From positions 248,001-312,000 of the IMG/VR virus record IMGVR_UViG_3300042923_000569: a stretch of DNA of 64,000 nucleotides. The stretch is one strand, 5' to 3'. The notes beneath the pieces are model-generated. The model was not told the origin of the DNA and did not search any database. It was given only the letters and a program-made list of their open reading frames with translations. Each line of letters opens with the position of its first letter. Position 1 is the first letter of the stretch. Positions 1 through 64,000 of this stretch are shown piece after piece. Both the position numbers and the translations under genes were made by a program.

Positions 1-2
1 GC

Positions 3-761
3 CTTAACAATATGGTTAAGTTTATTACACAGAGTTTCCATATTCTTTTTACTTTTATTATTAATAATCCCATGACCTTTATTAGAAGCAATAACTTCTT
101 TACAGATTCGGATATTAATTAATTCTTTTGCAAACTCATTAATAAATTCATCCCATGCAGTATTTGATACCTTAATTAAATCTTTGAAATTAAGTGGCAT
201 CAATGCCGGAATGAACTGATTATGTTTATTATAATGATTAATCAGTGCCAGCTTGTAATGTCCAGGCATAGTACTGAACTGAACAGATGGAATCTTGACA
301 CTATGTTCTTTCTTAAATCCATTCTTATTCAAGTCCAGATAAGTAAAATTACGTTTTACTTTATTAATTTCAGCATTTGGATTTAAGTTGTTCAACAAGC
401 ACCGATCATACCAGTACTTGAACTCTGCGTATTCAGCAAAAAGATTACTACGCATAAGGTTACATTTCTCACACAGCAAGTGCAAGTTATGCAACAAATT
501 AGAACCTTCAAGAGAGTTAAGTAAGTTATGGTCAACTGTCATACGACGACCATTACCAGCGAACATAATCATACCGTACATATCATGAAGTTTGAATACA
601 CCTTCTGAACCACAGCAATGACATTTTAATCCATCGCGTGTAGCTATATTGATAGCACGGATAGTACACGATTTAAATGGATAGTGTTTACGCATTTGTT
701 CTAAGTTGTTGAGAACAAACTCACCTTTAAACGTTACATTCTTTACTGATGAAATATTCAT
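3..761 (-). CDS. HNH endonuclease (3' end runs off the window)
   Basis: Not in the ORF track. Manual translation from ATG at 761: ...KCHCCG...MTVDHNLLNSLEGSNLLHNLHLLCEKCNLMRSNLFAE (CxxC plus HNH motif); paralog of 4917-5399. Confidence 0.8.
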   Translation of the reverse strand, partial: MNISSVKNVTFKGEFVLNNLEQMRKHYPFKSCTIRAINIATRDGLKCHCCGSEGVFKLHDMYGMIMFAGNGRRMTVDHNLLNSLEGSNLLHNLHLLCEKCNLMRSNLFAEYAEFKYWYDRCLLNNLNPNAEINKVKRNFTYLDLNKNGFKKEHSVKIPSVQFSTMPGHYKLALINHYNKHNQFIPALMPLNFKDLIKVSNTAWDEFINEFAKELINIRICKEVIASNKGHGIINNKSKKNMETLCNKLNHIVK

Positions 762-765
762 TTGA

Positions 766-1110
766 TTACCGTGCAATTAATTCATTTTCGTAAACAACCC
801 AGCGTGCACCGCTGAACACAATAGCTTCGGCTTTATCGATATCCGCAGTACTATGTGGAGAAGAAAGAATGCGAACACGATCACAAATCAAGCCGTTTGC
901 ATCGTCAACATAGGTGAATGATTCATCAAAGATTTTGCGGTACTTAGCATAATCTTCGTCACTAACATCATACACGAGATCATAAGACATACTATTAATA
1001 GTTTCAACTACATATGGAATGTCTGAACCTTGCATAAAAACTTTGTCTCCCACTTTAAATTTACTTGGTGGGATGATTGCAGTTTGCAGAAGATTTTTTA
1101 ATTGGCTCAT
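766..1110 (-). CDS. hypothetical protein
   Basis: 114 aa ORF; KFKVGDKV phage-type motif; downstream of promoter at 1142. Confidence 0.75.
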   Translation of the reverse strand: MSQLKNLLQTAIIPPSKFKVGDKVFMQGSDIPYVVETINSMSYDLVYDVSDEDYAKYRKIFDESFTYVDDANGLICDRVRILSSPHSTADIDKAEAIVFSGARWVVYENELIAR

Positions 1111-1141
1111 TTAAAATGTTCTCTCTTGATTTGATAAGGTT

Positions 1142-1175
1142 ATCATAACAAAAAGGGCTGACCGAAGTCAACCCC
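1142..1175 (-). promoter_or_regulatory. fused terminator / sigma70-type promoter, copy 1
   Basis: GGGTTGAC-TTCG-GTCAGCCC-TTTTT hairpin containing -35 TTGACT, then TG-T-TATGAT. Confidence 0.8.
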
Positions 1176-1180
1176 TTATA

Positions 1181-1510
1181 TTAATAATCTTTAAATTTTG
1201 AACGAATTTTTTTGGTTTTTCCAAAGCCAAACCATACCATGAAACACAGTAATACTACTACGGAGATTCCAACATAGTTAATAATTAGTGTGCCGCATAA
1301 TGTAAATTTGCTTGGGTCATTATCCATAGTAATATCAAGAATAATACACACGATATTAACGAAAGAAAATATATATAATGTTTCTTCTATACCGTCAAAA
1401 TACTTATTAACTAACTTATGACGGTTAAAGATTCTAAGTACTAATGCACATAATGCTACCAGTACTATTAAAGCCAGAACTAATGTTGAGATAAAGTTAT
1501 AGATTAACAT
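1181..1510 (-). CDS. hypothetical membrane protein
   Basis: Three hydrophobic segments; similar to 1517-1846. Confidence 0.75.
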   Translation of the reverse strand: MLIYNFISTLVLALIVLVALCALVLRIFNRHKLVNKYFDGIEETLYIFSFVNIVCIILDITMDNDPSKFTLCGTLIINYVGISVVVLLCFMVWFGFGKTKKIRSKFKDY

Positions 1511-1516
1511 ATAGCC

Positions 1517-1846
1517 TTATGTATCAATAAATGAAGAACGAAATTCTGATAATATCATACATATCAGAGCAATAACAATAATCGAACCAATTAACCCTAT
1601 GGTTGACATTAATATAACTGCTAATGCCGCATATTGATCAATTTTTGGTGGATGGTATATGTCAACTGAAAGACAAATCATAAGAAATAAGTTATATGCA
1701 CTTAAATAATACAATGAATCATCATTACCAGAAAGTTTCGCTACTAACTTTCTTTTATTAAAGAAGCATAGTATCCATAAAGAACATACATAAAATATGT
1801 ACACACCACCTACTACAGAAAAAATTGTGTTAATCCAAAAAATCAT
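1517..1846 (-). CDS. hypothetical membrane protein
   Basis: Three hydrophobic segments; shares FN..KLV.K...LY..S..N with 1181-1510. Confidence 0.75.
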   Translation of the reverse strand: MIFWINTIFSVVGGVYIFYVCSLWILCFFNKRKLVAKLSGNDDSLYYLSAYNLFLMICLSVDIYHPPKIDQYAALAVILMSTIGLIGSIIVIALICMILSEFRSSFIDT

Positions 1847-1890
1847 ATTAGAATCTCTAATGAAAAGGCACAGTTAAGTGCCTTATAGTT

Positions 1891-2289
1891 TTAGTTAATC
1901 TTGGTACATTTTGGTGATTCACCGGTACTGAGAATATCACCTTCAGAATTTTGGGTAATGATAGTAGCACTGTTACTTTTCTTGTAAACATAAATTACAG
2001 TACTACCAGTACTATCTTCATCGTAATAGATATACGTAGTGCGATCTTCATGGAAATCCACACCAGAAGTATCTAATGCAGTTTTCCATTTCTTACGTGG
2101 ATTTTTCTCATCAGTTACTTTAAAGTTGCATGAGAATACCGGGTAATTATCTTTCTTCTTTGGTTCAGAACGAAGGGTTTCGATCTGTTTGAAAGTATCT
2201 TGGGTGTTATCGTTAATCAGGCGTTCAAGTTCAGTTGCTTGAGCTGAGAAGGACAGGACCAGTACTGTAGCGATGATTAAACGTTTCAT
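1891..2289 (-). CDS. hypothetical exported protein
   Basis: Start reassigned to MKRLIIATVLVLSFSAQA (signal peptide). Confidence 0.75.
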   Translation of the reverse strand: MKRLIIATVLVLSFSAQATELERLINDNTQDTFKQIETLRSEPKKKDNYPVFSCNFKVTDEKNPRKKWKTALDTSGVDFHEDRTTYIYYDEDSTGSTVIYVYKKSNSATIITQNSEGDILSTGESPKCTKIN

Positions 2290-2320
2290 TTTATTTCTCT
2301 CAGTTAAATTTTGTCCCATC

Positions 2321-2352
2321 AGAATAGCAAAAAGGCTGACCGAAGTCAACCT
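2321..2352 (-). promoter_or_regulatory. fused terminator / sigma70-type promoter, copy 2
   Basis: GGTTGAC-TTCG-GTCAGCC-TTTTT; TTGACT-17-TATTCT with TG extension. Confidence 0.8.
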
Positions 2353-2359
2353 TTATTTT

Positions 2360-2632
2360 TTATTCTGGACGTTTAACGTCTTTAAGTTTTGGCATTTCCT
2401 GAATAACATTAAATGTGTGTAATACATTTTTACGGTCACGAGTACTGTAAACTTTACCTACATTACGTTCAAAAATGATCATTAGTGTGCTTTCTTGATT
2501 CACAAAAATACGATGTTCATCAGTACTGAATGATTTTACAAAACTGAAACCTTGGCTTTTTAAAAGTTCTCCAAGTTGTTGGATTGGAACCTGCTGCCAA
2601 CTCTTAATAACACTAAAATCTGTCTTTATCAT
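2360..2632 (-). CDS. hypothetical protein
   Basis: ORF in packed minus-strand run. Confidence 0.7.
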   Translation of the reverse strand: MIKTDFSVIKSWQQVPIQQLGELLKSQGFSFVKSFSTDEHRIFVNQESTLMIIFERNVGKVYSTRDRKNVLHTFNVIQEMPKLKDVKRPE

Positions 2633-2661
2633 GTTTAATTCCCTTTAACATATGATTTACT

Positions 2662-3003
2662 TTATTTATTCTCTATACAAATACTAACTAATTCATTTAG
2701 TTTAGTACCTTGTTCGTACAACGCTACTAATGTAAAAGCATTCTCTGAGCAGTACTTAACTGCATAACCAATATCAGTTCCAGATGCTTCAAGTTCTTTT
2801 AATGCTTTAACAATCATCTGATAGATCATAGTACTCGTCTTTTTAACAGGGTCGGGTTGAATCTTACCATTAGCACAATCAATAATATATCTACGCTTCT
2901 GAGATCTGGTTAATCCTGGTGGAATAGTAAAAGTTACACCATTGATATTATGTCTTAACCTGTCAAATTCTTCAGGGCTTACGATATATTCATTATCTTT
3001 CAT
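2662..3003 (-). CDS. hypothetical protein
   Basis: ORF, overlaps stop of upstream gene. Confidence 0.7.
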   Translation of the reverse strand: MKDNEYIVSPEEFDRLRHNINGVTFTIPPGLTRSQKRRYIIDCANGKIQPDPVKKTSTMIYQMIVKALKELEASGTDIGYAVKYCSENAFTLVALYEQGTKLNELVSICIENK

Positions 3004-3260
3004 AACTTACCTACAATTTCATAGTACTTCAATTTAATGAGATAGAGTAGATAGTCCGTATACTTTATCTCATTGTCATAACGTTTTCTTACTTTGACTT
3101 TATCACTTTCAGTAATACAAGTCTTCATTTCTTTTGCTCTGGACTTCTGCAAAACAGTTAGTTTGTTTGCTAGTTCTTTAATAGTACTGTTAACTTCATG
3201 GCGGTTTTTCCATGAAGCCCTGAGATGATTCAGTGTAGCATATGCACTGAATTTACTCAT
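3000..3260 (-). CDS. hypothetical protein
   Basis: ORF, ATGA-type coupling. Confidence 0.7.
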   Translation of the reverse strand: MSKFSAYATLNHLRASWKNRHEVNSTIKELANKLTVLQKSRAKEMKTCITESDKVKVRKRYDNEIKYTDYLLYLIKLKYYEIVGKL

Positions 3261-3445
3261 TGAATCCGGTCCTTTGAGATGTACTTCATTTTATAGTACA
3301 AACTATCTAACCGGACTTGATAGATAGCATCAGTAATAAACGCGTCAACTTCTTCTTCAGTATCCCCGGTTATTACAAGGTGAATGCTTTCGTATACATC
3401 TTCACCCGGCTTAAGACCTTTCAGTAATACATTGTATTCTAACAC
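3257..3445 (-). CDS. hypothetical protein
   Basis: ORF with GTG start and GGGGG SD. Confidence 0.65.
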   Translation of the reverse strand: MLEYNVLLKGLKPGEDVYESIHLVITGDTEEEVDAFITDAIYQVRLDSLYYKMKYISKDRIQ

Positions 3446-3461
3446 AATACACCCCCTAAAA

Positions 3462-3782
3462 TCAATTTAATTTTTCAATTAACCTTTTAAAATGATATAT
3501 AGTAAGACTAACCAAATACCAATAAGCAGAGATAAGAATTCCATATGATAAGTACATGTCTATTGATTGTTCATTTAAAATAAACATGTTTACAAGACTT
3601 AAATTACATAAAATAATTAAAGTATAAGATGCTGGTGTAGAAAGTCTCCACTTAGTTTTGTGTTCTTCTTCATTAAAGTTATTTTTAAAACTTAGTTGAA
3701 GAATCAAACTTAGAACTCCATAAAAGAACAGTACTGATGGAATTAAAGAAACTACAACAACTACAGCTAAAAGAATTTCCAT
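3462..3782 (-). CDS. hypothetical membrane protein
   Basis: Three hydrophobic segments. Confidence 0.7.
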   Translation of the reverse strand: MEILLAVVVVVSLIPSVLFFYGVLSLILQLSFKNNFNEEEHKTKWRLSTPASYTLIILCNLSLVNMFILNEQSIDMYLSYGILISAYWYLVSLTIYHFKRLIEKLN

Positions 3783-3831
3783 ATAAAATATCCTATAAAA
3801 AAAGGGAGATAATTATATCTCCCTATGATTG

Positions 3832-4152
3832 TTATTTTGTGTCTAACAGATGTACTTTATCTTTGTAGTAGTGATAGGTAGTCTTTGCATACAGACTTAC
3901 CATCCATAACCAGAACAGACATGACAGCCAGATTTGTAAATGTGTTACTACATTCCCGTATAGAAGCCCAATTAACCACAAACAAATTACGGTATATAGT
4001 GGGATTACATTAAAGAATGCAGATTTACTTTTCAGTAGTACCATCGTCGAACCCCACACAGATTTCCGTTGCTGGAATTTAGTGACGTACAAATCAAATA
4101 CGAAAAGTAAATTAACTAACGTAGTTCCGATAACGAATCCAAAAATGTTCAT
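3832..4152 (-). CDS. hypothetical membrane protein
   Basis: Three hydrophobic segments. Confidence 0.7.
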   Translation of the reverse strand: MNIFGFVIGTTLVNLLFVFDLYVTKFQQRKSVWGSTMVLLKSKSAFFNVIPLYTVICLWLIGLLYGNVVTHLQIWLSCLFWLWMVSLYAKTTYHYYKDKVHLLDTK

Positions 4153-4153
4153 A

Positions 4154-4936
4154 TTATACCTCTACGTTATTTTCCCACCACCATTCCAGCTCACCGCCGA
4201 ATGATTGGATTAGTTCTGGATTATCACGGATATATGATACTACAGTATCCCATCCAAGTACACCATCAGTGCCTAACTTTTCAATCCAGGGGCGAATCGT
4301 CCGGCGGCCTTGAATACACGCGTCACAACCATTTAGGGTTTCTTCACTGAAGTTAGGCACTACAGGGAACCCAGCGGCGACCAGTACTGCATTTGGTAAC
4401 AGAATTGGATAGCTGGAAACCTCACAGCTATAATCAAGCTGTTCAAAAATAAACTGCAAAACCGTTTGTTCTTCAGAAAACTTTTTAGTAAATGAAGTAA
4501 TAGGGATGTTTGGATTCAGTAACGGCCTGTAGTCATTTGCCTCGAATAATAACTCAATACCAACAGATTCAAAGTATTCATCAAAAGATATAATACCGTA
4601 ATTGTACTTATCACTTAAACTAATATGTTTATCAAGTTGTTCTTTATATCGTTCATAGATAAACGAACTATTATTTTTGTTTTCAATGAGATTGATACAG
4701 AATGAGCATTCAACTTTATGTTTAAACACTTCATCCCAATATTCAATTGGACGCGTATCGAATTTAAAAATACGTCCGTTCACAAAAATACGACCGGCAG
4801 CATCCAATTTACGATAAACTTTTAAGTCAATCAAATCAATCTGATCATTAGGTAAGCGGTGCCAGAGAATAGATTTAACTTCAGCAGAAGTTAGTTCGTT
4901 AATATTCTTTTCAGTACTAACACGCAACTCGATCAT
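4154..4936 (-). CDS. hypothetical protein, D(A/P)CxxGxR paralog family
   Basis: C-terminal GCDACIQGRRTIRPW motif shared with 5462 and 6873 ORFs. Confidence 0.8.
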   Translation of the reverse strand: MIELRVSTEKNINELTSAEVKSILWHRLPNDQIDLIDLKVYRKLDAAGRIFVNGRIFKFDTRPIEYWDEVFKHKVECSFCINLIENKNNSSFIYERYKEQLDKHISLSDKYNYGIISFDEYFESVGIELLFEANDYRPLLNPNIPITSFTKKFSEEQTVLQFIFEQLDYSCEVSSYPILLPNAVLVAAGFPVVPNFSEETLNGCDACIQGRRTIRPWIEKLGTDGVLGWDTVVSYIRDNPELIQSFGGELEWWWENNVEV

Positions 4937-5399
4937 CTTTTAAAACCTCAATTTTAATTAAGCTAGTACCAAAAGTTGGGTGTTTATACTCTTGATAAGC
5001 AACACCATTAAGATATACAACTTTAACTGGTACGGAAATAGTATTAGAACTAAGTTTTGGAATCCAATTATAATCTTCTTTGGTAATCTTTTTAGGCTTA
5101 GTGAGATATGAAAAGTTCTTAGAAACAGGTAAAGGATCACCGCTCCAGTACCATTCAAGAAATTCGGTTAGTTCAGCAAATAGATTACCACGGAGTTGAT
5201 TACAATCATAGCACATGGGAACAAGGTTGTCAATGCAATTAGAGCCGCCCAATGAACGAAGAAATACGTGATCCTGCGTATATCGTACTAAGGTTCCATC
5301 CAGCTTTTTAAAGTAGTTTTTACTTACTTGAGGAATACCACAGCACATACAGCAGACATTGCGGTATACTTGGTTCATATCTTGCATGAGAGACTCCAT
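4917..5399 (-). CDS. HNH endonuclease
   Basis: CMCCG...TQDHVFLRSLGGSNCIDNLVPMCYDCNQLRG. Confidence 0.85.
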   Translation of the reverse strand: MESLMQDMNQVYRNVCCMCCGIPQVSKNYFKKLDGTLVRYTQDHVFLRSLGGSNCIDNLVPMCYDCNQLRGNLFAELTEFLEWYWSGDPLPVSKNFSYLTKPKKITKEDYNWIPKLSSNTISVPVKVVYLNGVAYQEYKHPTFGTSLIKIEVLKDDRVAC

Positions 5400-5417
5400 T
5401 CATTGATTTAGGAGTCC

Positions 5418-5451
5418 ATTGTAGCTTAATCAGGGGGTCAGGTCAACCCCC
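5418..5451 (-). promoter_or_regulatory. sigma70-type promoter with -35 inside a GC hairpin
   Basis: GGGGG-TTGACC-TGACCCCC; TTGACC-17-TACAAT. Confidence 0.7.
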
Positions 5452-5461
5452 AGGGAGGATT

Positions 5462-6262
5462 TTATTGAACAGAAACGCTAGATAAAGTTGAAGATAGCCA
5501 GGTCAAATCGTCTTTAGCTTCTGATAGATTATTAACATTAGCTAAAATGTGACGGGCAACGAATTCATTCCACGAGTACCGTTGGTCACTACGCCCAGCC
5601 CATTTAACTACACGACGCCAGCCCAAACGACAAGGATCATATGAACGTAGTTCATTACTGGTCATAGTAGGTCGAACAGCACCAAAGATTTTAATTTGGT
5701 CTTCAGTACTGATAATAGTTGCACCAAATGCTTCAAACAAAGTAGCCTTAAAGCTAACCAATTGATTAAAAGAAGTTTCCGATACGTTCAAATTACTCCA
5801 GTTATCAATGAATGCTTTTGCTAGTTCAACATCTTTCTTTTCACCAACAATCTCACCGAAAAAATGTCCTCGGTGAGTAGAGTTAGAATTCGTAAGAAGA
5901 CTAATAATCTGTTCAGTACTCAATGCTTGTTGATAAATTAATGTAACAATATCGTATGAAATTTCTGCTTGACGTTCAATAAGATACTCAATACTTTCTT
6001 CATCTAATTTACAATTACTAATAACATAATCGATATATAGATTAGTTCCTTCAGTTAATATAAGGAAAATTTGTAAAGGGATTGGATCTTTTACCATTGA
6101 CAATACATCAGAATTATATAACTGCATATATTCATCTGGATTGAGATTTGATGCTAGTTGGATTAATTCTTCTACTGAAATTGGCGAATCTATTTTATAT
6201 TTTAAAAGGTTATTAGCAACTTCATTAATACTAACTTCCTTAGTAATATTTAAACGTGGCAT
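5462..6262 (-). CDS. hypothetical protein, DPCxxGxR paralog family
   Basis: SYDPCRLGWRRVVKW motif. Confidence 0.8.
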   Translation of the reverse strand: MPRLNITKEVSINEVANNLLKYKIDSPISVEELIQLASNLNPDEYMQLYNSDVLSMVKDPIPLQIFLILTEGTNLYIDYVISNCKLDEESIEYLIERQAEISYDIVTLIYQQALSTEQIISLLTNSNSTHRGHFFGEIVGEKKDVELAKAFIDNWSNLNVSETSFNQLVSFKATLFEAFGATIISTEDQIKIFGAVRPTMTSNELRSYDPCRLGWRRVVKWAGRSDQRYSWNEFVARHILANVNNLSEAKDDLTWLSSTLSSVSVQ

Positions 6263-6810
6263 TATAACAGTTCCTCATCTTTCATTTCTTCAAGGTACTT
6301 AATTACTTCAGGGTCATTTGAATGGTGTAGTACGCAGCCTAGATCTAGATCATCGCTATATTTTTTAACAAAATCCAAATCAATTGATTGTACATTTTCA
6401 ACATAGAAAAGGCGTATAAGGTTTTTCTCAGCTAGTGCGTTCAAATGTTCTTTTGAAGTACTCTCTGGTAGATATTCAAGTATTACGGATTTTTCAATTG
6501 CAATATCCATAATTTTATTCATCAAATCGTCGGAACTAACACCCAACTTATTTGATAGTAAAACAATATACTCATCATTATTAAGTCGATTAATTATAAA
6601 AGCATTAAAAATAGTGTGTAATACTTTACTTCCTGCAATGTCAACAAGTTTAACATACTTTTGTGCATCTTCAAATCCATGATTGAAAGACGTATATACA
6701 ATATCACTACCATAAAGTAATTCTACATTATCAGCACCATAGGTTTCAATGGCAGCAATAATTTCATCAAGACTACTGGTACTTGTTGACTCAACTACTT
6801 TGATATTCAT
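6262..6810 (-). CDS. hypothetical protein
   Basis: QSIDLDFVKKYSDDLD repeat unit shared with neighbours. Confidence 0.75.
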   Translation of the reverse strand: MNIKVVESTSTSSLDEIIAAIETYGADNVELLYGSDIVYTSFNHGFEDAQKYVKLVDIAGSKVLHTIFNAFIINRLNNDEYIVLLSNKLGVSSDDLMNKIMDIAIEKSVILEYLPESTSKEHLNALAEKNLIRLFYVENVQSIDLDFVKKYSDDLDLGCVLHHSNDPEVIKYLEEMKDEELL

Positions 6811-6872
6811 TTTTGTTCCTTTGTTATCTAAATTAAAAAGCCGAACTTAGTTCGGCATTATAAAGTACTTAA

Positions 6873-8003
6873 TTAGCTCTCAGTATGTTCACGAGACATA
6901 AACCGGCCAGTTGCAGGATCACGTGGTGGCATCTTGGCGGCCCGTTCCTGTTTTAGTCGTTCACGTTCTGCTTGTTGTTGTAGACGTTCTGTATGTTCTT
7001 GTTCACGTGCAACAGCTAATTCAGGATTAGCAGCATATGTTTCTTCAACAACGCGATTGAATTGTTCTGGATTTAAAACATCCATAAACTCTTCCTGGAA
7101 CGTAGCATTTGCTTCATCTACACTTACACCCGTTACTGAACTATAATCATTAACATCAATTTCTTTTAGATTATAAGTTAATTTTCGTTCTGCACGTTGT
7201 ACTTGACGTTCAGTGTTATTAACTGCACGTTCTTTCAACCAATCAACGTAACCATTGGCATTCATACGTGGATGTTTCTTGTAAAGTACTAACAAGTCAT
7301 TCCATGTTGGATAACCTTCTGGATCGTTATTAACACGACGATACTTACGTAACCAGATTGAATATGAACGTTGACCATCACCACACGGATCGCCGCTCAT
7401 CACACGCTGTTCATTCATAACGGTATAGAGGTTTTCTGGTGGAGTGATACCAATTCGTTCACAATCTTCAATAGTTGCATATTCAAGAACATCAGAGTTT
7501 TCTAAGTATTCTCGGAACGCATCGTTATAGTTATAGAACTCTTGATATGATTCAACACCTTTATTACGTGCAAAGTGATCAAAGAAATTATCAACATCCA
7601 TAATAGTTGAATTTTCATCTAAGAACTTTGGCGTGATACAATGCTGATGTTCTGCATAATCCATGTGAATATGCTGTTTATAATTTTCTAAAAATTCAAG
7701 CGAGTACTGTTGTTCATTATGAAACATTGAAGTTTCAATTTTAAATTCACGATTTCCGATTTTGTAGTTTGCTTCAATACAACGAATTAGAGCTTCTTCG
7801 TTAATATAATATAGTATATTACTTAAATTAATCCATGAAGCAAGAACATCAGGTGCTGCAACAAACAGACGATTTAATAAAACTTTGTTTGATAACTCAT
7901 CTTGGTAATCTTCAGATTCTTCAAGATAACGCCAAGCAACAATTTTTAATTCAGCTAAGCTAAGATCAAGTAAGCTGGTTTTATCTGAAATACGAGTAAG
8001 CAT
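6873..8003 (-). CDS. hypothetical protein, DPCxxGxR paralog family
   Basis: SGDPCGDGQRSYSIW motif; coiled-coil tail ending PPRDPATGRF. Confidence 0.8.
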   Translation of the reverse strand: MLTRISDKTSLLDLSLAELKIVAWRYLEESEDYQDELSNKVLLNRLFVAAPDVLASWINLSNILYYINEEALIRCIEANYKIGNREFKIETSMFHNEQQYSLEFLENYKQHIHMDYAEHQHCITPKFLDENSTIMDVDNFFDHFARNKGVESYQEFYNYNDAFREYLENSDVLEYATIEDCERIGITPPENLYTVMNEQRVMSGDPCGDGQRSYSIWLRKYRRVNNDPEGYPTWNDLLVLYKKHPRMNANGYVDWLKERAVNNTERQVQRAERKLTYNLKEIDVNDYSSVTGVSVDEANATFQEEFMDVLNPEQFNRVVEETYAANPELAVAREQEHTERLQQQAERERLKQERAAKMPPRDPATGRFMSREHTES

Positions 8004-8803
8004 TATAGAGCCTCAAGTTCACTAAGCATTAAGTTTAAAATAATATCATCGAACCACACGCGTGCCACGGCATAAACACCGCAAGTTTTCGCATCGGCTA
8101 CATATTCTTCCCAATTAGAATAACTTGTTTTGTTATTATTTCGATAGTAATTTACCATATCACGTGTACTATGACTAGCCATACTGCGATTATTATCATA
8201 ATCAGCAGCTAGTACTTCAGCGTTAATAGTACGCATATAATAACGATCCATTACTTCAATGATTGATTTTCCATTAATAATTGAATAAATCTGTTTAAAC
8301 ACATTCAATACACTATCCCGGGCAGTATCATAACGTACAAAGGATGAAATACGGTCACGATCTTTAGTAAGATCAATAAAGTTCAATACATCGCCACGTT
8401 CAGCCCTGATACCTAGAAATGCACTTACATCCATACTATCACGGTACAAATCAAAGAATTCTTTATCGATATTCCTCTGATTTTCAATATGATATAAAGG
8501 AAGTTTTGAAGCATGGTCTTTCAATACTTGAGCAGGGATATTATAATTATGATGGATGATTGAAGTATTAACACTTTTAGAATTAATAAAAATCTTAGTA
8601 ATTTGTTCAGGAGTTAATGAGAAGTTATTAATAATACGGTCTTGTAAACGCTGAGACAAATCACCTTCTAACATACGCTCAAACAATTCTTTATCAGATA
8701 GAATGTTACGTAATTCGTCACGATCTACTTGGTCAAAACAGAAAGAATTAATATTCTCTGAATTAATTTCAGATGGTTCAGCCCTTAAATGAATCTTACC
8801 CAT
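8003..8803 (-). CDS. hypothetical protein (helical repeat, related to neighbours)
   Basis: NQRNIDKEFFDLYRDSMDV resembles HQHCITPKFLDENSTIMDV of 6873-8003. Confidence 0.8.
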   Translation of the reverse strand: MGKIHLRAEPSEINSENINSFCFDQVDRDELRNILSDKELFERMLEGDLSQRLQDRIINNFSLTPEQITKIFINSKSVNTSIIHHNYNIPAQVLKDHASKLPLYHIENQRNIDKEFFDLYRDSMDVSAFLGIRAERGDVLNFIDLTKDRDRISSFVRYDTARDSVLNVFKQIYSIINGKSIIEVMDRYYMRTINAEVLAADYDNNRSMASHSTRDMVNYYRNNNKTSYSNWEEYVADAKTCGVYAVARVWFDDIILNLMLSELEAL

Positions 8804-8829
8804 TTAAATTATTACCTTAAAGTTATGGT

Positions 8830-9465
8830 TAAAAGAATGCTACTCGCCTTGCTTACGCAAGTCAATGATTTTGTTCTCTGCGAGAATCAAAATCTACTTT
8901 AATAATTATTCTGTTATTAAAAGAACCTTTAATATCAAAACACTTATGAAAGTACTTCATAACTTACCTATCTTATACTGACAAGATTTGTAGAGGCAAT
9001 TTCATCCCCCACAAGGGGAACGAATCTGACAATGATAGTCGTCGGTATATTGTATTGAGAATTACTTTTCAGTACAGAAGCGGGTTGTTCGGTATTCTTC
9101 TTATCTCAGTTCTAACAACGGTCGAGGTCTTAGCTCTCTAAGTGCCAGGTCTATACAATCAAACCCAGCACCTGAATAGTCATAAAATTTGGACGCAACT
9201 ATACTGTACAAATTTCGATGCTATTCTCCCTTATACTATTTGGTAAGGTGCATCCTTATATGTCTATCGAGGAAGTACTGTTAAGTATTAGATGTACTTC
9301 TTTATAGTGCCGCATTGCCGAGGGAGGTACAAACTATGCCTTCACCTATCGGGTTTCTTCTGCACTTCGTACTGCTTGAACTACTCATCTATCAATTACA
9401 TTTTCATTGAAGTAGGAACAAAACATTAGGGGCATTACGCCCCTATCAAACAGAGTTTTATTATC
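8830..9465 (-). ncRNA. candidate large (~600 nt) structured non-coding RNA
   Basis: No ORF >=60 aa; many hairpins (GTGCTGGGTTT/AGACCTGGCAC, TTCGTTCCCC-TTGT-GGGGGATGAA, CTTGC-GTAA-GCAAG); directly downstream of the stable-RNA promoter motif at 9474. Confidence 0.55.
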
Positions 9466-9473
9466 ACAGGTAC

Positions 9474-9503
9474 ATTATACCACATTAATCGAAGTCGTTT
9501 CAA
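9474..9503 (-). promoter_or_regulatory. WTGAAAC-type phage promoter
   Basis: TTGAAACG...TGTGGTATAAT, 18-nt spacer. Confidence 0.75.
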
Positions 9504-9528
9504 AAAATGTGTAGATTGTATAGTACCC

Positions 9529-9801
9529 TTAAAGTTTACCGAATGACGCCCATTCAGAGTTAGTCATAACACCGACTACACCTTTGTCATTAACGAAAAT
9601 GATAGTATCACCCGACCAATCTACGCCATGCTGAGTACTTGGTTTTTTGTTAGTACTATAAACTGCAACTAAGTTAGCACTGAATAAATTATTGAAAAAT
9701 TCACGCAGTGCAGTACTTTTCTTGAACTCTTCTGTATTGTAGATGAATTCAATAATGTCGTTGTAGTTCTCTGACAGGTTCAAATCAGAAAGAGCTTCCA
9801 T
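9529..9801 (-). CDS. hypothetical protein
   Basis: ORF in packed run. Confidence 0.7.
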   Translation of the reverse strand: MEALSDLNLSENYNDIIEFIYNTEEFKKSTALREFFNNLFSANLVAVYSTNKKPSTQHGVDWSGDTIIFVNDKGVVGVMTNSEWASFGKL

Positions 9802-10049
9802 TAGTAGATACCTTCCAGTTTAACAATAATATTATCAATACCAGGTTTAACCAGGTACAGAGGATCTTTTACCATATCCCAAAACCTTACAGCTTTGGAG
9901 AGAAATGCTTTACCCGTAACTTCAGTACCGTCAGGTAATGTCAGCGTGTAATCGATGTTACGTAACTGTTGAGGTTGGGTACAAGTAACTTTCTTACCAA
10001 CAACATGATTAGTATCTTCATCAACTACTGCATACATATAGATAGTCAT
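9801..10049 (-). CDS. hypothetical protein
   Basis: Start reassigned to MTIYMY (AAGGG SD, avoids overlap). Confidence 0.7.
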   Translation of the reverse strand: MTIYMYAVVDEDTNHVVGKKVTCTQPQQLRNIDYTLTLPDGTEVTGKAFLSKAVRFWDMVKDPLYLVKPGIDNIIVKLEGIY

Positions 10050-10059
10050 GATTGCACCC

Positions 10060-10596
10060 TTACAGTACTTCGACTTTAGTAATTTCGTCGGATAGGTAGT
10101 AACGAGTATCGTTAACAACAGTGAAGCGATAGTTATTACCACGACCTTGTTCCCAATCGAGTGTGACATTAACAATGTCACCCGATTTAGTTTCCACTTT
10201 GAAACTATCATCGTAGCTTGGGTTGTTGTACAGAGAATCCGCCGCACCCTCATTACCGCCAAAATCTTTCATTTTGATAGTCACTTCAGTTTCATTGTTT
10301 TCCAGCATAACTACTGGAGTTTGCGGGAGTGAAGTTTGCTGCAATACATATTTGATTGCATCTTCAACCGAACCGTTAATTTCAGTTTCTTTACCAGATT
10401 CAATATTTGTTACCAGTATCGAAAACGGACCAACTGGATAGATGTTACGAGAGGGCCAACATGCACCAGTACTGATAGAGATTTCATATCCCATAAAATC
10501 AAACTGGCAGCACGCATTAATCTTTTCGCCATAATTGGTATCGAAGTTCAATCCGAAAATAGTGAATCCTTGAAAATTCTTATCTGAAATCGTCAT
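10060..10596 (-). CDS. hypothetical protein
   Basis: N-terminal half paralogous to 10615-10887 (KNFQGF...ACCQF.F.G.EISIS). Confidence 0.75.
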   Translation of the reverse strand: MTISDKNFQGFTIFGLNFDTNYGEKINACCQFDFMGYEISISTGACWPSRNIYPVGPFSILVTNIESGKETEINGSVEDAIKYVLQQTSLPQTPVVMLENNETEVTIKMKDFGGNEGAADSLYNNPSYDDSFKVETKSGDIVNVTLDWEQGRGNNYRFTVVNDTRYYLSDEITKVEVL

Positions 10597-10614
10597 TTTG
10601 TTTCTCACTTAAAA

Positions 10615-10887
10615 TTAGGCTGTTTGATTAATAACATAATCAATTGCGTTTTCTACTGTTCCACTGATGTATTTGATTTTACCAGATACTGTGTTAATTA
10701 CCCTTATTGTTTCAGGTCCAATATTATATACAGCTTGATTTGGATGTTCCGCAGTCGGACTGATGGAAATTTCATGGCCCCTGAAAATAAATTGACAGCA
10801 GGCGATTGTATTTTGACCGAAGTCATCAATAAAATCAAGTCCAACAACGGCAAAGCCCTGATAGTTCTTTTTGGTCAATGGTTCCAT
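10615..10887 (-). CDS. hypothetical protein
   Basis: Paralog of 10060-10596; start reassigned to MEPLTK. Confidence 0.75.
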   Translation of the reverse strand: MEPLTKKNYQGFAVVGLDFIDDFGQNTIACCQFIFRGHEISISPTAEHPNQAVYNIGPETIRVINTVSGKIKYISGTVENAIDYVINQTA

Positions 10888-10926
10888 TTTATTCTCAATT
10901 AAAAGTAATGTTGTTTCGGTAGGAGT

Positions 10927-10960
10927 ACTATAGCAAAAAGGGCTGACCGAAGTCAACCCT
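10927..10960 (-). promoter_or_regulatory. fused terminator / sigma70-type promoter, copy 3
   Basis: GGGTTGAC-TTCG-GTCAGCCC-TTTTT; TG-C-TATAGT. Confidence 0.8.
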
Positions 10961-10975
10961 TATTTTAAATTCTTT

Positions 10976-11308
10976 TTATTTGTTGGCGTAATAATTAAAC
11001 AAAATATTGATAGCCTGGTTGTCAGCATCTACCTGCCGCTGAATACGCTCTTTCTCCATATGTTCTTTCGCAAGTTCATACAATTTACGAACAGTATCAG
11101 TACGAATATAACGAATTATATCACCGTTACCAAGTATTGATGGTGTTGGGTTATCACCACGAATATCAATTACGACTTCAACCGCCCGGTAACGGTTTTT
11201 AATTACAACACAGTTATGGTCGCGACCAACATCTGTTTTCACCGAAAAATCTTCTGGATGTTTTTCAAAAAGTTCCAGGAACTTATCACCGGCTTCAAAC
11301 TGTTCCAT
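10976..11308 (-). CDS. hypothetical protein
   Basis: ORF with SD. Confidence 0.7.
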   Translation of the reverse strand: MEQFEAGDKFLELFEKHPEDFSVKTDVGRDHNCVVIKNRYRAVEVVIDIRGDNPTPSILGNGDIIRYIRTDTVRKLYELAKEHMEKERIQRQVDADNQAINILFNYYANK

Positions 11309-11318
11309 TACAATACCC

Positions 11319-11918
11319 TTATTTTAATGCGTACAAGTGGAAAAGGAATACGTGTTCAATACCTTCTTCATCATAAAGGTATTCATGTTGAATATCGTGA
11401 GTACCGATATACTCACCCCACTTATGCCACCGCCAGCCGCCATCTTCGGGCTGATGTTTTTTAAAGATTGGTGCCATAACTAAAACGTACTTGTTATCGG
11501 TGGATTCAATGAACGGGTACTTTTGCAGTACTTGTTCGTAGTTATCACATACACCATAACCATCGAAAAGGTTGATGCCATCTTTCATCATCTGAAGTGT
11601 TTTATCCCGGTCAGCAGTGTATTCACCCGTAACTGGATTGAACATACCATAACCACGATCTAATAGTTCGTTCGTAGTATTATCCTGGATAGTGTATTCG
11701 AAGTTCAGCGAACTGACCAAATACACACCAGTACTTTCCTGCAAAATATGATCAATTGCAGTAGGTTCGGTATAGCTACTTTTCCAAAATTCATGATTAT
11801 GGTCACAAGTACCAATGATAGTAATCATTTCTGGATTGGTTGCATCATGTTCTTTGACGTAGTTAACACCATTGTCTGAATTAAAAGTACTCATATCGAA
11901 ATCTAAATTAACAAGCAT
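11319..11918 (-). CDS. conserved phage hypothetical protein (GGWRWHKWGxYIG motif)
   Basis: Motif recalled from large-phage hypothetical proteins. Confidence 0.8.
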   Translation of the reverse strand: MLVNLDFDMSTFNSDNGVNYVKEHDATNPEMITIIGTCDHNHEFWKSSYTEPTAIDHILQESTGVYLVSSLNFEYTIQDNTTNELLDRGYGMFNPVTGEYTADRDKTLQMMKDGINLFDGYGVCDNYEQVLQKYPFIESTDNKYVLVMAPIFKKHQPEDGGWRWHKWGEYIGTHDIQHEYLYDEEGIEHVFLFHLYALK

Positions 11919-11933
11919 TATGTATACCTTTTA

Positions 11934-12260
11934 TTAAAGATCGGGCAATCGGATGTTTTTAGGCATAAGGCGTGAAGTAGTTAAAACTTCACCATTTAAT
12001 TTTTCAAGCAACTCATGGCGAATATCCAATGCTTGCCATTCACTTTCCAGAAGACGATAAGAGAGAAAACAACCATGCTTCTCAATGCCATTTTCATCTT
12101 CATAGCGGAAAGTCCTTGTATAGATATCACGAATCGTGGCTTCTACGCCGCAGCAAAGTACTCGCTCATTAATCTTAAACTTTGAAATATCTTCAGGTGA
12201 ATAACGCGGAATAGATCTGTTGCGTACATTATGGTTCTTTTCGCGAGCTGGAGAGTTCAT
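11934..12260 (-). CDS. hypothetical protein
   Basis: ORF downstream of promoter at 12295. Confidence 0.7.
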   Translation of the reverse strand: MNSPAREKNHNVRNRSIPRYSPEDISKFKINERVLCCGVEATIRDIYTRTFRYEDENGIEKHGCFLSYRLLESEWQALDIRHELLEKLNGEVLTTSRLMPKNIRLPDL

Positions 12261-12294
12261 AAGTTTAACTTTTCTTTATCTGGTCAAGACGTCT

Positions 12295-12328
12295 ATAATA
12301 GCAAAAAGGGCTGACCGAAGTCAACCCT
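12295..12328 (-). promoter_or_regulatory. fused terminator / sigma70-type promoter, copy 4
   Basis: GGGTTGAC-TTCG-GTCAGCCC-TTTTT; TG-C-TATTAT. Confidence 0.8.
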
Positions 12329-12333
12329 TTGTT

Positions 12334-12528
12334 TTACGAATGCACTGCTAAAAAGTTTCTAATTTCACGGTCATTGTACAATGGTGTTTCATCATACTCA
12401 ACCGTCTCTAGGCTCTCTGTGCTGCCTTTGGTGAGGACTTTCACTACTACCTCATCATCGGTCTGGCTGAGTACGGTGAAGCCTGAGCTTTTGATACGGT
12501 CAACCAAATACTGACTTATCACGTTCAC
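12334..12528 (-). CDS. hypothetical protein
   Basis: ORF with AGGAGG SD nearby. Confidence 0.65.
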   Translation of the reverse strand: MNVISQYLVDRIKSSGFTVLSQTDDEVVVKVLTKGSTESLETVEYDETPLYNDREIRNFLAVHS

Positions 12529-12608
12529 CTCCTGAAAGTTGTGTTGGAGTACATAGCTTTCGGTACTGCAACACTCTAGGAGATGAATGTCAATAAGTCA
12601 AGTACTTT

Positions 12609-13331
12609 TTAGCATGAACAGCTAAAAAATGACCCGCGATCATGATAAGGAACTTCAACACCGCGATAGATTTCGTAGTTATCCCAAAACTCGTCTGAAA
12701 CATATTCACCTTCAAGTAATCCACCTTTAACAAGATAGTTATTCCAGGTTCCATTACGCTGTGAACGTACCCAATCATCTGCGTATTCCATTAGTTCATC
12801 AACCTCTAAACCTAAATCATCTGCATAGTTTTCAATCCAGTAATATGCAGTGTTTGAATCTTTCTTTTCTGGCTCTGATAAAGGTGCTGGTTCGACAAAT
12901 TCAGTACGTTTTACAACTGACGATGGTACAGATACAGTTAAACGTTTCTGGATTTCCTGCATTAGTTCTTCAGAAGTTAATTCTTCAAGAGCTTTCGGTT
13001 TATTCTCTGGAAAATCTGGATGGGTCCAAACGTGTGCAAGAGAAGTAATCTTACGTGGATAAACTACTAACCAGAAACGTTCACCTTTTTCAACTTTTTC
13101 AGTTAGAAACGGATCAACAATACCAACAGCTTTCAGTTCTGGACGGAAGTCAGTTGCATATGCTTTACCATCTGAACCAATACCAATGTTACAACCAACA
13201 GTTAAATCTTCACCTGCTTCAACAGGCTCAACACCTAAGTGAATTGCATCACGACGTTCTTCACGAGTATGAATCAAGCCAAGGGAATCTAATGCATCTG
13301 TTGCAACTGAACGTTTATCTTTATGAGACAT
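12609..13331 (-). CDS. conserved phage hypothetical protein
   Basis: RDAIH...VGIVDPFL...GERFWL...ITSLAHVWTHPDF and C-terminal FFSCSC. Confidence 0.8.
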   Translation of the reverse strand: MSHKDKRSVATDALDSLGLIHTREERRDAIHLGVEPVEAGEDLTVGCNIGIGSDGKAYATDFRPELKAVGIVDPFLTEKVEKGERFWLVVYPRKITSLAHVWTHPDFPENKPKALEELTSEELMQEIQKRLTVSVPSSVVKRTEFVEPAPLSEPEKKDSNTAYYWIENYADDLGLEVDELMEYADDWVRSQRNGTWNNYLVKGGLLEGEYVSDEFWDNYEIYRGVEVPYHDRGSFFSCSC

Positions 13332-13343
13332 AATTTTAAAACC

Positions 13344-14348
13344 TTATTCGAAGTTAATATTATTACGTACTACAATGCGACGTACTTTATCCATCATATC
13401 ATTGTAGCGACGGGATAGAGTTGCTTTTGAAGTTACAAACTTTCCTTTACCATCAATATAACCAGAAGTAATTACTTCGTCAAAGGTATGAACACGATAC
13501 CCGTCAAGGCCATGTACTAAACCTAATAGAACTCGTTCATGTTCTTCAAGTTCATCCATAATTTCTTCCATCACTGCAAGAAAATCTTTACTCAAACAAC
13601 GTTCATCTACAACGTAGTCTGCACTTTCACCTGGTATAATATCTTTTAGAGTTTGTTCTGAACCTTCTTCTGAACGGTTCATTGGCGTATCAATACTAAA
13701 AGTATTACTGTTATAATTCATAATACGTTTTACTGCACGGATATCGATCCCGGTTGCTTCTGAAATTTGTTCGTTTGTTGGATAGCCATTGCTATCAGAA
13801 ATGAAACGTTCAATGAATGATTGAATTTTAATATTACTTACAGAAAGATGTTCTGGTAGTGCAACCATCCGTACATCATTGTTGCCGTTACGATACATGT
13901 ACTGACGGATTGCAGTAGTAGCATAAGTACTAAACATTGTACGGAAAGATGGATCAAAACCATAGATTGCTTTCATCAATCCTTCGAATCCATATTGTAC
14001 TTTATCTTGGAATGGAATGTTACAAGTACAGTTCTTTGCTTCAGTATAAACTAAACCACTATTATAAAGTACTAGTAGTTTTTTAGATTCTTCTACATCT
14101 TCACCTGATTGGATCTTACGAATAAGTTCTTCATTGCTCACATATTCACGCGACTTTACAGAAGCTTTAATTTTATCCATAGTTAAATCAGAAGAGGAAG
14201 TATTATCTTCTTGTTTTGTTTCTTCTTCTAAATCAAGCGAACCTAGATTATCCAGATTTGTTGTTTCTTCTTCAAAGCATTCGTTTAGTACTTCTTCCTG
14301 AATTTCTTCTAAGTTTAGCTTTTTAATGCTCACATTTTCTCCGAACAA
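13344..14348 (-). CDS. RNA polymerase sigma-70 family factor
   Basis: Region 2 signature LVLYNSGLV...QDKVQYGFEGLMKAIYGFDPSFRTMFSTYA...RMVALP; region 3 PTNEQISEATG...SIDTP; TTG start uncertain. Confidence 0.9.
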   Translation of the reverse strand: MFGENVSIKKLNLEEIQEEVLNECFEEETTNLDNLGSLDLEEETKQEDNTSSSDLTMDKIKASVKSREYVSNEELIRKIQSGEDVEESKKLLVLYNSGLVYTEAKNCTCNIPFQDKVQYGFEGLMKAIYGFDPSFRTMFSTYATTAIRQYMYRNGNNDVRMVALPEHLSVSNIKIQSFIERFISDSNGYPTNEQISEATGIDIRAVKRIMNYNSNTFSIDTPMNRSEEGSEQTLKDIIPGESADYVVDERCLSKDFLAVMEEIMDELEEHERVLLGLVHGLDGYRVHTFDEVITSGYIDGKGKFVTSKATLSRRYNDMMDKVRRIVVRNNINFE

Positions 14349-14374
14349 AATATATACGATGAATTTTAGTCAAT

Positions 14375-14404
14375 AAAAAAAGCCAGGCTTTTCAGCTTGG
14401 CTTT
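14375..14404 (-). terminator. intrinsic terminator
   Basis: AAGCCAAGCT-GAAA-AGCCTGGCTT followed by T run. Confidence 0.7.
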
Positions 14405-14430
14405 GGTACAACACGAACGTAGGGGTTTGG

Positions 14431-14577
14431 TTATGCTGAGTAGGTGCTGTGAATAATCACGTTACCTTTCTCTTCTTTCAGATAGCGACGTGCTTCGGCT
14501 TCTGAACGTGCTGAAATGCGGGTGCGGTGCTTATTGCTGCTACCTTGGAAATAGTACTCTACGAAATATTCTTTCAT
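14431..14577 (-). CDS. small hypothetical protein (48 aa)
   Basis: Manual: MKEYFVEYYFQGSSNKHRTRISARSEAEARRYLKEEKGNVIIHSTYSA; ATGA-coupled to HTH gene, AAGGA SD. Confidence 0.6.
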   Translation of the reverse strand: MKEYFVEYYFQGSSNKHRTRISARSEAEARRYLKEEKGNVIIHSTYSA

Positions 14578-14819
14578 GATACTGTATCCTTTTGTTTAAG
14601 CTCAGTTGTTATTTTAATATCATAGCCGAGTTCAATTGCAAAGTCAACTAGCATATCGATACTAAACAAATCTTTGCGTTCCTGCATCAAGTTGGATACG
14701 CGAGGCTGAGAAGTCTTTAACGCGTGGGATAAATCCTTCTGTGACATATTGTGGATCAATGCCGTGCCTTTGATTAACTTGAACAACTGTTTCTTTAATG
14801 CGTCTTTATTACTAGCCAT
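14574..14819 (-). CDS. XRE-family HTH transcriptional regulator
   Basis: MSQKDLSHALKTSQPRVSNLMQERKDLFSIDML (HTH_37-like). Confidence 0.85.
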   Translation of the reverse strand: MASNKDALKKQLFKLIKGTALIHNMSQKDLSHALKTSQPRVSNLMQERKDLFSIDMLVDFAIELGYDIKITTELKQKDTVS

Positions 14820-15014
14820 TTCAAAATCTCACTTAAAATTCATCTCGATTAAAAGGTGGCGGGGTTTCCCCCGCCGGGTCTGGCATTCATTGCTTCAACC
14901 GTTACGCATATGCTCTCACCACCGAACTGATGATAACATAGTACTTCGTAGTAAATCAAGAACTTTGTTGAATGAGTTCGGTTCATTCTAAAAGGTACTG
15001 TTTCTCATTCCACC

Positions 15015-15497
15015 TATAAATGGTGTGGGGTATCTACGCTATACCACAAGTACCAGTTTGAAACGTTACGCGGCCTACGTCTACCGCACCAGATAAAGTA
15101 TCTGGAAAGTTTTTCGCTAACTTCATCCTGCTTAACCTATGGTATCGCAAGTCAACGTTTCTACTCCTAGATTACTCACATATTACTATGTCAGCAACAG
15201 TACTGAAACATCAATCCGGTTTCCCCCAGCCCCAGCTCTAACTCGGACTACGCGATTGACATAACCAATGTTCCAGTATACTTCTTTCAATTACCATTAC
15301 TTTGAATGGCGAAGTCAGACATGAGCGGCTTCTACGATATTTGTAGCGGGAATAAGCTACCCCGCATCAATCTCCACCTGTACAGTACAATTACTTTAGT
15401 ACTAATACGTGCTCACTGCAATATGTCTCATTTATAGTGTGAATCTAATTCGCGGTTATTGCCAAAGTGCCGCGAACCAATCACTTTTCGCCTAGAT
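15015..15497 (-). ncRNA. candidate large (~480 nt) structured non-coding RNA
   Basis: No ORF; GC-richer than flanks; hairpins TTCGCGG/CCGCGAA, GCGGG/CCCGC, CCAGATA/TATCTGG, long-range GAAACGTT/AACGTTTC. Confidence 0.5.
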
Positions 15498-15669
15498 TTA
15501 TATGATTAATTTATAATTTAAGTTTTACATTTGCGTAAAGCCCTCATCTTTATTAAACACTACACTTTTCAGTGCATCCAAGAACAATCTTGCTTTAGAG
15601 ACTCTATTATGCTTTCTTTCGAAGTAGAAGTCAAGCATAATTTTCATTTATTTTTCGAATCTTTAAAGT

Positions 15670-15981
15670 TTAAATCGGATATTTCTCTTTCAGTGCTTTC
15701 CAGTCTACCATTCCTGGTAGTACTGTCAATCGCTTTTTTAAGATTTCTTGGGCTAATTTTTCAGCCTGTTCTTCGGCTTGCCAACAGATACGATTCTTAC
15801 TTTCCAGATCATACCATTCATAACCTTCGAAACCATTCCAGCTTTTACATCGTGCTTTGACTTCATGCGTCTTCTTCCAGCACTGGAAGAAATACTTACG
15901 CTCAAGTACTTCGATCTTGATGACAGAACCAAATAAATCAGGTTCAAGTTTAATGAAACTAACAATGAATTTGTGTTTCAT
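15670..15981 (-). CDS. hypothetical protein
   Basis: ORF with SD. Confidence 0.7.
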   Translation of the reverse strand: MKHKFIVSFIKLEPDLFGSVIKIEVLERKYFFQCWKKTHEVKARCKSWNGFEGYEWYDLESKNRICWQAEEQAEKLAQEILKKRLTVLPGMVDWKALKEKYPI

Positions 15982-15986
15982 TTTTG

Positions 15987-16148
15987 TTAATCCTTGAAGT
16001 TAACAATATCAAGAACTACTTCATCATATGATTTACAGAAACCAACCGCCAGACCATGTGCATAATCAAACGCACTGAATTCTGGCTCACCTTTATTACT
16101 GCGAATTTTACGTGCAATGTTAGCAATGCACATTTCGTATGCGTTCAT
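15987..16148 (-). CDS. hypothetical protein
   Basis: Start reassigned to MNAYEM. Confidence 0.6.
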   Translation of the reverse strand: MNAYEMCIANIARKIRSNKGEPEFSAFDYAHGLAVGFCKSYDEVVLDIVNFKD

Positions 16149-16201
16149 ATTAATCTCATTTAAAAGTGGAGAGGCCGTCCCTCTCCAATACATATATAAT
16201 A

Positions 16202-16495
16202 CTACTTAACCTTACGAATTGCAACCAGAAAAATCCCCTTTCCGTTATTTTGGAAGGAAGTTTCTGCCATAATTTTTGAGCCATCCAGACCGAAATCGAT
16301 TGACAGTTTAACAATATTATGAGTGTGGCTAGTCTTACCCAACTGGAAACTCGTAATATAGGCTTCAGCTTCCTGGATAGTTTCAAAGCGTTTAGCAGTA
16401 CTGAAGTCATTTGAGCGTACCGGTGTATCCCATTTATCCTCACGGATAAACTGATACTCAGGAATAACACTATCAACTACAGTAATAATATACAT
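16202..16495 (-). CDS. hypothetical protein
   Basis: DFSTAKRF motif similar to DFKSAKKH of adjacent gene. Confidence 0.7.
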   Translation of the reverse strand: MYIITVVDSVIPEYQFIREDKWDTPVRSNDFSTAKRFETIQEAEAYITSFQLGKTSHTHNIVKLSIDFGLDGSKIMAETSFQNNGKGIFLVAIRKVK

Positions 16496-16496
16496 G

Positions 16497-16784
16497 CTAT
16501 TTTCCTAGACCAAGTGCTTTGATCTCTTGTGGAGATAGTTTCTTTAGGGCTGATTGACGAAGTTCTTCATCAATTGCATCTTGTGATACTTCTTCAGTAA
16601 TAACAGTACAGCGAAGAATTCCAGTTCCATTATCTGAACGTTTAGATTCCATCGCAGAATTCATAGTACTATGTTTCTTAGCACTTTTGAAATCTGTTTT
16701 ATATGGATAACCACCAGTGTGGTTATCATGATCGATAAAGCCATCATCTTTCTTTACTACATAGTAAACAATTGAATTAGACAT
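16497..16784 (-). CDS. hypothetical protein
   Basis: C-terminal ALKKLSPQEIKALGL phage motif. Confidence 0.75.
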   Translation of the reverse strand: MSNSIVYYVVKKDDGFIDHDNHTGGYPYKTDFKSAKKHSTMNSAMESKRSDNGTGILRCTVITEEVSQDAIDEELRQSALKKLSPQEIKALGLGK

Positions 16785-16786
16785 TT

Positions 16787-17308
16787 TTAGTCACCGTAAC
16801 GAACATTCGTAAATTTTCTTTCATTATCATACATGATATGTTCACGTACAATAACACCTTTTTCAATATGAAGTACACGTTCATGTACTGGAGTACTTAA
16901 AGTTATTTGTTTAAGTTCATCCAGTTCAACAGATACTTCACCTTTGTATTTTAAGAATCCCATACGTTTACGATTGAAGTGGTATTCGAATGATTTGTCG
17001 GTGACATTAATATAATACACACCTTCTTCTTCAATCGTCTTACCTTCTTCAACGTAAGTGATGATGATTTTAAAATTGCCATGATCTGTATAAGTACTAA
17101 AACAATTTTTCAATTCATTAGAAGTTACTGTAAATTGAAATACGTAACCACTTTTATTTTTAAATTTTTCTGCTGCACCATTAGCATTCATTTGGATGAT
17201 CTGTAATGGAACTGCGTCAAACTGTTCAAACACATTACTATTTCTGTCATCCATTGAAAGGAATTTATTAGGATCTGTCAGAATAACCCAATCATTTTTC
17301 TTGAACAT
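16787..17308 (-). CDS. hypothetical protein
   Basis: ORF in packed run. Confidence 0.75.
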   Translation of the reverse strand: MFKKNDWVILTDPNKFLSMDDRNSNVFEQFDAVPLQIIQMNANGAAEKFKNKSGYVFQFTVTSNELKNCFSTYTDHGNFKIIITYVEEGKTIEEEGVYYINVTDKSFEYHFNRKRMGFLKYKGEVSVELDELKQITLSTPVHERVLHIEKGVIVREHIMYDNERKFTNVRYGD

Positions 17309-17314
17309 AATTTC

Positions 17315-17581
17315 TCACATACTTAGAGATTCAATAAAATCGAATAGTTCATTACTTTCTACCAAGCCTGCTCCAATTAAACGAATACGAGTTTCTTCTT
17401 TGCTGGCAGTAGTTTCAAAAGTACTTTCCATAACTTCGTGCAAACAGTTTGGTAGTACATTCCAAAGTTCATCACCCAAATCATGGTCACTTAAGCAGCC
17501 ATGTTCATCGAAGTAATCTTTATCCACAATACTTATTAAAAAACCAAAATCTTCAGCATCATTGAATGAAAAGAGATACAT
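17315..17581 (-). CDS. hypothetical protein
   Basis: ORF in packed run. Confidence 0.7.
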   Translation of the reverse strand: MYLFSFNDAEDFGFLISIVDKDYFDEHGCLSDHDLGDELWNVLPNCLHEVMESTFETTASKEETRIRLIGAGLVESNELFDFIESLSM

Positions 17582-17955
17582 TATAGCTCCAGACCGTAAA
17601 CAGTTGCTTTCATGCGTAGTTCATAGGGATCGAACGACTCTTTAATCCATCCTTCAGGCGATACCCATGCATCCCAAGTTTTATTTCGGCGTTTGTAGGT
17701 GGTAAAGTCGAAACGTACTACACTGTCATTCGTATATTCCAAGTTGTCAGCTTGTACAACACAGAATTTAGAATCGATTTTTGCTACGAATTTGCGGTTA
17801 GCAAAAATAATTTCACCATCACACTCAATTCCAATTAGATCTTCAAACTCTGAAACGCGGTTAACCGTACCGGTACGCATTGTTCCTTTATAAAGGAAAC
17901 ATACTTCTTCATTTTTATTCAATAACATAACATTGTACCTCAAAAAGTACTGCAT
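17581..17955 (-). CDS. hypothetical protein
   Basis: ORF; start may be the downstream MLLNK. Confidence 0.7.
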   Translation of the reverse strand: MQYFLRYNVMLLNKNEEVCFLYKGTMRTGTVNRVSEFEDLIGIECDGEIIFANRKFVAKIDSKFCVVQADNLEYTNDSVVRFDFTTYKRRNKTWDAWVSPEGWIKESFDPYELRMKATVYGLEL

Positions 17956-17982
17956 TTGGTTGCAGTACTTAATTTATAATCT

Positions 17983-18438
17983 TTAATCTTTAAAGTTGAT
18001 GAAAGGACAAATTTTTTGTTTCTTTGCTTTTACATAAGCAAATACAAAGTTTGTTTCTTTTGGTTCATCAGATTTATTAGAAACCCAGCGATGTTTGAAG
18101 TATGTATTATATGCAATAACCAATACAAGTAAAGTATCAATTATCACAGATGTTACAACAGCACGATAGTTAAATACGCCGGGTAGCTGATGGAATATTG
18201 CAGGTAAGATCTTCATACTTGCAAGCATATCATTGAAAAATGCACCAAAGCCATATAAAAACACAATTAATATTGCAGTTAATGCGAATAGTAAAATTAC
18301 AACACCTGCAACGATTAAAAATGGTGAAAGTACTACTTGCCAGAAATAGATACAAAGTGAATTTGATGGACTTTTACCAAAAAAGTCCAACATAAAATCT
18401 GCCATACGGTAATGCCAAGAGTTACGACTGATATTCAT
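17983..18438 (-). CDS. conserved phage membrane protein
   Basis: ISRNSWHYR...SLCIYFW...KAKKQKICPFI; two TM segments. Confidence 0.8.
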   Translation of the reverse strand: MNISRNSWHYRMADFMLDFFGKSPSNSLCIYFWQVVLSPFLIVAGVVILLFALTAILIVFLYGFGAFFNDMLASMKILPAIFHQLPGVFNYRAVVTSVIIDTLLVLVIAYNTYFKHRWVSNKSDEPKETNFVFAYVKAKKQKICPFINFKD

Positions 18439-18561
18439 TAACTGCCTCGTGTTAGGGAATTAACACAATCCCCGATTGTTGGATGTTTTGTACCGAACTG
18501 ATAACCAACGCCAGCACCGATACTGAATACTACCAGGATAAGAATAATTGGCTTTAACATT

Positions 18562-19269
18562 TTACGACTCCAGTTTATCAATAATTGATTGGACAGTAGT
18601 TAAACACTCCTGCTGAAACTGCTCTGAATCATAATAAGCAGTCCCGCCGCCAGATTCAACTTGCTCTTTAGATAAGTATAACCCATTTTTAAGATTATAG
18701 TCAAGAACAATTTTCCATGCTTTATACGTCGCTAAAACCAGTTCTACGATGATCGGATGGTGATCCGGCTTAACATAAAAACAAATCGAATATTCACTGC
18801 TAAATGGGTAAGGCGTGCTGATAAAGTTCCTGCTATGGTCAGCCATCTGATCCGTTGCATAAGCAATTTGCTCTGCTGCGATTGCCTCTGCATCGAAATA
18901 GTACGATTTATCTTGTACCCCAAATTCCTGTTTGTAAGTTGAAATACTTTTCTCCATGCGTTGTTTAATACGCTCTGGAACTTCAGGGAAAAGATCTTTC
19001 CATTGTTGATAGTTGGATTCTTCTTCCTGGAGAAAACGTGCACGTTTGTCCAATACAACATCAAAATTGTAATCGTACTTAGAAAACAAATTCTGATAAC
19101 GTCTTTCATCATATTCTTCGTACTGCAACCCTTGTACTGGATCATACTCAATTCCATTTCCAATAACAGAAAAAATATGATCCAGTTGGCTTAGTGCAGT
19201 AGGATGAATAGTAATGTACTTATACTTCTGGAAACTCAAGTTGTATAGTACATTATCTAATTCCGACAT
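18562..19269 (-). CDS. hypothetical protein
   Basis: 235 aa ORF. Confidence 0.75.
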   Translation of the reverse strand: MSELDNVLYNLSFQKYKYITIHPTALSQLDHIFSVIGNGIEYDPVQGLQYEEYDERRYQNLFSKYDYNFDVVLDKRARFLQEEESNYQQWKDLFPEVPERIKQRMEKSISTYKQEFGVQDKSYYFDAEAIAAEQIAYATDQMADHSRNFISTPYPFSSEYSICFYVKPDHHPIIVELVLATYKAWKIVLDYNLKNGLYLSKEQVESGGGTAYYDSEQFQQECLTTVQSIIDKLES

Positions 19270-19273
19270 TTTA

Positions 19274-19522
19274 TTATCCTAACAGAATGTTTAAGATTTG
19301 TTTTTTCATATTGACTACACTAGCTTCCAGCTTTGATTTAGCATTGAAGGTACTGTCAATATCTTTATAGAACTGGTCAATCTCTTTAGTCCTGATATTT
19401 TTTGATTCAGTAAACTTCTCCTGAATAGTCTCGTACAGACCTTTAATCTTAAGAGTCATTTCCTGTACCTGAACATCAGTACTTTTGATAGATACAACTA
19501 AGTCGTTAATTTGTTCTGACAT
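19274..19522 (-). CDS. hypothetical coiled-coil protein
   Basis: ORF. Confidence 0.7.
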   Translation of the reverse strand: MSEQINDLVVSIKSTDVQVQEMTLKIKGLYETIQEKFTESKNIRTKEIDQFYKDIDSTFNAKSKLEASVVNMKKQILNILLG

Positions 19523-19529
19523 TTTGAAC

Positions 19530-19940
19530 CTACTTTAATTGTTGGATGACAGTATCATCGTAAATTTTCTGCTGCAATTTACGTAGTACAATGAAGAATG
19601 CCACAAAAAATAAAGTTGTGCAAGCCCCAAAATACATTTGATACTGAAACATGAATAATGCACATGGAACTAAAATATACACTGGTGTTGATGAAATCAC
19701 ATAGGTTCCATAACGCCGGTACATACCTAATCGTATTTCATGATTCTTATTGCCCAACGCATCAATCATCATATGTGCCGTTATACCGGCAGCCGCAGAC
19801 AATATAATAAGAACTACTGTACTTAATGTAAACCACTGCTGAGGAATATGTAAGTCCAAATTTAAAGATTTTTGAATAACATCCATGAATGCAATAAAGT
19901 ACAATACAAAGAATGCTATTAGATACTTATTGATTTTCAT
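19530..19940 (-). CDS. hypothetical membrane protein
   Basis: Four hydrophobic segments. Confidence 0.75.
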   Translation of the reverse strand: MKINKYLIAFFVLYFIAFMDVIQKSLNLDLHIPQQWFTLSTVVLIILSAAAGITAHMMIDALGNKNHEIRLGMYRRYGTYVISSTPVYILVPCALFMFQYQMYFGACTTLFFVAFFIVLRKLQQKIYDDTVIQQLK

Positions 19941-19947
19941 TTTAACC

Positions 19948-20403
19948 TCAGTCGTTAAGTACTACAGTTGGCTTCTTCTTGGCATTTTCTTTTGCTACTT
20001 CAAGATTATGTGCATCAGCTCGTTCATTCTGACTGACCCGAACATAGTTCCATACTGCAAACATAATTAATGACATCATTAAGAACGGCCAATTACTACA
20101 AAAGAAGCATAATGCTGCAAATACAATAAAGTGGTAAGTATAAATGAAATTGAAACTTTCATACTTATATACTTCCGACAGATGTAAATCTATTTTACGG
20201 GTACTATCTAAATCAGGATATTGAATCCAGTACCCCATAGTAAACAACGAAGAAGCCATATATGCAATGATCATAACTGCTACATATTTTGTTTGTAGTG
20301 TTTGATTAATGTACACATACATTTCATTCAATGAATAAAACGCAAAGATAATTTCAATGAAAATAAGTATTACAGTAATTAAGTTGATATAAGAACGTTT
20401 CAT
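19948..20403 (-). CDS. hypothetical membrane protein
   Basis: Four hydrophobic segments. Confidence 0.75.
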   Translation of the reverse strand: MKRSYINLITVILIFIEIIFAFYSLNEMYVYINQTLQTKYVAVMIIAYMASSLFTMGYWIQYPDLDSTRKIDLHLSEVYKYESFNFIYTYHFIVFAALCFFCSNWPFLMMSLIMFAVWNYVRVSQNERADAHNLEVAKENAKKKPTVVLND

Positions 20404-20424
20404 TATTCCACCGTAAAATTAATA

Positions 20425-20946
20425 TTACTTTAGGGAGATACCCCAATTCTTTTCCATCTCAGCTTTCAAATTACTGATTTCATTATTTGAAAGTACAATC
20501 TTTTCTTTTTTCTGTGAAGACATAGGCTTAGCTACCGCAACATCAGAAGTACCCATATTATTACTGACGTACTGCTGAACGCCTTTGGTGGTTAAGAACT
20601 TACCATTCAGTAGTTGTCCGAAGGTGATATTACGTTTCTCAGTATATTCACCAATTTCACTAACAGGTACGACAGTTTTGCTTAGTACTGCCACTTTGGT
20701 AAAGCCAGTAATTAGTTTATCAGCTTTAACATCACACACGATAGCAAACGGGTAACCTTCCCAATAACAAACCCATTTATGGAAATCAGTACTATCAACT
20801 TTTAAACAATCTTTAAAAGTATAATACATAAAGTCGTCATCCATAAGACCCAAGAAACCTCCACCGTCTGCAATAGATTCAATTGGAATGTAGCCAGCAC
20901 GGTTGATCATTGTCTTGGTAATTTTAGTTGCGAGTACGGATGACAT
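20425..20946 (-). CDS. hypothetical protein
   Basis: ORF with GAGG SD. Confidence 0.75.
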   Translation of the reverse strand: MSSVLATKITKTMINRAGYIPIESIADGGGFLGLMDDDFMYYTFKDCLKVDSTDFHKWVCYWEGYPFAIVCDVKADKLITGFTKVAVLSKTVVPVSEIGEYTEKRNITFGQLLNGKFLTTKGVQQYVSNNMGTSDVAVAKPMSSQKKEKIVLSNNEISNLKAEMEKNWGISLK

Positions 20947-20995
20947 AGTTTAAACCCTCAAGTAACACATTAAAATATAGTTGTTCAAAAATAAC

Positions 20996-21475
20996 TTAAA
21001 GTACTTTACGCTGACGTGCTATTTTTTCTTTACGTTCTTTTTCATGCAACATAGCAACGACTTTGTTTGCAAGTATAAAGACGGTTGGAGAAAGTAAGTA
21101 CTCAACATCGTTTATATTACCAATATTGTACTGAAAAGGCAATGTATTTCTGTTTTCTGGTTGAACAATGCGTAATTTATACTCATCGGTTTCATCCCGC
21201 CAGCTAGACCCTGACCAGCCTACATCAGTTCCACCATCTAAAGCAAGTGCTAATAATTTTTCAAGTTTAGCATTGACTTCTGGATAAAACTGTTGATTGG
21301 TATTGATTTGCTTATAAGTACACAAATATGACAGTGCATAGTTCTGAAGAAATGACCACACACTATTAGATACTTTATAAGCATATCGTGAACGTATATT
21401 AATTCCACCACATGCAAAACTGAATGCACCCTGGAACATTACAAAAAAACATAATAGATACCATTCAAATGTCAT
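20996..21475 (-). CDS. hypothetical protein (N-terminal TM)
   Basis: ORF. Confidence 0.7.
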   Translation of the reverse strand: MTFEWYLLCFFVMFQGAFSFACGGINIRSRYAYKVSNSVWSFLQNYALSYLCTYKQINTNQQFYPEVNAKLEKLLALALDGGTDVGWSGSSWRDETDEYKLRIVQPENRNTLPFQYNIGNINDVEYLLSPTVFILANKVVAMLHEKERKEKIARQRKVL

Positions 21476-21777
21476 TTGCTTACCTTATATTCTTCCTCAC
21501 ATTTAATAGCTAAAGGAGATGTTGAGTTGTTGGTTGCAGTATCGACGCCGCTTTGATAGTACTCTGAAATAATCTGATTCTTTTCAAGTATGCCATTTGG
21601 AATCTGACTATCAAAGTACTTCTGCATTTTCACGTATACTTTCTTTTTCTTTACATAGCTCATCTGTGATGAATATCCAGCACAAAATGAGATATGATTA
21701 ATACCAGTACTTGCTTGTGCTTGTTTATATAAAAACAAACTGATCAATGCAATGAAAATTAATCCAATCGTTTTCAT
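21472..21777 (-). CDS. hypothetical exported protein
   Basis: Signal peptide ending AQA. Confidence 0.7.
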   Translation of the reverse strand: MKTIGLIFIALISLFLYKQAQASTGINHISFCAGYSSQMSYVKKKKVYVKMQKYFDSQIPNGILEKNQIISEYYQSGVDTATNNSTSPLAIKCEEEYKVSK

Positions 21778-21971
21778 TAAACCTTCTCCAAGAAGATTTT
21801 TACAGGAGTAAATGGATCAGCATAAGTATACAATGCTTTATGAAGAACTTTTTTCACAAGGTATTCTTGATTATACAAAAGTACTGTGTCTCCTACCGAT
21901 GGAATTTCCCAAAACTGAATAGTTTCTTCGGCTTCATCAACAACTACATCAACATCTTTTTGAACAATCAT
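21777..21971 (-). CDS. hypothetical protein
   Basis: ORF coupled to neighbours. Confidence 0.65.
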   Translation of the reverse strand: MIVQKDVDVVVDEAEETIQFWEIPSVGDTVLLYNQEYLVKKVLHKALYTYADPFTPVKIFLEKV

Positions 21972-22543
21972 TGGAATCGTAGCTCCTGTAATGGCGACAT
22001 AATACTACTGACCGGATAGTTTTCAATCTTAGGACGATTGTCTGGCCCGGTTAGTACGGGTTCGAGTAGATGGATTTGATCTACCTTATTGTAACCTTCG
22101 AACGTAAACTCATGGATACGTTCATTGAACAACGCCCAAAGAACAATATCAGCTTTACGTTGGATCTTTGGAAGCTGTCGTGAACTGATGCAAGGCCCGT
22201 AGCGTAGCCATGAACCGTACTTAATGCCTTTGACTTCAATCCGCTGTCCACCTACATAAATGTCGCATTCACCTTCACGGCGTTCATCCATGTAAGCAGG
22301 GTCAATTGACAGATTCGCTCCCGTCATTTTCTCAATCTCTTGGAACAGTACATGAGCAGCGTACTCCGCAGCTAAGCCTACCAGATGAGAGTGAGCGTGA
22401 TTGAAGCCATAAGGGGAGACGCCATCAGGTGACAGTACGGAGAACTTTTCGGCCTTGGCTTCAGCCAGGTCCAGAAAGTTCGCGAACTCCGGTTCCGTCA
22501 AGCGAATCTTCATTTTGTTATCACGCACGATTAAACGACTCAT
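21968..22543 (-). CDS. putative PD-(D/E)XK restriction-fold nuclease
   Basis: GLAAEYA (E-helix)...GECDIYVGGQRIEVKG (D...EVK motif). Confidence 0.6.
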   Translation of the reverse strand: MSRLIVRDNKMKIRLTEPEFANFLDLAEAKAEKFSVLSPDGVSPYGFNHAHSHLVGLAAEYAAHVLFQEIEKMTGANLSIDPAYMDERREGECDIYVGGQRIEVKGIKYGSWLRYGPCISSRQLPKIQRKADIVLWALFNERIHEFTFEGYNKVDQIHLLEPVLTGPDNRPKIENYPVSSIMSPLQELRFQ

Positions 22544-22572
22544 AAAATTCTCACCTCAATTAATATGCAACC

Positions 22573-22600
22573 ATTGTACCAAAAACTGGTGCCAAGTCAA
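22573..22600 (-). promoter_or_regulatory. sigma70-type promoter
   Basis: TTGACT-16-TACAAT with TG extension. Confidence 0.65.
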
Positions 22601-22718
22601 GCAGTTTAGAATTTGTTATCTTTTTTCTACAAACTTATTGTTGCACTAAACTGTTATAAAAGTCAACAAAAAATGATGTTTTTTAAATAAATACCTCATA
22701 ATAACAGGAGGATAAAAG

Positions 22719-23855
22719 ATGGCTAGACCTATTGCTGGTATTGATGAATATAAATTTGGTGAATGTGGGTTCGTGGTTGACGGTGCTTTACTAAAGAATG
22801 GTGTTAAACTCAAAAATGTTCGTATCTATAAACAACGTTCAATCCATATGTTCGATTTAATCGATCCAATCACAAGAACTATATATCAGAAAGTACAGAT
22901 TACGGGTTATGACAATGATACTCGTGTTCTTAATTATGATTTAACGGATGATGCTTTGCTGAACGTTATTCCAGTAAACTCATTTTATGTGCGTGGGTAT
23001 AATGATACTCTATCGCAAAAAGGTTTTGTAATAAGATTCTTAACTAATAAAGTAGTACTGAGTGATGGAAGTCATGCATATCTATACGATATGTATACAC
23101 CGTTCTGTAGTTTGCCTAATCCAGATTTGGGTACAATCATTGTTAATACTGTAACAGTTGACAGTACTACAGTTACTGGTTCAGTAAGTGCAACATCAGG
23201 CAATTTAATTGAAAATGGAATGGTAGTAACGTTAACAACTCCAGAAGGAAGAGTGTATGCGACTAATGTAGTTAATCGTATCTTTACATTTACTGGTGTT
23301 GTGTTTGAAGGAACAGGAACAGGCACGATTGAGATAACTTCACCAATCTATAACACCAGTTCCATTGAATTTGAAGTACAGCCTGAAACGGCAGATAGTG
23401 ATTATGTAACTGTATATCCAGTTGCGGCTAGCCAGTTCATAGCTAATCCAGATAGTACGTACAGTTATGTTCTTCCTGAAAGTGTACATATGAGAGGGGT
23501 TGATCTTATCGTTCAGGTACAATCGAATGGTTCGGTTTATACCAGTACTGTGAATGTGGATGGCACCGGTAATATCACACTTACTCAACTAAGCAGAGCA
23601 GATGCTAACATACTTATTATTGGTAGTACAAGACTTACAGTGACTTATTCGACTGCATTGGTTTGGACATTGAACGGTTCACATTATCAGATGAGTATTC
23701 CACAATCTGTTCACCAGAAAGAGAATATATCTCTAGCAGTATATAATGACACTGAGCTTGTTACGGTAGAAGTACAAATAGATAACTCAGAAAATATAAC
23801 TCTAATCAGTGATACTAACTTTACTGGTAAGGTTGTTATTTCTGGTAAATCATAA
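22719..23855 (+). CDS. putative virion structural protein (beta-rich, Ig-like repeats)
   Basis: Only long plus-strand gene; AGGAGG SD; Thr/Val-rich; internal duplication (PESVH / PQSVH ... V.VDGTGNITL / VQIDNSENITL). Confidence 0.7.
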   Translation: MARPIAGIDEYKFGECGFVVDGALLKNGVKLKNVRIYKQRSIHMFDLIDPITRTIYQKVQITGYDNDTRVLNYDLTDDALLNVIPVNSFYVRGYNDTLSQKGFVIRFLTNKVVLSDGSHAYLYDMYTPFCSLPNPDLGTIIVNTVTVDSTTVTGSVSATSGNLIENGMVVTLTTPEGRVYATNVVNRIFTFTGVVFEGTGTGTIEITSPIYNTSSIEFEVQPETADSDYVTVYPVAASQFIANPDSTYSYVLPESVHMRGVDLIVQVQSNGSVYTSTVNVDGTGNITLTQLSRADANILIIGSTRLTVTYSTALVWTLNGSHYQMSIPQSVHQKENISLAVYNDTELVTVEVQIDNSENITLISDTNFTGKVVISGKS

Positions 23856-23858
23856 ACG

Positions 23859-23887
23859 AAAAAAGGGAGCCAATAGGCTCCCTTTTG
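23859..23887. terminator. bidirectional intrinsic terminator
   Basis: AAAAAAGGGAGCC-AATA-GGCTCCCTTTTT between convergent genes. Confidence 0.85.
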
Positions 23888-23900
23888 TTTTAATCAAATA

Positions 23901-24605
23901 TTATAGACCACGAAGAATTTCGTTGAATACCTGATTAACGGTTAGATGTGCATTGTTACGTGCAGTATCAAAGATAAACGATTTGTGATTTGCAACAGCA
24001 CCTGCAACTTCGTCATCACCGTGGAAACGACGAACGTTATCAACTAGTGCAATGACACGAGCATCATTTGCCATTAGGTGTGCAACTTTGTCATCGATAG
24101 CAGACGTTAGTTCTGCATCAGTTAGATCAGAAACTACTGAATCTGCTGACACCGCAGTTTTTGCTGCTGAACGACCGTTACCAAATACAGATTCTGCATC
24201 AGCAACAGTATCACGACCAGTACGTACTGAACCGCGTAGTGCTTCAGTAATGGTATCGATCATATCCTGAGCACGGGCTTCAACATCAACTTTCTGAGTG
24301 GTTGCCGCCGCACCAGCTTTACGTGCTTTAGCAGAAACGGTATCAACTACGCCACCGAAAAGACCAGATACTAGGCTGGAAACTTCCTGGAAAAGACCAG
24401 TTACCGAGTTTGAACTTTTTGCATCATCAAGGATTTCACCAAGATCAAGCTGAGCAGATAGTGCTTCTTCGTGTGAATCAAAAGCAACGATTAGTTCTGC
24501 TTTAGAAGTTTTGATGACTAGGGAAGTAGCATCAACTACTGCGAATAGGAAATCTTCTGAATCAAATAGTACGGTTTCGAATTGAACTTGCATTGTATAC
24601 CTCAA
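23901..24605 (-). CDS. hypothetical protein
   Basis: Ala/Asp-rich; start probably MQVQF (24593). Confidence 0.8.
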   Translation of the reverse strand: MRYTMQVQFETVLFDSEDFLFAVVDATSLVIKTSKAELIVAFDSHEEALSAQLDLGEILDDAKSSNSVTGLFQEVSSLVSGLFGGVVDTVSAKARKAGAAATTQKVDVEARAQDMIDTITEALRGSVRTGRDTVADAESVFGNGRSAAKTAVSADSVVSDLTDAELTSAIDDKVAHLMANDARVIALVDNVRRFHGDDEVAGAVANHKSFIFDTARNNAHLTVNQVFNEILRGL

Positions 24606-24667
24606 GGGTTATTGGATTATTTTGTTTCTTAGTTACTTAAAATGTACTTAATTCCTTAAGTACTTTG

Positions 24668-24740
24668 TGGAGCTATGCGGATTTGAACCGCAGACCTACT
24701 ACGTGCAAGGCAGTTGCTCTACCAACTGAGCTATAGCCCC
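24668..24740 (-). tRNA. tRNA-Ala(UGC)
   Basis: GGGGCTATAGCTCAG...CTTGCAC...TTCAAATCC; G3:U70; CCA not encoded. Confidence 0.95.
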
Positions 24741-24821
24741 TTATCACGTCCTAACTTATACCGAGTCGGCTTTCGGGCAGACGTGATACACCCCGAAGCA
24801 CATTGGCTTTGTATAAGCTTG

Positions 24822-24895
24822 ATGCGGGAGAGGGATTTGAACCCCCGACCTCCAGGTTATGAGCCTTGCGAGCTACCTGCCTGCTCCATCCCGCA
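24822..24895 (-). tRNA. tRNA-Met(CAU), initiator-like
   Basis: TGCGGGATGGAGCAG...GGTAGCTCG...GGCTCATAACC. Confidence 0.9.
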
Positions 24896-24910
24896 CTTGA
24901 TTACGTATCT

Positions 24911-24940
24911 ATTATACCAGATTTTTTCGTTTCGTTTCAT
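24911..24940 (-). promoter_or_regulatory. WTGAAAC-type phage promoter
   Basis: ATGAAACG...CTGGTATAAT upstream of tRNA-fMet. Confidence 0.75.
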
Positions 24941-24986
24941 ATTTTTAAGATTTATTTTTAAAATCTTTATCTCAACGAATGCCCTT

Positions 24987-25016
24987 ATTATACCACAAAA
25001 AAATCTGGCGTTTCAT
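24987..25016 (-). promoter_or_regulatory. WTGAAAC-type phage promoter (tandem copy)
   Basis: ATGAAACG...TGTGGTATAAT. Confidence 0.75.
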
Positions 25017-25020
25017 ATTT

Positions 25021-25224
25021 TTAAAGGGCAATGTAAAAAACAAAACCTGGGATGCCGATGAACAGTACTAACAATGCAATAGTCAGGAGTATATCGTACT
25101 TCATCCGATTCTTCTTTGACCCGTACTGTGGAGCCGCAATACCGAAGTTAATTAACACCAGAATACCAACTACCCAACAAATCAACATGAATACTACGGA
25201 CAATAAAATATGCATAAAATCCAC
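25021..25224 (-). CDS. hypothetical membrane protein
   Basis: Two TM segments. Confidence 0.65.
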   Translation of the reverse strand: MDFMHILLSVVFMLICWVVGILVLINFGIAAPQYGSKKNRMKYDILLTIALLVLFIGIPGFVFYIAL

Positions 25225-25226
25225 CG

Positions 25227-25457
25227 TTATTTGTCAATCTTTTTAAGAATTAATTCTTCGGCCTTTTTGTAGTTTAACCCACTAACTGACGCAAGCTGCA
25301 TTTCTTCAGAAACCATCTTATCACATTTAGTGCATTCAGCAGTATAATTAATTTGATGATTTCCGTTGGGTTCACCCCACCAGTTTAAACGCTGATATAC
25401 ATTCAATGACAGTACTTCAAACTTATGTCGGCAAAAGAACATTTTTAATTTAGACAT
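25227..25457 (-). CDS. hypothetical protein (FCRH...CxKC)
   Basis: Small phage zinc-finger-like pattern. Confidence 0.7.
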   Translation of the reverse strand: MSKLKMFFCRHKFEVLSLNVYQRLNWWGEPNGNHQINYTAECTKCDKMVSEEMQLASVSGLNYKKAEELILKKIDK

Positions 25458-25462
25458 ACAAG

Positions 25463-25858
25463 TTACCAGATATTAGACATATTATGAAGTGCTAAGCGTG
25501 CATCCTCAATTGTATTGAGTTTGTTGACAAAGAAAGGACTATTAATTTCCGATTCAGTCAAAGCACGATCAATACAAGCATTGGCAACTTCTAGGAATTC
25601 AGTGCATTCTTCATTGGTGAATGGTTTATCAAACACCCAATAAGGATGTGATGAATCCAACGAAATATGAACTAAATTAATTGCTTTTTTGAATGATATA
25701 TCAGCGTTTGTTGCAAGGGTAAGTACATCTTCAACAAAATCTTCAGTACTGATATATGTTGTTAATTTAACAGGTTCAAAAATCATTTCTTTGGATGTAG
25801 ATTCTTTAAGTGCAACTTCTACTTTGTTGTCTCGTTCATCCAATATGAAGTATTTCAT
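25463..25858 (-). CDS. hypothetical protein
   Basis: ORF with AAGGA SD. Confidence 0.75.
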   Translation of the reverse strand: MKYFILDERDNKVEVALKESTSKEMIFEPVKLTTYISTEDFVEDVLTLATNADISFKKAINLVHISLDSSHPYWVFDKPFTNEECTEFLEVANACIDRALTESEINSPFFVNKLNTIEDARLALHNMSNIW

Positions 25859-25871
25859 TTATTTTCCTTAG

Positions 25872-25944
25872 TGGTCAGTACTGGATTTGAACCAGTGACT
25901 TCTACATTATGAGTGTAGCGTTCTACCAACTGAACTAACTGACC
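25872..25944 (-). tRNA. tRNA-Met(CAU), elongator-like
   Basis: CTACA-CTCATAA-TGTAG anticodon arm, full cloverleaf. Confidence 0.9.
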
Positions 25945-26169
25945 TTAATTTTTATATTTTTGTATGTTGTGTGCTAGTGCGTGAATGTCGAACCGTGCAC
26001 GTTGTAGTGCAGATACTGCTGAGTCCTGATAGCTATTAGTTGTCGCCTGTACATTCTTTTCAACTGTAATATACTGCTGTAATTCAAGCTGGATGTTCAG
26101 AAGCTTTTCTTCGATCTCGATCAAACGTTGTGCAGTAATCATAATTTTTATCTCATTTAAAAAGACCAC
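25945..26169 (-). CDS. hypothetical protein
   Basis: ORF; start probably MITAQ. Confidence 0.65.
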   Translation of the reverse strand: MVFLNEIKIMITAQRLIEIEEKLLNIQLELQQYITVEKNVQATTNSYQDSAVSALQRARFDIHALAHNIQKYKN

Positions 26170-26199
26170 TCCTATAGTGGTCAGGACAGATGTAGTGTC

Positions 26200-27447
26200 T
26201 CACGACACGGCTTCTGTGTCAAGCCTAGAAATGAATTCTTCGGCATTATCTTTACATTCCAAGAAAAGTGCTTGTAAATCACAACCAGCTTTCGTTGAGA
26301 ATGTAATATCAGGTATATTTGCATCAGGGTACATTAGTTTAATATATTCCTTGATTTCAATATCTTCTAGATATGGTATTTCATATATATAATCAACCCT
26401 TCCTTTACGCACTACTGCTGGATCAACTTTTTCAAGATGGTTAGTAGTTAAGAAGATGATAGTACCGTTCAACGAAATCACACCATCTAGTACATTAAGA
26501 ATTTTTGATAGGCTTAACATTTCCATATCAAAGATATTATCGGATTGTGCTTTTGTTTCACGGTCATGAACTGCACTACATGAATCAAAGTCTTCAATCA
26601 GTACTATACTATTAGGTGGAATAGTACTCATTGCTTTTTCAAATGATTTATTACTCATAGTTGATAAATCAATGATACAAATATTTTTATTAAAGTTAGA
26701 TGCAATTGCTTTAATAGTACTACTCTTACCAGTGCCAGGTTTTCCATGTAAAATATAAGTTTGTTTACATGCTAGACCACGAGATGTGTACCAATCAGGA
26801 TTACTATAGAAGTACTCTAGGTTTTCTAGAATTTTATCTTTAATTTCTTTTTTGAGAATTACAGAAGATAATGGACGCTTCTTAACACTTGTCAAGTACT
26901 TCCAGTCTTCACCAGCAATTGTATAAATTCCCATATCGTCTTTCTTTGGTTTATATGCGAAGTCCTGTATTAATGCCATAATAGGCTTTTGGCTTCGACC
27001 AAAGGTTTTAATTACAATATGTTGCTTTTCTTTTTCTGAACCCTGTGAGTTTAAAGATGTTTTTTCAAACCAGAATAATCTTTTATTATAGAAGAAGAAG
27101 TGTTTACCATACCCTGCACCTACCACGTATGACTCATTATTATCGTTATCACTGTACCAACCGGTATTACCATCAAGAGATAAGTATCTAGACCATTTAG
27201 CATATGGTGATTTTAAAAACCAAGACATAAAAGCTTTAAACTGAGTCTCGTTTCCGGTATGTCCTGCGTTATTAAACTCTAAACTTGTCAGTACCTGTCT
27301 TTTTACAAACATAATAAATGTTGGAATAAACTTTAGACAGTACGTTAATACACCTAATCCCCATAATGAAACTGCCCCTGCTAACCAGGGATAGGTTTTC
27401 ATTGCCAGTACTAACTGTGCGTATAATCCCGCAACAAACTCGAACAT
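26200..27447 (-). CDS. BCS1-like AAA+ ATPase with N-terminal TM segment
   Basis: RPLSSVIL...WYTSRGL...Walker A GKPGTGKS, Walker B VLIEDFD, LNVLDG, TTNH..KVDPAVVRKGRVD. Confidence 0.9.
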   Translation of the reverse strand: MFEFVAGLYAQLVLAMKTYPWLAGAVSLWGLGVLTYCLKFIPTFIMFVKRQVLTSLEFNNAGHTGNETQFKAFMSWFLKSPYAKWSRYLSLDGNTGWYSDNDNNESYVVGAGYGKHFFFYNKRLFWFEKTSLNSQGSEKEKQHIVIKTFGRSQKPIMALIQDFAYKPKKDDMGIYTIAGEDWKYLTSVKKRPLSSVILKKEIKDKILENLEYFYSNPDWYTSRGLACKQTYILHGKPGTGKSSTIKAIASNFNKNICIIDLSTMSNKSFEKAMSTIPPNSIVLIEDFDSCSAVHDRETKAQSDNIFDMEMLSLSKILNVLDGVISLNGTIIFLTTNHLEKVDPAVVRKGRVDYIYEIPYLEDIEIKEYIKLMYPDANIPDITFSTKAGCDLQALFLECKDNAEEFISRLDTEAVS

Positions 27448-27806
27448 TACATATCCTTTACTGCACGTGTTAAAATATAATTAAATCTTGCTAGATCATA
27501 GATGTTTAAATCAAATAGATCTTCTCTCATAATTTGTAAGTACTCGTAAATCTCTGGTGTATCACCTTGTGATTCAATATCAGTATTGATTAGAAGGCCA
27601 AAATCTACGATACAAAGAAGAAGGTTTAAATCACCTTCATCATCAAAGTAACCCACTTTTACTAATGGTACTGGTGCTGTGTGGTCAAGTTCTAACAAAT
27701 ACGTCACACCATTATAATCAAGTGTGTGATCATCGTAACGAAGAAAATGATAGTAGTTCTTGTCAAAGAACTGTGCAACTTCACGTAATGAACCGAATGC
27801 GTGCAT
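27447..27806 (-). CDS. hypothetical protein
   Basis: ORF with AAGGA SD. Confidence 0.7.
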   Translation of the reverse strand: MHAFGSLREVAQFFDKNYYHFLRYDDHTLDYNGVTYLLELDHTAPVPLVKVGYFDDEGDLNLLLCIVDFGLLINTDIESQGDTPEIYEYLQIMREDLFDLNIYDLARFNYILTRAVKDM

Positions 27807-27827
27807 TGTGTTTCCTTATATTGAATG

Positions 27828-27903
27828 TGGAGCATGGGATCGGATTCGAACCGATGAATAATGGATTTGCAATCCACCCCCTTAACCGTTCAGGCACCCA
27901 CGC
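27828..27903 (-). tRNA. tRNA-Cys(GCA)
   Basis: GTGGA-TTGCAAA-TCCAT; U73, CCA encoded. Confidence 0.95.
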
Positions 27904-28473
27904 TTATTTGAACTTTATATATACTCGATTTCCGCTACCTTTAATGAACAAACCAAATGATTCAAAGTAATCTACAATCATTTGTAGTCTCTGGCATTGC
28001 TCAAAGTCCAAGATATAATCTTGTGTAGTAGCTGTTTGGAAGTGTTCTTCTTCCGTTTTGGGTAGTACTGGATAGTGTAAATTCAAACTGGTGGTTACTA
28101 TTTCAACCATATCATTCTCAAAATAAGATAATGCAGTTGTGTTAGAGTTAGATACCATAGTTTTAGTAAAATTAACCCAGCTCATATCATCACTTGCACT
28201 AATCATACTAACAGAATCTTGACGCCATTCGAGAACGTTAACTACAGAATCAAGACGTTTGGTTTCAATACGACCACTGTACTGTCTTTGATCATATTCA
28301 GCGTATACATACATTTTAAAAGTTATAGTGTTGTTGAATAAGTCATGTTCAATTTTAAGATTGTCATATTCATAGACGCGTGATAAATTTCCCACATCTT
28401 TACTTTGTTTAAAATTATTAAGGTTTTCATAGAATACGTTAACAATTGCATTTCTAGTATCTAGAGCATCCAT
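27904..28473 (-). CDS. hypothetical protein, EExxFQxxT family
   Basis: TEEEHFQTATTQD. Confidence 0.75.
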   Translation of the reverse strand: MDALDTRNAIVNVFYENLNNFKQSKDVGNLSRVYEYDNLKIEHDLFNNTITFKMYVYAEYDQRQYSGRIETKRLDSVVNVLEWRQDSVSMISASDDMSWVNFTKTMVSNSNTTALSYFENDMVEIVTTSLNLHYPVLPKTEEEHFQTATTQDYILDFEQCQRLQMIVDYFESFGLFIKGSGNRVYIKFK

Positions 28474-28647
28474 TTATTTGTTATATCCTGTAAGATTTTT
28501 CTTTTAATGGTTTTAATATTCTCAGTACTTTCATAAGGTAACACATTAGAATGAACTGTACTTTGTTGAAATGTTTGTTCAAATATATTAGATACAGTTT
28601 TCATTTTATCTCAAACAATAAAATAGGGAGCAATTTGCTCCCTTATT

Positions 28648-28860
28648 TTAATTAGATTGGCTGGCATCTGGTGCAGGCGGTTCTGGCTGTACTACTGGTG
28701 CAGGATCTGCGGCAGGGGTAACAACTTCAGCGGGTGCGTCAGTACTTACTTCGTCTTCACTTGCTGGAATACCAACGTCAAGTTGATTGTTTTCCGGCTC
28801 TTTAGTTAAAGCGGCAAATATTGATTTTAGAATAGACCAAATTTTACTTAAAATACTCAT
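28648..28860 (-). CDS. hypothetical Pro/Ala-rich protein
   Basis: AAGGAG SD; amphipathic N-terminus; terminator at 28621-28648. Confidence 0.7.
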   Translation of the reverse strand: MSILSKIWSILKSIFAALTKEPENNQLDVGIPASEDEVSTDAPAEVVTPAADPAPVVQPEPPAPDASQSN

Positions 28861-28955
28861 AAGTACTCCTTAGATAAACAGACTTGTGTCTGCTAATTAT
28901 TTAAGTAAGTACTTAATATAATGATGTAAACAATTATTACTGTATGTAAAAGTTG

Positions 28956-29291
28956 TTATTTACGAATACAACTGATTCCACCTTCCCATGTTTTACTGTT
29001 CATGACGACAAAACATGATGCATCGGGATATTCTACACGTTTAACACTTTGATAGTTATTACCTGATGTAGCTACTGAGATTACACGGTTGTTAGGTGTA
29101 ATATCTTCATCAATGACCGGTTTCGGTTCATCGTCAACATCTTCTTCCGTTGGTTCAGGTGCATTTTGTACATGAACTTGAACGGTAGTTGCAGTTTCTT
29201 GTGGTGCTGGATTGTTTTTCTGAGCTTCTGCCGGAAAAGGTTTACATCCAGCAAGTAGTAACAGAGCTGTAATAAGAAGTGCTTGTTTCAT
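28956..29291 (-). CDS. putative lipoprotein
   Basis: Lipobox LLLAG-C. Confidence 0.75.
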   Translation of the reverse strand: MKQALLITALLLLAGCKPFPAEAQKNNPAPQETATTVQVHVQNAPEPTEEDVDDEPKPVIDEDITPNNRVISVATSGNNYQSVKRVEYPDASCFVVMNSKTWEGGISCIRK

Positions 29292-29596
29292 TATAATTCC
29301 TTTGGAATTTTGATTTGTTTAACATCAACTACAGTTTCATCTTCAAAGAAACTTACCGCCCACTGATGGGTATTTGGATTACGAACAACTGACTTAACAG
29401 TATTGTACTTTTCACGACTTTTAAATGGCTTAAGAGATTTTTTACAAACCATCTTACCAATAAGTTTAGTTCCTAATTCCCACACTTCACGATCTGAATC
29501 GATATGACGTTGTGCCAGTACTTCTTTTTCTTTTGGAGTAAGTGAAATATACATATTAACCTTACATAATTTTAATACGTTTAAACTCAGGAACAA
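29291..29596 (-). CDS. conserved phage hypothetical protein
   Basis: IGKMVCKKSLKPFKS...NTVK...NPNT; start probably MYISL. Confidence 0.7.
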   Translation of the reverse strand: MFLSLNVLKLCKVNMYISLTPKEKEVLAQRHIDSDREVWELGTKLIGKMVCKKSLKPFKSREKYNTVKSVVRNPNTHQWAVSFFEDETVVDVKQIKIPKEL

Positions 29597-30008
29597 TAAA
29601 GTCTTCTTCGATTAAGAAGATCTCTGCATCAGAGAACACACGACAGAACTCATAATCATATTCAACCGGATTACCAAGAATACATGATTGAATGAATTCA
29701 AGTACACAATAACTATCTAATTCTTCATTATATAAGTCAATATTGTACAGAGAAAGAAGCTTCAGTACTTCTTCTTTTATTTCTGATTTCTCAACCAATT
29801 CCAACATGTCGTCGATTACAAAATCATTAAATTCTTTGTTGCCATACTTGTTAGAAGTATAAAGTTTAGCTACTGAAACTAAAAACACTGCCTGTTCATA
29901 TGAAAGGCCGTGTTGGTTTACAGTATTGTAATGATCTCCATCATTTTCCCATGAAGTAATGGCGACCGAATAACCTTTCGGAATTGTACTACCAGTTTCT
30001 ACTAGCAT
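29562..30008 (-). CDS. conserved phage hypothetical protein
   Basis: IPKGY...TSWENDGDHY motif. Confidence 0.75.
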   Translation of the reverse strand: MLVETGSTIPKGYSVAITSWENDGDHYNTVNQHGLSYEQAVFLVSVAKLYTSNKYGNKEFNDFVIDDMLELVEKSEIKEEVLKLLSLYNIDLYNEELDSYCVLEFIQSCILGNPVEYDYEFCRVFSDAEIFLIEEDFIVPEFKRIKIM

Positions 30009-30015
30009 TTTTGCC

Positions 30016-30222
30016 TTATTGTATTAGTTCAACGAAGTTTACCAGATAGATATATTTTTCATCATTGTAGGTAGTACCGAATGATGCTTTGATAATCTGG
30101 ATATTATTTTCGATACAGAAGTCTTCGAACAGATTACGGTTGTCAAATGACTTGAATACACGCCTTGAGTTAGCACCATGTTCTTTGCTGAACTGCTCAA
30201 CTACCACGATTTCTTTTGACAT
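30016..30222 (-). CDS. hypothetical protein
   Basis: ORF with SD. Confidence 0.65.
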   Translation of the reverse strand: MSKEIVVVEQFSKEHGANSRRVFKSFDNRNLFEDFCIENNIQIIKASFGTTYNDEKYIYLVNFVELIQ

Positions 30223-30418
30223 TTTTCCGCTCCTTACTCTGATTGTTCCGAGCTTTCGCTTCGCTAATACGAATGTGTTCTATTGCTTCATCAATCGTAT
30301 TATACGTGCTAAGCCGTTGGCTGTCAACAGATTTTACTGAAGATGTGTCACCCATGCAAGCATGAATTCCAGTACAGCCACACCACAAACATTTATCCTT
30401 TAAGTTTAGTTTTTTCAT
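30197..30418 (-). CDS. hypothetical protein (CxxCGxxGxHxC)
   Basis: Zinc-knuckle-like motif. Confidence 0.6.
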   Translation of the reverse strand: MKKLNLKDKCLWCGCTGIHACMGDTSSVKSVDSQRLSTYNTIDEAIEHIRISEAKARNNQSKERKNVKRNRGS

Positions 30419-30710
30419 ATCCTTCCAATTGTTCCATGATATTCATATCATATAACGCACCTGAAACAGTACTGTATACTATCGCATTATTTTTATCATC
30501 ATACACAATTGAACCATTTTTGGTGATACAATATCCCCATTCTTTGTCAACATTTTGTTCACGCGATAAACTATAAGGACTTTTTTTGCCGGTTGCTTCA
30601 GGATTGACAGTTTTTACATAAATCCATGCTGCAATACGTTTATTCATAGCATAAACAATACAAACACAAACAAATAAAATTGTACAACAAATTAATAAAG
30701 TGTTCATCAT
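30393..30710 (-). CDS. membrane-anchored protein, SPY-TKNG tandem paralog 1
   Basis: TM + SPY...GYCITKNG...VY...EGY. Confidence 0.8.
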   Translation of the reverse strand: MMNTLLICCTILFVCVCIVYAMNKRIAAWIYVKTVNPEATGKKSPYSLSREQNVDKEWGYCITKNGSIVYDDKNNAIVYSTVSGALYDMNIMEQLEGYEKTKLKG

Positions 30711-30712
30711 TA

Positions 30713-31051
30713 TTATACCTTAGTTAAACGATAACCTTCCATCTTCTCGTATTTGTTCATTACTTCAATCGCACTTTCCATATACTTGTAAACATCATAT
30801 GTATTTTCAGTACCATGAATTTTAACTACATTACCATTTTTAGTGATAGTATAACCCGTATCACCTTTGTAGTCTTTTGAACGTACTAAACCATAAGGAC
30901 TCTGTGGTAGTGAATCGTTTTGTACATCAGATACTGTCATCATATAAAGATTGGCTGTAATCTTTTTTACGTTGCTATATGTTTTAGCTACAATCAATAA
31001 GATTAAAGTCCCGCAAATCATTGCGATAGATATATCACTCACTTTGTTCAC
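30713..31051 (-). CDS. membrane-anchored protein, SPY-TKNG tandem paralog 2
   Basis: TM + SPY...GYTITKNG...VY...EGY. Confidence 0.8.
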   Translation of the reverse strand: MNKVSDISIAMICGTLILLIVAKTYSNVKKITANLYMMTVSDVQNDSLPQSPYGLVRSKDYKGDTGYTITKNGNVVKIHGTENTYDVYKYMESAIEVMNKYEKMEGYRLTKV

Positions 31052-31436
31052 CTATATCTGATACTTCATAACCTTCAAGCTTTTCATAAGTATTGATAAC
31101 TGCCATAGCATCAGTGATTTTAGTATACACTGGTGCTGAAGCAGACCTGCTTGAACGAAATATTTCTCCATTTTTAGTAACACAGTACCCCCAATTTTTA
31201 TTGGATGAAACTGTATGTATTACACCGTAAGGGCTTTTTGGTTTAGGCTTGGGTGGTGTTGGTGGTTCAATTTCACCAGTAACCATCCGGCGATACAACA
31301 TTGCAGCAATTGTCTTAGTACTGTTATGAATAACACACGCTGTAATAGCAAGTACTACGGTACAAAACATAATTATCTGTGTATCAGTCATGATATTCTC
31401 AAATTTTAGTTTGCTTATATCCACCGATCTTTTCAA
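31035..31436 (-). CDS. membrane-anchored protein, SPY-TKNG tandem paralog 3
   Basis: TM + SPY...GYCVTKNG...EGY; start probably MTDTQ. Confidence 0.8.
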   Translation of the reverse strand: MKRSVDISKLKFENIMTDTQIIMFCTVVLAITACVIHNSTKTIAAMLYRRMVTGEIEPPTPPKPKPKSPYGVIHTVSSNKNWGYCVTKNGEIFRSSRSASAPVYTKITDAMAVINTYEKLEGYEVSDIGEQSE

Positions 31437-31707
31437 GTTCGTTCATGGATTTAAGTGCAGTTGGTAAATCATAGAATGTTGATGTATCAATGGTAACCAT
31501 ACCATTTTTAATAACATATATATCTGTGTTGCTATAAGACGAATACTTTCTATCGATTTTATATGGGCTGTTCTTTAAGCCGGATTCATCAACTGGTTTA
31601 ACTAGCTTCATATGCATATTAGCTGCTATCTTTTTGTTAGCAACATATACAAGTGAACCAGAGATTGAAAGTACTACAACCACTCCTAATAAAATGAATT
31701 CAATCAT
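31399..31707 (-). CDS. membrane-anchored protein, SPY-TKNG tandem paralog 4
   Basis: TM + SPY...YVIKNG...GGY. Confidence 0.8.
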   Translation of the reverse strand: MIEFILLGVVVVLSISGSLVYVANKKIAANMHMKLVKPVDESGLKNSPYKIDRKYSSYSNTDIYVIKNGMVTIDTSTFYDLPTALKSMNELEKIGGYKQTKI

Positions 31708-32006
31708 TATGCTTTTCCATTAAGTACTGAACAGTACCATTGTAAAAGGTCAAGGTATGCTTGCTCGGTGGCAGTACGTTGTTTGATTGAACGCATCCAC
31801 CGCATATCGTCAATAATCCATTGTTCAGGTTTCATTCATCATCCTCAATAGGTGAATCAAGATCGACTTCAACACCTTTAGTTAATTCTTTAATTTCATT
31901 CCAGAAACGAACTGGTACTGGATGGACATTGATTGATACATTAATCTCTCTTGCAATTAAATCTAAGTGAATATGTTCAGGAAGTGACATATGTTTTCCT
32001 TATTAG

Positions 32007-32079
32007 TACCGCGTATTGGACTCGAACCAATGACAAAGCGATTAAGAGTCGCCTACTCTACCAACTGAGTTAACACGGC
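32007..32079 (-). tRNA. tRNA-Lys(CUU)
   Basis: GGCGA-CTCTTAA-TCGCT. Confidence 0.92.
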
Positions 32080-32090
32080 ATGTGTTTTAG

Positions 32091-32164
32091 TACCCCGTCC
32101 GAGACTCGAACTCGGAACCTTCCGATTAAAAGTCGGATATTCTAACCAATTGAATTAACGAGGC
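32091..32164 (-). tRNA. tRNA-Lys(UUU)
   Basis: TCCGA-CTTTTAA-TCGGA. Confidence 0.92.
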
Positions 32165-32353
32165 ATTATACTTTTAAAAGTACAATTTACTTTCCAGAAG
32201 AACTTATAGTTCTCATGTTTGGTTTTCCCATACGTTTACCGCAATCCTTACACAACTTAGTGTAAATCAAATCAGTACTGTCAGGGTTATAATGAATTTT
32301 ACAAACTTCAATGCTGACATGATGCCCGCAGAATAGCTGTTTAAGTATTTTCA

Positions 32354-32557
32354 TTACGGATGGAGGATATCGATCATATCATCTGGATATTCGGCATTAC
32401 ATGCAATGATACCGTGAATTGATTCACCATTTTCTGAATCTACCAAATTACCAGAAAACAGTCTATATTCTTCATTCATTTCTGAACCAGAAATATCTTT
32501 CACTTCAAATCCAGACATTAATGCAAGTTGTTGAATTTGTTTTCGGGTTAATACCAT
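32354..32557 (-). CDS. hypothetical protein
   Basis: ORF with SD. Confidence 0.65.
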   Translation of the reverse strand: MVLTRKQIQQLALMSGFEVKDISGSEMNEEYRLFSGNLVDSENGESIHGIIACNAEYPDDMIDILHP

Positions 32558-32605
32558 TATTATCTTCCTTAATTTTAAAGGGTACTAAGTACCCTTATTT
32601 TTTTA

Positions 32606-33073
32606 TTATTCTGTCGCTGCTTCAGTTTCGTAACCGTTGATAATACGGTGAATAATATCGTGTACTGACATTCCTTGGTAGCGAGTTTTACCCACATATA
32701 CATCATGCGTAACAAACGATACCGGAGTACCATCTTCTGATACCCAATTAAGTTCAGTTGGAACAAGACGGAGCTTGTGTTTGATAATATACCAATACAG
32801 ATCATGCACGTTTAATTCAATATCACGTGGTGATGGATTGAATTTAGTTGCAACATAACTTTTTTCTGATTCAGTACTTTTCAGATATACCTGGTAAACG
32901 ATTTGATTATCATCATTTCGATCAATACAGTTAGTCTGTTCAATCAGTACAGAAATCTTCTCATCAGATTCTTCTTTAGTATTAGCAAGTAGAGTCAGAG
33001 AGAATTCTTCACGGCGGTTGTCAAGAGGCCACAGCTTTACAAAGTTTAAAGTACTTTTAATTTTCAAAGACAT
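32606..33073 (-). CDS. hypothetical protein
   Basis: ORF downstream of promoter at 33108. Confidence 0.75.
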   Translation of the reverse strand: MSLKIKSTLNFVKLWPLDNRREEFSLTLLANTKEESDEKISVLIEQTNCIDRNDDNQIVYQVYLKSTESEKSYVATKFNPSPRDIELNVHDLYWYIIKHKLRLVPTELNWVSEDGTPVSFVTHDVYVGKTRYQGMSVHDIIHRIINGYETEAATE

Positions 33074-33107
33074 TTGTTTTATTTCCTGTTAGGTGTTCAT
33101 TACGAGC

Positions 33108-33136
33108 ATGGTATCAGGTTCACGCCACTCTGTCAA
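33108..33136 (-). promoter_or_regulatory. sigma70-type promoter
   Basis: TTGACA-17-TACCAT with TG extension. Confidence 0.7.
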
Positions 33137-33144
33137 GCGTGATT

Positions 33145-33221
33145 TGGTGGGGCCAGCGGGAGTCGAACCCGCGACCTTCGGATTTTCAATCCGACGCTCT
33201 AACCAACTGAGCTACAACCCC
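33145..33221 (-). tRNA. tRNA-Phe(GAA)
   Basis: TCGGA-TTGAAAA-TCCGA; CCA encoded. Confidence 0.95.
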
Positions 33222-33222
33222 A

Positions 33223-33474
33223 TTAAACTTCTTTTTGTAATTCCTTCACTTTTTCAAAAAATCTGAGAAATTTGGTTATATAATCTGGATGTATATCTTT
33301 GTGTCTTTTGGGGATACTTAGGTTTTCAAATATACCTTCATAACTGAATACATAATGACTTGATGCATTATTAACACACGGCACCCCGAACTTATCTGCA
33401 ACTGTCAGGAGATGCCGCATTGACCAGTTACGTTTGTTTTGACGCATTTTATTAAGAATCTTTTCTGCACTCAT
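33223..33474 (-). CDS. HicA-family toxin-like protein (orphan)
   Basis: 83 aa; helix-FG-beta-SSHYVF...LSIP...I.P.YI pattern of the HicA dsRBD fold; no hicB adjacent. Confidence 0.7.
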   Translation of the reverse strand: MSAEKILNKMRQNKRNWSMRHLLTVADKFGVPCVNNASSHYVFSYEGIFENLSIPKRHKDIHPDYITKFLRFFEKVKELQKEV

Positions 33475-33522
33475 TATTTTGTTTCCTTATATTATGGAAA
33501 CAAAATAATGTTTCCATTAAAT

Positions 33523-33930
33523 TTATAATTTATTTTTCATAAAATAAGATACTACGTCATAAAATTCTTTAATCATCTGCATATCTTCCAATTCTAAATC
33601 ATCGAAATCATGTAGAGTACTTTGCTGGAAGAATTGTTCTTCTGTCAATGTTAATGGAAGCTCTTTGTTATTTTTAATTGAGAATATGTCACCCTGTATA
33701 ATACATACATTTTTACCAATCATGGGTTTTTCATAATCATTTATAATTAAATTATTATTTCTTAAGATGAATGCATGTAAAGAGGTGTTCATAATTTTGG
33801 TATCACCAACCGGCCTAGTTAAATATTGGCGTAGTTGTATAGAGCTAGTACATTCAACATCATACTCACCATTTTGATTAATGGTTATCTTAGTACTTTC
33901 AAAAATACTTTCTATTAGTTTCTTGTACAT
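33523..33930 (-). CDS. hypothetical protein, EExxFQxxT family
   Basis: LTEEQFFQQSTLHDF. Confidence 0.75.
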   Translation of the reverse strand: MYKKLIESIFESTKITINQNGEYDVECTSSIQLRQYLTRPVGDTKIMNTSLHAFILRNNNLIINDYEKPMIGKNVCIIQGDIFSIKNNKELPLTLTEEQFFQQSTLHDFDDLELEDMQMIKEFYDVVSYFMKNKL

Positions 33931-33946
33931 GTTAAGATCTTATTAT

Positions 33947-34024
33947 TGGTGTGGCTGGCGGGATTCGAACCCGCGTCATCTGCGTCACAGGCAGGAACGT
34001 TAACCAACTACGCTCACAGCCACC
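33947..34024 (-). tRNA. tRNA-His(GUG)
   Basis: CTGC-CTGTGAC-GCAG; G-1 present but discriminator reads A. Confidence 0.88.
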
Positions 34025-34029
34025 ATTGA

Positions 34030-34410
34030 TTAAAAACCAATTTCATTATCTTTAAGTACTTTAATAATCTTCTTCAAGTACTTTATTTCTTCGTCAGTGT
34101 ATCCGAAATCTAAAAGTTGTTGTTCAAAACCGTTATTGACATATACTGTAATAGATGGAATACCTTCAATCGCCTTCCAAGTATAAATCTTAGAGGAAGT
34201 CATTCTAAAACCACTAGTAAGAGCACTACCAAAAACTTTTTCATTAATGGTGATACATGGTACAGTTCCAGTATTTGGTTCGACCATAGTAGTGAGTTCA
34301 GTGATTAATTGTGCATATTGCATTTCGTAATCATGCTTAGTTAAAGCTTTTAAATTAACTTCAGAAATAATATCATTCAGTACTACTTCTAATACAAAGT
34401 CTTTAAACAT
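34030..34410 (-). CDS. hypothetical protein
   Basis: ORF. Confidence 0.7.
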   Translation of the reverse strand: MFKDFVLEVVLNDIISEVNLKALTKHDYEMQYAQLITELTTMVEPNTGTVPCITINEKVFGSALTSGFRMTSSKIYTWKAIEGIPSITVYVNNGFEQQLLDFGYTDEEIKYLKKIIKVLKDNEIGF

Positions 34411-34779
34411 TTAAAATTCTCGCATTGGAATAAAAGGATAATCACCTTCATCTTCTATATGAATATGTACTTTATCATCTGAATCCATAAAGTATTCTCC
34501 CATCCACATAGCACATTCAGTATTACCGAATCCTGAATACCATCTTCCAGTATCCAATGCACTCTTAGGTATGTAGATAAAATCCAGTACTTCAGACTCT
34601 GGTACAAATACATCATGTACACTGTCATCATCTGGATGGCTTATGTATTCATTGTATACGTCACCGTACCATTCACTTCGAGTATAAATGAATTTTCTAC
34701 CATCCCATACTGCTGATGATGCATTCCTGCAATCACCAGAGTACATGCAACCACGTTCTAATTCAGATTTAGGAATCAT
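34411..34779 (-). CDS. hypothetical protein with duplicated domain
   Basis: IPKSEL..G..YSG..RN...A.W.G..F occurs twice; start reassigned to MIPKS. Confidence 0.75.
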   Translation of the reverse strand: MIPKSELERGCMYSGDCRNASSAVWDGRKFIYTRSEWYGDVYNEYISHPDDDSVHDVFVPESEVLDFIYIPKSALDTGRWYSGFGNTECAMWMGEYFMDSDDKVHIHIEDEGDYPFIPMREF

Positions 34780-35089
34780 TCTTCTTTGCCTTGTTCTTGG
34801 CTTTGTTATTCTGAATTTCATTGTAGTAAAGTACTTTACCACGTGGTGCTCCATCTGTGTTATGACGCTTACGAGCATTAGCAGTGTGCATATTACCTGC
34901 ACCTAATTTGTCGCACCAACGCATCATTTCGCGACAAATCCAGCCAATATCAGAACGAAGCTCACACGCCATTTCATCAGAGAAATTACCATTAACAAAC
35001 AATCGTGCGTGCCAACGATTATTAATCTTGGTAACCTTAATATCAGTTTCTGATTCAGTACTTAATATCATTTGTCTATTACGTTTCAT
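34769..35089 (-). CDS. hypothetical protein
   Basis: ORF with AAGG SD. Confidence 0.7.
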   Translation of the reverse strand: MKRNRQMILSTESETDIKVTKINNRWHARLFVNGNFSDEMACELRSDIGWICREMMRWCDKLGAGNMHTANARKRHNTDGAPRGKVLYYNEIQNNKAKNKAKKNDS

Positions 35090-35105
35090 TGTTAACCTTT
35101 TATTT

Positions 35106-35183
35106 TGGTCGGGATGGTTGGACTCGAACCAACGACTTCATCGTCCCAAACGATGCACTCTAAACCAACTGAGCTACATCCCG
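35106..35183 (-). tRNA. tRNA-Pro(UGG)
   Basis: CATCG-TTTGGGA-CGATG; CCA encoded. Confidence 0.95.
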
Positions 35184-35189
35184 AATTTG

Positions 35190-35263
35190 TCCGTGTGGCA
35201 GGATTTGAACCTGCGACCCCTCCGCCCCAAACGGAGTACTCTACCAAACTGAGCCACACACGG
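35190..35263 (-). tRNA. tRNA-Pro(UGG), second copy
   Basis: CTCCG-TTTGGGG-CGGAG. Confidence 0.93.
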
Positions 35264-35283
35264 TTTTTATTTCTTATGGTATT

Positions 35284-35313
35284 ATTATACCATATTTGTT
35301 TAAACTGTTTCAT
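35284..35313 (-). promoter_or_regulatory. WTGAAAC-type phage promoter
   Basis: ATGAAACA...TATGGTATAAT upstream of tRNA-Pro pair. Confidence 0.7.
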
Positions 35314-35695
35314 ATTTCTCTTTGAAATATATGCGGTGCAGTTCACGCATTGTTTGGTACATATCAGTACTCAAATCATAGGTATCAATTGTAGTTCCAA
35401 TCTGGAATAATCTAGCTTCAAATTCATCAAGATTCCTAATCTCCGAACTATGAGACAGAACCTCATCATTTTCATATATAGAAACACCTAATGAATCATC
35501 GTTCAGATCATATGAAAAGTTGAATATAGTAGTGCTATTGCCGTTCATTATATAGATACAAAAAATTAACATTGTTTGGTCTTGGTACTTTTCAATCTCA
35601 TACTGAAAAGATATATCAGTACCTTCAATTGACCATAAATTACCTTTCCAATTATGTTTTGCTCGCAATGAACATAAATCAAATATATTAGTCAT
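35300..35695 (-). CDS. hypothetical protein, EExxFQxxT family
   Basis: EARLFQIGTTID. Confidence 0.7.
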   Translation of the reverse strand: MTNIFDLCSLRAKHNWKGNLWSIEGTDISFQYEIEKYQDQTMLIFCIYIMNGNSTTIFNFSYDLNDDSLGVSIYENDEVLSHSSEIRNLDEFEARLFQIGTTIDTYDLSTDMYQTMRELHRIYFKEKYETV

Positions 35696-35696
35696 A

Positions 35697-36095
35697 TTAT
35701 GTTAAACTATAGAAATCGTAGATTCGTTTAAATTTCGTTACATGCTTAGGCTTAAGCCATTTCAAATCTTCAATAGTACTCAACTGGAATAGCATTGCTT
35801 CATCAGCTTCATAGGGTACAAATAAATCATCACTTGCATCAAACACTTCATCATCATTATAACTAAGAAATGTTGTGAACATAAAACCATCAGGCTTAAG
35901 TACTATTTCAACTAGTTCACCCTTAATATAAACATTTAAGGTAGGATACTTAGTACCTTCGTACCAACCAACAAACAGTTGCAATTGCTTACCAACGTAA
36001 TACGTTATGCGTTTCATCCATATTGCATCATATATCAGTACTCTTGAGCTTGGGTCAAGTACGTGACTAAGCTTTTGATCGAAGTTCATTCCCAT
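35697..36095 (-). CDS. hypothetical protein, EExxFQxxT family
   Basis: DEAMLFQLSTIED. Confidence 0.7.
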   Translation of the reverse strand: MGMNFDQKLSHVLDPSSRVLIYDAIWMKRITYYVGKQLQLFVGWYEGTKYPTLNVYIKGELVEIVLKPDGFMFTTFLSYNDDEVFDASDDLFVPYEADEAMLFQLSTIEDLKWLKPKHVTKFKRIYDFYSLT

Positions 36096-36474
36096 GAATT
36101 TTCCCTAAAATGTTTATTAACTTGTTACAATTGATGATTGTTTCATATATCATATCTCCGAAATCCTGAACAGTACTCTGTTGAAAGAATTCTTCCTCAG
36201 TAATGTTCAATGGTATTCTTACGTCGAATCCAGGTCGCATGTACCAGATTAATTTCTTACACACCTTAATAGTAGTATCATGAAGCTCACCTTCGGTATA
36301 AGGTATTAAGTCAAACAAACTGACATATTCATCACACTCATCAAAGTTCTGATTAGTTAATGCTATAATATAGTTGTTAATATTGAAAAACTTTAAATCG
36401 AAATGAGTTAAGTTATCAACATTCTCAAGAAACTGTGTCACCTTATCAATCGTTTGATGAATAGTCAATTTCAT
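36067..36474 (-). CDS. hypothetical protein, EExxFQxxT family
   Basis: ITEEEFFQQSTVQDF; start reassigned to MKLTI. Confidence 0.75.
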   Translation of the reverse strand: MKLTIHQTIDKVTQFLENVDNLTHFDLKFFNINNYIIALTNQNFDECDEYVSLFDLIPYTEGELHDTTIKVCKKLIWYMRPGFDVRIPLNITEEEFFQQSTVQDFGDMIYETIINCNKLINILGKIHGNELRSKA

Positions 36475-36763
36475 ATTCTGCCTTATAGTACGTATCGTCG
36501 TCATAGTCGAATGTAAAACATATCTGATAAAGACCTTCTTCAAGGTCAAGTGAATGTGTTATATCATGACAACAGTCTTGTTTTTCATTGAAATTTCTAT
36601 ATTCCTTCATTCCAGTAGTTGTGTAACAGAAGTTCTGTACAAGATGTAATACATCTTTTCTAAAGAAAGCTATCTCATACAACATATCATCTGAGAAAAA
36701 AGCAACACTGCTGAAGTTTTCAGGTAATTCAATTTCTTGATTATTCGGTAATAAAATTTTCAT
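36446..36763 (-). CDS. hypothetical protein
   Basis: ORF. Confidence 0.65.
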   Translation of the reverse strand: MKILLPNNQEIELPENFSSVAFFSDDMLYEIAFFRKDVLHLVQNFCYTTTGMKEYRNFNEKQDCCHDITHSLDLEEGLYQICFTFDYDDDTYYKAEYEIDYSSND

Positions 36764-36784
36764 AATAAAAAAGGAGAGTACACC

Positions 36785-37159
36785 TTACGGCATCTCTCCT
36801 AGTATAAATTCATAGATTTCTTTAAGTACAAGTATTTCTTCTAGAGTTAAGTCTAGGAAATCATGTACAGTACTTTGCTGGAAGTATGATTCTTCTGAGT
36901 GTACTTTATCTATGTTACGGCGAGATCCGTTGTAAAATAAATTTCTACAATTGAAGCTAAAGCCAGTACCATCGACACTACAGTATTTTATGAAATAATC
37001 ATATGTCACATATCCCCATACACTGGCTGAACCTTCGTATTTGAATCGGTGAATTACTTCTTTCACTACTTTCCATTGGTCTTCGGAAAGATGAACTGCT
37101 TTAAATTCTATGGGTTCATCTTTCCAACTTTCATTATGCATTTTCTTTTTCGGAAGCAA
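36785..37159 (-). CDS. hypothetical protein, EExxFQxxT family
   Basis: SEESYFQQSTVHDF. Confidence 0.75.
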   Translation of the reverse strand: MLPKKKMHNESWKDEPIEFKAVHLSEDQWKVVKEVIHRFKYEGSASVWGYVTYDYFIKYCSVDGTGFSFNCRNLFYNGSRRNIDKVHSEESYFQQSTVHDFLDLTLEEILVLKEIYEFILGEMP

Positions 37160-37352
37160 TCATCTCAAGATGTTTGCGAATCCAACGCATAAAGAATGTG
37201 GCTTTATCTTCGTTTTTAAATTCTGCGTTACCTGTATCAGCTACGGGAACGGGGAACATAAAGCCACATTCAGTAGTGTACCATAACTCATTTTCTTTAT
37301 AATGGCTAAATTTGACTTTTTTGTCTTTCACCATGTCTAGTAGTTTACTCAT
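37134..37352 (-). CDS. conserved phage hypothetical protein
   Basis: LWYTTECGFMFPVP..DTGNAEF...DKA..FMRWIRK. Confidence 0.8.
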   Translation of the reverse strand: MSKLLDMVKDKKVKFSHYKENELWYTTECGFMFPVPVADTGNAEFKNEDKATFFMRWIRKHLEMIASEKENA

Positions 37353-37374
37353 TTCTTTAATCCTTTAGATTTTG

Positions 37375-37448
37375 TGTTCTCGGTAGGGTACGATCCTACA
37401 ACCTATTGCTTCGTAAACAATGGCTCTATCCAGTTGAGCTACAAGAAC
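37375..37448 (-). tRNA. tRNA-Arg(ACG)
   Basis: ATTGT-TTACGAA-GCAAT; D-loop A20; atypical T-loop ATCGTAC. Confidence 0.85.
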
Positions 37449-37869
37449 TCGTTATAGTAAGAGTACCCGAAGGTACTCATAGATGTTCGTCGGCCTGCAT
37501 CTTTCAGCGTCGTAGGGGGAGTGCCGTCCCTTGTCCCTACCAAAATTCTTAATGTACTGCACTGTCACGTACAGCAGTGTTATGCACTATTCACATCGTC
37601 AACCTTCACGGTGCACTAAGGCAGTGTGATAGGATTTGTTATAGTAAGTCAGTACTTCAGTACCGACAGTATAAGCTGGACTTACCATCCACATGTGCTT
37701 ATTCGTTGCTTATACAATTTCATTAATCTCAATATAATCAGGATCGCTTATAGCACCCATTACTTGATATTCCTTTCCATTGTATTCATATTTTTCATCC
37801 CAAAGATGAAGTGAAGAACCTGATGTAATCATTACACCATTTTCTTGTAATTCTTCATACGTTGGCATA

Positions 37870-38103
37870 TTATTTAGTCTCAAAAATATCAGTACTAATT
37901 AGATGGCATTGATGGGTCATAAGACCAAAATCTCCGTAATCTTTACATACATGTTTTTTAATTTCTTTTTTGACTAATATATTTAGATGTTCTTCTGAAA
38001 TAGATGATTCCAGTACTACAGTATCTTTACGAGAACTATCGCCATCGTAGTCATACCAATCATGTTCAAATACTAATATAGCTTTATGCATTTGCATTCC
38101 CAC
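37870..38103 (-). CDS. hypothetical protein
   Basis: ORF. Confidence 0.65.
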   Translation of the reverse strand: MGMQMHKAILVFEHDWYDYDGDSSRKDTVVLESSISEEHLNILVKKEIKKHVCKDYGDFGLMTHQCHLISTDIFETK

Positions 38104-38365
38104 ACATCAAACCAACACTTTGTTCTAAACGTGCGGCTTCTTCAGCATCCCATTCGGGATAAGTTTCTTTATGTCGCCAAGTCATTTTATGAATAATTTC
38201 AGCTTCAGTCCATAATCCACCTTTATACTTACGGCGACCACGACCACGAGAACTCATTAGTATGCTTTTCTTTACCATATTACGATAACGGTGATTGTTT
38301 TGAACATGTTCACCTGATGATGCCATTACAGCATCAAAGATACGCTTCTTAGCTTTCTTGTTCAT
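38084..38365 (-). CDS. hypothetical basic protein
   Basis: ORF with AAGGA SD. Confidence 0.7.
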   Translation of the reverse strand: MNKKAKKRIFDAVMASSGEHVQNNHRYRNMVKKSILMSSRGRGRRKYKGGLWTEAEIIHKMTWRHKETYPEWDAEEAARLEQSVGLMCGNANA

Positions 38366-38384
38366 AAGTTTCCTTATTAATTTG

Positions 38385-38456
38385 CGGAACCAGCGGGAAT
38401 CGAACCCGCGTTACCTCCGTGACAGGGAGGCGTCCTTACCGCTAGACGATGGCTCC
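38385..38456 (-). tRNA. tRNA-Asp(GUC)
   Basis: CCTCC-CTGTCAC-GGAGG; G73. Confidence 0.95.
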
Positions 38457-38464
38457 AATAGACA

Positions 38465-38686
38465 TTATAGCCTATTCATTGCTATAATATCAAAGTACTC
38501 ATTAAGATGAGTTACTTCTTTTAATTTATCTCGTACTTGATCCATATCAGTGAATTCAAATACCGATGTAATAATACATGAATCGGCAATATCAACCAAT
38601 TCAGTTCTGTAATAATCATCACTAAATTGATCAGTACTCTTTTTTTCATAATAAGAGTACTGATAACGTACAAAGTACTTAAACAT
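38465..38686 (-). CDS. hypothetical protein
   Basis: KYFVRY...DSCII, similar to adjacent gene (RYYVKY...DSVII). Confidence 0.7.
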   Translation of the reverse strand: MFKYFVRYQYSYYEKKSTDQFSDDYYRTELVDIADSCIITSVFEFTDMDQVRDKLKEVTHLNEYFDIIAMNRL

Positions 38687-39012
38687 TATAGTAATCCAAT
38701 AAAATCAATTGTAATCCACATTGGTTCGATGTTTGCTGGAATAATATCTTCATCATTATACTGAAAAATATTTACACCATCACGGAATTTAGTAATTGTT
38801 TTAGCTACTGCGACATTTACTTCCCATGCTTCAACAAAATCTTTTTCAATTTCAATAATTACGGAATCAGTGACCGGCTCGTGTCCACCACGATTCATTG
38901 CATCTTCAAGGCTTAATCCTTCACCAAGTGCAAATGCAAACTGTGGTACTGAGTACTTTACATAATAACGTTTCATTTTACTTTCCATTGAATATTGCTC
39001 GTGTAGCATCAC
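38686..39012 (-). CDS. hypothetical protein
   Basis: ORF; start probably MKRYY. Confidence 0.7.
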   Translation of the reverse strand: MMLHEQYSMESKMKRYYVKYSVPQFAFALGEGLSLEDAMNRGGHEPVTDSVIIEIEKDFVEAWEVNVAVAKTITKFRDGVNIFQYNDEDIIPANIEPMWITIDFIGLL

Positions 39013-39478
39013 GTTCTTCGTTTACTACCAAGTATCCTTTCATAGTCATGCAACCTTGAATGTATCCCAACCAGCGGTGTTTTTTTGTTTCTGACATATC
39101 ATCTTTTGATAGTTCAGTTAACATCCAAGAAAGATGTGAATCAGCCGTTGGTAGTTCAGAGTTTGCTTCTGGTGTGGTATTAAGAATATCATAGTAACGC
39201 TGTCTTAATTCTGGATAGAAATTTCCATGAATCGGATTACTACATTTCTCTTGTTCTTTGAATAGGATATATGCAAGATTAACAGATTTAGAATACAAAT
39301 CAAAGTCCAATTTATCTAAATTACCACCTAAAAATAGATGATCAAGTAGAAACAGTACTGATTTGTGAGCTTTAATCTGATTAGCTGAAGCTAGTTCATA
39401 AATGCGGTGAGGATCACGAAAGTACATTTGAAACAATTCACGTGCTTGTGCCATCTCTGTATTATTCATCACTGTCAT
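38978..39478 (-). CDS. conserved phage hypothetical protein
   Basis: C-terminal HLSWML...KKHRWLGYIQG...ERDATR. Confidence 0.8.
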   Translation of the reverse strand: MTVMNNTEMAQARELFQMYFRDPHRIYELASANQIKAHKSVLFLLDHLFLGGNLDKLDFDLYSKSVNLAYILFKEQEKCSNPIHGNFYPELRQRYYDILNTTPEANSELPTADSHLSWMLTELSKDDMSETKKHRWLGYIQGCMTMKGYLVVNEERDATRAIFNGK

Positions 39479-39725
39479 CCTGCATATCTTGCAAGCGTTT
39501 CATGATTTCATCAATGAAAATCATAGCTTGTTCTTCTGATAGATTATCAGGAATTTCTAAAATCAGTTCACCTGACTCTTTCCCACTTTCAATCATATCA
39601 CGTAAACAATTATTAATCTGTTCTGCGAAATCTTCTGCGGATAGTTCAATTTTTGGTACTTCATTCATGTATGCAAAATGCATAAAATTAGTAGTCATAT
39701 AACTCTCAATAATGCTGGAATCCAT
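39462..39725 (-). CDS. hypothetical acidic protein
   Basis: ORF; start probably MTTNF. Confidence 0.65.
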   Translation of the reverse strand: MDSSIIESYMTTNFMHFAYMNEVPKIELSAEDFAEQINNCLRDMIESGKESGELILEIPDNLSEEQAMIFIDEIMKRLQDMQDDSDE

Positions 39726-39777
39726 TTTGAAGTTTTCAATTAACAGTTGAGTTCATTATGGTTGCTGATAGATTCCA
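39716..39777 (-). ncRNA. GAAUC/CAGCAA-module RNA A (minimal, Asn GUU anticodon-loop mimic)
   Basis: TGGAATC-TA-TCAGCAACCA...TCAA-CTGTTAA-TTGA...GATTCCA. Confidence 0.7.
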
Positions 39778-39783
39778 ATTTTT

Positions 39784-40113
39784 TTATTTAAGCTTAATGG
39801 AGGACGCAATTTCTTCCATTAGTTCTGCTGTAAATTCAATTCCGAACACTTCACTATATCGTTTAGAAGTACGCTCTAACCAATTAGTACTTTTCGTTGT
39901 GAAACCGTATTGTACGTTCTTAGCTGCGTTGTTGTAAGAGTTCCAAGGCTCGTTAGACGATGCATTTAAACGACCCCAATCAGTAATAGCAATGAAGCCT
40001 AGTGCTGATTCTTTACCCCGAAGAATGTTATAGACAATATGGTCTTCTGCGGTGTGTTCTTTCTTACTTTTCCAGGTTTTGATTACGGTGATGTATTGTT
40101 CTTTATTTAACAT
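39784..40113 (-). CDS. conserved phage hypothetical protein
   Basis: HIVYNILRGK motif; own AAGGA SD; preceded in frame by an amber-interrupted leader. Confidence 0.8.
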   Translation of the reverse strand: MLNKEQYITVIKTWKSKKEHTAEDHIVYNILRGKESALGFIAITDWGRLNASSNEPWNSYNNAAKNVQYGFTTKSTNWLERTSKRYSEVFGIEFTAELMEEIASSIKLK

Positions 40114-40194
40114 GATATGTTCCTTTAGATAATTTAATTTAGTTTGTTCTGAATTAAGTTTATCTGGAGGACCAGTACTAAATTTCTATAGCAT
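40114..40194 (-). promoter_or_regulatory. Met-Leu-amber leader, in frame with downstream CDS
   Basis: AAAGGT SD, ATG CTA TAG then KFSTGPPDKLNSEQTKLNYLKEHI-M with no other stop. Confidence 0.5.
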
Positions 40195-40222
40195 AATATT
40201 ACCTTTGTGCTTGTTTAATTTG

Positions 40223-40305
40223 AGCGGAATACAGGATTCGAACCTGCGTAAACTATTCGCCTCTTGCTTGGAAGGCAAGTGCTCTACCAACTGAGCTAAT
40301 CCCGC
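40223..40305 (-). tRNA. tRNA-Gly(UCC) with long variable region
   Basis: CTTGC-CTTCCAA-GCAAG; U73; 15-nt variable region AGGCGAATAGTTTAC. Confidence 0.88.
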
Positions 40306-40444
40306 TAGGATGTACTGCCGCTCTCAGTACTGTACATACTTAATCTTTACGATTTGACCTGTACAGGTGCAACGCGGTTCCCGTCATATAATTTTACAAG
40401 CTGGGGGAATCATACAAGCTTGTTTCACAAGGAAATGAAATCTT

Positions 40445-40693
40445 TTAAATTAAGGTTTCTGAAACTTCTACATTACTTACACTGTAGTAACGATCATACT
40501 CTGAAGTTTTCTTTTCATAATGTGCAATGAACTTACGCTCTGCATGATCTTCATCAAGAGCATAAACAATGTGCGACTTATTATAAGTTCTTGGTTCATC
40601 AACCATATAATCGCTAATTACCACTTTACCCGTTACAAAGTATGCAAGCATATCTCGTACTGGTGTTGTGTTACCATATTCTTCTTCGATCAT
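40445..40693 (-). CDS. hypothetical protein
   Basis: ORF with AAGG SD. Confidence 0.7.
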   Translation of the reverse strand: MIEEEYGNTTPVRDMLAYFVTGKVVISDYMVDEPRTYNKSHIVYALDEDHAERKFIAHYEKKTSEYDRYYSVSNVEVSETLI

Positions 40694-40714
40694 AATTTAC
40701 CTTATTTTATTTTG

Positions 40715-40788
40715 CAGGAGATGGTGGATTCGAACCACCGATACCGATTTCAAAGACCGGTGCATTAGGCCATCTATGCTAATCTCCT
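40715..40788 (-). tRNA. tRNA-Gln(UUG)
   Basis: CCGGT-CTTTGAA-ATCGG; G73. Confidence 0.92.
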
Positions 40789-40793
40789 AAGAC

Positions 40794-40847
40794 TAGAATC
40801 TATTGTTTTTCATATATCCAATGATGTTTGATTGCTGTTAGATTCTA
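40794..40847 (-). ncRNA. GAAUC/CAGCAA-module RNA B (minimal)
   Basis: TAGAATC-TA-ACAGCAATCA...TCAT-TGGATAT-ATGA...GATTCTA; near-identical to 41113-41166. Confidence 0.7.
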
Positions 40848-40852
40848 AATTT

Positions 40853-41083
40853 TTATTCTACTTCATGTTCCCAAACTAGTACTGCTTGCTCTAATATAGT
40901 AGTATCACCATAATAGGTTTCAAGAGTATAAGGGTACGTTTTCTGGTGCCATATTGTCTTTTGTGGGTCAGTCCATATATGTTTTAACATATCAGATACC
41001 ACAAAAATGTTATCACCGTCTACACCGATATAATCATCTTCACGACCTTCTCGTTGTAGTAAATACATTTTAATTTTTTTCAT
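40853..41083 (-). CDS. hypothetical protein
   Basis: ORF lying between RNA B and RNA C repeats. Confidence 0.7.
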   Translation of the reverse strand: MKKIKMYLLQREGREDDYIGVDGDNIFVVSDMLKHIWTDPQKTIWHQKTYPYTLETYYGDTTILEQAVLVWEHEVE

Positions 41084-41112
41084 TTAACGTCACCGTTTAT
41101 CTAAATTAAAAC

Positions 41113-41166
41113 TAGAATCCATCTTTTTTCATATATCCAATGATGTTTGATTGCTGTTAGATTCTA
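41113..41166 (-). ncRNA. GAAUC/CAGCAA-module RNA C (minimal)
   Basis: Direct repeat of RNA B. Confidence 0.7.
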
Positions 41167-41298
41167 AAAGAGAAAGTTTCAAATTGAGTTTACAGAAAGA
41201 TTTTCAAGATCTTAATACGTATTCTATTCCAACCTTATAGGATAACATGCTATCCGTATTGCACCATAGTACGCCTGGTGAATTTGAAACAAATTTTG

Positions 41299-41371
41299 CG
41301 ATCACGGCTGGATTTGAACCAGCGACCACTCGCTTAACAGGCGAACGCTCTAACCACTGAGCTACGTAACC
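41299..41371 (-). tRNA. tRNA-Asn(GUU)
   Basis: TTCGC-CTGTTAA-GCGAG; G73. Confidence 0.93.
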
Positions 41372-41390
41372 ATTTGTATTTCTTACTTAT

Positions 41391-41420
41391 ATTATACCAC
41401 AAAATTTTGCGGCGTTTCAT
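41391..41420 (-). promoter_or_regulatory. WTGAAAC-type phage promoter
   Basis: ATGAAACG...TGTGGTATAAT upstream of tRNA-Asn. Confidence 0.78.
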
Positions 41421-41424
41421 TTAT

Positions 41425-41602
41425 TTCAGTACTAATATCAATTTAATAATAAGGCCATATCGGTCGTTGCGACAATTTATATAACCCCTGCGTGTACTTT
41501 CGGAGTAATTAATTCCTATCCTTAACGATGTTATTTGCCTGCTGATAAATTATTCTAGAAGTAATTTAACGCACTTATTATTAAATTATTATTAGTACTG
41601 AA
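41425..41602. repeat. 178-nt element closed by a ~28-bp inverted repeat (rod-like ncRNA candidate)
   Basis: TTCAGTACTAATA-TC-AATTTAATAATAAG ... CTTATTATTAAATT-AT-TATTAGTACTGAA. Confidence 0.7.
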
Positions 41603-41709
41603 TTGTTGGGAGCCGCAGCGTAACTCCCGTCAGATGATAAGCCATCTGCTACCCATCGTACATAGTCTATAGCTTATTGAATCAGTGTACGTAAGCTCTT
41701 GTAGTGTTT

Positions 41710-42159
41710 TTAACAGCCAAAAAGTCCATAACCCATGCTCATATTCAAATCGCCCCAAAATCCGTTAAAGTCTGGAACTTCGTCATTAACGATTGAATAT
41801 TCAAAATCCAATTCAGTTTGTGCAATTCGCATTAATAAGTCAACAAAATAACTTGGGTCTTCGATAATATAATTAGGTTCTTCATCAGTACCGTCATTAA
41901 ACACCAAGTCACTAAATTTAACACCAGCATCAGCTAGATTCTGAGCATGTTCATTATTAAGTTGACTGTCTTCGTAATCATCAGCAATCAGAAATCGAGG
42001 ATGGTTACCTCCACTGATAATACCAATCTTAGTACCAGCAATCTTGAATGATTCTTGAACTTTTTCATTAGGTTCAGTACTTTCAACAATGAAGACTTCA
42101 TACTGATTGTGTCCATCTTTAGACCAATCACCAATATTAACTTTGAAACGATAACTCAT
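41710..42159 (-). CDS. conserved phage hypothetical protein
   Basis: IGDWSKDGH N-terminus and GYGLF C-terminus. Confidence 0.8.
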   Translation of the reverse strand: MSYRFKVNIGDWSKDGHNQYEVFIVESTEPNEKVQESFKIAGTKIGIISGGNHPRFLIADDYEDSQLNNEHAQNLADAGVKFSDLVFNDGTDEEPNYIIEDPSYFVDLLMRIAQTELDFEYSIVNDEVPDFNGFWGDLNMSMGYGLFGC

Positions 42160-42170
42160 GATTTTACCTT

Positions 42171-42761
42171 TTATTGACCAAACTTGGTCATAGCTTCTTC
42201 TAGTGTATATGAATTTACAACTTTAATAGATGCAACATTGTATATTATTACGAATACTTCACCATTATTAAACTTGTACGTATAAGCATCATACCCAAGT
42301 TGTGTTAATGCACGAACAAATTGCGTCGGATGACTGTTATACCAATCATACCATACTGACATAAGTGCATCATACATACTATCTTCACTCATATAATTAT
42401 CGAGTGCAGTACGAATAGCACGATTTTTGTCTTCGTCCCAATTTGTATATGCTTCATCATCAGGAGTATTCTGTATTAATTTTAGCAGTACTGCCTTGTT
42501 AATTTTCTGACTTTTTGATAGTTCTTTTCTTATTGTCAATTCACATTCATAAATCATACCCGTAGGGGATTTTTCACAATACCCACGTGCAGTAATTGGA
42601 TTAGATGTGAAATATATACCTGGCCCGTATTCATCGTTACCTCTACCAACGAATTCATCGCTGAATTGTGAAATTGGATTTTGTGTACCATGATAATAGT
42701 AACCGGATAGTTTACCTTCCATGATAGAAGATATATCTTCCATCAATTTTTTCATTTGCAT
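42171..42761 (-). CDS. putative ADP-ribosyltransferase-fold protein
   Basis: YYHGT...YGPGIYFTSN...ARGY...LGYDAY...E.FVIIYN (H-Y-E type ART pattern). Confidence 0.65.
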   Translation of the reverse strand: MQMKKLMEDISSIMEGKLSGYYYHGTQNPISQFSDEFVGRGNDEYGPGIYFTSNPITARGYCEKSPTGMIYECELTIRKELSKSQKINKAVLLKLIQNTPDDEAYTNWDEDKNRAIRTALDNYMSEDSMYDALMSVWYDWYNSHPTQFVRALTQLGYDAYTYKFNNGEVFVIIYNVASIKVVNSYTLEEAMTKFGQ

Positions 42762-42790
42762 AATTATGTCCCTAAGAGTTTTATTTTTAT

Positions 42791-43144
42791 TTACTTCTTA
42801 AAGAATAACCATCCAAATGCTCGTACACCAGCATACATCAGTACTGCACGAGGTTTACCAACGTTGGTATCTCTTAATGCTTGCATAAGAACTGCGTCAG
42901 CCTCTTTGCGGCTTAGATTCCCATAGTGGTATAGCCAATCATGTAGGGTTGCTGCGGAATGACCACGATCCCCAACCAGCTCAAATACTACCGGAATACG
43001 AGGAACACTTGCAAAATCTGTTTCAAACCCTGCTGGTACAATAATAGTACCGTGCTTCTTATCCTCGTAAATTAAATCAGATAGTAAACGCCACTTCTTA
43101 CCTTCGTTGTTAATTAACTCTACTTTTAAATGTGTAATGAACAT
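42791..43144 (-). CDS. DUF1353 family protein
   Basis: IIVPAGFETDFASVPR...AATLHDWLY...RKEAD...MYAGVRAFG. Confidence 0.9.
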   Translation of the reverse strand: MFITHLKVELINNEGKKWRLLSDLIYEDKKHGTIIVPAGFETDFASVPRIPVVFELVGDRGHSAATLHDWLYHYGNLSRKEADAVLMQALRDTNVGKPRAVLMYAGVRAFGWLFFKK

Positions 43145-43206
43145 ATTCCATCCTTGATTATAGTTAGTACTATAATATTTAAGAATAGATGTTCATTTTT
43201 AGGTAA

Positions 43207-43434
43207 TTATACCTTTTCGATAATAACAGTACTAGTACGTTTAACTACTGAAAAATTTTCAAGATACTGTTTACTGCGATTTAGAAATATATATGCATCG
43301 TCTTCAGTTTCAAACTCCATAGCACCGAAAAGTACTGGAAGTGTTATTACTGAATTTTGAAAACCAATGCTACTGAAAAACTCTTCAGTTTCGTTATCTT
43401 GTAACATATACGCAGTATTTGTATGAGTATACAT
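43207..43434 (-). CDS. hypothetical protein
   Basis: ORF with AAGGA SD. Confidence 0.7.
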   Translation of the reverse strand: MYTHTNTAYMLQDNETEEFFSSIGFQNSVITLPVLFGAMEFETEDDAYIFLNRSKQYLENFSVVKRTSTVIIEKV

Positions 43435-43459
43435 GCAATATTTCCTTTATTATAATTGC

Positions 43460-43580
43460 TGGAATTCATTTAATTTTTGACCGCTGCGTCTACCGATTTC
43501 GCCACTTGCACCGAAGTGCAAGGCAGGACTCGAACCTGCAAAAAGCTGTTTGCTATTAGTGTGTTTGCTGCTGAATTCCA
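43460..43580 (-). ncRNA. GAAUC/CAGCAA-module RNA D (circularly permuted tRNA mimic)
   Basis: TGGAATTC-A-GCAGCAAACA...T-arm GCAGG-TTCGAGT-CCTGC, acceptor CTTGCAC-TTCG-GTGCAAG, D-arm TGGCGAAATCGGTAGACGC...GAATTCCA. Confidence 0.85.
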
Positions 43581-43590
43581 AATTTATTAT

Positions 43591-43667
43591 TGGTGGGAAT
43601 AACTGGACTCGAACCAGTGACCTCTCCCTTATCAGGGGAGTGCTCTAACCAACTGAGCTATATTCCC
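43591..43667 (-). tRNA. tRNA-Ile(GAU)
   Basis: CTCCC-CTGATAA-GGGAG; CCA encoded. Confidence 0.95.
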
Positions 43668-43675
43668 GTACTACT

Positions 43676-44134
43676 TTACATATTATACCGTCTGTTTAAC
43701 CAATTATCATCGATACGAGTACGGCGTTCTCTTTCCGCGAATTCATCATCCAATTTCTTCACTGCTTCACAGATGCTGTCAATTTGCTCTTGAGTAGGTT
43801 CCCAAGTTTTTATGAACTCATATAGATCATTAACTGTCATTTTACCGTCAGTAAGAGGGTCTTTCACTTCAGTACTGTCAGGTTCTTCTACATGAGATTT
43901 AATGATTGGTTTAGCTTCTTCCTGCCAACCACGAGGCATCCAGTTGTCGTCTTCTAATTCACAAGACATTAGCTCTGTTGGATTCATTGTAGTATCACCA
44001 TAGAAAACATGATACAATTCACCATTCTTGTTCAGATAAAGACGTTCATTGGATCTGAACTTTGGAAGTTCAAATAAAATACCGTCTTCACCTGAATCTT
44101 GGAGTAGTTTTTTGATTTCGTTAAAAGTCATCAC
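43676..44134 (-). CDS. hypothetical protein
   Basis: ORF. Confidence 0.75.
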   Translation of the reverse strand: MMTFNEIKKLLQDSGEDGILFELPKFRSNERLYLNKNGELYHVFYGDTTMNPTELMSCELEDDNWMPRGWQEEAKPIIKSHVEEPDSTEVKDPLTDGKMTVNDLYEFIKTWEPTQEQIDSICEAVKKLDDEFAERERRTRIDDNWLNRRYNM

Positions 44135-44344
44135 TTACCACGCGAATTTATTCATAGAATCTAGTACTTCATTAAGTACTTCAAGTTTTGGGTCATTGTC
44201 TTCAATATCAAACAATGCATAAGCAAGTTCACCATAAAGAACAACGTTTTGGTCATAAGTTTGCTTTTCAACAATTTGTTTAGTGCAAACTGCAATATCA
44301 GTACTTTCAAGAATTTGCTTTACAATATTTTCCATGACATTCAC
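44135..44344 (-). CDS. hypothetical protein
   Basis: ORF. Confidence 0.65.
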   Translation of the reverse strand: MNVMENIVKQILESTDIAVCTKQIVEKQTYDQNVVLYGELAYALFDIEDNDPKLEVLNEVLDSMNKFAW

Positions 44345-44424
44345 CTAATTTTGGACATAAAAAATGGACTACACCATATGTTAAGAAACACAAGGAATAA
44401 TCCATAATCATGACTAGTTCAGTA

Positions 44425-44649
44425 TTAGAACGAATCTGGTTTAGCTACTGATCGTACTGCCGACATAAAACCTTTTTGCAGGTCAGTCCTAGCAATAGAA
44501 AGCCAACGTTGATCAATTTCTGGATTATCTTGTAGGGAATCAATAAGATCACCAACTTGGCTAGCCAAGTTTTTAATATTATTCATCGCATCAATCTCAG
44601 CCTGAGATAAATCGCGATACCCTTTAATGTGTTTGTGTTGATTATCCAT
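44425..44649 (-). CDS. acb2: anti-CBASS cyclic-nucleotide sponge Acb2
   Basis: [20 protein letters not shown]...[27 protein letters not shown] matches the Acb2 N- and C-terminal signatures as recalled. Confidence 0.9.
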
Positions 44650-44672
44650 AATCGTTATCTCTTAATTAAAAC

Positions 44673-44731
44673 TGGAATCCACATAGTCAAAGTAAAAGTT
44701 TGAGTTTTTGTGTGGTTGCTGGGGGATTCCA
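44673..44731 (-). ncRNA. GAAUC/CAGCAA-module RNA E (minimal, Lys UUU anticodon-loop mimic)
   Basis: TGGAATC-CC-CCAGCAACCA...TCAAA-CTTTTAC-TTTGA...GATTCCA. Confidence 0.72.
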
Positions 44732-44738
44732 AAACTTG

Positions 44739-44966
44739 TTATTCTACGTAGCCTAAGTAACCTACATGTACCTTTTCAGTACTCTTAGTTTTCTTGCCCG
44801 TTTCTTTATCTTCTGTGCTTACTTCACGCTCAAATACAATTGGCTCAAGTAAGACTACTTTCTTTTCTGCACCGAATACACTACTAATTTCATCATTAGA
44901 AAGTTTATCAGTACTAGTATGACGGCGTAGTGTACCATCAACTTTGTAATAATAATCGTAATACAT
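44739..44966 (-). CDS. hypothetical protein
   Basis: ORF with AAGGA SD. Confidence 0.7.
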   Translation of the reverse strand: MYYDYYYKVDGTLRRHTSTDKLSNDEISSVFGAEKKVVLLEPIVFEREVSTEDKETGKKTKSTEKVHVGYLGYVE

Positions 44967-45026
44967 AGTTATTTCCTTTTGTACTTTCTTCTATGATATT
45001 ATTTATCAATATATTCGTGCTAAATT

Positions 45027-45103
45027 TGGAGGGATACCAGTGGACTCGAACCACCAACGCAAGGATTTCACATCTCCGCTCTACCAATTGAGCTAGGCAA
45101 CCC
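45027..45103 (-). tRNA. atypical tRNA (8-bp acceptor, degenerate anticodon arm, identity unclear)
   Basis: Canonical D and T arms and CCA; anticodon arm GGAGA-TGTGAAA-TCCTT. Confidence 0.6.
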
Positions 45104-45114
45104 CATTACTAATT

Positions 45115-45205
45115 TGGTGGAAGGTCAGGGATTCGAACCCTGGGAGGGCTATTAACCCCCGACGGTTTTCAAGACCGTTGCATTAAACCACTCTGCCAAC
45201 CTTCC
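45115..45205 (-). tRNA. tRNA-Ser(UGA)
   Basis: ACGGT-CTTGAAA-ACCGT; long variable arm; CCA encoded. Confidence 0.95.
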
Positions 45206-45237
45206 AAAGAAAGTACTATAAAGTACTTTTGTACGCT

Positions 45238-45395
45238 GAATTCTATAGTAATCGAACATACTACCTTTAACACGGTTCAATATGACTTATTTATATATCC
45301 CAAGTCACCAAGTGATTACGAAGGGAGTTTTACGTCCGAGTAACCAATCCATTATTGTATGATTTTAGATTGTTTTATGTTTGCAGTGAGAATTC
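45238..45395 (-). ncRNA. GAAUC/CAGCAA-module RNA F (divergent, longer cargo)
   Basis: GAATTC-TC-ACTGCAAACA...GAATTC closing ~145 nt with internal hairpins. Confidence 0.55.
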
Positions 45396-45423
45396 GGTGT
45401 GTTAAAAATTTCTAAATTAAAAC

Positions 45424-45527
45424 AAGAATCGGGTTTTTCTGTGCCTCGTAACCAACGATGAAAGGGAATTGAACCCTAAGCGGTTTTCGCCAAATGAAAT
45501 AAGATTTATGGTTGCTGTGCGATTCTT
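45424..45527 (-). ncRNA. GAAUC/CAGCAA-module RNA G (permuted, Gln UUG-like loop)
   Basis: AAGAATC-GC-ACAGCAACCA...TTTC-ATTTGGC-GAAA, T-arm AGGG-TTCAATT-CCCT, D-like TCGT-TGGTT-ACGA...GATTCTT. Confidence 0.75.
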
Positions 45528-45643
45528 TAAATTGGAGTATATATTGGTGTTCTACAGGACTAGTGATTCTCAATAAGAGACGAATGATAAGCGTCGTGTC
45601 ATATCATCCTACAATAGAGCATCAGATCTGAGCAATACATACT

Positions 45644-45725
45644 TGGTGGGGTGTCCTGGATTCGAACCAGGGTGTGGTGTGCCTGATTTACAGTCAGGTG
45701 CATTCGACCGCTCTGCCAACTCCCC
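45644..45725 (-). tRNA. tRNA-Tyr(GUA)
   Basis: CCTGA-CTGTAAA-TCAGG; CCA encoded. Confidence 0.93.
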
Positions 45726-45731
45726 AAATTG

Positions 45732-45803
45732 CGTTCCCACGGAGACTTGAACTCCGGTTCCATGCGTGAAAGGCATGTGTCCTAACCACTAGACGATGGG
45801 AAC
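45732..45803 (-). tRNA. tRNA-Glu(UUC)
   Basis: CATGC-CTTTCAC-GCATG; G73. Confidence 0.93.
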
Positions 45804-45974
45804 AGTTTTACTACTTCAATGTCCACTCTTTACTTTTCTCTGTATCTTTCGATACTTCAAAGTTAATAGATTCCATTACTTCAGACAGATTGTTGTTCGC
45901 AATCCCATCCAAAATTTTTCTAAGGATTTTAATGTTTTCTTCCGATGACATATTTATTCCTAAATTAAAAGGCT

Positions 45975-46092
45975 GAAATCTTTTCTATACGGTCATCCAG
46001 ACACAGCCTAAAAAGCAACATGGCTGCTGGGGGATCGAACCCCACCGTTTTTCATAGCAGGAAAAAAGTTTTTATGTTTGCTGTAAGATTTC
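45975..46092 (-). ncRNA. GAAUC/CAGCAA-module RNA H (permuted tRNA mimic, Ser GCU loop)
   Basis: GAAATC-TT-ACAGCAAACA...TTTTTC-CTGCTAT-GAAAAA, T-arm TGGGG-TTCGATC-CCCA, acceptor hairpin GCAGCC/GGCTGT, D-arm GTC-TGGAT-GAC...GATTTC. Confidence 0.8.
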
Positions 46093-46105
46093 GATATTGC
46101 TTCGT

Positions 46106-46212
46106 GCAGCGACAAGGATTTGAACCTACGTGATATTAAGAGAAACCTTCTCTACTTAATTCATTACCAGTGATCGATTTACTAATGAATCGCGTCAATC
46201 ACCATCCCGCTA
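46106..46212 (-). ncRNA. tRNA-like RNA with enlarged anticodon and variable arms
   Basis: Acceptor TAGCGG/TCGCTG, T-loop AGG-TTCAAAT-CCT, arms TTCATTA/TAATGAA and AGAGAA/TTCTCT. Confidence 0.5.
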
Positions 46213-46223
46213 AACTTACTTAT

Positions 46224-46253
46224 ATTATACCACAATTTTTTCTACCGTTTCAT
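46224..46253 (-). promoter_or_regulatory. WTGAAAC-type phage promoter
   Basis: ATGAAACG...TGTGGTATAAT at the head of the 45.0-46.2 kb RNA cluster. Confidence 0.78.
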
Positions 46254-46926
46254 ATTTTTTCAAAGTATTTCGAAAAGATACACCATCACCTGTATAACTT
46301 TGTGGAAGTAATGGATTTTGAGTATTGTTCATATCATCAATCATAATAGGAACAAATGAAATACGAACAAATGTACGGACTTTGTTAGTACTTTCAACTG
46401 GACGACGATGAAGTACATAAGGATCTAAACAATAAAGTACATTCTCTTTGCATACACGAACTTCTTCAGAAATATTATCCTGTAAGAAGTAATTAACATT
46501 GTGTACTTTAGGATAAAAGTCATCAGGGAACTTAACAGAAACATTGGTGTATTCTGTTGGAATACGATTAGACCAAATATAATTTTGTTCAGGTACATGT
46601 GAGACTTTAGTACTGAAACCATCTACATGCCATTCATCATCTGTTACTGATTTAACGTAACCATGTCGAACGGTAATATAACAGTACTTTTTATCTACAT
46701 TAACTACATTCTGTTGATGAGTTAATGCTTCAATTAGTAATGATTTCATCCATTGTAGTTCATCAGGAATATGAAGAGTTTCACCATCTTCACTGATACA
46801 CATACGTAAAATATACTGAGTACCATAAGGACATTTAACTTCAATCTTAGATAACTCAATTGGTTCAACATTGTTCTCAAATTCTGCTACAGAAACTAAA
46901 CGCTTTGCACGATCAATGATACGCAT
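46225..46926 (-). CDS. putative 2OG-Fe(II) dioxygenase-like protein
   Basis: WHVDGF (HxD)...VLHRRP (distal H)...RTFVRISF. Confidence 0.55.
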   Translation of the reverse strand: MRIIDRAKRLVSVAEFENNVEPIELSKIEVKCPYGTQYILRMCISEDGETLHIPDELQWMKSLLIEALTHQQNVVNVDKKYCYITVRHGYVKSVTDDEWHVDGFSTKVSHVPEQNYIWSNRIPTEYTNVSVKFPDDFYPKVHNVNYFLQDNISEEVRVCKENVLYCLDPYVLHRRPVESTNKVRTFVRISFVPIMIDDMNNTQNPLLPQSYTGDGVSFRNTLKKYETVEKIVV

Positions 46927-46959
46927 GTGTACCTCTCAATTAAAAAAGGGCATAAGCCC

Positions 46960-47430
46960 TTAGTCTAATACTACTTCTTCAGTTTCTTTACGTTTAGCTG
47001 GTGCAGTAGTTGCAGCAGTAACATCAGTACTGGTAGTTTCTAGACTTTGTTCAAGTTTAACTACACGCTTGAACGTTTTGATCTTTGGTTTAAAGCAAGA
47101 CCATTCATTACTGTTATTTGCACCGTACTTAGCAAGATTCGCATATGCATAGTACTTATTACCTGTCCAAATCTCACCAGCTTTCTTACCGGTTTCTTTG
47201 TCATTAAAAGATAAAGATTTCTCAAGACGATCAACCGTCAAAAGACCAGCTTCAAGCTTATCAATTAGAAGGTTGATTTTAGTATCAGCTTCTTCATTGT
47301 AAATCATTGAGGACATTAGGAATTGTGCAACTTTCAGACGGTTGGTTCCCATAGCAGCCGTTACAACCAACATGTAGATAACAAAACATGCAAGAGCACT
47401 AGCAACACCATAAAGAATATAAAGACCCAT
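46960..47430 (-). CDS. hypothetical membrane-anchored protein
   Basis: N-terminal TM; EIWTGNKYYAY motif. Confidence 0.75.
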   Translation of the reverse strand: MGLYILYGVASALACFVIYMLVVTAAMGTNRLKVAQFLMSSMIYNEEADTKINLLIDKLEAGLLTVDRLEKSLSFNDKETGKKAGEIWTGNKYYAYANLAKYGANNSNEWSCFKPKIKTFKRVVKLEQSLETTSTDVTAATTAPAKRKETEEVVLD

Positions 47431-47442
47431 TTAAAACTCCGA

Positions 47443-47685
47443 TTAAGACGAAATAATTTCGGTGATAACCTTTTCTTTGAGTTCGTTGAATTTTAATTCA
47501 AGACCACGAATCTCATAGATAAGACCCCATTTTAATTTAGAAACATTCGCTAGATGCTTTGTTTCATCCTTTGATTTACCTTCTTTACTTTCAAGTACTG
47601 CCCATTCATCCGTTGCAAGCTGAAGCTGCCCTTTCAGAAGTTTAATACGTTTGTGAAGGTTCTTAAGATCAGTTGCACTTTTCAT
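47443..47685 (-). CDS. hypothetical coiled-coil protein
   Basis: ORF. Confidence 0.7.
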   Translation of the reverse strand: MKSATDLKNLHKRIKLLKGQLQLATDEWAVLESKEGKSKDETKHLANVSKLKWGLIYEIRGLELKFNELKEKVITEIISS

Positions 47686-47765
47686 GATAACAGTCCCGTT
47701 TCTAACTTAAAAGATACCGCCAACGTAGTTGACGGTATTTGGTAATTCAAACTTTAAAGTTTAAT

Positions 47766-48047
47766 TTACTTAGTATGACGTGGTTTTGGAGCTACGCCAC
47801 GAAGTTCTGCAAGCTCAGCCTGCAACTTCTTCTTCCAATCAAGAAGATGTGCGTAGCAGATCTTTGGCTTATCGCTGTTAGCGAATGGAGCAAGCTGCTC
47901 GTTTGCCTGAGCGATCTGGAACTTGATGTAGTTCTCAGTACGCATTGTTTCCAGACGAGCGATTTCAGCTTCTAGTTCTTCATTGCTCATTTCAACGATG
48001 GTGTTCTTAGCCATATCTTTATAATACCTTTTAAATAAATGCTTCAA
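47766..48047 (-). CDS. hypothetical protein
   Basis: ORF; start probably MAKNT; promoter TTGACT-17-TATCAT at ~48104-48132. Confidence 0.7.
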   Translation of the reverse strand: MKHLFKRYYKDMAKNTIVEMSNEELEAEIARLETMRTENYIKFQIAQANEQLAPFANSDKPKICYAHLLDWKKKLQAELAELRGVAPKPRHTK

Positions 48048-48155
48048 ATAGTAACTCCAACACGAAGTTACCGGAAATACGATTTACATCCGTCGATGTG
48101 AATATGATACGAGATTTCTTATTAGGAGTCAAGTACAATTTTCAAAGTTTAATTC

Positions 48156-48632
48156 TTAATCTTGAAGTAAACCGTAATCATAGATGATTAGTTCATCATC
48201 TTTGATTCCGATATTATGACTCTCTACGTCATAAAGGATATTCGAAATATCTTCACGTGTCAAGCCACTTTTTAAAATCTTTTTTGCAAATTCTCTGAAG
48301 TGAGGATGAATAGAATTTAAGTACTTTTCATCTTCAGTCGCAGAATACAAGCGATGCATCATTTCGTCCAACTCATCCAGATCATAATCATTAGGATGGT
48401 CAGTAATACTAATCACTCGTTCCATCACTATACGCGTTTCTGAACTCATGTCAACAAAAATCTTACACAGAGGAAGTTTATCGCCATATTCCTTGAAAGT
48501 GGTTAGCTCGTTATGACACTGCTTAACACCCCAGGAATCTATGAAATCCATATTCTGTGCAATCTTGATTACCATATCATCATTGATTGCATATACTATA
48601 CGTGTAGATCCAGAAGCAATATAATTGAACAT
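48156..48632 (-). CDS. protein kinase-like fold protein
   Basis: IASGSTRIVY, VIKIA, NE, YDVESHNIG (catalytic loop), IYDYG. Confidence 0.75.
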   Translation of the reverse strand: MFNYIASGSTRIVYAINDDMVIKIAQNMDFIDSWGVKQCHNELTTFKEYGDKLPLCKIFVDMSSETRIVMERVISITDHPNDYDLDELDEMMHRLYSATEDEKYLNSIHPHFREFAKKILKSGLTREDISNILYDVESHNIGIKDDELIIYDYGLLQD

Positions 48633-48652
48633 TATATCCCTTAATTTTCATC

Positions 48653-48688
48653 ATCTTAATTAAAATTTGAGGGGCTGTCAAGCCCCTC
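48653..48688 (-). promoter_or_regulatory. fused terminator-like hairpin / sigma70-type promoter
   Basis: GAGGGGCT-TGAC-AGCCCCTC hairpin containing TTGACA; TTGACA-17-TAAGAT. Confidence 0.7.
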
Positions 48689-48700
48689 GTGGTATTTATT

Positions 48701-50062
48701 TTACCACTCTACACCGACACCAGCACCCCAAAGTACTTCGGACTGTGTGTTGGTACTGACCGTCACTTTCGTGGTTACAGCTTGGTTTACACGAGAACTG
48801 AAGCCTACTGCCACAGCCTGTTCACCATCATAACCACCTACGCCTGCACCCAGCATGAAATTACCATCGCGGGTTACCTGGGGAATGTTCGCCATAGCAC
48901 CGGCACCGGCAATACCTGCACTTGCAAGTTTACGGTTATCGCCCATACGTTTATCAATATCAGAGAAACGTTTGTTATTTTTGTAATCGCTGTTGTTCAT
49001 GCGATCTTCAACTTTACCAATACGCTGAGTGTTACTGGTGATACGTTCGTCATGATCAACCAGAGTACTGTCATTGTTATCGATACGTTTACTTAACACA
49101 GCATCAGCACTTTTACGCGACGATGTTTCAGCAGTTACTGAGCGTTGTACAGAAGATACCGCAGCGGTACGTTCAGTACTTTCATCGTTGATCTGTTGTG
49201 CCAATGCTTTATCTGCGTTACCACGAGTAGTGGATTCAGACTGTAATGCATTATCCTGACGTTGTTGATCTTTCAGGAAGGTATTATTATCTACCTTAGT
49301 ACTGATAACAACGTTTTGCTGGTCATCCGTAATACGCTGTTCAGCTTTGTTTTTGTCGATATTGCTTTGCAGCATTTTATCGCCAGAAACACGCTCGGAT
49401 TTTTCAACAATAAGTGCATTACTATTGTCCTGTCCCAGCCGAACACCAATATCAGCAGTGTTTTGTGCATTGATCGCATTGTTGTTGGCATTCTGACCAA
49501 TTTCAATTGCAGTCTGTGCATTATTACCTGCGTTGATTGCATTGTTATTTGCATTATGTGCCAGGTCTTTTGCTTCTTCAACACCGGCTTGTGCAGTGAT
49601 TGCCTTGTTATCGGCTGCCTGACCAATTTCAATTGCAGTTTGTGCATTGGTCATTGCATTGTTAGCGGTGTTTTGTGCATCGCTGGCTTTATTAAAAGCG
49701 TTATGACCGATGTTTTTTGCTTCTTCAACACCTGTCTGACGTTCACTGATTTCTTTCTGAAGTGCATTGTCCTGACGTTGTTGATCAACCTGGAAAACGC
49801 TCTTATCAAGTTTATCTTTTTGGAGGTTTGAAACTTGATATTCTAAATTCTTCCCGGCGGCTTCATTGTACTTAGTTTGAATTTCTTTCCACTGAGTTTG
49901 TTCTTCTTTCCATGCACGATCTTTCTCAGCGAGAAGGTTCGCATCTTGTACTTTATCGTAAGCAGTGGGAGTTTTTACACAACCACAACTTGGATCAATT
50001 GAAGTAGCATGTGCAGAAACTGAACATGCAACAATCGCCATTGCAATCAATGTCTTTTTCAT
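48701..50062 (-). CDS. YadA-family trimeric autotransporter adhesin
   Basis: Signal peptide MKKTLIAMAIVACSVSAHA (start reassigned), coiled-coil stalk with repeats, anchor GIAGAGAMANIPQ...GAGVGGYDGEQAVAVG...GAGVGVEW. Confidence 0.9.
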   Translation of the reverse strand: MKKTLIAMAIVACSVSAHATSIDPSCGCVKTPTAYDKVQDANLLAEKDRAWKEEQTQWKEIQTKYNEAAGKNLEYQVSNLQKDKLDKSVFQVDQQRQDNALQKEISERQTGVEEAKNIGHNAFNKASDAQNTANNAMTNAQTAIEIGQAADNKAITAQAGVEEAKDLAHNANNNAINAGNNAQTAIEIGQNANNNAINAQNTADIGVRLGQDNSNALIVEKSERVSGDKMLQSNIDKNKAEQRITDDQQNVVISTKVDNNTFLKDQQRQDNALQSESTTRGNADKALAQQINDESTERTAAVSSVQRSVTAETSSRKSADAVLSKRIDNNDSTLVDHDERITSNTQRIGKVEDRMNNSDYKNNKRFSDIDKRMGDNRKLASAGIAGAGAMANIPQVTRDGNFMLGAGVGGYDGEQAVAVGFSSRVNQAVTTKVTVSTNTQSEVLWGAGVGVEW

Positions 50063-50189
50063 TTTTATTACCCTGGTGTGCCGCCACATTTGGCGTGAGG
50101 TAATAATACCGTGTCGAAACATTTCGGTCAACACATTTTTTAATATAATTCAAAGAAAACTTAACCCAAATTTACATTAAAAAAGATAT

Positions 50190-50277
50190 TGGTGGGAATA
50201 GTCGGACTCGAACCGACACGCCATCTCTGGCGGGGGATTTTGAATCCCCTGCGTGCTACCAATTTCGCCATATTCCC
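50190..50277 (-). tRNA. tRNA-Leu(CAA)
   Basis: GGGGA-TTCAAAA-TCCCC; long variable arm; CCA encoded. Confidence 0.95.
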
Positions 50278-50311
50278 AGATAAGCCCTTCAGATGAAGGG
50301 CTAAGAAGTAC

Positions 50312-50671
50312 TTATACTGACTTGTAAGAAATTACATGAATCCGATCACTAGCAATTGGAATACCAGTGTGGTCAGTAATATACTCAGCAAGAGTTAGGA
50401 GTACTTTATTACTATCTACTGTATATAAATGTAATTTAGCCGTGAATGTTTCACCTGGATTAGTGTAGAATTCATAAACTACTTCTACATTACTGTTCTT
50501 TTGTCCAGTGGCAGATGCATAAATCTGGTCTGGTGTTTGGTGTACTTTCTTAATAGGAACAGCCCAAGCAATTAGACAGAACATACCAGCAAAGATACCT
50601 ACTGCCATGTTGCCAAGAGAAAATGCTACAATTGCAACTGCAAGAAAGAATACTTCAAAAAAATGTTTCAT
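50312..50671 (-). CDS. hypothetical membrane protein
   Basis: Two N-terminal TM segments. Confidence 0.75.
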   Translation of the reverse strand: MKHFFEVFFLAVAIVAFSLGNMAVGIFAGMFCLIAWAVPIKKVHQTPDQIYASATGQKNSNVEVVYEFYTNPGETFTAKLHLYTVDSNKVLLTLAEYITDHTGIPIASDRIHVISYKSV

Positions 50672-50680
50672 TGTTAATCC

Positions 50681-51115
50681 TTAAAATCCAGTTACTTTGA
50701 ATTCACGACTTTCTTCGTCGAAGTATAGTACTTCACCAATAGAAGCTGATGCCGCTGATGAATGGTCAGTTGTTGCATCACTTTCACCTTCTACCGATAC
50801 ACGGATACCATCGATAACAAAGGTCATATTATAACCATTAACTACTAGTTCATTTTCAACAGTAGTTTCAGAGTTTGATTCTTCATCATCATTTTCGTCT
50901 TCATCCCAATGATCATCCCAATCATCGTTCTCACTTATACGCCAGATGTTTGCTCGAAGGAAAGAAAGAATTTCTTCAATGCTTTCTGATTTTTCAGGTA
51001 CAATTTTTACATTAAAGTGTTTATAAGTATATGCATCTGCATCTCCGTGCATAAACTTTAATGCAATTACAAGAACGTTTTTCTTTGGTTCTACAGGAAT
51101 TAGTTTAATAGACAA
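50681..51115 (-). CDS. hypothetical protein
   Basis: FMHGDADAYT motif, acidic loop; likely TTG start at 51115 (track ORF extends to 51235). Confidence 0.7.
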   Translation of the reverse strand: MSIKLIPVEPKKNVLVIALKFMHGDADAYTYKHFNVKIVPEKSESIEEILSFLRANIWRISENDDWDDHWDEDENDDEESNSETTVENELVVNGYNMTFVIDGIRVSVEGESDATTDHSSAASASIGEVLYFDEESREFKVTGF

Positions 51116-51125
51116 TTTGTAACCC

Positions 51126-51374
51126 TTATTCTTCAGTTTGTTCTGGCATATTATGGTATTTGAAATTACCATGTTTATCTTTTGCCGTGTAACGATCATA
51201 AGTTCCTGGATAGGATGACTTAATTGATTGTTCACGTGCGACCGCAGGGTTAATAAAAGTTACATCAGTTTTAATGTAATCTTTAAATTCTTTTTTCTTT
51301 TGTTCAAAAAGAACAGCAGTACTTTCAATGAAGTTATAAAACTTCATAGTAAGGTTTAATAGGTAATTAAACAT
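51126..51374 (-). CDS. hypothetical protein
   Basis: Start reassigned to MFNYL (GAGG SD). Confidence 0.65.
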   Translation of the reverse strand: MFNYLLNLTMKFYNFIESTAVLFEQKKKEFKDYIKTDVTFINPAVAREQSIKSSYPGTYDRYTAKDKHGNFKYHNMPEQTEE

Positions 51375-51389
51375 ATAATCCTCTGTAAT

Positions 51390-51513
51390 TGGCGGCGAGT
51401 ACTGGATTCGAACCAGTGACCAGGACATTAAAAGTGTATGAGTTATGGTTGCTGCGGGAATCCAATCAGGATTCCTTGGGTTCTACCTGCTCTACCAACT
51501 GAGCTAACTCGCC
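51390..51513 (-). ncRNA. tRNA-Lys(UUU) interrupted by a 48-nt GAAUC/CAGCAA module (RNA I)
   Basis: Removing 51438-51485 gives a 76-nt cloverleaf with GGACA-CTTTTAA-TGTCC and CCA. Confidence 0.88.
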
Positions 51514-51520
51514 TATATTT

Positions 51521-51877
51521 TTAACGAATAAGTACTAAAGTATTATTTTTAGCCAGCTCATTCACATCATAATTATCAAGTAGTTGATCAAGTGATTCAA
51601 CTAAGATAATTGGATTTTCGGTACTTTCGCTTACATCAACCAAGCTTTCTTTAATTTCCAAGAAATCTTGTACATATGGTTCACTGATAACACTATTATA
51701 CTCAGATGCATAATAAGTTACAGTTTTGTTGACACGCAAATTAAGTAATGTTCCTACAAAATCATGAATATCATTTGGTTTACCAATTAAAGTAAACTTC
51801 ATACCAAGATCTTTTTTAGAACAAATATCAGATGCAATATCTTGATATGCATGTTCTGCCATTTTAATATTTAACAT
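51521..51877 (-). CDS. hypothetical protein
   Basis: ORF with AAGGA SD. Confidence 0.7.
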   Translation of the reverse strand: MLNIKMAEHAYQDIASDICSKKDLGMKFTLIGKPNDIHDFVGTLLNLRVNKTVTYYASEYNSVISEPYVQDFLEIKESLVDVSESTENPIILVESLDQLLDNYDVNELAKNNTLVLIR

Positions 51878-51885
51878 TGTTATCC

Positions 51886-52245
51886 TTAGCTACGATTAGG
51901 TCGTGAATTTTTAATTAACTCAATGCCTGCATCAGTACATTTTTTAATATTCTGTTCGTACAGATTATCAACAACATCGGTATCTGAACTGTGAAGATAA
52001 ATCTGTTTCAGATTAGGAAACAGACCCCGCTTAAAGCGATATGTCATCATCGTTAGAATCTGACCACCAGTACGCCCACCTGAACCAGACAAGAAATTAT
52101 CCAAATGAACAACTTCGATTTCTGAAGCATTATCAAAGATAAAATTCTTTGCTTCCCACCACTCTTTCAACCAAACAATACCGTCTGATTGTTCAGCACT
52201 AAGGTGATTAGCTGGATTCCGAATATCATCTACATAGACTTTCAT
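51886..52245 (-). CDS. cyclic-phosphate-processing receiver-like domain protein
   Basis: MKVYVDDIRNP...W...EVVHLDNFL...TG...IYLHSS. Confidence 0.7.
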   Translation of the reverse strand: MKVYVDDIRNPANHLSAEQSDGIVWLKEWWEAKNFIFDNASEIEVVHLDNFLSGSGGRTGGQILTMMTYRFKRGLFPNLKQIYLHSSDTDVVDNLYEQNIKKCTDAGIELIKNSRPNRS

Positions 52246-52607
52246 TCGTGATTCTCCAGGCTATTAGCAATCAGTTCGATTCCAACTGCTTTTAGTAATT
52301 CAAAACAATTATCGAACATCATGTTAACCAAATCAGCATCAGATGAATGAAGATAAATCTGCTTGAGCTTAGGCCAAGTACTACCATCTCCCCACATCCA
52401 ATCACCAGCAACCATATAAAACAGATCCTGACCAGTAAGTTCAGGTTCATCCATATAGTTATCGAAATGGATCACTTCGATTTCAGCGGCATTTGCAATC
52501 AGGAAACTTCTTGATTCCCACCATTCTTTCAGCCAAACAATACCTTCTGACTGTTCAGGGGTAAGATGATTAACCGGATTGCGAATATCATCAATAAAGA
52601 CTTTCAT
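52242..52607 (-). CDS. cyclic-phosphate-processing receiver-like domain protein (tandem paralog)
   Basis: MKVFIDDIRNP...EVIHFDNYM...TG...IYLHSS. Confidence 0.7.
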   Translation of the reverse strand: MKVFIDDIRNPVNHLTPEQSEGIVWLKEWWESRSFLIANAAEIEVIHFDNYMDEPELTGQDLFYMVAGDWMWGDGSTWPKLKQIYLHSSDADLVNMMFDNCFELLKAVGIELIANSLENHE

Positions 52608-52846
52608 TGACTTTCCTTAATAACTTTTTGAAATGCTCGTATCTGCCTAATAATAACACAAACCGAATCATATTCATCAATTGCTCCGGTATTAACCAGT
52701 ACTTCAATTGAATCAAGAAGTTTTTCATCTTCTTCATTGATGTTGATTGATTTACTTAGTTTATTAAGTATCAATAACGAACGATGAACAAAATGTAAAT
52801 TATTCGAGCCAGGTTCACTGAAGATAGTTAGAAGATTATTGTCCAT
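52604..52846 (-). CDS. hypothetical protein
   Basis: ORF. Confidence 0.65.
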   Translation of the reverse strand: MDNNLLTIFSEPGSNNLHFVHRSLLILNKLSKSININEEDEKLLDSIEVLVNTGAIDEYDSVCVIIRQIRAFQKVIKESQ

Positions 52847-53171
52847 TTACCACCAGATGATGACCATGACTACGAGCAATAAACTGATCGACACTACAAC
52901 CCATTTCTTTACCAATAGTGGCAGTAGTGAAATCTGCTGAACCTACTTCACGGAACGTTTGTGTATCGAATGTATTATCAACATTCAATTCATAAACACA
53001 GTTCTCTTTTAATTCGATGCTGCCATTAGCTGGATGGTCTTTTGGTACAATATGACCAATTACAATACCACCTGGCATTACATGGAGCCGCATGACCATT
53101 GAGTTCATAAAATTAAATCCAGTGCATTTATTCAAGATATGAATGTTATCAAATACGTCAATCAAAGTCAA
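52836..53171 (-). CDS. hypothetical protein
   Basis: ORF, TTG start. Confidence 0.65.
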   Translation of the reverse strand: MTLIDVFDNIHILNKCTGFNFMNSMVMRLHVMPGGIVIGHIVPKDHPANGSIELKENCVYELNVDNTFDTQTFREVGSADFTTATIGKEMGCSVDQFIARSHGHHLVVNGQ

Positions 53172-53178
53172 GTACTTT

Positions 53179-53472
53179 TTATGAAAAATTTTCGTGATGC
53201 TTATAATTTAACGATGAATAGCACGATAGATCATACGCAATAAAATCATAAAATTTTGGTACATGTTCTTGTAGTTTACGCATCACTTTGAAATCAGCAC
53301 GTGCTTCTTCAGGTGTGTAAACTTTTAGACCGCAATGAAAGTACTCGTCATGTTCGGACTTCCACTTTTCAATTGCCATTTCATCAGTCATCAGATGATC
53401 ATCAGTGTAGATAATCTCGGTTGTCCATCCTTCGCCAGTAGCAGCGTACTCATAGAATAAGAAACTTTTCAC
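53179..53472 (-). CDS. hypothetical protein
   Basis: YAATGEG motif. Confidence 0.7.
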   Translation of the reverse strand: MKSFLFYEYAATGEGWTTEIIYTDDHLMTDEMAIEKWKSEHDEYFHCGLKVYTPEEARADFKVMRKLQEHVPKFYDFIAYDLSCYSSLNYKHHENFS

Positions 53473-53678
53473 TTATTAACCTCACTTATGTTTCTGATAA
53501 TATTTTCACATCGCCCAAGTTTCTTTTTCAGCTTATTATGTTCCTTCAACAAATCATTGTATGTCTGAAGTTTAACAAATTCACCTTTTTTAGATTCCTG
53601 CATTTCTGCGTCATAAGAATATTCATCATCCCATAAATCAAAACTACGTTTTACTACTGGATTATATTTCTTTACCAT
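53469..53678 (-). CDS. hypothetical protein
   Basis: MQES..GEFVK..Y phage motif. Confidence 0.7.
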   Translation of the reverse strand: MVKKYNPVVKRSFDLWDDEYSYDAEMQESKKGEFVKLQTYNDLLKEHNKLKKKLGRCENIIRNISEVNK

Positions 53679-53692
53679 GATATTACCATTTG

Positions 53693-53803
53693 TGCAAGGT
53701 GCAGGATTCGAACCTGCGTTACGTTCTTGAAATGAAAGTTATGTATGCCGTAAGATTCCATCTGGAATCGCTTTTCGTGTCCTAACCACTAGACGAACCT
53801 TGC
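53693..53803 (-). ncRNA. tRNA-Glu(UUC) interrupted by a 39-nt GAAUC/CGGCAU module (RNA J)
   Basis: Removing 53737-53775 gives a cloverleaf with CGTTC-ATTTCAA-GAACG and a Glu-type D-arm TCGTCTAGTGGTTAGGAC. Confidence 0.85.
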
Positions 53804-53809
53804 TATATT

Positions 53810-54112
53810 TTAGATTACTGGTGCATTAGAACCAATAAACATTTTAAAATTGCAGTCATGCATATAACCATTGAAATCTTTAATTGCAGTTTCAATGATT
53901 GTTAAGTATTCAGTACTACCGGGTTGAACATCAACTTCAAAGTAGTATTCCGATATATCAGTTGGATCAATCTGTAAAAGACGGGCTTTTCCACCTGCAT
54001 AGATATTATATAACAGACGTTCATGAACGTCAGACCACGCTTCAGTATCTTGTTCATTTTTAGGTGCAATGGTCAATACGTTGGAACGTGCAACAATAAC
54101 TAAGTTAATCAT
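53810..54112 (-). CDS. hypothetical protein
   Basis: ORF. Confidence 0.7.
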   Translation of the reverse strand: MINLVIVARSNVLTIAPKNEQDTEAWSDVHERLLYNIYAGGKARLLQIDPTDISEYYFEVDVQPGSTEYLTIIETAIKDFNGYMHDCNFKMFIGSNAPVI

Positions 54113-54394
54113 TTAATCTCCGATGGCAATTTCTTTAGGAGTGAATTCAAAATAGCCGTGAGAATTCAATACTTCAATTACTTTGTCACGCACTTCTTCA
54201 TCACGCTTATTATGATATTTTACATAATACTTATCTTCTTCACTAGCATGATCAACTTTAGCGTATTCATATTCACGCATTTTTTCAATTACAATGTTAC
54301 GCATTTCATCGACTTCAGGAGAAGTATTATTACCGATGAATAATGATGTATATGAACAACAATCATATTCTTTTAGATTTAAAATTTTCATCAA
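54113..54394 (-). CDS. hypothetical protein (paralog of 54391-54657)
   Basis: LF.G...SP...L..HGY.E..P..I.IGD. Confidence 0.75.
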   Translation of the reverse strand: MMKILNLKEYDCCSYTSLFIGNNTSPEVDEMRNIVIEKMREYEYAKVDHASEEDKYYVKYHNKRDEEVRDKVIEVLNSHGYFEFTPKEIAIGD

Positions 54395-54657
54395 TCACCA
54401 ATAGTAATAGAACGAGGTTTATATTCTGAGTAACCATGACCTTTAAGAATCGAATAGAACAATTCCTTCAATTCTTGTTGTTCACGATAACTACGGCAGT
54501 TAGTCTGAAAACCTTCGTCATCAACGATAGGTTCTTCCATGTATGTTTTTAATTCTGCCAGTACTACACTTGGCTGTGGGGAAAGTTCCCCACCTTTGAA
54601 CAGTGTCTGTACCAAGCAATCAAAATCACCATAGGTGTTAATTGCTAGTAGTTTCAT
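54391..54657 (-). CDS. hypothetical protein (paralog of 54113-54394)
   Basis: Same motifs. Confidence 0.75.
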   Translation of the reverse strand: MKLLAINTYGDFDCLVQTLFKGGELSPQPSVVLAELKTYMEEPIVDDEGFQTNCRSYREQQELKELFYSILKGHGYSEYKPRSITIGD

Positions 54658-54839
54658 TAGTAGTCACCCAAGTTTGATACACAAAAATCAGTATTGATTT
54701 CGTGTTCTTGAACATCAGTGATTTCACGGTCAACGGCAACTGGATGCGTAGAAAGCATACGATTGTAGGCATTTTCAACGGATACATCCACTAGCGTTAT
54801 TGAACCGTAATATCCCAAATCTAACGTGTACAGTTTCAT
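54657..54839 (-). CDS. hypothetical protein
   Basis: ORF coupled to neighbours. Confidence 0.65.
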   Translation of the reverse strand: MKLYTLDLGYYGSITLVDVSVENAYNRMLSTHPVAVDREITDVQEHEINTDFCVSNLGDY

Positions 54840-55249
54840 AAGTAATCCTTAGTCATATCATATACAACTGAATTAAGTTCAGAGAATTTTACTTTCCACG
54901 GCTGATAGTACTGTTGGAGTAGCTGATCTTTCTTGAACAAAGCTTCTAGTGCATTTACTGCGTATTTGAGATCTTCAACGAACTTATCCTTAACTTTCTG
55001 GATATATTCTGGTTTCATACCAGAGAAGCCCATTTTGTACGCAACTTCGAATTCACGATAGGACGCACCCAAATCACCTAATGGGTTCTTAACGTTCTCA
55101 GGAAAACAGAAGCGATATACTTCTTCACATGTTTCCTTTAGACGTTCTTCAGCTTTAGCTTCTTTCCCGTACTTTTCGAAAAAGATTTCTGCTGGAGGAT
55201 AGGTTTTGGCATTCGCATACCATTGAACCAGTAATTCATTCATTGCCAT
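54836..55249 (-). CDS. hypothetical protein
   Basis: ORF. Confidence 0.7.
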   Translation of the reverse strand: MAMNELLVQWYANAKTYPPAEIFFEKYGKEAKAEERLKETCEEVYRFCFPENVKNPLGDLGASYREFEVAYKMGFSGMKPEYIQKVKDKFVEDLKYAVNALEALFKKDQLLQQYYQPWKVKFSELNSVVYDMTKDYL

Positions 55250-56051
55250 AATCCTTATCAGACACGCCAGGGATGCTAGTATAATCTTCTACACTGGTAT
55301 TATGCATTTCCAGTACTATTACACCAGCACCTTGATCTTTCACAAATCCAGTACTACTGTAAATGGCGTCCATCATTTCGGTCCACTTATCATAGTTCAC
55401 TGTGTACTCAGTTCCGACAAACTCCCAGCGTCCGAAGCTTCCAGAAATGAATCCAATGAATTCACCTTTCCAGAAGACGTTAATAGTTCGAGTTCCGAAT
55501 TTGTTATCGTAGCTATCAACATCATTCCATACAACTTTGAGATCTAAATCTACTGGCTGATTCTCATTATAACCAAACCAGCTTTTAAAGTCCATGATTA
55601 GATCGTAGTTGCGATCATATTGTTCTTCCTGCAATCCAAAGAATTTACAAAAAGAATCTGTTAATACAGAGAAATCAGATTTCATGATTTCGGGTGCATC
55701 AATTAGCTGACGCCAGTTCGGAACTTCAAGATGAATACGTGCGAAGCGTGAAGCATCAATGACCAGTGTTTCAGTTAATCCAGAAACATCCAATGTGTCA
55801 CATTTGACGTAATCACGACAAGATTCAATAAGTTTAAAGGCTTTGTGCATGTCATCTTCGCACATTTGGTAAACAGTACTTTCATTGGAGAACCCGACCA
55901 TAAGTTCAACTTCATCGTTTACTAAAAACGGATAAACCAAAAAGTACTTATATTCTTCAATATTTTTATTGAAGCTTTTAATATGATTCCGACGACCATT
56001 TTTGATAAGATCGGTATAACCATCTACCAGCGTTTGTACTAAATCAGACAT
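55236..56051 (-). CDS. hypothetical protein
   Basis: 271 aa ORF downstream of promoter at 56087. Confidence 0.8.
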   Translation of the reverse strand: MSDLVQTLVDGYTDLIKNGRRNHIKSFNKNIEEYKYFLVYPFLVNDEVELMVGFSNESTVYQMCEDDMHKAFKLIESCRDYVKCDTLDVSGLTETLVIDASRFARIHLEVPNWRQLIDAPEIMKSDFSVLTDSFCKFFGLQEEQYDRNYDLIMDFKSWFGYNENQPVDLDLKVVWNDVDSYDNKFGTRTINVFWKGEFIGFISGSFGRWEFVGTEYTVNYDKWTEMMDAIYSSTGFVKDQGAGVIVLEMHNTSVEDYTSIPGVSDKDYGNE

Positions 56052-56082
56052 TGGACAACCTTTGGTTTCTCAATTAATAGAA

Positions 56083-56115
56083 CAGTACTGTACCAGAAAG
56101 ATTCAGTACTGTCAA
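56083..56115 (-). promoter_or_regulatory. sigma70-type promoter overlapped by two CAGTACTG palindromes
   Basis: TTGACA-GTACTGAATCTTTCTGG-TACAGT-ACTG. Confidence 0.7.
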
Positions 56116-56119
56116 CAAC

Positions 56120-56578
56120 TTATACTATTTTATCGATAGCATCCAGATCAAACGCCTGCTCTGAACCAGGCACGTGCGTTGAAGAAGTAAAGATAAAGTT
56201 TCCTGCTGGTGTTTCTTCGAACCGTTGACCCGGATGTGCGGTGAGATAACGATTTTCCTCACCATCAGGCCATTCAATACCAACGGTTTTAACAGTTCCG
56301 CTTTCGTAGTTAATTTCGAATGCAGTTACATCTACGCCTTTTAAACGTGTTTTCCAATCGTATGAAGATGCAAAAGTTTCATCAGCAACAAGTTGTGCTG
56401 TTGGAAGAAATGCAATTCCAAACAATTCGCGGTTGTCATCTTCGAATACTTCGTGACCATTTTCAAACATAAAGTCACGATTGTTTATAAAACTAAACCA
56501 GAATACATGTTTGATATCGAATGTTAGTACTTCGCAGTTTTCTGTTACTAAGGTAATGCTTTTGATCTTATCTGTCAT
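56120..56578 (-). CDS. hypothetical protein
   Basis: IKSITLVTENCE phage motif. Confidence 0.75.
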   Translation of the reverse strand: MTDKIKSITLVTENCEVLTFDIKHVFWFSFINNRDFMFENGHEVFEDDNRELFGIAFLPTAQLVADETFASSYDWKTRLKGVDVTAFEINYESGTVKTVGIEWPDGEENRYLTAHPGQRFEETPAGNFIFTSSTHVPGSEQAFDLDAIDKIV

Positions 56579-56724
56579 ATTGTTCCTTATTTGATAAAGT
56601 AGTATACTACGCTTAAGCCGATAACTACTGCTACAGTAGTAACAAGCTTCTTCAAATCATTCTTTCCAATACTTTCTGGATTTACTGCTTTATCGGTTTC
56701 TGGATCAATTTTAATAGACATGGT

Positions 56725-56988
56725 TTACCAATCGTTAAGGATATAAATTGTTCTACACTCTGGATTATCTGCAAAAAGCTTTTCAAAGATTTTAGTCAAA
56801 CCTTCAGATTCAAAGCTCATATAATCACGACTGACAGTAGTGAAGCCGGAACCATCTTGACCATAAAGACAATCAACTTGACACATATCACATACGTCAT
56901 TCCATTCATAGCCAAGTATTTCACCAACGGTATTAATATCACCAGTTGTAATGATATAATGCTGTTCAATAATAAATGGTTCTGACAT
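56725..56988 (-). CDS. hypothetical protein
   Basis: ORF. Confidence 0.7.
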   Translation of the reverse strand: MSEPFIIEQHYIITTGDINTVGEILGYEWNDVCDMCQVDCLYGQDGSGFTTVSRDYMSFESEGLTKIFEKLFADNPECRTIYILNDW

Positions 56989-57218
56989 TATTTTACCTTT
57001 GGAGCAGTACGTGCTGCATCATAGAATTTGTTTACTTTATTACGATAAGAAATTGCAGCATCAAATGCAGTACTGTCAATCCCTTCTTTCATGATGCGAA
57101 TAACACCGTCTTCATATTCATAAAATTCTTTATTGATATAAGCAAGCACCGTAGTGCGGTGACCTTTAAGACGCTGAAGGCTCATTTTCTGTAGTACTTT
57201 ATCTTCTAACTGTTTCAT
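56988..57218 (-). CDS. hypothetical protein
   Basis: ORF. Confidence 0.7.
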   Translation of the reverse strand: MKQLEDKVLQKMSLQRLKGHRTTVLAYINKEFYEYEDGVIRIMKEGIDSTAFDAAISYRNKVNKFYDAARTAPKVK

Positions 57219-57529
57219 TTGGACGTCCTAATTTTACAACTAGCATTGATATAACTAAATGCATCACCATCAGTATCAATACCAGAAATGATTTTTTTAT
57301 CATAACTTAAAATATACGAAATAGCATCAACATCACCGTAACCCGTACAGTACAGTGTAAAGTACTTGTAACCGGGTGGAACAGTATACTTAGTTGATGG
57401 CTCATCAATACGATCCGCTAATGCAGAAGTACTGAATATCGATAACATTAATACCAGAAACATCTTACTCATATTATTCACCAAATAACTCAGGTGGTTC
57501 GGTAATTGCCAGTAATTGTAAAAAATCAC
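57215..57529 (-). CDS. hypothetical exported protein
   Basis: Signal peptide MSKMFLVLMLSIFSTSALA; true start is internal. Confidence 0.65.
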   Translation of the reverse strand: MIFYNYWQLPNHLSYLVNNMSKMFLVLMLSIFSTSALADRIDEPSTKYTVPPGYKYFTLYCTGYGDVDAISYILSYDKKIISGIDTDGDAFSYINASCKIRTSK

Positions 57530-57695
57530 AACAATCGTAATGGCTTATACCATCCACCAGAACAATACGACCACCATTAATAGGCCAGCTTTCGATTTTA
57601 ACAAGACTTCTTTTATTCTCAAAATCAGTCTCTAGTACTGTACCAAGCCAAACACCTTCTGGTACATTTTCAAAGTCAGTACATTCAATCCACAT
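57474..57695 (-). CDS. hypothetical protein
   Basis: MWIEC...PEG...W phage pattern. Confidence 0.7.
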   Translation of the reverse strand: MWIECTDFENVPEGVWLGTVLETDFENKRSLVKIESWPINGGRIVLVDGISHYDCCDFLQLLAITEPPELFGE

Positions 57696-57713
57696 GATTA
57701 TAGTACTCTTAAT

Positions 57714-57800
57714 TGGTACGGGTGATGAGATTCGAACTCACAAGACCTAAGTCTGAGGGATTTTAAATCCCTTGCGTACTGCCAATACCGCCACACCCGC
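57714..57800 (-). tRNA. tRNA-Leu(UAA)
   Basis: AGGGA-TTTAAAA-TCCCT; CCA encoded. Confidence 0.93.
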
Positions 57801-57815
57801 ATTTAAATTTATAAT

Positions 57816-58265
57816 TTAGTAAGTACTTTCTAAAGGAAGAAAAGAGCTAGCGTTCTCGCTATGCAAGTCGCTCATTTTTCCCCAAAAGGACATTGAACCT
57901 GCGATTCCATAACCAGCAGAGAGCATACCTGAAAAATTAGACTTAATCAAGCGTTTATTCATTTCAGTATAAAGTTTCTTACCATAACCCATACCACGAA
58001 AATCAGGCTTAATATAAATTTGGATATTGGTATCGAAATAACTCCAACGATATTCTTCATTATGGAAAACTACACCAATGTTATTACCTGTATCATCCTG
58101 GATAATAATTAAATCCGAGGATACAGCAACATCTTCATCAAAAGTTATATCCTGAAGACAACTAATTAATGTCCAAGCTGGAGATTCATAAAGTCCAGAA
58201 TCAATTGCTAGTTGTGCAAGTTGTTTAATGCAAAATTCATCAGTAGTTAATAATTTCATTACCAT
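57816..58265 (-). CDS. GNAT-family acetyltransferase
   Basis: IYIKPDFRGMGYGKKLY motif A; SFWGK. Confidence 0.85.
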   Translation of the reverse strand: MVMKLLTTDEFCIKQLAQLAIDSGLYESPAWTLISCLQDITFDEDVAVSSDLIIIQDDTGNNIGVVFHNEEYRWSYFDTNIQIYIKPDFRGMGYGKKLYTEMNKRLIKSNFSGMLSAGYGIAGSMSFWGKMSDLHSENASSFLPLESTY

Positions 58266-58471
58266 AATCCAGTATGAGTTACACTAAACAAACGAAGGAA
58301 TGCATCAATCCAGATTACTGAATATGGTAAAGCATTACCAACTGATTTAATAAAAGTACTTAATTCGGACGCAATTACAGTTTTTATTGCAACATGCCAA
58401 TGATAAAATCCAAAGAATAAAGACCAGAAGAAAATCAATACGAGTACAATGCTCATTAAATAATTTCCCAA
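58259..58471 (-). CDS. hypothetical membrane protein
   Basis: Hydrophobic ORF. Confidence 0.6.
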   Translation of the reverse strand: MGNYLMSIVLVLIFFWSLFFGFYHWHVAIKTVIASELSTFIKSVGNALPYSVIWIDAFLRLFSVTHTGLW

Positions 58472-58656
58472 TCTTGAACTTCTAGTTCAATATTCATGAA
58501 ATCATCTTTAAGTACTTTACCATTAGTTAATTGATATACATTATTTCGTTTATCAATATAAAGTTCAATACCATGTTCAATGAAATGTGGGCGTCTGATA
58601 TAGAAGCCATTTTTAAAAGAGGTTTTTAAAAGTTGTTGGATTTCAGCAATAGTCAT
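58456..58656 (-). CDS. hypothetical protein
   Basis: IRRP.F...DWEII pattern. Confidence 0.65.
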   Translation of the reverse strand: MTIAEIQQLLKTSFKNGFYIRRPHFIEHGIELYIDKRNNVYQLTNGKVLKDDFMNIELEVQDWEII

Positions 58657-59139
58657 AGGTTCTCACTTGTTAACGAGATATGTTTCATCAATTTGGTTCT
58701 GAGAAATTATACGACCTATTCCTTCATGTATTGCGTTTGATACTACTAGTAGTACTATGACAACTAACAAACCAAAAAGTACAAAGCATGAATTTCTTTT
58801 TAAGAAATGAATCATAATTTATTTCTCTATTCTCAATTAAAAACTACAAGACTCCGTACTGACCGGAGATCTCTACTTGTAGAAGGTTTGTGTGGTTGGG
58901 GGTATCAACACAGTTAAGGCCAAATTCCCATTCTCGCCACGTCAAGATGTAAGTACTCTTACATTAGAGTTTGTTTTACCGCGATTAACTGGCTACATTC
59001 GAGGATAACCAATCCCCTAGCTACGATCAAGTAGCGTGGTTCTTTTTATTTCAAAAGGTGCACACCCTGTTAATTCAGGCTTTCTATCTTTACGGGATAG
59101 TTTTTTGAATTATCCTTACTGGATAACTGTGTGGGTATT

Positions 59140-59216
59140 TGGTGGTCCCAGCAGGACTCGAACCTGCGACCAAAGAATTATGAGTTCTCTGCTCTAACCA
59201 ACTGAGCTATAGGACC
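59140..59216 (-). tRNA. tRNA-Ile2(CAU) (lysidine type), or Met
   Basis: GGTCCTATAGCTCAGTTGGTTAGAGCAG..ACTCATAAT..TTGGTCGCAGG resembles ileX. Confidence 0.88.
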
Positions 59217-59374
59217 GAATTAATTATTTCTTTTCTTCGCCGCAGTACTCGCATTGTACTACTTCAGTTGGTTCACCACCTTCTTCACCAGTGATAAACT
59301 CTGATGGGATGGATTGTTTCTGGTAGTTATGTCCTGCACCAGATGCTGAACACTCATTATATGGGAATGACATA

Positions 59375-59587
59375 TTAACCTCTTTTACGACGCATTAATT
59401 TACGTAAAGCTAAAAATGGATTAGCTGGTTCTTTTACAGCTTCTTTTACTTTACCAAAAGATTCTTCTGAAAGTACTTTACTGTTTGTTTGAACGATTCC
59501 GGTAGTATTACAAGGATGACATTCATACATCATACCATCACCAGCATAATGCCAGCCATCACCATTACAAGAAGTACACTTATCCAT
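59375..59587 (-). CDS. small zinc-finger protein (CxxCxGxG)
   Basis: CTSCNGDG...CHPCNTTG. Confidence 0.7.
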   Translation of the reverse strand: MDKCTSCNGDGWHYAGDGMMYECHPCNTTGIVQTNSKVLSEESFGKVKEAVKEPANPFLALRKLMRRKRG

Positions 59588-59611
59588 GATAATCTCTCTT
59601 AATTAAAAGGG

Positions 59612-59721
59612 TGCATAAAGTAGGGTTCGAACCTACAAGGGAACCTCGCGGCTGCTCCCGAAGTCCTATCTTCGCTTTCGCTATTGTCGGACTCTCCGTT
59701 TACCAATTCCGGCATTTATGC
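59612..59721 (-). ncRNA. tRNA-Leu-like RNA with 22-nt anticodon loop
   Basis: Acceptor GCATAAA/TTTATGC-A, Leu-type D-arm, GAGTCC-[22 nt]-GGACTT, long variable arm, canonical T-arm. Confidence 0.8.
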
Positions 59722-59723
59722 AT

Positions 59724-59808
59724 TGGTGCGTCTGGTCGGACTCGAACCGACAAGCCATACGGCGGGGGATTTTAAATCCCCTGTGTTTACCAATTTCACC
59801 ACAGACGC
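59724..59808 (-). tRNA. tRNA-Leu(UAA), second copy
   Basis: GGGGA-TTTAAAA-TCCCC; CCA encoded. Confidence 0.95.
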
Positions 59809-59890
59809 TTTGTTCATCTTATATAAGTGTAGGCGTGTTCCGACGACCTCGTGTTAGTTGCTCGACATATTATGTCGCTACCTTTAGTGC

Positions 59891-59977
59891 GGCGGGTAGA
59901 GGGAATCGAACCCCCGTAGCGATGAAACGCATTGACTAAGCTAGCACGTCAATTGAGGTCGCCAACCTCATACCCGC
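59891..59977 (-). ncRNA. atypical tRNA-like RNA (long D stem, 11-nt anticodon loop)
   Basis: GCGGGTA/TACCCGC, GAGGT-TGGCG-ACCTC, ATTGAC-GTGCTAGCTTA-GTCAAT, GGGGG-TTCGATT-CCCTC. Confidence 0.75.
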
Positions 59978-60021
59978 ATCGATAATCGATGAACCACTAA
60001 AGCTCACTTATATTTTAAATT

Positions 60022-60097
60022 TGGTGCAGACAGCAGGATTCTAACCTGCGTCCATACATTCGGAATGTATGTGTTTTGACCCATAAACTATATCTGC
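60022..60097 (-). tRNA. tRNA-Arg(CCG)-like, atypical T-loop
   Basis: ATACA-TTCCGAA-TGTAT; T-loop TTAGAAT; CCA encoded. Confidence 0.7.
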
Positions 60098-60098
60098 T

Positions 60099-60173
60099 TG
60101 GTGCCCCTGACAGGATTCGAACCCGCGAATCACGGTTTTAGGGACCGCTGTTCTACCATAGAACGGCAGGGGC
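60099..60173 (-). tRNA. amber suppressor-like tRNA (CUA)
   Basis: GCGGT-CCCTAAA-ACCGT; full cloverleaf and CCA; C8 and C33 are non-canonical. Confidence 0.75.
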
Positions 60174-60193
60174 GTTGTTGTCTTGATGTATCT

Positions 60194-60223
60194 ATTATAC
60201 CACAGTTTTTCGAGCCGTTTCAA
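60194..60223 (-). promoter_or_regulatory. WTGAAAC-type phage promoter
   Basis: TTGAAACG...TGTGGTATAAT upstream of the CUA tRNA. Confidence 0.78.
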
Positions 60224-60257
60224 TTTTTTCTTCAATTTTCAACGGCTTGGGCAAAAA

Positions 60258-60527
60258 TCAATCAGTACTGTTACGTAGCTCAATGCAATGTGAGATATAA
60301 GTTCCTACCCACCAGCATAGTACTACAAGATTTACTACAGGTAAACTGCAAACTAAAATTATCGCTACAGTTAAACCCCAAATATTTCCGAAGCTATAAC
60401 CAAACTTCGGGTCAGGCTTACAATATCCTAATAAACAAAGAATATCGTATACTGCAAAACAAAGGAACATTACAATTCCAATTGTTAAACATAGCCAGAG
60501 ATACCCATACCAAATAGTTAATAACAT
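60258..60527 (-). CDS. hypothetical membrane protein
   Basis: Two TM segments. Confidence 0.7.
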   Translation of the reverse strand: MLLTIWYGYLWLCLTIGIVMFLCFAVYDILCLLGYCKPDPKFGYSFGNIWGLTVAIILVCSLPVVNLVVLCWWVGTYISHCIELRNSTD

Positions 60528-60535
60528 AGGTATCC

Positions 60536-60799
60536 TTAGTACTGGTAGCGTTCAACAAACTTGTTCTGACGAACATCGAACACATGATGCCAAACATCAG
60601 TTGGTTCAAGCTGAACTACATCGATAATGAAACCTTCTTCAGTATCGCCAGTCCATGTATCTTCGAACATATATGGACGATTAATCCACACACGAACGGT
60701 TCCATCTAAATCAATGGTTACATAACGAACATGTGAATGAACTTTAATAACTTGACCATTAATATTACAGTCAAGAAAAAGCTGTTCTTTCATTTTCAT
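60536..60799 (-). CDS. hypothetical protein (paralog of 60809-61072)
   Basis: C.ING...V...V...IDLDG.V..W...PYM. Confidence 0.75.
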   Translation of the reverse strand: MKMKEQLFLDCNINGQVIKVHSHVRYVTIDLDGTVRVWINRPYMFEDTWTGDTEEGFIIDVVQLEPTDVWHHVFDVRQNKFVERYQY

Positions 60800-60808
60800 A
60801 TCATAACC

Positions 60809-61072
60809 TTAATCGTAATACATGTCAACAAAAGAATGTGTGTCAACTGAATAAAGTTTTGTCCAGGTGTCACCATCTTCCATTGTTACCTGATACGCCC
60901 TGATGCTACTGGAACGGTCATGATACCAGTACCCTTCTGACATGTATGGAAGCTCAAGCCAGAATTCTACACGCCCTGCCATATCAATTGAAATGAATTT
61001 AACACCGAATGGAACTGAGAGTTCTGCACCATTGACGGTGCAAATCGTTTCGTTCTTTGCAAGTACTTTCAT
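60809..61072 (-). CDS. hypothetical protein (paralog of 60536-60799)
   Basis: Same motifs. Confidence 0.75.
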   Translation of the reverse strand: MKVLAKNETICTVNGAELSVPFGVKFISIDMAGRVEFWLELPYMSEGYWYHDRSSSIRAYQVTMEDGDTWTKLYSVDTHSFVDMYYD

Positions 61073-61203
61073 TTTATTTTTTACTCTTTCGTGTCGATGA
61101 AAAGATTATACTCTTAAAACATGGCACTAATCAAGGCTTTTTTTGATCTTTTTTAAGCTCGTGTACGGGCATCTGAGGGGTTTTTGTGGCTTCCCTGATG
61201 CGG

Positions 61204-61575
61204 TCAAGCATTGACTGCTTCGGCTTCTCTGGCTGCTTTTCGTTGCTCATAGCGTTTCGTCCATTCGTCGTGTTGGTAGGATACCCAAAAATATACCCAT
61301 GATATATTTTCAGGTGTCGCAAGCTTTTGCTGATTTAAATGATTAATTACAAATTGAATATCATCATCTTCATTCATATCATGAGCATCATATTCAAGTG
61401 CTTCATCATAATGTCGGTACTGAATGCTACCCATACGTTCTATTGGAGTATCATTACTATCTAGCCAGAAAAACTCTATCTCAACTATTTCATGCCATCT
61501 AATAGTGCCAAGTGAGTTACTATCTGGATATTCAACCCATTCTTGTGTTATATACTCCCATAAAAGTACTTTCAT
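61204..61575 (-). CDS. hypothetical protein
   Basis: ORF coupled to upstream gene. Confidence 0.7.
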   Translation of the reverse strand: MKVLLWEYITQEWVEYPDSNSLGTIRWHEIVEIEFFWLDSNDTPIERMGSIQYRHYDEALEYDAHDMNEDDDIQFVINHLNQQKLATPENISWVYFWVSYQHDEWTKRYEQRKAAREAEAVNA

Positions 61576-61931
61576 AGTATTAACTCATGGTATTTTTTAA
61601 TTTCAGCAAAATCATCAAAGTCAAAGTTTGCTGCTAAGAAATTTTTAGTACTTTCTTGAAAATGAGATTCTTCGGTATATTGATCTAATAGATCTAAATC
61701 CACTCTTCCACCACCGGTATAAATTAAAACTATATCATTCTGGTGAATGTACAATGTTCCTACATCTACAAAAAGGCATATATGTTTGTCAAGTATTGAC
61801 AGTTCGAAACCACCCTCGGTAATATTTGTGTCTTCTAAAAATGCCCAAGTTACCCACTTAATAGGTTTGCCGTACAGGAGTGTATAGTTTACATAAATGT
61901 CATTTAATGCTTTTAGTACTTGTTCTCTCAT
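61572..61931 (-). CDS. hypothetical protein, EExxFQxxT family
   Basis: TEESHFQESTKNF. Confidence 0.7.
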   Translation of the reverse strand: MREQVLKALNDIYVNYTLLYGKPIKWVTWAFLEDTNITEGGFELSILDKHICLFVDVGTLYIHQNDIVLIYTGGGRVDLDLLDQYTEESHFQESTKNFLAANFDFDDFAEIKKYHELIL

Positions 61932-61985
61932 TACACTATCCTACAAAAACAAAAAACCCAAGACTTAGCTTGGGTTAATTTAAAT

Positions 61986-62060
61986 TGGCATCCCGTATAG
62001 GAATCGAACCTATATCGATAGCTTAGAAGGCTACTGCTCTATCCATTGAGCTAACGGGAC
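61986..62060 (-). tRNA. tRNA-Arg(UCU)
   Basis: GTAGC-CTTCTAA-GCTAT; A20; CCA encoded. Confidence 0.95.
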
Positions 62061-62092
62061 ATAGTACTACTTTGTAGTACTTTTATTTATTC

Positions 62093-62434
62093 TTATTCAG
62101 TTTCGTTAAATTCACTGAATGTCATTACTGCACGTTGGTTTTTACCATTAAAATAATAGGTACAGGCAACATCACCTGATTCTTCACCATGACGAATACA
62201 CGTCAACAGAATTCCCGGTAAAGATAAGCTTAATTTAGTTAAATCTTCTATTTCATCATACCAAACAGCATCACTATCAGTGCAAATCTGGTTGTTACGG
62301 ATAAAGAATGATTCACCCGAAACTACATCTTTAAGTGCAGCTTGAATATAATTCAAATCAACTTTAGCATCTTTAATACCTGGTGGTAATGTATGTAGTT
62401 TAGCAGTAATTGAAAATGATGATGAGTAACCCAT
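62093..62434 (-). CDS. conserved phage hypothetical protein
   Basis: MGYSS.F...WYD...DL..LS...P...GEESGD...YYFNGK. Confidence 0.8.
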   Translation of the reverse strand: MGYSSSFSITAKLHTLPPGIKDAKVDLNYIQAALKDVVSGESFFIRNNQICTDSDAVWYDEIEDLTKLSLSLPGILLTCIRHGEESGDVACTYYFNGKNQRAVMTFSEFNETE

Positions 62435-62436
62435 TA

Positions 62437-62631
62437 TTAAACCTCTGTTGTTTCCTGAACTTCTAGTTCAAGTACATTATCTAAATCTTCAGTACTACAA
62501 GTATCAAGCCATTCCTGACGTTCTTCAGCACTTTCGAAAATAAAAATACTATCCTTGTATTCGAAGCCATATGGAACACCATATTCAGCTTCTAAATCAT
62601 CACGTAGATTAACCGAATCCTTCGTAATCAT
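62437..62631 (-). CDS. hypothetical acidic protein
   Basis: ORF with AAGGA SD. Confidence 0.7.
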   Translation of the reverse strand: MITKDSVNLRDDLEAEYGVPYGFEYKDSIFIFESAEERQEWLDTCSTEDLDNVLELEVQETTEV

Positions 62632-62643
62632 ATTGTATCCTTG

Positions 62644-63105
62644 TTAAAGTTGAAGTTCCATGAACTTCTGCATAAGTAAATCATAATCATCAATTACAGT
62701 ACTAGTTTTAGTTTCTGATACTTGTTTGTAATCATTTAAACTAATAATGTAAGTCCAACCTGTACAATAACCATATCCACTAAATTCAGCAATGATATGG
62801 TCGTTTGATTGAATTCCTTCATTCGTTGAATATGCTTTCGCAAAAGAATGAACGAATCCAAGAGATTCACTACCCCGAAGAATAGATGATACATGTTCAC
62901 GAGCATTAATTGTTGAACGAATAAAAGAATACCATTGATTTCTTTTATCAAAGCCATAGTCATAAAGATCAATTTCCTGTGCAGGAGAATGATCTTGAAA
63001 AACCAGAGTACAAATATCTTTTGTTTTTTCTGTTTTCGCACTAAACAATTTAAAAGTCAGCGTAGACATGTTATTTCTCTGTTTATTGGCACCCGAAGGT
63101 GCCAA
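62644..63105 (-). CDS. hypothetical protein
   Basis: ORF; start probably MSTLT. Confidence 0.7.
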   Translation of the reverse strand: MAPSGANKQRNNMSTLTFKLFSAKTEKTKDICTLVFQDHSPAQEIDLYDYGFDKRNQWYSFIRSTINAREHVSSILRGSESLGFVHSFAKAYSTNEGIQSNDHIIAEFSGYGYCTGWTYIISLNDYKQVSETKTSTVIDDYDLLMQKFMELQL

Positions 63106-63111
63106 TCATTA

Positions 63112-63489
63112 TTATTTAGGTAAAGAGTTTAAGTACTTTTTACCTGCTTGGATAAGTTTCTTCTTTTTGATCTTAAAAGAAGTACTGTCCTGACCACCAA
63201 ACATTGTGCAGTTCGCGAGAATTTCAGCCCACGCTGTCATATAAAGAGTTGGTGCAAGAGGATCTGTCCATATGGTTTCAAAGTCCTCAGACTTCGCCAT
63301 ATGGAAGGTCATATCCTTGCGGATCAATTCTTGAATTACAGTTTCTTCAGGAAAGAGATGTTTCCATGTATCAGCACTAACATTAGCGTGATCAGGGAAA
63401 TGTACTTTACCCTCTTCATCTTCTACACGACATAATGGTTTACCACAGTCATGATATTCTTGGTAACGAAGTACAATATCATTTGGCAA
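63112..63489 (-). CDS. putative HD-domain-like protein (start uncertain)
   Basis: YHDCGKP...HFPDHA.VSA resembles the HD-domain HDxGK...H..H motifs. Confidence 0.5.
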   Translation of the reverse strand: MPNDIVLRYQEYHDCGKPLCRVEDEEGKVHFPDHANVSADTWKHLFPEETVIQELIRKDMTFHMAKSEDFETIWTDPLAPTLYMTAWAEILANCTMFGGQDSTSFKIKKKKLIQAGKKYLNSLPK

Positions 63490-63674
63490 AATCTTATCTT
63501 TGATTTTGCTATATACTTCAAGTAATACAGGGTCGCCCTATCCAGTGTCAAGTTCAGAAATTAGTACTTTGTACTGTTCCTGAACCATAAGACCATGTGC
63601 ATGTACACTTAGTCCTTTCATCTGTTCGGTTGTCTGCATTAAGTGTAGTAAGTCTTCGAAAGTGTTTGGATAAA

Positions 63675-63998
63675 TCATTTAGCACCTCCGTTGAAGAGTT
63701 GATACTTACGGAAGATACTACGCTGTTCAGCAGTTACTGGAGCACTTGCAAAGGCGGTGAAGCCATAATCCCAATCAGGTTCGAAGAACTGAACAAAGTC
63801 AATCCCTAATCCCTGGAGTTCATCATATGCTTTTTGTAACTTATGTTTATTCTTACACGAAATGACAATTAGAGAACTAGTCTCAGTACTGTTATTTTCG
63901 AAGGCCAAGCCGCTTTCATAAGCTGCGTGGTTAGATTGTACTACTATTTGCTCGATTGGAAGATCCGTTCTTACAAATACATAAATCCAAGTTTTTTC
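63675..63998 (-). CDS. peptidyl-tRNA hydrolase Pth2-like protein (5' end beyond the window)
   Basis: Frame extends to the edge: WIYVFVRTDL...VQSNHAA...LIVIS...FFEPD...TAFASAP. Confidence 0.75.
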   Translation of the reverse strand, partial: EKTWIYVFVRTDLPIEQIVVQSNHAAYESGLAFENNSTETSSLIVISCKNKHKLQKAYDELQGLGIDFVQFFEPDWDYGFTAFASAPVTAEQRSIFRKYQLFNGGAK

Positions 63999-64000
63999 AT

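What the first reader, a model, noticed from the sequence alone, without database searches (positions are those of the whole stretch)
1..64000. Strong over-representation of the palindrome AGTACT (ScaI site)
Seen: I count 15 copies in the first 3.8 kb (270, 413, 847, 1437, 1461, 1999, 2008, 2261, 2441, 2522, 2751, 2830, 3023, 3183, 3730) where about 1-2 are expected from base composition. The density looks similar throughout, in different reading frames and between genes. Phages usually avoid palindromes. Inference: a genome-wide signal such as a DNA-binding, packaging or recombination site, or a modification target for self recognition.
Basis: partly seen in the sequence, partly recalled or inferred. 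Interest (0 to 1): 0.7.

Follow-up and report, generated by a model that had tools for sequence, protein, structure and literature searches.

The report
AGTACT word saturating jumbo phage genome
The six-letter palindrome AGTACT is the commonest hexamer in this 358-kb jumbo phage and its whole clade, held there by selection or drive in all reading frames, although the same genomes have deleted some twenty other restriction-site palindromes; what reads it is unknown.

Summary
The window holds 197 AGTACT copies against 18 expected. The whole 357,873-bp phage genome holds 991 against 121, and AGTACT is its commonest hexamer.

The excess survives codon and k-mer correction:
- Synonymous codon shuffling gives 220 copies in coding sequence against 803 observed (z about 45).
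- Markov models estimated with the copies masked give 95-176.

The word lies in all three frames and between genes, spread almost at random. It has raised Ser-Thr and Val-Leu dipeptides in the proteome. Synonymous positions inside it evolve more slowly than the same codons elsewhere.

All 14 genomes counted in the RaK2/121Q/GAP32/BF clade carry 735-1,356 copies. The sister Vibrio phage and four other jumbo phages do not. E. coli K-12 has one copy per 11.6 kb against one per 361 bp here. The same clade has zero GCGC and lacks 16-23 palindromic hexamers.

Best reading, by inference: a maintained double-stranded DNA recognition word that works as a phage "self" tag. The reader protein was not found. 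A clade-specific adenine methyltransferase and a SmaI-fold nuclease co-occur with the trait, but nothing links them to AGTACT. I found no report of this in the searchable literature.

The parts
1..64000 (.). 197 dispersed copies of AGTACT, one per 325 bp and 21-31 per 8 kb. By frame: 69 AGT|ACT, 54 nnA|GTA|CTn, 24 nAG|TAC|Tnn, and 50 outside called genes. The flanks favour C or A at -1 and disfavour G (hAGTACTd).
   Evidence: All positions are listed. Frames and bins come, flanks, and shuffles.
270..3735 (.).
   Evidence: All are exact matches.
17946..17969 (-). Two copies 18 bp apart that form the arms of a perfect inverted repeat, AAGTACTGCA-loop-TGCAGTACTT. On the - strand a T run follows, so this looks like an intrinsic terminator built from the self-complementary word.
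   Evidence: Sequence printed. There is a small excess of copies 0-30 bp after stop codons.
56084..56110 (.). Two copies of the 8-bp palindrome CAGTACTG, 21 bp apart, outside called genes.
   Evidence: Pairs 18-23 bp apart are in excess in five genomes.
38633..38679 (.). Three copies within 47 bp (38633, 38656, 38674), inside a small - strand ORF.
25877..25882 (.). A copy inside a tRNA-Met gene (25871-25944). A second copy at 35235 lies inside tRNA-Pro (35189-35263).

Best explanation
AGTACT is a maintained, genome-wide recognition word on double-stranded DNA. It arose once on the stem of the RaK2/121Q/GAP32/BF clade of jumbo phages.

Shown:
- A force acting on the DNA word itself creates and preserves copies everywhere. 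It acts whatever the reading frame, the gene, or the position within a gene.
- The force is strong enough to change amino-acid pairs and to slow synonymous change.

Inferred:
- Because the word is a perfect palindrome with symmetric flank preferences, it is most likely read by a symmetric (dimeric) phage-encoded protein.
- Each copy would give a small, independent benefit.
- The likeliest benefit is a sequence-based 'self' tag. The word is 32 times denser on phage DNA than on E. coli DNA.
- It would be the positive counterpart of the clade's negative signature, which is the total loss of GCGC and about twenty six-cutter sites. Together the two signatures could tell phage DNA from host DNA while host DNA is attacked or shut off, without wholesale base replacement.
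- A subset of copies has been built into regulatory DNA: paired copies flank the -35 and -10 elements of early promoters, there is a 20-bp tandem array, and some copies form terminator stems.

The reader protein is not identified.
For: Excess beyond composition, dinucleotides, codon usage and masked k-mers.

Uniqueness: AGTACT has z = 43.6 in the synonymous shuffle. The next enriched word that does not overlap it has z = 11.

Frames and density: copies lie in all three frames and outside called genes, at 3.6 per kb outside genes against 2.6 per kb inside.

Proteome distortion:
- Ser-Thr dipeptide observed/expected is 1.36-1.75, while the Thr-Ser control is about 1.0.
- Val-Leu is 1.2-1.5.
- This holds in five rich genomes. 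The Vibrio sister phage gives 1.03 and 0.95.
- 56% of Ser-Thr pairs are AGT-ACT, against 16% expected.

Conservation:
- Among codons whose amino acid is conserved, those inside AGTACT are identical between genomes in 63-89% of cases, against 40-79% for the same codons elsewhere.
- Odds ratios are 1.9-4.0, with p down to 4e-12, in three genome pairs.
- 49% of sites are conserved between this genome and GAP32, against 26% of all hexamers.

Distribution: spacing is close to Poisson, the largest gap is 2.2 kb, chi2/df among genes is 0.93, and there is no preferred position within genes.

Clade pattern:
- 14 of 14 clade genomes counted hold 735-1,356 copies; 5 of 5 other phages hold 15-81.
- On the major capsid protein (MCP) tree the rich genomes form one clade, with support 99/97.
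- E. coli K-12 holds 400 copies in 4.64 Mb.

Symmetric flanks:
- C is enriched and G depleted at -1, mirrored at +1.
- The palindromic 8-mers CAGTACTG and AAGTACTT exceed the expectation for independent flanks.

Regulatory use: early promoters of the form AGTACTTGC-N11-GAGTACTwTATAAT, and a fourfold 20-bp array.

The palindrome purge co-occurs with the trait and is absent from the sister phage.
Against: - No reader protein was found.
- The trait arose once, so the gene co-occurrences (Dam-family methyltransferase and SmaI-fold nuclease, each 14 of 14 against 0 of 5) amount to a single evolutionary event. At least 64 genes share that pattern.
- Other phages that carry 45-50% identical homologs of the methyltransferase have no AGTACT excess.
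- Between BF and pEa_SNUABM_47 (99.4% identical), sites differ at about the neutral rate: 36 of about 1,072, against 3.2% expected. Gains roughly equal losses. Per-site selection is therefore weak or slow to act, and a biased-conversion drive would give the same pattern.
- The 'self tag' function is inference only. Nothing here shows binding, modification or protection.
Confidence: 0.4

Rival explanations
1. Selfish or neutral drive. A phage enzyme, such as a site-directed mismatch or nicking activity acting on heteroduplex DNA in this highly recombining phage type, converts near-sites into AGTACT. The word then accumulates with no benefit to the phage, in the way that very-short-patch repair or GC-biased conversion shifts sequence composition.
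For: - The enrichment is uniform, close to Poisson, blind to frame and position, and proceeds even at the cost of amino-acid changes.
- Turnover between 99.4%-identical genomes runs at about the neutral rate, with gains roughly equal to losses.
- The genomes carry many HNH endonuclease genes and a restriction-endonuclease-fold nuclease.
Against: - No single-step neighbour is strongly depleted, and most 5-of-6 matches are themselves 1.6-2.3 times enriched.
- No Vsr, MutS or MutL homolog was found. MutS and MutL were searched directly.
- The word has been built into promoters, an array and terminator stems, which suggests that something reads it.
- Density is about twice as high in the early-gene region.
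Confidence: 0.2
2. Target of a phage DNA methyltransferase. Hemimethylated or fully methylated AGTACT would then serve replication-linked functions such as strand discrimination for repair, sequestration, or timing of transcription or packaging, as GATC does with Dam, MutH and SeqA in E. coli.
For: - The target is palindromic.
- A PF05869 Dam-family adenine methyltransferase (genome 206,850-207,398, 182 aa) is present in all 14 rich genomes and in none of the 5 poor ones.
- A six-base target would need enrichment to reach a useful density.
- Pairs spaced about two helical turns apart are in excess.
Against: - The methyltransferase's specificity is unknown. Its family has more than 7,800 close homologs, and five other phages with 45-50% identical copies hold only 0-9 AGTACT.
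- No MutS or MutL was found.
- Spacing is not consistently more regular than random, with a coefficient of variation of 0.93-1.12.
- The C5 methyltransferase is missing from BF, and the RaK2 paper's bisulfite data show CpG methylation (PMC3622015).
Confidence: 0.15
3. Operator of a global phage regulator. AGTACT would be the binding site of a repressor or activator of the early promoters, and the roughly 950 other copies would be weakly selected decoy or buffering sites.
For: - About 11 early sigma-70-like promoters at genome 226-235 kb carry one copy just upstream of the -35 element and one just upstream of the -10 element, 20 bp apart.
- A fourfold 20-bp array lies at genome 239,076-239,140.
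- Density peaks in that region at 46-57 copies per 10 kb.
Against: - These promoters hold only about 2-4% of the copies.
- About 80% of the copies lie inside genes, with no preferred position.
- A regulator does not explain an eightfold genome-wide excess that alters protein sequences.
Confidence: 0.1
4. By-product of codon usage, amino-acid content or shorter k-mer bias, or an RNA-level signal (AGUACU) in the almost uniformly one-stranded transcriptome.
For: - A maximal-order Markov model gives an observed/expected ratio of only 1.15.
- 94% of genes lie on one strand.
Against: - The Markov result is circular. Masked models give 15-30 against 197 observed.
- The synonymous shuffle gives z of about 45.
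- Copies outside called genes are denser than copies inside them.
- Only 64 of 4,096 hexamers are palindromes, and the flank preferences are symmetric too.
- The sister phage has similar biology and no excess.
Confidence: 0.03

Closest known systems
Chi (GCTGGTGG) in E. coli and in phages that rely on host RecBCD
   Same: A short word strongly over-represented genome-wide, in coding DNA regardless of frame. It marks DNA as 'own' to a processive enzyme.
   Different: Chi is asymmetric and works in one orientation only. AGTACT is a perfect palindrome. True Chi is separately enriched in these phages, at 33 copies against about 2.5 expected, so that role is already filled.
DNA uptake sequences (USS/DUS) of Haemophilus and Neisseria (from general knowledge)
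   Same: Hundreds to thousands of copies in all frames, maintained by a drive or by selection on the DNA word. They distort peptide content and often occur as inverted pairs that form terminators.
   Different: They are 9-12 bp, asymmetric, and belong to naturally competent bacteria, where an uptake receptor reads them. Here the word is a 6-bp palindrome in a lytic phage and its reader is unknown.
GATC with Dam, MutH and SeqA in enterobacteria
   Same: A palindromic word read on double-stranded DNA. An orphan adenine methyltransferase is present in the genome. The function would depend on site density.
   Different: GATC is not strongly over-represented. No MutS or MutL is present here. The methyltransferase's target is unknown, and the phage's own GATC is slightly depleted at 0.73.
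Base-replacement self-marking in large phages: T4 hydroxymethylcytosine, and SPO1 hydroxymethyluracil with the abundant TF1 protein that prefers phage DNA and shuts off early promoters (from general knowledge)
   Same: A means of telling phage DNA from host DNA genome-wide. The mark also sits at early promoters.
   Different: Those marks are chemical replacements of a base. Here the mark would be a sequence word. No HU or TF1 homolog was found.
Restriction-site (palindrome) avoidance in phages (PMC6286503)
   Same: The same genomes show it to an extreme degree: 23 palindromic hexamers and GCGC have zero copies.
   Different: AGTACT goes the opposite way, at eight times its expected count.
Orphan AGTACT-directed methyltransferase of the giant virus mollivirus sibericum (PMC7253447)
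   Same: A viral genome in which AGTACT is a viral methylation target with no partner nuclease.
   Different: No enrichment of the site is reported there. It is a eukaryotic virus. No homology was tested here.

Membership tests
Restriction-site avoidance | The palindromic site is under-represented relative to composition. | tested here: not met
   AGTACT is 8.2 times over-represented. Other palindromes in the same genome do meet the criterion.
Chi-like recombination hotspot | An asymmetric word that acts in one orientation. | tested here: not met
   AGTACT is its own reverse complement. GCTGGTGG itself is enriched separately.
ScaI-type restriction-modification system | A nuclease of the RE_ScaI family (PF09569). 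| tested here: not met
   No match at E <= 10 in this genome or five relatives.
ScaI-type restriction-modification system | A cognate methyltransferase acting on AGTACT. | not testable with these tools
   - No PF01555 (N4/N6) or PF02086 match was found.
- One PF00145 C5 methyltransferase is present; CpG methylation is reported for RaK2.
- One PF05869 methyltransferase of unknown specificity is present.
- Deciding this needs methylome data.
Methyl-directed repair or sequestration (Dam/MutH/SeqA type) | A palindromic target plus an orphan adenine methyltransferase. | tested here: inconclusive
   The word is a palindrome and a PF05869 methyltransferase is present in all rich genomes. Its specificity is unknown, and homologs elsewhere come without the enrichment.
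Methyl-directed repair or sequestration (Dam/MutH/SeqA type) | MutS and MutL partners encoded by the phage. | tested here: not met
   PF00488 and PF01119 are absent from this genome and from GAP32, UE-S1, BF and RaK2. Use of host MutS and MutL is not excluded.
SlmA-binding site (12-bp GTGAGTACTCAC; consensus recalled from memory) | AGTACT core flanked by GTG...CAC, with G at -1 and C at +1. | tested here: not met
   G at -1 is the rarest flank (0.43 times background). GAGTACTC occurs only 4 times among the 991 copies.
Dispersed repeat element (REP or MITE-like) | Conserved sequence extends beyond the core word. | tested here: not met
   Positions -10 to -2 are close to background. Only position -1 shows a preference.
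Promoter or operator element | A fixed position relative to transcription signals. | tested here: inconclusive
   This holds for about 11 early promoters and one array. It does not hold for the roughly 95% of copies that lie inside genes with no preferred position.

The most novel reading that the evidence does not exclude
These phages tell their own DNA from host DNA purely by sequence, using a two-sided code.
- Negative side: words that phage-encoded nucleases cut have been erased from the phage genome. Examples are the targets of the clade-specific SmaI-fold enzyme, and GCGC and about twenty six-cutter sites.
- Positive side: the tag AGTACT is planted every 360 bp or so. An as yet unknown phage protein reads it to shield, organise or license phage DNA.
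This would be a modification-free self/non-self system in a virus.
Probability: 0.2. Interest if true: 0.9.

Novelty: new variant of a known kind. Interest (0 to 1): 0.72.

Why it matters
Genome-wide over-represented words such as Chi, uptake sequences and KOPS have each led to a piece of DNA-handling machinery. Here a restriction-site palindrome is the commonest hexamer in a whole clade of 350-kb phages. Members of that clade infect Escherichia, Klebsiella, Salmonella, Cronobacter, Serratia, Yersinia, Erwinia and Pectobacterium, and two are recorded on Xanthomonas. Some are being considered for phage therapy and biocontrol.

The same genomes have purged other palindromes completely. The pressure for AGTACT is strong enough to reshape the proteome. 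This points to an unknown protein-DNA system in poorly understood phages.

It gives a simple, testable handle: ScaI digestion, methylome calls, pull-downs and recoding experiments. It also bears on practical matters such as restriction mapping, cloning, synthetic recoding, and k-mer based recognition of this clade in metagenomes.

Tried and rejected
Leads tested and set aside:
Rejected. It is absent from BF, which holds 1,072 copies. The RaK2 paper's bisulfite data show CpG methylation.
2. **PF05869 methyltransferase as a specific link.** Weakened. Its co-occurrence with the trait is a single evolutionary event. Homologs in Lactococcus, Staphylococcus, Faecalibacterium and Acinetobacter phages come with only 0-9 copies. 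The family is very large.
3. **The 246-aa clade-specific protein as an AGTACT enzyme.**
   - It has a type II restriction endonuclease fold: SmaI at E 2.7e-7, and ThaI at Z 8.0.
   - It does not match RE_ScaI or the ThaI family by sequence.
   - A nuclease for AGTACT would select against the site. It more likely cuts a purged GC-rich site.
   - Foldseek against the PDB gave nothing significant.
4. **Other candidate readers.** No HU/TF1-like protein and no MutS or MutL. Pfam and PHROGs scans of 50 clade-specific proteins and 7 genes beside the methyltransferase found no clear DNA-binding domain. Hits included NrdD/G, thymidine kinase, TelA, Nudix, HNH, ClpS and a zinc ribbon.
5. **Very-short-patch-type conversion from one neighbouring word.** No neighbour is strongly depleted.
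6. **Regular spacing.** Not consistent across genomes.
7. **Positional bias within genes.** None.
8. **Chi-like role.** True Chi is enriched instead.
9. **SlmA sites.** The flanks are wrong.
10. **Sequencing runs.** 20 of the 24 listed runs hold at least part of the stretch, all as assembled contigs from soil, plant, insect-gut and food samples. No raw reads are available, so there is no modification or RNA evidence.
11. **Literature.** No paper in the library pairs AGTACT with these phages or with 'jumbo'.
12. **Complex prediction.** Not run, because it gives no verdict for DNA partners and no candidate reader justified it.

Full report
**1. What the window is**

The window is bases 248,001-312,000 of a 357,873-bp virus record with direct terminal repeats. 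It is 35.7% G+C. Almost all genes lie on the minus strand: 120 of the 121 I called in the window, and 444 of 473 in the genome. The window also holds 26 tRNA genes.

DNA similarity to deposited phages is limited to tRNAs and short stretches. The major capsid protein is 98-99% identical to those of Cronobacter phage GAP32, Pectobacterium phage CBB and Serratia phage BF. It is 89% identical to Escherichia phages 121Q and PBECO4, and 79% to Klebsiella phage RaK2. Genome-wide, 66% of the DNA aligns to GAP32 at 76% identity.

This is therefore a new member of the RaK2-like jumbo phages. The public runs that hold it come from soil, phyllosphere, plant, insect-gut and food samples.

**2.

- The window has 197 copies. 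Dinucleotide shuffles give 17.65 +/- 4.47.
- The genome has 991 copies against 120.6 expected from composition. AGTACT is the commonest of all hexamers.

A maximal-order Markov model predicts 171 copies in the window. That happens only because the pentamers AGTAC (297) and GTACT (277) consist mostly of AGTACT itself. When the copies are masked before the shorter words are counted, orders 1 to 4 predict 15-30 in the window and 95-176 in the genome.

Shuffling synonymous codons within each gene keeps every protein and each gene's codon usage. It gives 220 +/- 13 copies in coding DNA against 803 observed. Even that baseline is inflated, because the word contributes to the usage of AGT, ACT, GTA and TAC.

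Across all 4,096 hexamers, AGTACT stands alone at z = 43.6. The next five words all overlap it. The next independent word reaches z = 11.

**3. Anatomy**

*Frames.* In the genome, 402 copies read AGT|ACT (Ser-Thr), 277 read nnA|GTA|CTn (Val-Leu) and 123 read nAG|TAC|Tnn. A further 189 lie outside my called genes, where density is higher: 3.6 per kb against 2.6 per kb.

*Flanks.*
- Only position -1, and by symmetry +1, matters. C is favoured 1.7-3.1 times and G is depleted to about 0.4 times. Positions further out are close to background.
- The palindromic 8-mers CAGTACTG (116) and AAGTACTT (173) exceed what independent flanks would give.

*Spacing.*
- Spacing is close to random. The coefficient of variation of the gaps is 0.93-1.12.
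- The largest gap is 2.2 kb.
- Dispersion among genes gives chi2/df of 0.93.
- There is no preferred position inside genes. A slight excess appears just after stop codons.

*Large-scale density.* Density is about twice as high at genome 200-250 kb, the region of many small early genes.

*Close pairs.* Pairs 18-23 bp apart are in modest excess in all five genomes examined. They include:
- about 11 early sigma-70-like promoters of the form AGTACTTGC-N11-GAGTACTwTATAAT at genome 226-235 kb;
- a fourfold 20-bp tandem array at genome 239,076-239,140;
- hairpins in which two copies form the stem, for example window 17,946-17,969.

**4. The word is maintained, not a relic**

*The proteome is distorted.*
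- In five rich genomes the Ser-Thr dipeptide is 1.36-1.75 times its expectation, while the Thr-Ser control is about 1.0.
- Val-Leu is 1.2-1.5 times its expectation, while Leu-Val is about 0.95.
- The sister Vibrio phage shows 1.03 and 0.95.
- 56% of Ser-Thr pairs are written AGT-ACT, against 16% expected.

*Sites are conserved.*
- Between this genome and GAP32, 49% of sites are conserved, against 26% of all hexamers and 16-31% of control palindromes.
- I restricted the comparison to codons whose amino acid is conserved. Codons inside AGTACT are identical in 63-89% of cases, against 40-79% for the same codons elsewhere.
- Odds ratios are 1.9-4.0, with p down to 4e-12, in three genome pairs and all three frames.

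*Recent turnover looks neutral.* Between BF and pEa_SNUABM_47 (99.4% identical), 36 of about 1,072 sites differ. That is about the neutral rate, and gains roughly balance losses. The force per site is therefore weak and acts over long times, as expected for about 1,000 interchangeable copies. This test cannot separate selection from a conversion-type drive.

**5. Distribution across phages**

| Group | Phages | AGTACT copies | Reversed control TCATGA |
|---|---|---|---|
| Rich | this genome, GAP32, CBB, XbC2, BF, pEa_SNUABM_47, fHe-Yen9-04, Kaldavass, Hallingskeid, Munch, 121Q, UE-S1, XaC1, RaK2 | 735-1,356 | 130-200 |
| Poor | Vibrio phage 2.275.O, PA5oct, Phosso, Atu_ph07, Stenotrophomonas CM1 | 81, 15, 15, 25, 36 | 40-132 |

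On a capsid-protein tree the ten rich genomes included form one clade (support 99/97). The Vibrio phage is its sister and the other three are outgroups. The trait therefore arose once. It follows phage ancestry across many host genera.

E. coli K-12 has only 400 copies in 4.64 Mb, against 1,147 for the control. The phage is thus 32 times denser than that host.

**6. The opposite signature in the same genomes**

- This genome has no GCGC at all (363 expected) and no copy of 23 palindromic hexamers. Among them are GGATCC, CTGCAG, CCATGG, GAGCTC, GTCGAC and GGTACC.
- GAP32, UE-S1, BF and RaK2 share this pattern, with some lineage-specific additions such as CTTAAG, GATATC and ACGCGT.
- The sister Vibrio phage lacks it entirely: no palindromic hexamer is absent, and it has 561 GCGC.

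The purge and the AGTACT excess therefore arose on the same branch.

**7. Search for the partner protein**

I found 64 genes in this genome that are shared with GAP32, BF, UE-S1 and RaK2 but missing from the Vibrio sister. Two are DNA enzymes.

*A 182-aa PF05869 Dam-family adenine methyltransferase at genome 206,850-207,398.*
- It is present in 13 of 13 other rich genomes and 0 of 5 poor ones.
- The family has thousands of members.
- Five unrelated phages with 45-50% identical copies hold only 0-9 AGTACT.

*A 246-aa protein at genome 202,349-203,089, about 4 kb from the methyltransferase.* The same spacing and orientation recur in GAP32, RaK2 and UE-S1.
- It has the same phyletic pattern and no Pfam match.
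- Its homologs occur only within this clade.
- A confident model (pLDDT 91) matches type II restriction endonucleases:
  - SmaI in AlphaFold DB Swiss-Prot at E 2.7e-7 and TM 0.54;
  - ThaI, NhoI, SfiI, HinP1I, MspI, NaeI, SwaI, DpnI and EcoRV at Z 5.5-8.0 in a full PDB scan, where 16 of the top 17 hits are such enzymes.
- It keeps an invariant D...Q-x-S-V-K and E-R-R pattern.
- It does not match the ScaI or ThaI sequence families.

A nuclease directed at AGTACT would select against the site. I therefore read this enzyme as more likely aimed at a purged GC-rich word. CCCGGG has 0-1 copies and GCGC has none. That reading is an inference.

Other leads:
- The C5 methyltransferase at genome 313,967-314,830 is missing from BF. 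The RaK2 paper's bisulfite data show CpG methylation (PMC3622015).
- No HU-like, MutS or MutL gene is present.

**8. Interpretation**

*Shown.* A DNA-level force specific to this hexamer has acted throughout one phage clade. It is independent of frame and gene, strong enough to alter proteins, and still operating.

*Inferred.* The perfect symmetry of the word and of its flank preferences points to recognition on double-stranded DNA by a symmetric protein. Near-random placement points to many small, independent contributions rather than a few special sites.

The most economical function is a sequence-based self tag that complements the purge of cuttable words. The 32-fold contrast with host DNA, the co-origin with the purge, and the use of the word at early promoters all fit this. 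None of them proves it.

I put about 0.4 on a selected recognition word or self tag. The alternatives are:

| Alternative | Probability |
|---|---|
| Non-adaptive conversion drive | 0.2 |
| Methylation target with replication-linked use | 0.15 |
| Primarily regulatory operator | 0.1 |
| Compositional or RNA-level cause | about 0.03 |

**9. Novelty**

No paper in the searchable library mentions AGTACT together with these phages or with jumbo phages. Neither the CBB paper nor the RaK2 paper notes it.

The nearest known phenomena are Chi, uptake sequences and GATC/Dam systems. This differs from them in being a six-base palindrome, in a lytic virus, with an unknown reader, in genomes that otherwise avoid palindromes to an extreme degree.

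Noticed in passing
Whole genome, including window 1-64000: Extreme palindrome purge. GCGC has 0 copies (363 expected in the genome; 0 against 44-64 in the window). 23 of the 64 palindromic hexamers have 0 copies, including GGATCC, CTGCAG, CCATGG, GAGCTC, GTCGAC, GGTACC and CGTACG. GAP32, UE-S1, BF and RaK2 share this; the sister Vibrio phage does not. Some sites are purged only in certain lineages: CTTAAG, GATATC, ACGCGT and GCTAGC.
   Followed up: partly
Outside the window: genome 202,349-203,089 (-), L132:2349-3089: A clade-specific 246-aa protein with a confident type II restriction endonuclease fold (SmaI-like, E 2.7e-7; ThaI Z 8.0). It has no Pfam match and no obvious cognate cytosine methyltransferase. 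It lies about 4 kb from the Dam-family methyltransferase. It may be a phage nuclease aimed at host DNA at a word the phage has erased.
   Followed up: partly
Outside the window: genome 206,850-207,398 (-), L132:6850-7398: A 182-aa PF05869 Dam-family adenine methyltransferase, found in every AGTACT-rich genome tested and in none of the poor ones. Its specificity is unknown.
   Followed up: partly
Whole genome; one copy in the window at about 60,309 (genome 308,309); cluster at genome 219-237 kb: The E. coli Chi octamer GCTGGTGG is about 13 times enriched: 33 copies on the two strands against about 2.5 expected. Relatives hold 18-32 copies and the Vibrio phage holds 15. Ten copies in one orientation cluster in the early region.
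   Followed up: partly
Outside the window: genome 226,690-235,030 (- strand): About 11 near-identical early sigma-70-like promoters with an A-rich upstream element. Their form is AAAAACATTATCAAA-AGTACTTGC-N11-GAGTACTwTATAAT, with one AGTACT just upstream of the -35 element and one just upstream of the -10 element.
   Followed up: partly
Outside the window: genome 239,076-239,140: Four tandem 20-bp units, each carrying AACAGTACTAAGA, in DNA outside called genes. The arrangement looks like iterons or an operator array.
   Followed up: no
Window 24,667-62,060: 26 tRNA genes on the minus strand, scattered among small ORFs. They include three tRNA-Met and two each of tRNA-Lys, tRNA-Pro and tRNA-Ser.
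   Followed up: no
Whole genome, coding DNA: TATTTA and TAAATA are the hexamers most depleted inside genes (z -15.6 and -12.3), and among the most conserved between genomes. This fits a T4-like late promoter word that is kept out of coding sequence. Shine-Dalgarno-like words such as AGGAGG and GGAGGT are also depleted inside genes.
   Followed up: no
Window 4,917-5,399 (-): A 160-aa HNH endonuclease gene that is among the genes shared by the rich clade and missing from the Vibrio sister phage. Paralogs may blur this call.
   Followed up: no
All AGTACT copies, flank position -1/+1: G at -1 (and C at +1) is specifically depleted, to about 0.4 times background. GAGTACTC occurs only 4 times among 991 copies. 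The cause is unknown. Those flanks would be needed to build the host SlmA-binding palindrome (consensus recalled from memory).
   Followed up: no

Follow-up and report, generated by a model that had tools for sequence, protein, structure and literature searches.

A predicted structured RNA of unknown function with five diverged copies in the genome of a jumbo phage

We analysed a 64,000-nucleotide stretch (hereafter the window) of IMG/VR record IMGVR_UViG_3300042923_000569, positions 248,001 to 312,000, which belongs to a 358-kb jumbo phage genome. Window 8804-9528 (725 bp) lies between the minus-strand ORFs 8003-8803 and 9529-9801. It is the second-longest stretch of the window, and the third-longest of the genome, with no ORF of 60 aa or more in any frame. 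A preliminary description of this region had proposed a structured RNA of about 600 nt at 8830-9503, encoded on the minus strand, driven by the promoter type that also precedes the tRNA genes and not assignable to a known family. These four points are supported by our analysis, but the RNA is shorter (about 445 nt, 9022-9467) and has several copies, which the preliminary description could not see.

The promoter (TTGAAA-N18-TATAAT) lies on the minus strand at 9474-9503, with the -35 TTGAAAC at 9503-9497, a 17-18 nt spacer and the extended -10 TGTGGTATAAT at 9484-9474. It matches 11 of 12 consensus positions and has TG before the -10, and the predicted start is near G9467. The heptamer WTGAAAC itself is not specific, occurring 56 times in the window against 36.6 expected. 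The full motif TGAAAC-N17-TATAAT, mostly in the form TGAAAC-N13-TGGTATAAT, occurs about 33 times in the genome, always on the minus strand, and exactly 7 of these are in the window (9502, 24939, 25015, 35312, 41419, 46252 and 60222). The preliminary description stated that the six other copies all precede tRNA or tRNA-like genes. Those at 24939, 35312, 41419 and 60222 lie 44-49 nt upstream of tRNA genes, 25015 lies 76 nt upstream of the promoter at 24939, and 46252 precedes a 420-nt ORF-free stretch and then tRNA-Glu. This is the TGAAACG-type promoter class of Rak2-like phages, described for CBB and GAP32 (PMC5259590), and the motif is present in 38 of 39 copies of the RNA family described below.

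The predicted RNA gene occupies 9022-9467 on the minus strand, with both ends inferred. It is one of five paralogs (A to E, this one being copy D), which are 60-70% identical to each other and all lie on the same strand, 49-85 kb apart. The same five orthologous groups occur in GAP32, CBB, BF and fHe-Yen9-04. Munch, XaC1 and Hallingskeid also have five copies, 121Q and EJP2 have four, and RaK2 has three. PA5oct, Atu_ph07 and XacN1 gave no match, and a strict motif found nothing in about 185,000 bacterial and archaeal genomes. Two models, R1 and R2, match the stretch in the window. The core 8973-9462 is 82-86% identical to relatives, while the adjacent genes fall below megablast level, and in a 5-kb query the RNA is the only long segment that relatives match at that level besides a ~40-nt promoter cassette. 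The nearest tRNA gene is about 15 kb away, and the other four copies are not next to tRNAs.

Hairpins and a GNRA loop are present on the minus strand as had been noted, with a GAAA tetraloop at 9070-9067 in P8 and a GUAAU loop in hairpin Ha. However, folding of this sequence alone is barely better than chance (z = -1.8 for the minus strand and -1.1 for the plus strand), and neither proves structure nor picks the strand. The proof of structure is covariation. RNAalifold on the full 687-column alignment and a dynamic-programming fold of our own both gave poor or unbalanced structures and were replaced by domain-wise alignments with hand-curated helices. A pair score that allowed both G·T and A·C was of no use, because any purine-pyrimidine column pair scores well. 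In the final analysis about 19 helices, including two pseudoknots, are supported by compensatory changes. In the 5' domain 88.9% of cells were paired against 70.4% in shuffles, with 234 double-change cells against 79.7 and a covariation score of 0.471 against 0.153. The 3' part gave 88.1% against 74.6% and 0.440 against 0.198. In both cases 0 of 500 shuffles reached the score, and controls with the partner column slid by 1-3 positions scored 0.12 or less.

In the 5' domain (9301-9453), H1 (9453-9446 with 9379-9372) closes a three-way junction with hairpins Ha (9445-9427) and Hb (9415-9389, with loop GAAAAUGUA). The junction AUGAGUAGU is followed by H2 (9366-9362 with 9310-9306), H3 (9352-9349 with 9321-9318) and H4 (9341-9339 with 9327-9325), the last with the conserved loop CAUAGUUUGUA. 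H1, H2 and H3 are 99-100% paired. The Hb stem covaries as Watson-Crick pairs, against a box C/D-like kink-turn at this place. Hairpin Hc (9272-9300; GAAGUAC/GUACUUC) differs in sequence in every paralog but its pairing is kept, with 19 Watson-Crick pair types summed over its 6 pairs. The middle section (9174-9258) consists of hairpin Hd (9258-9244), the invariant UAAGGGAG (9233-9226) and helix He (9226-9174). An SD-like role for UAAGGGAG with a small ORF was not supported, as no start codon is conserved. He carries a module, M, with a stem of 9215-9209 with 9191-9185 and a conserved 17-nt loop. Module M sits here in types A, C and D but inside P8 in types B and E, and it occurs nowhere else in the genome.

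Hairpin P5 (9140-9173) has four G·U pairs in this copy. Its loop AUUGUAU (9159-9153) pairs with AUACAAU (9055-9049) to form pseudoknot PK2, and the pairing covaries as UUCAUGU/ACAUGAA, GUCGAAU/AUUCGAC, CUGAAUU/AAUUCAG and UUCGCAU/AUGCGAA. The 3' core (9056-9138) contains P6 (9138-9124), S1 (9119-9115 with 9088-9084), S2 (9101-9097 with 9080-9076), P7 (9108-9104 with 9060-9056) and P8 (9074-9063, with the GAAA loop). S1 interleaves with S2 and also crosses P7, its 5' strand lying outside P7 and its 3' strand inside, and the result is an H-type pseudoknot. S1, P7 and S2 are each 100% paired. S1 shows GUUGU/ACAAC, GUUGC/GCAAC, GUUGA/UCAAC, GUUGG/CCAAC and GUUAC/GUAAC, and position 3 of S2 switches between G·U and A-U.

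In the six best-aligned helices (H1, H2, H3, S1, P7 and S2), 41 of the 42 non-Watson-Crick cells are G·U and 1 is other, which fits RNA of the minus strand. Only well-aligned helices were used because a pooled wobble count over the whole 5' model (83 G·U against 61 A·C) was blurred by mis-registered Hb pairs. Plus-strand RNA was rejected by this asymmetry together with the promoter and the terminators.

Terminal hairpin Pt (9043-9028) is followed by AGAUUC, and 9022-9043 is the likely 3' end in this copy, but it is weak as a terminator. Most paralogs end in an intrinsic terminator. Paralogs A and E carry a separate strong hairpin followed by a U6-7 run about 10-30 nt after the CGUCAGA motif, while in B that motif is itself the 5' arm of the terminator hairpin. 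GenBank annotators of phages Munch and UE-S1 also marked terminators on this strand beside the element. Window 8830-9021, included in the region first proposed, is not part of the folded RNA. Just downstream of the RNA, at 9005-9019, lies the hairpin CCCC-UUGU-GGGG with a G-run (five G in this copy, six in nearly all others) that is conserved in all paralogs. It is followed at 8972-8991 by the conserved block ACAAATCTTGTCAG and TATAAG (8977-8972), which is near-invariant across paralogs and may be a second promoter (P2) or a protein-binding site. This block is also kept in copy A, which has no co-oriented gene downstream. Window 8804-8971 is the AT-rich leader and promoter region of gene 8003-8803 (GC about 0.30) and is not conserved among paralogs or relatives.

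Known families and coding functions gave no account of the element. Searches against Rfam 15 with cmscan found no match at gathering score in the window, none at E up to 10 on 8700-9650, and none at E up to 5 on the four other paralogs, which covers ROOL, GOLLD, tmRNA, RNase P RNA and the intron and ribozyme models. ARAGORN reported 26 tRNAs and no tmRNA in the window, none of them in this region. No ORF is conserved, and the longest ORFs (31-85 aa) differ in strand and position among copies, although GenBank annotators called small ORFs here in GAP32, Kaldavass and Hallingskeid and records also give a 'repeat_region' at these sites. The RNA is not mentioned in the papers searched on these phages.

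Three RNA libraries hold contigs on the 5' domain, at 9297-9457 (depth 44), 9299-9494 and 9312-9545, and paralog-type contigs are also present. Depth is 0 over 6800-8970 and 9640-9970 in all three libraries, and further out there are only short or low-depth patches (10123-10264 in one library, the promoter cassette at 10929-10966, and 11401-11607). These contigs carry no strand, cover only the 5' domain and reach upstream of the predicted start, so they do not define the transcript ends or the size of the stable species.

Taken together, the stretch 9022-9467 is best explained as a free-standing gene for a ~445-nt non-coding RNA of a family without a match in Rfam 15, of which these Rak2-like jumbo phages carry three to five diverged copies. 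We give this reading a probability of about 0.6. The RNA has two domains, a three-way junction followed by a long irregular arm and a core with two pseudoknots. Copy A is flanked by opposite-strand genes on both sides, and the genes downstream of the other copies share no family, so the RNA is not a leader of a downstream gene. We infer that it works as a stable folded RNA, most likely by binding a phage or host protein or by assembling with itself, and that it is expressed in the same temporal class as the phage tRNAs. The invariant junction and loop nucleotides and the two alternative sites of module M point to a compact three-dimensional fold. However, a purely trans-acting RNA does not explain why five diverged copies are each conserved and spaced 49-94 kb apart in most five-copy genomes (with one 34-kb gap in XaC1), nor the invariant G-run hairpin and sequence block downstream of every copy. 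Terminator-like hairpins very early in the transcript of B, C and D types are also unexplained.

The spacing raises the possibility, which we consider unlikely, that the copies are position-bound replication origins, where the transcript would prime or license leading-strand synthesis as appears to occur at T4 oriF/oriG or with ColE1 RNA II, and the fold and G-run would control where a persistent RNA-DNA hybrid forms. The probability of so large a minimum gap is 0.0001-0.07 per genome, and Hallingskeid shows 65-79 kb, but the genomes are syntenic and the values amount to one observation noticed after the fact. All copies lie on the strand that carries most genes, so forks would run with transcription, the promoter class also precedes DNA-synthesis genes in CBB, and the G-run and block follow every copy. 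On the other hand, strong intrinsic terminators lie between the RNA and the G-run in three or four paralog groups, GC skew follows gene orientation only and shows no turn at any copy, known R-loop origins need no 445-nt RNA with pseudoknots, and copies can be lost, as in 121Q, EJP2 and RaK2. About equally doubtful is action in cis on the transcribing RNA polymerase, like HK022 put RNA, with the modules as re-loading stations for long co-directional transcription units. The order of promoter, RNA element, terminator and genes seems typical of processive antitermination (lambda PR'-qut-tR', HK022 PL-putL), four of five copies sit between co-oriented genes, terminators lie within or just after the element, and the spacing is even. 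Copy A and the unrelated downstream genes speak against it, as do the size of the RNA, several times larger and more elaborate than known antiterminator RNAs, and the about 28 further promoters of the same class that have no such RNA.

A remnant or working copy of a mobile or catalytic RNA, such as an intron-like element or a self-cleaving ribozyme, would explain the multiple dispersed copies, the fold is ornate, with pseudoknots, and homing-endonuclease genes lie within a few kb of some copies. However, besides the lack of an Rfam intron or ribozyme match, the copies are intergenic with their own promoters, their positions are conserved across genera with no sign of recent movement, and no element-borne ORF is conserved, so we regard this as very unlikely. 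Least likely is a DNA-level repeat (protein-binding sites or structures in single-stranded DNA) or a set of tiny ORFs. Conserved sequence blocks and the annotated small ORFs are in its favour, but the compensatory changes show that pairing of one strand is selected, and the G·U asymmetry, promoter, terminators and RNA-library contigs agree with a minus-strand RNA. The five co-oriented, evenly spaced genes may be landmarks of the 350-kb phage chromosome, with the RNA acting at its own locus, either to license or prime five origins or as a re-loading point for terminator-resistant transcription, and with the G-run hairpin and invariant block as its DNA partner. This is improbable on present evidence but is not excluded, and an elaborately folded RNA organising replication or transcription of a viral genome by position would be new.

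Large, elaborately folded bacterial and phage RNAs are rare, and to our knowledge only about a dozen classes above 300 nt are known (among them OLE, GOLLD, ROOL and HEARO), each of which has opened new biology or remains a long-standing puzzle. The present RNA occurs in cultured, widely studied phages of E. coli, Klebsiella, Cronobacter, Pectobacterium, Erwinia, Serratia, Yersinia and Salmonella. Its five diverged paralogs per genome, modules that swap position between helices and near-even spacing around the genome are not described for other large RNAs.

Among known systems, ColE1 RNA II and the T4 oriF/oriG transcripts may share with it a promoter-driven transcript whose fold or 3' region could set up a primer and a G-run near the end, but here terminators lie before the G-run, no skew signal is seen and the fold is far more elaborate. 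HK022 put RNA probably resembles it in lying directly downstream of a promoter and upstream of terminators and long co-directional gene arrays, but the present RNA is about six times larger, one copy has no co-oriented downstream genes and there is no homology. Pseudomonas jumbo phage PA5oct, a distant relative of the Rak2-like phages, has four ORF-free transcribed regions (ncRNA001-004) of 236-619 nt, dispersed and all on one strand, two of which make up 2-5% of phage reads (PMC7318152). Neither R1 nor R2 finds a match anywhere in PA5oct, no structure has been described for those RNAs, and homology is not shown. ROOL (RF03087) and GOLLD (RF01998), cited in the preliminary description as being of this size class, are analogies of size and setting only, without homology. 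Like them, the present RNA is a large (over 400 nt), multi-helix, phage-encoded RNA with pseudoknots and of unknown function. It has a promoter of the class that precedes the tRNA genes, in a genome region rich in tRNAs, but whether it shares with them a location next to tRNA genes is open. It differs in having no sequence or structure match to either model and in its three to five diverged copies per genome, in lytic jumbo phages of enterobacteria.

Positions 8804-9528 of the window lie between two minus-strand ORFs, 8003-8803 and 9529-9801. This is the second-longest stretch of the window, and the third-longest of the genome, with no ORF of 60 aa or more in any frame. Another stretch with no ORF of 60 aa or more and no tRNA, 539 nt long, was found at 14992-15530. 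The virus record is 357,873 bp in length (the window being bases 248001-312000) and belongs to the Rak2-like jumbo phages, which include GAP32, CBB, Serratia phage BF, the Erwinia pEa_SNUABM phages and Yersinia fHe-Yen9-04. A search with Rfam 15 gave 27 tRNA matches in the window and nothing in the stretch 8804-9528, and a permissive search (E up to 10) also gave nothing credible. No tmRNA was found by ARAGORN. Two of the tRNAs called by Rfam, at 51393-51513 and 60102-60173, were not listed by ARAGORN. The first of these spans 121 nt, far longer than a normal tRNA, so it may hold an intron or insertion.

The preliminary description had placed a WTGAAAC promoter in front of this stretch and reported that its six other copies all precede tRNA or tRNA-like genes. 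The bare heptamer is not specific, as it occurs 56 times in the window against 36.6 expected, but the full motif is. TGAAAC-N17-TATAAT, mostly in the form TGAAAC-N13-TGGTATAAT, occurs about 33 times in the genome and always on the minus strand. Exactly seven copies lie in the window, at 9502, 24939, 25015, 35312, 41419, 46252 and 60222, which correspond to the site of the preliminary description and its six other copies. Four of the six lie 44-49 nt upstream of tRNA genes, one lies 76 nt upstream of another promoter of the class, and one precedes a 420-nt ORF-free stretch followed by tRNA-Glu. The site at 9503-9474 matches 11 of 12 consensus positions and has a TG extension. This promoter class (TGAAACG at -35 with a TATA-type -10) has been described for CBB and GAP32, where many copies precede DNA-synthesis genes (PMC5259590). 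Relatives encode a sigma-70-family sigma factor, whose gene in 121Q and UE-S1 lies just upstream of one RNA copy, and this factor might read the promoter class. The 420-nt stretch (within 45804-46260) lies between the minus-strand promoter at 46252 and tRNA-Glu (45731-45803). Its promoter-proximal ~290 nt are 77-78% identical in fHe-Yen9-04, BF and the Erwinia phages, where they are unannotated, and it may be a further non-coding RNA or a long tRNA leader.

The core of the element, 8973-9462, is 82-86% identical to relatives that infect other genera, and in a 5-kb query it is the only long segment these relatives match at megablast level. The element occurs five times in its own genome, always on the same strand: copy A at 63956-64548, copy B at 148632-149234, copy C at 208073-208616, copy D (the one studied here) at 256955-257502 and copy E at 338055-338652 in genome coordinates. 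The paralogs are 60-70% identical to each other. Across GAP32, CBB, BF, fHe-Yen9-04 and three metagenomic jumbo-phage contigs they sort into five orthologous groups, and the five-copy state is therefore old. In total, 39 distinct copies were collected.

Aligned paralogs showed conserved blocks separated by hairpins, whose sequences differ while their pairing is kept. We split the RNA into two domains, aligned each with MAFFT, wrote the helices by hand from the covariation and built covariance models R1 and R2. In the 5' domain (38 distinct sequences, 35 pairs), 88.9% of cells formed standard pairs compared with 70.4% in shuffles, 234 cells had changes on both sides compared with 79.7, and the covariation score was 0.471 compared with 0.153, with 0 of 500 shuffles reaching it. 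In the 3' domain (35 sequences and 47 pairs, two pseudoknotted helices included), the corresponding values were 88.1% against 74.6%, 238 against 73.9 and 0.440 against 0.198, again with 0 of 500 shuffles reaching the score. When the partner was slid by 1-3 columns the score fell to 0.083 or less in the 5' domain and to 0.119 or less in the 3' domain. Some pairs are striking. Helix S1 occurs as GUUGU/ACAAC, GUUGC/GCAAC, GUUGA/UCAAC, GUUGG/CCAAC and GUUAC/GUAAC. The loop of hairpin P5 pairs with a stretch about 100 nt downstream, and this pairing occurs as AUUGUAU/AUACAAU, UUCAUGU/ACAUGAA, GUCGAAU/AUUCGAC, CUGAAUU/AAUUCAG and UUCGCAU/AUGCGAA. Folding this one sequence alone was only marginally better than shuffles (z = -1.8), and the evidence for structure is comparative.

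In the model for this copy, helix H1 of the 5' domain closes a three-way junction that holds hairpins Ha and Hb and the junction AUGAGUAGU, and H2, H3 and H4 then form a long arm with conserved internal loops. The middle section has hairpins Hc and Hd, the invariant UAAGGGAG, and helix He, which carries module M. The 3' domain has P5, P6, the H-type pseudoknot S1/S2, P7, P8 with a GAAA loop, pseudoknot PK2 and the terminal hairpin Pt. Two features suggest a compact three-dimensional fold. Module M, a stem with a conserved 17-nt loop, sits in He in types A, C and D but in P8 in types B and E, and it occurs nowhere else in the genome. The tip of H4 exists in a short and a long form, and these are shuffled among the paralog groups.

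Watson-Crick covariation cannot tell the strands apart, but wobble pairs can. In the six helices that align without register problems (H1, H2, H3, S1, P7 and S2), the non-Watson-Crick cells are 41 G·U and 1 other when read on the minus strand, and on the plus strand these would be C·A mismatches. They arise in several columns and lineages, for example at H1 positions 4 and 8, P7 position 2, and S2 position 3, where G·U alternates with A-U. P5 of this copy alone has four G·U pairs. The promoter is on this strand, and so are the terminators. Types A and E have a separate strong hairpin followed by a U6-7 run after the 3' domain, while in type B the conserved CGUCAGA is the 5' arm of the terminator hairpin. 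Terminators on this strand beside the element were also marked by the GenBank annotators of phages Munch and UE-S1. Terminator-like hairpins with U-runs sit very early in the transcript as well. In this copy it is hairpin Ha (9427-9445), and in B and C types (genome copies B, ~149.2 kb, and C, ~208.6 kb) a GC-rich hairpin with U6 starts within about 7 nt of the -10. This may be attenuation, or termination of read-through from upstream genes.

The longest ORFs in the 39 copies are 31-85 aa and differ in strand and position. The GenBank records JN882285 (GAP32), PQ464595 (Kaldavass), PQ464590 (Hallingskeid) and ON568341 (UE-S1) annotate small 'hypothetical protein' genes or a 'repeat_region' on top of the RNA copies, and these are probably mis-annotations. 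In CBB, four copies lie in 650-750-bp unannotated gaps between co-oriented genes, and the downstream genes share no family. The fifth copy (type A) lies between genes of the opposite strand, with endonuclease VII diverging from its promoter and two genes converging on its terminator. It is therefore a free-standing gene.

Contigs of three RNA libraries and one unlabelled run were compared with window positions 6800-11800. In a metatranscriptome (X1), a wastewater RNA library (X2) and a soil metatranscriptome (X3), whole contigs lie at 9312-9545, 9297-9457 (depth 44) and 9299-9494, and further contigs carry the sequences of other paralog types. Depth is 0 over 6800-8970 and 9640-9970 in all three libraries. 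Further out there are only short or low-depth patches: a low-depth contig at 10123-10264 in X3, a short promoter cassette at 10929-10966 in X1 and X3, and pieces within 11401-11607 in X1 and X2. The unlabelled run covers the whole stretch evenly, as DNA would. At least the 5' domain therefore accumulates as RNA far above the neighbouring mRNAs, although the contigs have no direction and reach upstream of the predicted start. Their common left end near 9297-9312 may be a real 3' end, but it may equally be an assembly break at the hypervariable hairpin Hc. The cassette at 10929-10966 is a minus-strand promoter with an embedded stem-loop, TTGACT-N17-TATAGT around the hairpin AAGGGTTGAC/GTCAGCCCTT followed by a T-run, and has at least 7 copies in the genome. 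The same query drew 95-99% matches from E. coli, Klebsiella and Aeromonas phages, which most likely fall on this piece.

Five copies were found in each of Munch, XaC1 and Hallingskeid, four in 121Q and in EJP2, three in RaK2, and none in PA5oct, Atu_ph07 or XacN1. Within each record, all copies are on one strand. A strict 24-base motif of the 5' domain found 41 sites in IMG/VR, all on contigs of, or consistent with, 350-380-kb phages, and none in one genome each of about 185,000 bacterial and archaeal species. PA5oct has four RNA-seq-defined ncRNAs of similar size (PMC7318152), to which we found no homology. The RNA is not mentioned in any paper that we could search. In the ten five-copy genomes examined, gaps between copies are mostly 49-94 kb, with one 34-kb gap in XaC1. 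For five random points on a circle, the probability of so large a minimum gap ranges from 0.0001 (Hallingskeid, gaps of 65-79 kb) to 0.07. Because the genomes are syntenic, this is close to a single observation, and it was noticed after the fact, but it is still the main fact that a purely trans-acting RNA does not explain. Also unexplained is that every copy, including A, is followed by a hairpin with a conserved G-run (six G in nearly all copies, five in this one) and then by a near-invariant block, ACAAATCTCGTCAGTA, that ends in a -10-like TATAA. A further conserved segment with a hairpin (ATTCTT...AAGAAT, then TTTTCG) is shared by copies A, B and E downstream of the -10-like block, in their left flanks at about 63.85, 148.57 and 337.98 kb of the genome, and could be a conserved 5' leader or a second small RNA.

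That this is a structured RNA gene on the minus strand is close to certain. It is promoter-driven, terminated in most paralogs and free-standing, with a conserved, complex fold of the minus-strand transcript and accumulation of RNA of at least the 5' domain. We infer, with a probability of roughly 0.6, that it functions as a stable folded RNA, bound to a protein or self-assembled, in the same temporal class as the phage tRNAs and analogous in kind to ROOL and GOLLD.

The spacing, the orientation and the G-run would favour RNA-primed or RNA-licensed origins, but terminators lie before the G-run and the skew is flat, and this reading seems unlikely. A put-like antitermination role is about as doubtful; the layout fits four copies and fails for copy A. 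A mobile or catalytic RNA is less likely again, as there was no intron or ribozyme match and the positions are stable, while a DNA-only repeat or a set of tiny ORFs is contradicted by the covariation, the G·U asymmetry and the RNA contigs and is the remotest possibility.

Searches with the Rfam models gave no match of this RNA to ROOL, GOLLD, tmRNA, RNase P RNA or introns. It does belong to the described TGAAACG promoter class. We regard it as a new class among the large structured phage RNAs of unknown function, from which it differs in its three to five diverged, position-conserved paralogs, in modules that change place, and in near-even spacing around the genome.

What the first reader, a model, noticed from the sequence alone, without database searches (positions are those of the whole stretch)
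15015..15520. Second large structured intergenic RNA candidate (~480 nt)
Seen: ORF-free and GC-richer than its flanks, with several stems and a long-range GAAACGTT/AACGTTTC pairing. It ends on the minus strand in TGTGG...CCACA-CCA and is preceded by two TATAAAT boxes resembling a T4-type late promoter. No tmRNA or RNase P signature was recognised.
Basis: partly seen in the sequence, partly recalled or inferred. Interest (0 to 1): 0.6.

Follow-up and report, generated by a model that had tools for sequence, protein, structure and literature searches.

The report
New large structured jumbo-phage RNA
The ORF-free stretch is the core of a roughly 750-nt, elaborately folded non-coding RNA of unknown function, conserved in one group of jumbo phages just upstream of their own sigma-factor gene and matching no described RNA family.

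Summary
On the minus strand, about 15599 to 14850 (~750 nt) forms one unit. It has a conserved sigma70-type early promoter, a leader with an invariant Shine-Dalgarno + AUG-UAA element, and a 5' domain. A 3' domain follows, then a hairpin that kisses the last 3'-domain loop and carries an extended -10 promoter-like sequence, then a terminator. Next come an HTH_37 gene, a 48-aa ORF and a sigma70-like gene.

Homologues lie at the same place in GAP32, CBB, XbC2, BF, fHe-Yen9-04 and metagenomic relatives, about 9 lineages in all. Covariation is strong:
- 3' domain: 96% of cells paired against 35-46% when partners are slid, and 31 of 50 pairs have compensatory changes.
- 5' core: 93% against 32-40%, and 14 of 26 pairs.

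Nothing in Rfam 15, ARAGORN or the searched papers matches it. The "CCA end" belongs to internal hairpins. The TATAAAT boxes are not conserved in relatives.

Function is unknown. My best guess (~0.5) is a stable, autonomous RNA made early in infection. The main rival (~0.27) is a cis-acting leader of the sigma operon. No expression data could be obtained.

The parts
15606..15634 (-). P1: sigma70-type early promoter. TTGACT (15634-15629), 17-nt spacer, CATAAT (15611-15606), with an A-rich UP-like tract upstream. Predicted start near 15599.
   Evidence: Found by the consensus scan. The -35 box, 17-nt spacer, -10 box and A-tract line up in all 12 aligned loci. The format is the same as the published RpoD-like early promoter class of phage CBB (PMC5259590 Table S5).
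15525..15548 (-). Leader element: Shine-Dalgarno-like GAGGG (15545-15541) followed by AUG-UAA (15530-15525), a start codon directly followed by a stop codon. This is a diverged copy of the element GGATTGAACGCARATGTAAC, which is invariant in relatives.
   Evidence: Alignment. The consensus element occurs once per genome and only in the 7 IMG/VR genomes that carry the RNA. The ACGCAAATGTAA core occurs once in the window's own genome. The full consensus element is absent from Kae01, EJP2, 121Q, RaK2 and PA5oct. The window copy differs from the consensus by more than 3 bases.
15496..15515 (-). They lie in the A/U-rich linker between the leader and the 5' domain. Probably not a promoter.
   Evidence: Read from the sequence. 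Not conserved in L009, CBB, BF, Yen9-04 or L012. Exact TATAAATA occurs once in the window against about 10 expected by chance.
15171..15497 (-). 5' domain. First hairpin 15484-15439. Long-range helix 15416-15411 with 15326-15321. Hairpins 15408-15380, 15365-15346 and 15310-15293. Long helix 15278-15263 with 15216-15201, enclosing 15255-15222. Hairpin 15197-15172.
   Evidence: Model R2 was built without the window, L009 or Yen9-04, yet finds them at E 1e-9, 1.4e-9 and 3e-4. On the resulting alignment 93.1% of cells pair against 32-40% when partners are slid, and 14 of 26 pairs change on both sides. Hairpins sit at the same two places in all 13 sequences with different stem letters. The long helix shows compensatory differences between the window and L009, by inspection.
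14966..15170 (-). 3' domain. Closing helix 15161-15153 with 15068-15060, around four hairpins (15151-15127, 15124-15106, 15105-15089, 15087-15070). Three-way junction 15054-15050 with 14998-14994, holding hairpins 15045-15029 (loop AGCGUAG) and 15025-15011. Last hairpin 14988-14970, with loop CCGAAC at 14981-14976.
   Evidence: Model R1 scores 137.9 bits, E 2e-38. 96.2% of cells pair against 35-46% when slid. 31 of 50 pairs change on both sides. 0 of 500 shuffles reach the observed covariation score.
14906..14959 (-). P2 and the kissing hairpin. A promoter-like sequence, TTGATT (14959-14954), 18 nt, TG-n-TATCAT (-10 at 14935-14930), is embedded in a hairpin (14944-14906). The hairpin's apical loop GUUCGG (14927-14922) is complementary to the CCGAAC loop of the previous hairpin.
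   Evidence: Consensus scan. The hairpin is present in all 12 sequences examined, which include two near-duplicates, and its outer stem covaries. The loop-loop pairing is 6 of 6 in 10 of 10 lineages, with a double change in Yen9-04 (CCAAAC/GUUUGG). The inner stem swaps UCA/UGA for UCU/AGA in 4 of 10. TG-n-TATAAT is invariant in relatives.
14848..14875 (-). Intrinsic-terminator-like hairpin GGCGGGG-GAAA-CCCCGCC followed by CUUUUAAU. It is the likely 3' end of the RNA and lies about 30 nt before the HTH gene's start codon.
   Evidence: Consensus scan. An equivalent GC-rich hairpin plus CUUUUAA tail precedes the first downstream gene in 10 of 13 sequences. The tail motif is common in the window, 14 matches against 2.1 expected.
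14574..14819 (-). First downstream gene: an 81-aa HTH_37 (Xre/HigA-like) DNA-binding protein.
   Evidence: Pfam PF13744, E 1.4e-10. The orthologues GAP32_488 and CBB_511 are annotated as transcriptional regulators.
14431..14577 (-). 48-aa ORF between the HTH gene and the sigma gene. No family match.
   Evidence: A 150-nt ORF sits at the same place in GAP32, CBB and XbC2.
13344..14348 (-). Phage sigma70-family factor gene (334 aa). It was the syntenic anchor used to find relatives.
   Evidence: Pfam Sigma70_r2 and Sigma70_r3. 71-91% identity to the sigma genes of GAP32, CBB, XbC2, BF, Yen9-04 and the L009 genome.

Best explanation
Shown: window 15599-14850, minus strand, encodes one conserved and highly structured RNA unit of about 750 nt. 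Relatives carry 0.6 to about 1 kb versions, with lineage-specific inserted or deleted domains. It consists of a 5' domain, a 3' domain and a terminal hairpin joined to the 3' domain by a 6-bp loop-loop (kissing) contact. It belongs to no described RNA family.

Inferred: host RNA polymerase with sigma70 transcribes it from the strong early promoter P1 right after infection, and it ends at the GC-rich terminator just before the HTH/sigma operon. I read it as an autonomous, stable non-coding RNA that acts through its three-dimensional fold, as a scaffold or binding partner for a host or phage component. It would be a further phage-borne large ornate RNA alongside GOLLD and ROOL. The sigma operon downstream would be served by leakage through the terminator and by the embedded promoter P2.

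I put the existence of the structured RNA at about 0.95. The autonomous, trans-acting reading is about 0.5. Its molecular target is unknown.
For: - A syntenic unannotated gap of 0.7-1.6 kb lies upstream of the sigma operon in GAP32, CBB, XbC2, BF and Yen9-04 and in IMG/VR and metagenome relatives.
- Covariation is strong in both domains. It is also seen in the terminal hairpin and the kissing loops.
- G-U pairs make up about 43 of the 650 cells in the table. They would be A-C mismatches on the other strand, so the sense strand is the minus strand. Searches agree.
- The whole predicted transcript folds at -221.4 kcal/mol against -188.8 +/- 5.3 for shuffles, z -6.2, and the fold recovers the consensus helices.
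- The promoter is conserved in all loci and a terminator-like hairpin is present in 10 of 13. Promoter plus terminator is the layout of a separate RNA gene.
- No conserved ORF exists on either strand. GAP32_487A and the antisense ORFs are broken by stops and frameshifts in relatives.
- Peripheral domains come and go: there are large inserts in the GAP32/XbC2 group, and L009 lacks the whole 3' domain. Large autonomous RNAs typically vary this way.
- From general knowledge: structured bacterial RNAs above 500 nt with several domains are nearly all autonomous RNAs or ribozymes, not leaders.
Against: - The 5' end, 3' end, stability and timing are all predictions.
- The position is fixed directly upstream of the sigma operon, on the same strand, in every lineage. 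No gene lies between them, which fits a cis role equally well.
- The terminator has only four U residues, so read-through is likely.
- The closest relative (L009) lacks the 3' domain and the kissing hairpin, so at least half of the RNA is dispensable in one complete genome.
- Distribution is narrow: two genera plus a few uncultured relatives.
- No partner or target is identified.
Confidence: 0.5

Rival explanations
1. It is a cis-acting leader. The RNA would be a giant 5' untranslated region of the HTH/sigma operon. Its fold, a ribosome sitting on the AUG-UAA element, or a bound factor would decide whether polymerase starting at P1 passes the terminator, or how the operon mRNA is processed and translated. 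Known parallels are the roughly 570-nt structured rpoS leader and processive antiterminator RNAs such as HK022 put.
For: - In all lineages the RNA sits directly upstream of the sigma operon on the same strand, with a terminator-like hairpin 20-40 nt before the first start codon.
- The leader holds an invariant Shine-Dalgarno + AUG-UAA element found nowhere else in these genomes. The GAP32 group has a second mini-ORF, AUG-AAG-UAA. Mini-ORFs are typical of attenuation leaders.
- The sigma gene of relatives that lack the RNA (Kae01, EJP2, 121Q, RaK2) also lacks the gap.
Against: - At 0.6-1 kb with two multi-helix domains, it is far larger and more complex than any known leader.
- By eye, I found no conserved alternative pairing between the RNA and the terminator stem. 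The terminator sequences differ between lineages with no matching change in the RNA.
- The distance from the last conserved hairpin to the terminator varies from about 40 to about 260 nt.
- P2 would bypass nearly the whole RNA.
- Competition between the leader and the long-range helix is strong only in the window and no better than shuffled sequence in relatives.
- BF and Yen9-04 have a different first gene downstream.
Confidence: 0.27
2. It is an RNA directed at RNA polymerase, working like 6S RNA. The terminal hairpin displays the non-template sequence of a consensus extended -10 promoter (UGnUAUAAU), partly unpaired, with a -35-like UUGNNN upstream. The early, abundant RNA would bind host sigma70 holoenzyme and help hand transcription over to the phage sigma factor encoded next door.
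For: - TG-n-TATAAT and TTG(A/C)AG are invariant while the neighbouring stem letters covary. Both the RNA hairpin and the promoter-like letters are therefore under selection.
- The neighbouring gene encodes a phage sigma factor.
- P1 is an early promoter.
Against: - The simpler reading is that P2 is just a DNA promoter for the operon that happens to overlap the hairpin. L009 keeps a TTGCAG-17-TCTAAT promoter-like site after losing the hairpins.
- No 6S model matches, and the architecture is unlike 6S.
- Sequence-specific sigma70 recognition of a -10 element in RNA is not established.
- No binding data exist.
Confidence: 0.07
3. One reading: a roughly 480-nt RNA made late from a T4-type late promoter and ending in a tRNA-like acceptor with CCA.
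For: - Two TATAAAT boxes and the letters CCACACCA are present.
- Late promoters of the ATAAATA type are described for CBB and GAP32 (PMC5259590).
Against: - The boxes match TATAAATA at 7 of 8 positions and are not conserved in relatives.
- No CCA is present at that place in relatives, where the segment is a UUCG hairpin.
- Conserved, covarying structure continues on both sides of the proposed ends.
- ARAGORN finds nothing there.
Confidence: 0.02
4. It is not a functional RNA. It would instead be a decayed gene, a small-protein gene, or a DNA-level element such as a replication origin or a protein binding array.
For: - Some records annotate small ORFs inside it: GAP32_487A, BF_0505 on the opposite strand, and one in pEa_SNUABM_49.
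- An embedded promoter-like site exists.
Against: - Those ORFs are broken in relatives.
- Compensatory changes keep 93-96% of the predicted pairs. The G-U pairs fit only one strand.
- Nothing is known that would preserve such pairing in double-stranded DNA.
Confidence: 0.03

Closest known systems
GOLLD and ROOL RNAs (large ornate RNAs, often phage- or prophage-borne; PMC12286853)
   Same: Several hundred nucleotides long. Many helices and junctions, with conserved loops. Carried by phages that also carry many tRNA genes. Peripheral domains are variable. Function unknown.
   Different: No match to their Rfam models, in the window at E up to 10 or in five homologous loci at E up to 1. The hosts are Enterobacterales-type jumbo myoviruses, not Firmicutes or rumen phages. 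The nearest tRNA gene is 9 kb away. The RNA has a fixed position before a sigma-factor operon, a start-stop leader and an embedded promoter. Whether it forms multimers is unknown.
lncRNAs of jumbo phage PA5oct, defined by RNA-seq (PMC7318152)
   Same: Unannotated ORF-free stretches of 0.24-0.62 kb in a jumbo phage of the wider Rak2/GAP32-related group. They are transcribed, two of them at high levels. They show that such phages make long non-coding RNAs.
   Different: No homology. Neither R1 nor R2 matches the PA5oct genome, and the leader element is absent. No structure or conservation was reported for the PA5oct RNAs. Here it is the reverse: structure is shown and expression is not.
Long structured leaders and antiterminator RNAs (rpoS 5' UTR, HK022 put RNA); named from general knowledge
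   Same: An RNA element lies between a promoter and a terminator or regulatory gene. A sigma-family gene is downstream. It could act on the polymerase or ribosome that makes or reads it.
   Different: put is about 70 nt with two hairpins, and the rpoS leader has no comparable conserved multi-domain fold. No alternative terminator/antiterminator pairing was found here. None of these have sequence models that match.
6S RNA
   Same: It would be an abundant RNA presenting a promoter-like feature to sigma70 holoenzyme.
   Different: 6S is about 180 nt, a single long irregular hairpin with a central bubble and no sequence-specific -10 element. There is no Rfam match. RNA polymerase binding is untested.

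Membership tests
tmRNA | tRNA-like domain formed by paired 5' and 3' ends, with T-arm, discriminator base and CCA | tested here: not met
   ARAGORN finds no tmRNA in the window. Rfam gives no match. The CCACACCA letters lie inside two internal hairpins and are not conserved in relatives.
tmRNA | Internal tag-peptide reading frame flanked by pseudoknots | tested here: not met
   No conserved ORF on the RNA strand. The longest sense ORFs are 32-84 aa and are not shared between lineages.
RNase P RNA (bacterial A/B, archaeal) | Match to the conserved P4 core and overall fold, as captured by the Rfam covariance models | tested here: not met
   No match at E up to 10 in window 14700-15800. None at E up to 1 in five homologous loci.
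GOLLD / ROOL / OLE / HEARO / raiA and other large Rfam RNAs | Match to the family covariance model | tested here: not met
   Searches returned no match except tRNAs and one chance snoRNA hit (15.9 bits, E 8.5).
GOLLD / ROOL-like 'large ornate phage RNA' (a kind, not a family) | More than 400 nt, many covarying helices and junctions, phage-borne, no coding capacity | tested here: met
   The phage origin follows.
GOLLD / ROOL-like 'large ornate phage RNA' (a kind, not a family) | Homo-oligomeric RNA-only assembly | not testable with these tools
   Needs native gels or cryo-EM.
Group I / group II intron | Match to the intron models, and an interrupted host gene with flanking exons | tested here: not met
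   No Rfam match. The flanks are a promoter and a terminator, not exon halves.
6S RNA | Roughly 180-nt irregular hairpin with a central bubble; match to the 6S models | tested here: not met
   No Rfam match. The multi-domain fold is unlike 6S.
6S RNA | Binds sigma70 holoenzyme | not testable with these tools
   A biochemical assay is needed.
T4-type late promoter | TATAAATA at about -10 from the start, conserved among relatives | tested here: not met
   The window has TATAAATT and TATAAATC. L009, CBB, BF, Yen9-04 and L012 lack the box at that place. Exact TATAAATA occurs once in the window against about 10 expected.
Sigma70-type (RpoD-like) early promoter class of CBB/GAP32-type phages | A-rich UP-like tract, CTTGACA-like -35, 17-nt spacer, TAnnAT -10 | tested here: met
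   The window has TTGACT-17-CATAAT. It is aligned and conserved in all 12 loci. The format is the same as in PMC5259590 Table S5. Activity was not tested.
Intrinsic terminator | GC-rich hairpin directly followed by a U-tract | tested here: inconclusive
   A 7-bp all-GC stem with a 4-nt loop is present and has equivalents in 10 of 13 sequences. The tract has only 4 U residues, and the tail motif is also a common pre-gene sequence. Termination efficiency is unknown.
Riboswitch / attenuator leader | Conserved sensor domain whose folding excludes or permits a terminator or an SD-hiding helix | tested here: inconclusive
   By eye, I found no conserved alternative pairing with the terminator. Pairing of the leader against the long-range helix is strong only in the window, -15.0 against -6.3 +/- 2.3, and not in relatives. 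No riboswitch model matches.

The most novel reading that the evidence does not exclude
A previously undescribed class of large ornate phage RNA that targets the host transcription machinery. It would be made in the first minutes from a strong sigma70 promoter and fold into a compact particle closed by a kissing-loop contact. It would present an RNA copy of a consensus extended -10 promoter to host sigma70 holoenzyme, or to another host factor. This would help switch the cell to the phage-encoded sigma factor whose gene lies directly downstream.
Probability: 0.08. Interest if true: 0.9.

Novelty: new variant of a known kind. Interest (0 to 1): 0.66.

Why it matters
Bacterial and phage RNAs above about 500 nt with many conserved helices are rare. 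The known ones are mostly ribozymes, RNA-protein machines, or unexplained giants such as GOLLD, ROOL and OLE, which recently proved to build RNA-only cages. This adds one more such family.

Unlike most of those, it occurs in cultured lytic phages with workable hosts: GAP32 on Cronobacter, CBB on Pectobacterium, BF on Serratia, pEa_SNUABM on Erwinia, and fHe-Yen9-04. Deletion, complementation, probing and pull-down experiments are therefore directly possible.

Its fixed place between a strong early promoter and the phage's own sigma-factor operon suggests a role in the early takeover of transcription by jumbo phages, a process that is poorly understood.

It also corrects database annotation. 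The region is left blank, or carries spurious small ORFs, in the GenBank records examined.

Tried and rejected
- Near-identity search of the phage collection found nothing. The distant mode found only a 48-nt core in BF-type phages.
- Rfam found nothing relevant, either at gathering thresholds or at E-value thresholds.
- The MAFFT + RNAalifold alignment of the 5' domain across all clades was too poor to use, giving 8-11 pairs. I replaced it with a model built from one clade and searched the others with it.
- The pattern TCATGTCTGACTTCNCC was too unspecific, giving 22 mostly chance hits.
- L051 (a P-type ATPase gene) and L058 (a Paenibacillaceae MAG) are chance hits of the P2 pattern.
- R1 and R2 found nothing in Kae01, EJP2, 121Q, RaK2 or PA5oct. 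The best hits had E 0.4-0.8 and are noise.
- Only one copy exists in the window's own genome.
- Long-range pairing of the leader with the rest of the RNA by duplex folding gave no consistent partner. The leader-versus-helix competition idea holds only in the window.
- A recurring AGCGUNG hairpin-loop motif is not enriched in the genome: 4 hits against 1 in the control.
- Small-protein readings (GAP32_487A, antisense ORFs) are rejected.
- The four literature searches found no description of this RNA; the last was badly worded.
- No alternative genetic code was used. The large protein searches were not needed.

Full report
**Where the window lies.** The window is bases 248001-312000 of a 357,873-bp IMG/VR virus record with direct terminal repeats. 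Its genes and 26 tRNA genes all lie on the minus strand. The sigma70-like protein encoded at 13344-14348 is 71-78% identical to those of Cronobacter phage GAP32, Pectobacterium phage CBB, Xanthomonas phage XbC2, Serratia phage BF and Yersinia phage fHe-Yen9-04. It is 31-46% identical to those of the Kae01, 121Q and RaK2 groups. The genome is therefore a jumbo myovirus of the GAP32/BF group.

**Checking the observation.**
- Region 15015-15520 has no ORF above 43 aa.
- It is somewhat GC-richer than the window, 0.41-0.445 against 0.357.
- It folds better as minus-strand RNA: -149.6 kcal/mol, z -3.35, against -115.5, z -2.58.
- Rfam and ARAGORN find only tRNAs elsewhere in the window.
- The GAAACGTT/AACGTTTC pairing, the stems and the letters TGTGG...CCACACCA are all present.

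**Relatives.** Megablast found nothing. Sensitive blastn found a 48-nt block, 90% identical, in BF-type phages, in unannotated DNA upstream of their sigma gene. Every close relative has an unannotated gap of 0.7-1.6 kb at the same place. IMG/VR added three further genomes and a metagenome scan added four contigs. That makes about nine lineages at 83% identity or less. The window is the most divergent, 50-57% identical in the 3' domain.

**Structure of the 3' domain.** The 3' domain (window 15170-14966) aligns directly and gives a consensus of 50 pairs. I built a covariance model from it, R1, and realigned 13 sequences to it.
- 96.2% of cells form standard pairs, against 35-46% when the 3' partners are slid by 1-3 columns.
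- 31 of 50 pairs show changes on both sides.
- No shuffle out of 500 reaches the observed covariation score.

A three-way junction follows, then a hairpin with the conserved loop CCGAAC.

**Structure of the 5' domain.** A direct alignment across clades failed. I therefore built model R2 from the GAP32/CBB/XbC2/BF clade only. It recovers the window, its closest relative L009 and Yen9-04 at E 1e-9, 1.4e-9 and 3e-4. On that alignment 93.1% of cells pair against 32-40% when slid, and 14 of 26 pairs change on both sides. Two hairpins sit at the same positions in all 13 sequences with quite different stems. About 43 of the 650 cells are G-U pairs, which fit only the gene strand.

**Ends of the unit.**
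- *Upstream.* All loci share a promoter with an A-tract, a CTTGACA-like -35 box, a 17-nt spacer and a TAnnAT -10 box. In the window this is TTGACT at 15634-15629 and CATAAT at 15611-15606. The format is that of the RpoD-like early promoters described for CBB. That study scanned only the 100 bp before each annotated gene and so could not have seen this one (PMC5259590).
- *Leader.* About 50 nt downstream lies an element that is invariant in relatives, GGATTGAACGCARATGTAAC. It is a Shine-Dalgarno sequence followed by AUG-UAA. It occurs once per genome and only in genomes that have the RNA. The window's copy has diverged.
- *Downstream of the 3' domain.* The structure goes on. A hairpin present in all lineages has a covarying 11-bp outer stem. 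Its apical loop GUUCGG is complementary to the CCGAAC loop of the preceding hairpin in 10 of 10 lineages. Yen9-04 carries a double change, CCAAAC/GUUUGG. The 3-bp inner stem swaps UCA/UGA for UCU/AGA in four lineages.
- *Embedded promoter.* The same hairpin contains an invariant TG-n-TATAAT with TTG(A/C)AG 17-18 nt upstream. In the window this is TTGATT-18-TATCAT at 14959-14930. It is most simply a second sigma70 promoter (P2) for the operon, overlapped by the RNA.
- *Terminator.* A GC-rich hairpin plus CUUUUAA follows (window 14875-14848). It has equivalents in 10 of 13 sequences and lies 20-40 nt before the first downstream start codon.
- *Whole transcript.* The predicted transcript 15600-14848 folds at -221.4 kcal/mol against -188.8 +/- 5.3 for shuffles, z -6.2. 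The centroid fold reproduces the consensus helices.

In relatives the CCACACCA segment is a UUCG-tetraloop hairpin with no CCA, so there is no tRNA-like end. The TATAAAT boxes are 7-of-8 matches to the T4 late box. They are missing from the closest relative and most others. Exact TATAAATA is depleted in this early region, once against about 10 expected.

**Not coding.** The ORF annotated inside the GAP32 copy (GAP32_487A) is broken by stops and frameshifts in all relatives. So are the antisense ORFs of up to 199 aa.

**Distribution and modularity.**
- There is one copy in the window's own genome.
- Neither model, nor the leader element, is found in Kae01, EJP2, 121Q, RaK2 or PA5oct. Their sigma genes have no upstream gap.
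- The GAP32/XbC2 group has 100-200 nt of extra helices between the two domains, and further hairpins plus a second mini-ORF (AUG-AAG-UAA) in the leader.
- BF, CBB, XbC2, L011, L012 and L049 have a further conserved module of about 200 nt before the terminator.
- L009 has a sigma protein 91% identical to the window's. It keeps the promoter, leader, 5' domain and terminator, but lacks the whole 3' domain and the kissing hairpin.

**How it may work.** The fold and its conservation are shown. Everything about function is inference.
- The layout of strong early promoter, long untranslated structured RNA and terminator is that of a separate RNA gene. Together with the size, the number of junctions, the loop-loop contact and the come-and-go peripheral domains, it makes me favour an autonomous, stable RNA acting through its fold (about 0.5).
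- The fixed position before the sigma operon, the start-stop leader and the weak four-U terminator keep a cis-acting leader role alive (about 0.27). However, I found no conserved switch pairing. The one candidate is strong only in the window.
- A 6S-like action on host polymerase through the promoter-like hairpin is an attractive but unsupported idea (about 0.07).

**Comparison with known RNAs.** It matches no family in Rfam 15, in the window or in five homologous loci. The papers I could search do not describe it. In kind it is closest to GOLLD and ROOL (PMC12286853) and to the RNA-seq-defined long RNAs of jumbo phage PA5oct (PMC7318152), with which it shares no homology.

**Limits.**
- There are no expression data.
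- E-values from my models are rough, because calibration was short.
- Alignments fitted to a model lean towards that model. The slid-partner controls, and the recovery of sequences left out of training, answer this in part.
- There are only about nine lineages, several of them closely related.

Noticed in passing
window 8804-9528: Another 725-nt stretch with no minus-strand ORF of 60 aa or more. It has a near-consensus extended -10 promoter (TTGAAA-18-TATAAT, 9503-9474, minus strand) and a terminator-like hairpin only about 30 nt further on (9445-9427). It may be the scan's 'first' RNA candidate. It has no Rfam match.
   Followed up: partly
window 51393-51513 (minus) and 37374-37448 (minus): Rfam reports a 121-nt tRNA match at 51393-51513 (47 bits) that ARAGORN does not call. 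This could be a tRNA with an insertion or intron, or a pseudo-tRNA. Conversely, ARAGORN's tRNA-Arg(acg) at 37374-37448 is not in the Rfam list.
   Followed up: no
whole window: The T4-type late box TATAAATA occurs once, against 10.0 +/- 3.1 expected by chance. This looks like avoidance of late promoters in the early, tRNA-rich region.
   Followed up: partly
whole window, e.g. 10894-10905, 14844-14855, 46935-46946: The motif CTTTTAAKYGAG, allowing one mismatch, occurs 14 times against 2.1 expected, 13 of them on the gene strand. It looks like a general terminator-tail plus ribosome-binding context before early genes.
   Followed up: partly
L009:3320-3480 (IMG/VR UViG_3300031417_000002): The closest relative has lost the whole 3' domain and the kissing hairpin. 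It keeps the 5' domain, a hairpin with an AGCGUG loop, a degenerate P2 (TTGCAG-17-TCTAAT) and the terminator.
   Followed up: yes
L001:3400-3600, L006:2260-2500, L007:2240-2500 (BF, CBB, XbC2; also L011, L012, L049): A further conserved module of about 200 nt lies between the kissing hairpin and the terminator. It is absent from the window, GAP32 and Yen9-04 and has no Rfam match. In BF the annotated start of BF_0506 falls inside it, upstream of the terminator, so that start is doubtful.
   Followed up: partly
L005:1945-2112 (GAP32_487A); L001:3090-3458 (BF_0505, opposite strand): These annotated hypothetical ORFs lie inside the RNA. GAP32_487A is broken by stops and frameshifts in every relative. 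For the opposite strand, only the longest antisense ORF (XbC2) was tested, and it is likewise broken. BF_0505 itself was not tested. These gene calls are probably false.
   Followed up: yes
L019:3966-4689 (Escherichia phage 121Q): 121Q has no gap before its sigma gene but a 723-nt unannotated gap directly after it. Neither RNA model matches there. It was not examined further.
   Followed up: no
window 15548-15525 against 15330-15321: In the window only, the diverged leader element can pair strongly with the 3' strand of the long-range 5'-domain helix: -15.0 kcal/mol against -6.3 +/- 2.3 for shuffled leaders. That helix has itself changed from AUGAAC/GUUCAU to GUGAGC/GCUCAU since the split from L009. 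Relatives show no such excess.
   Followed up: yes
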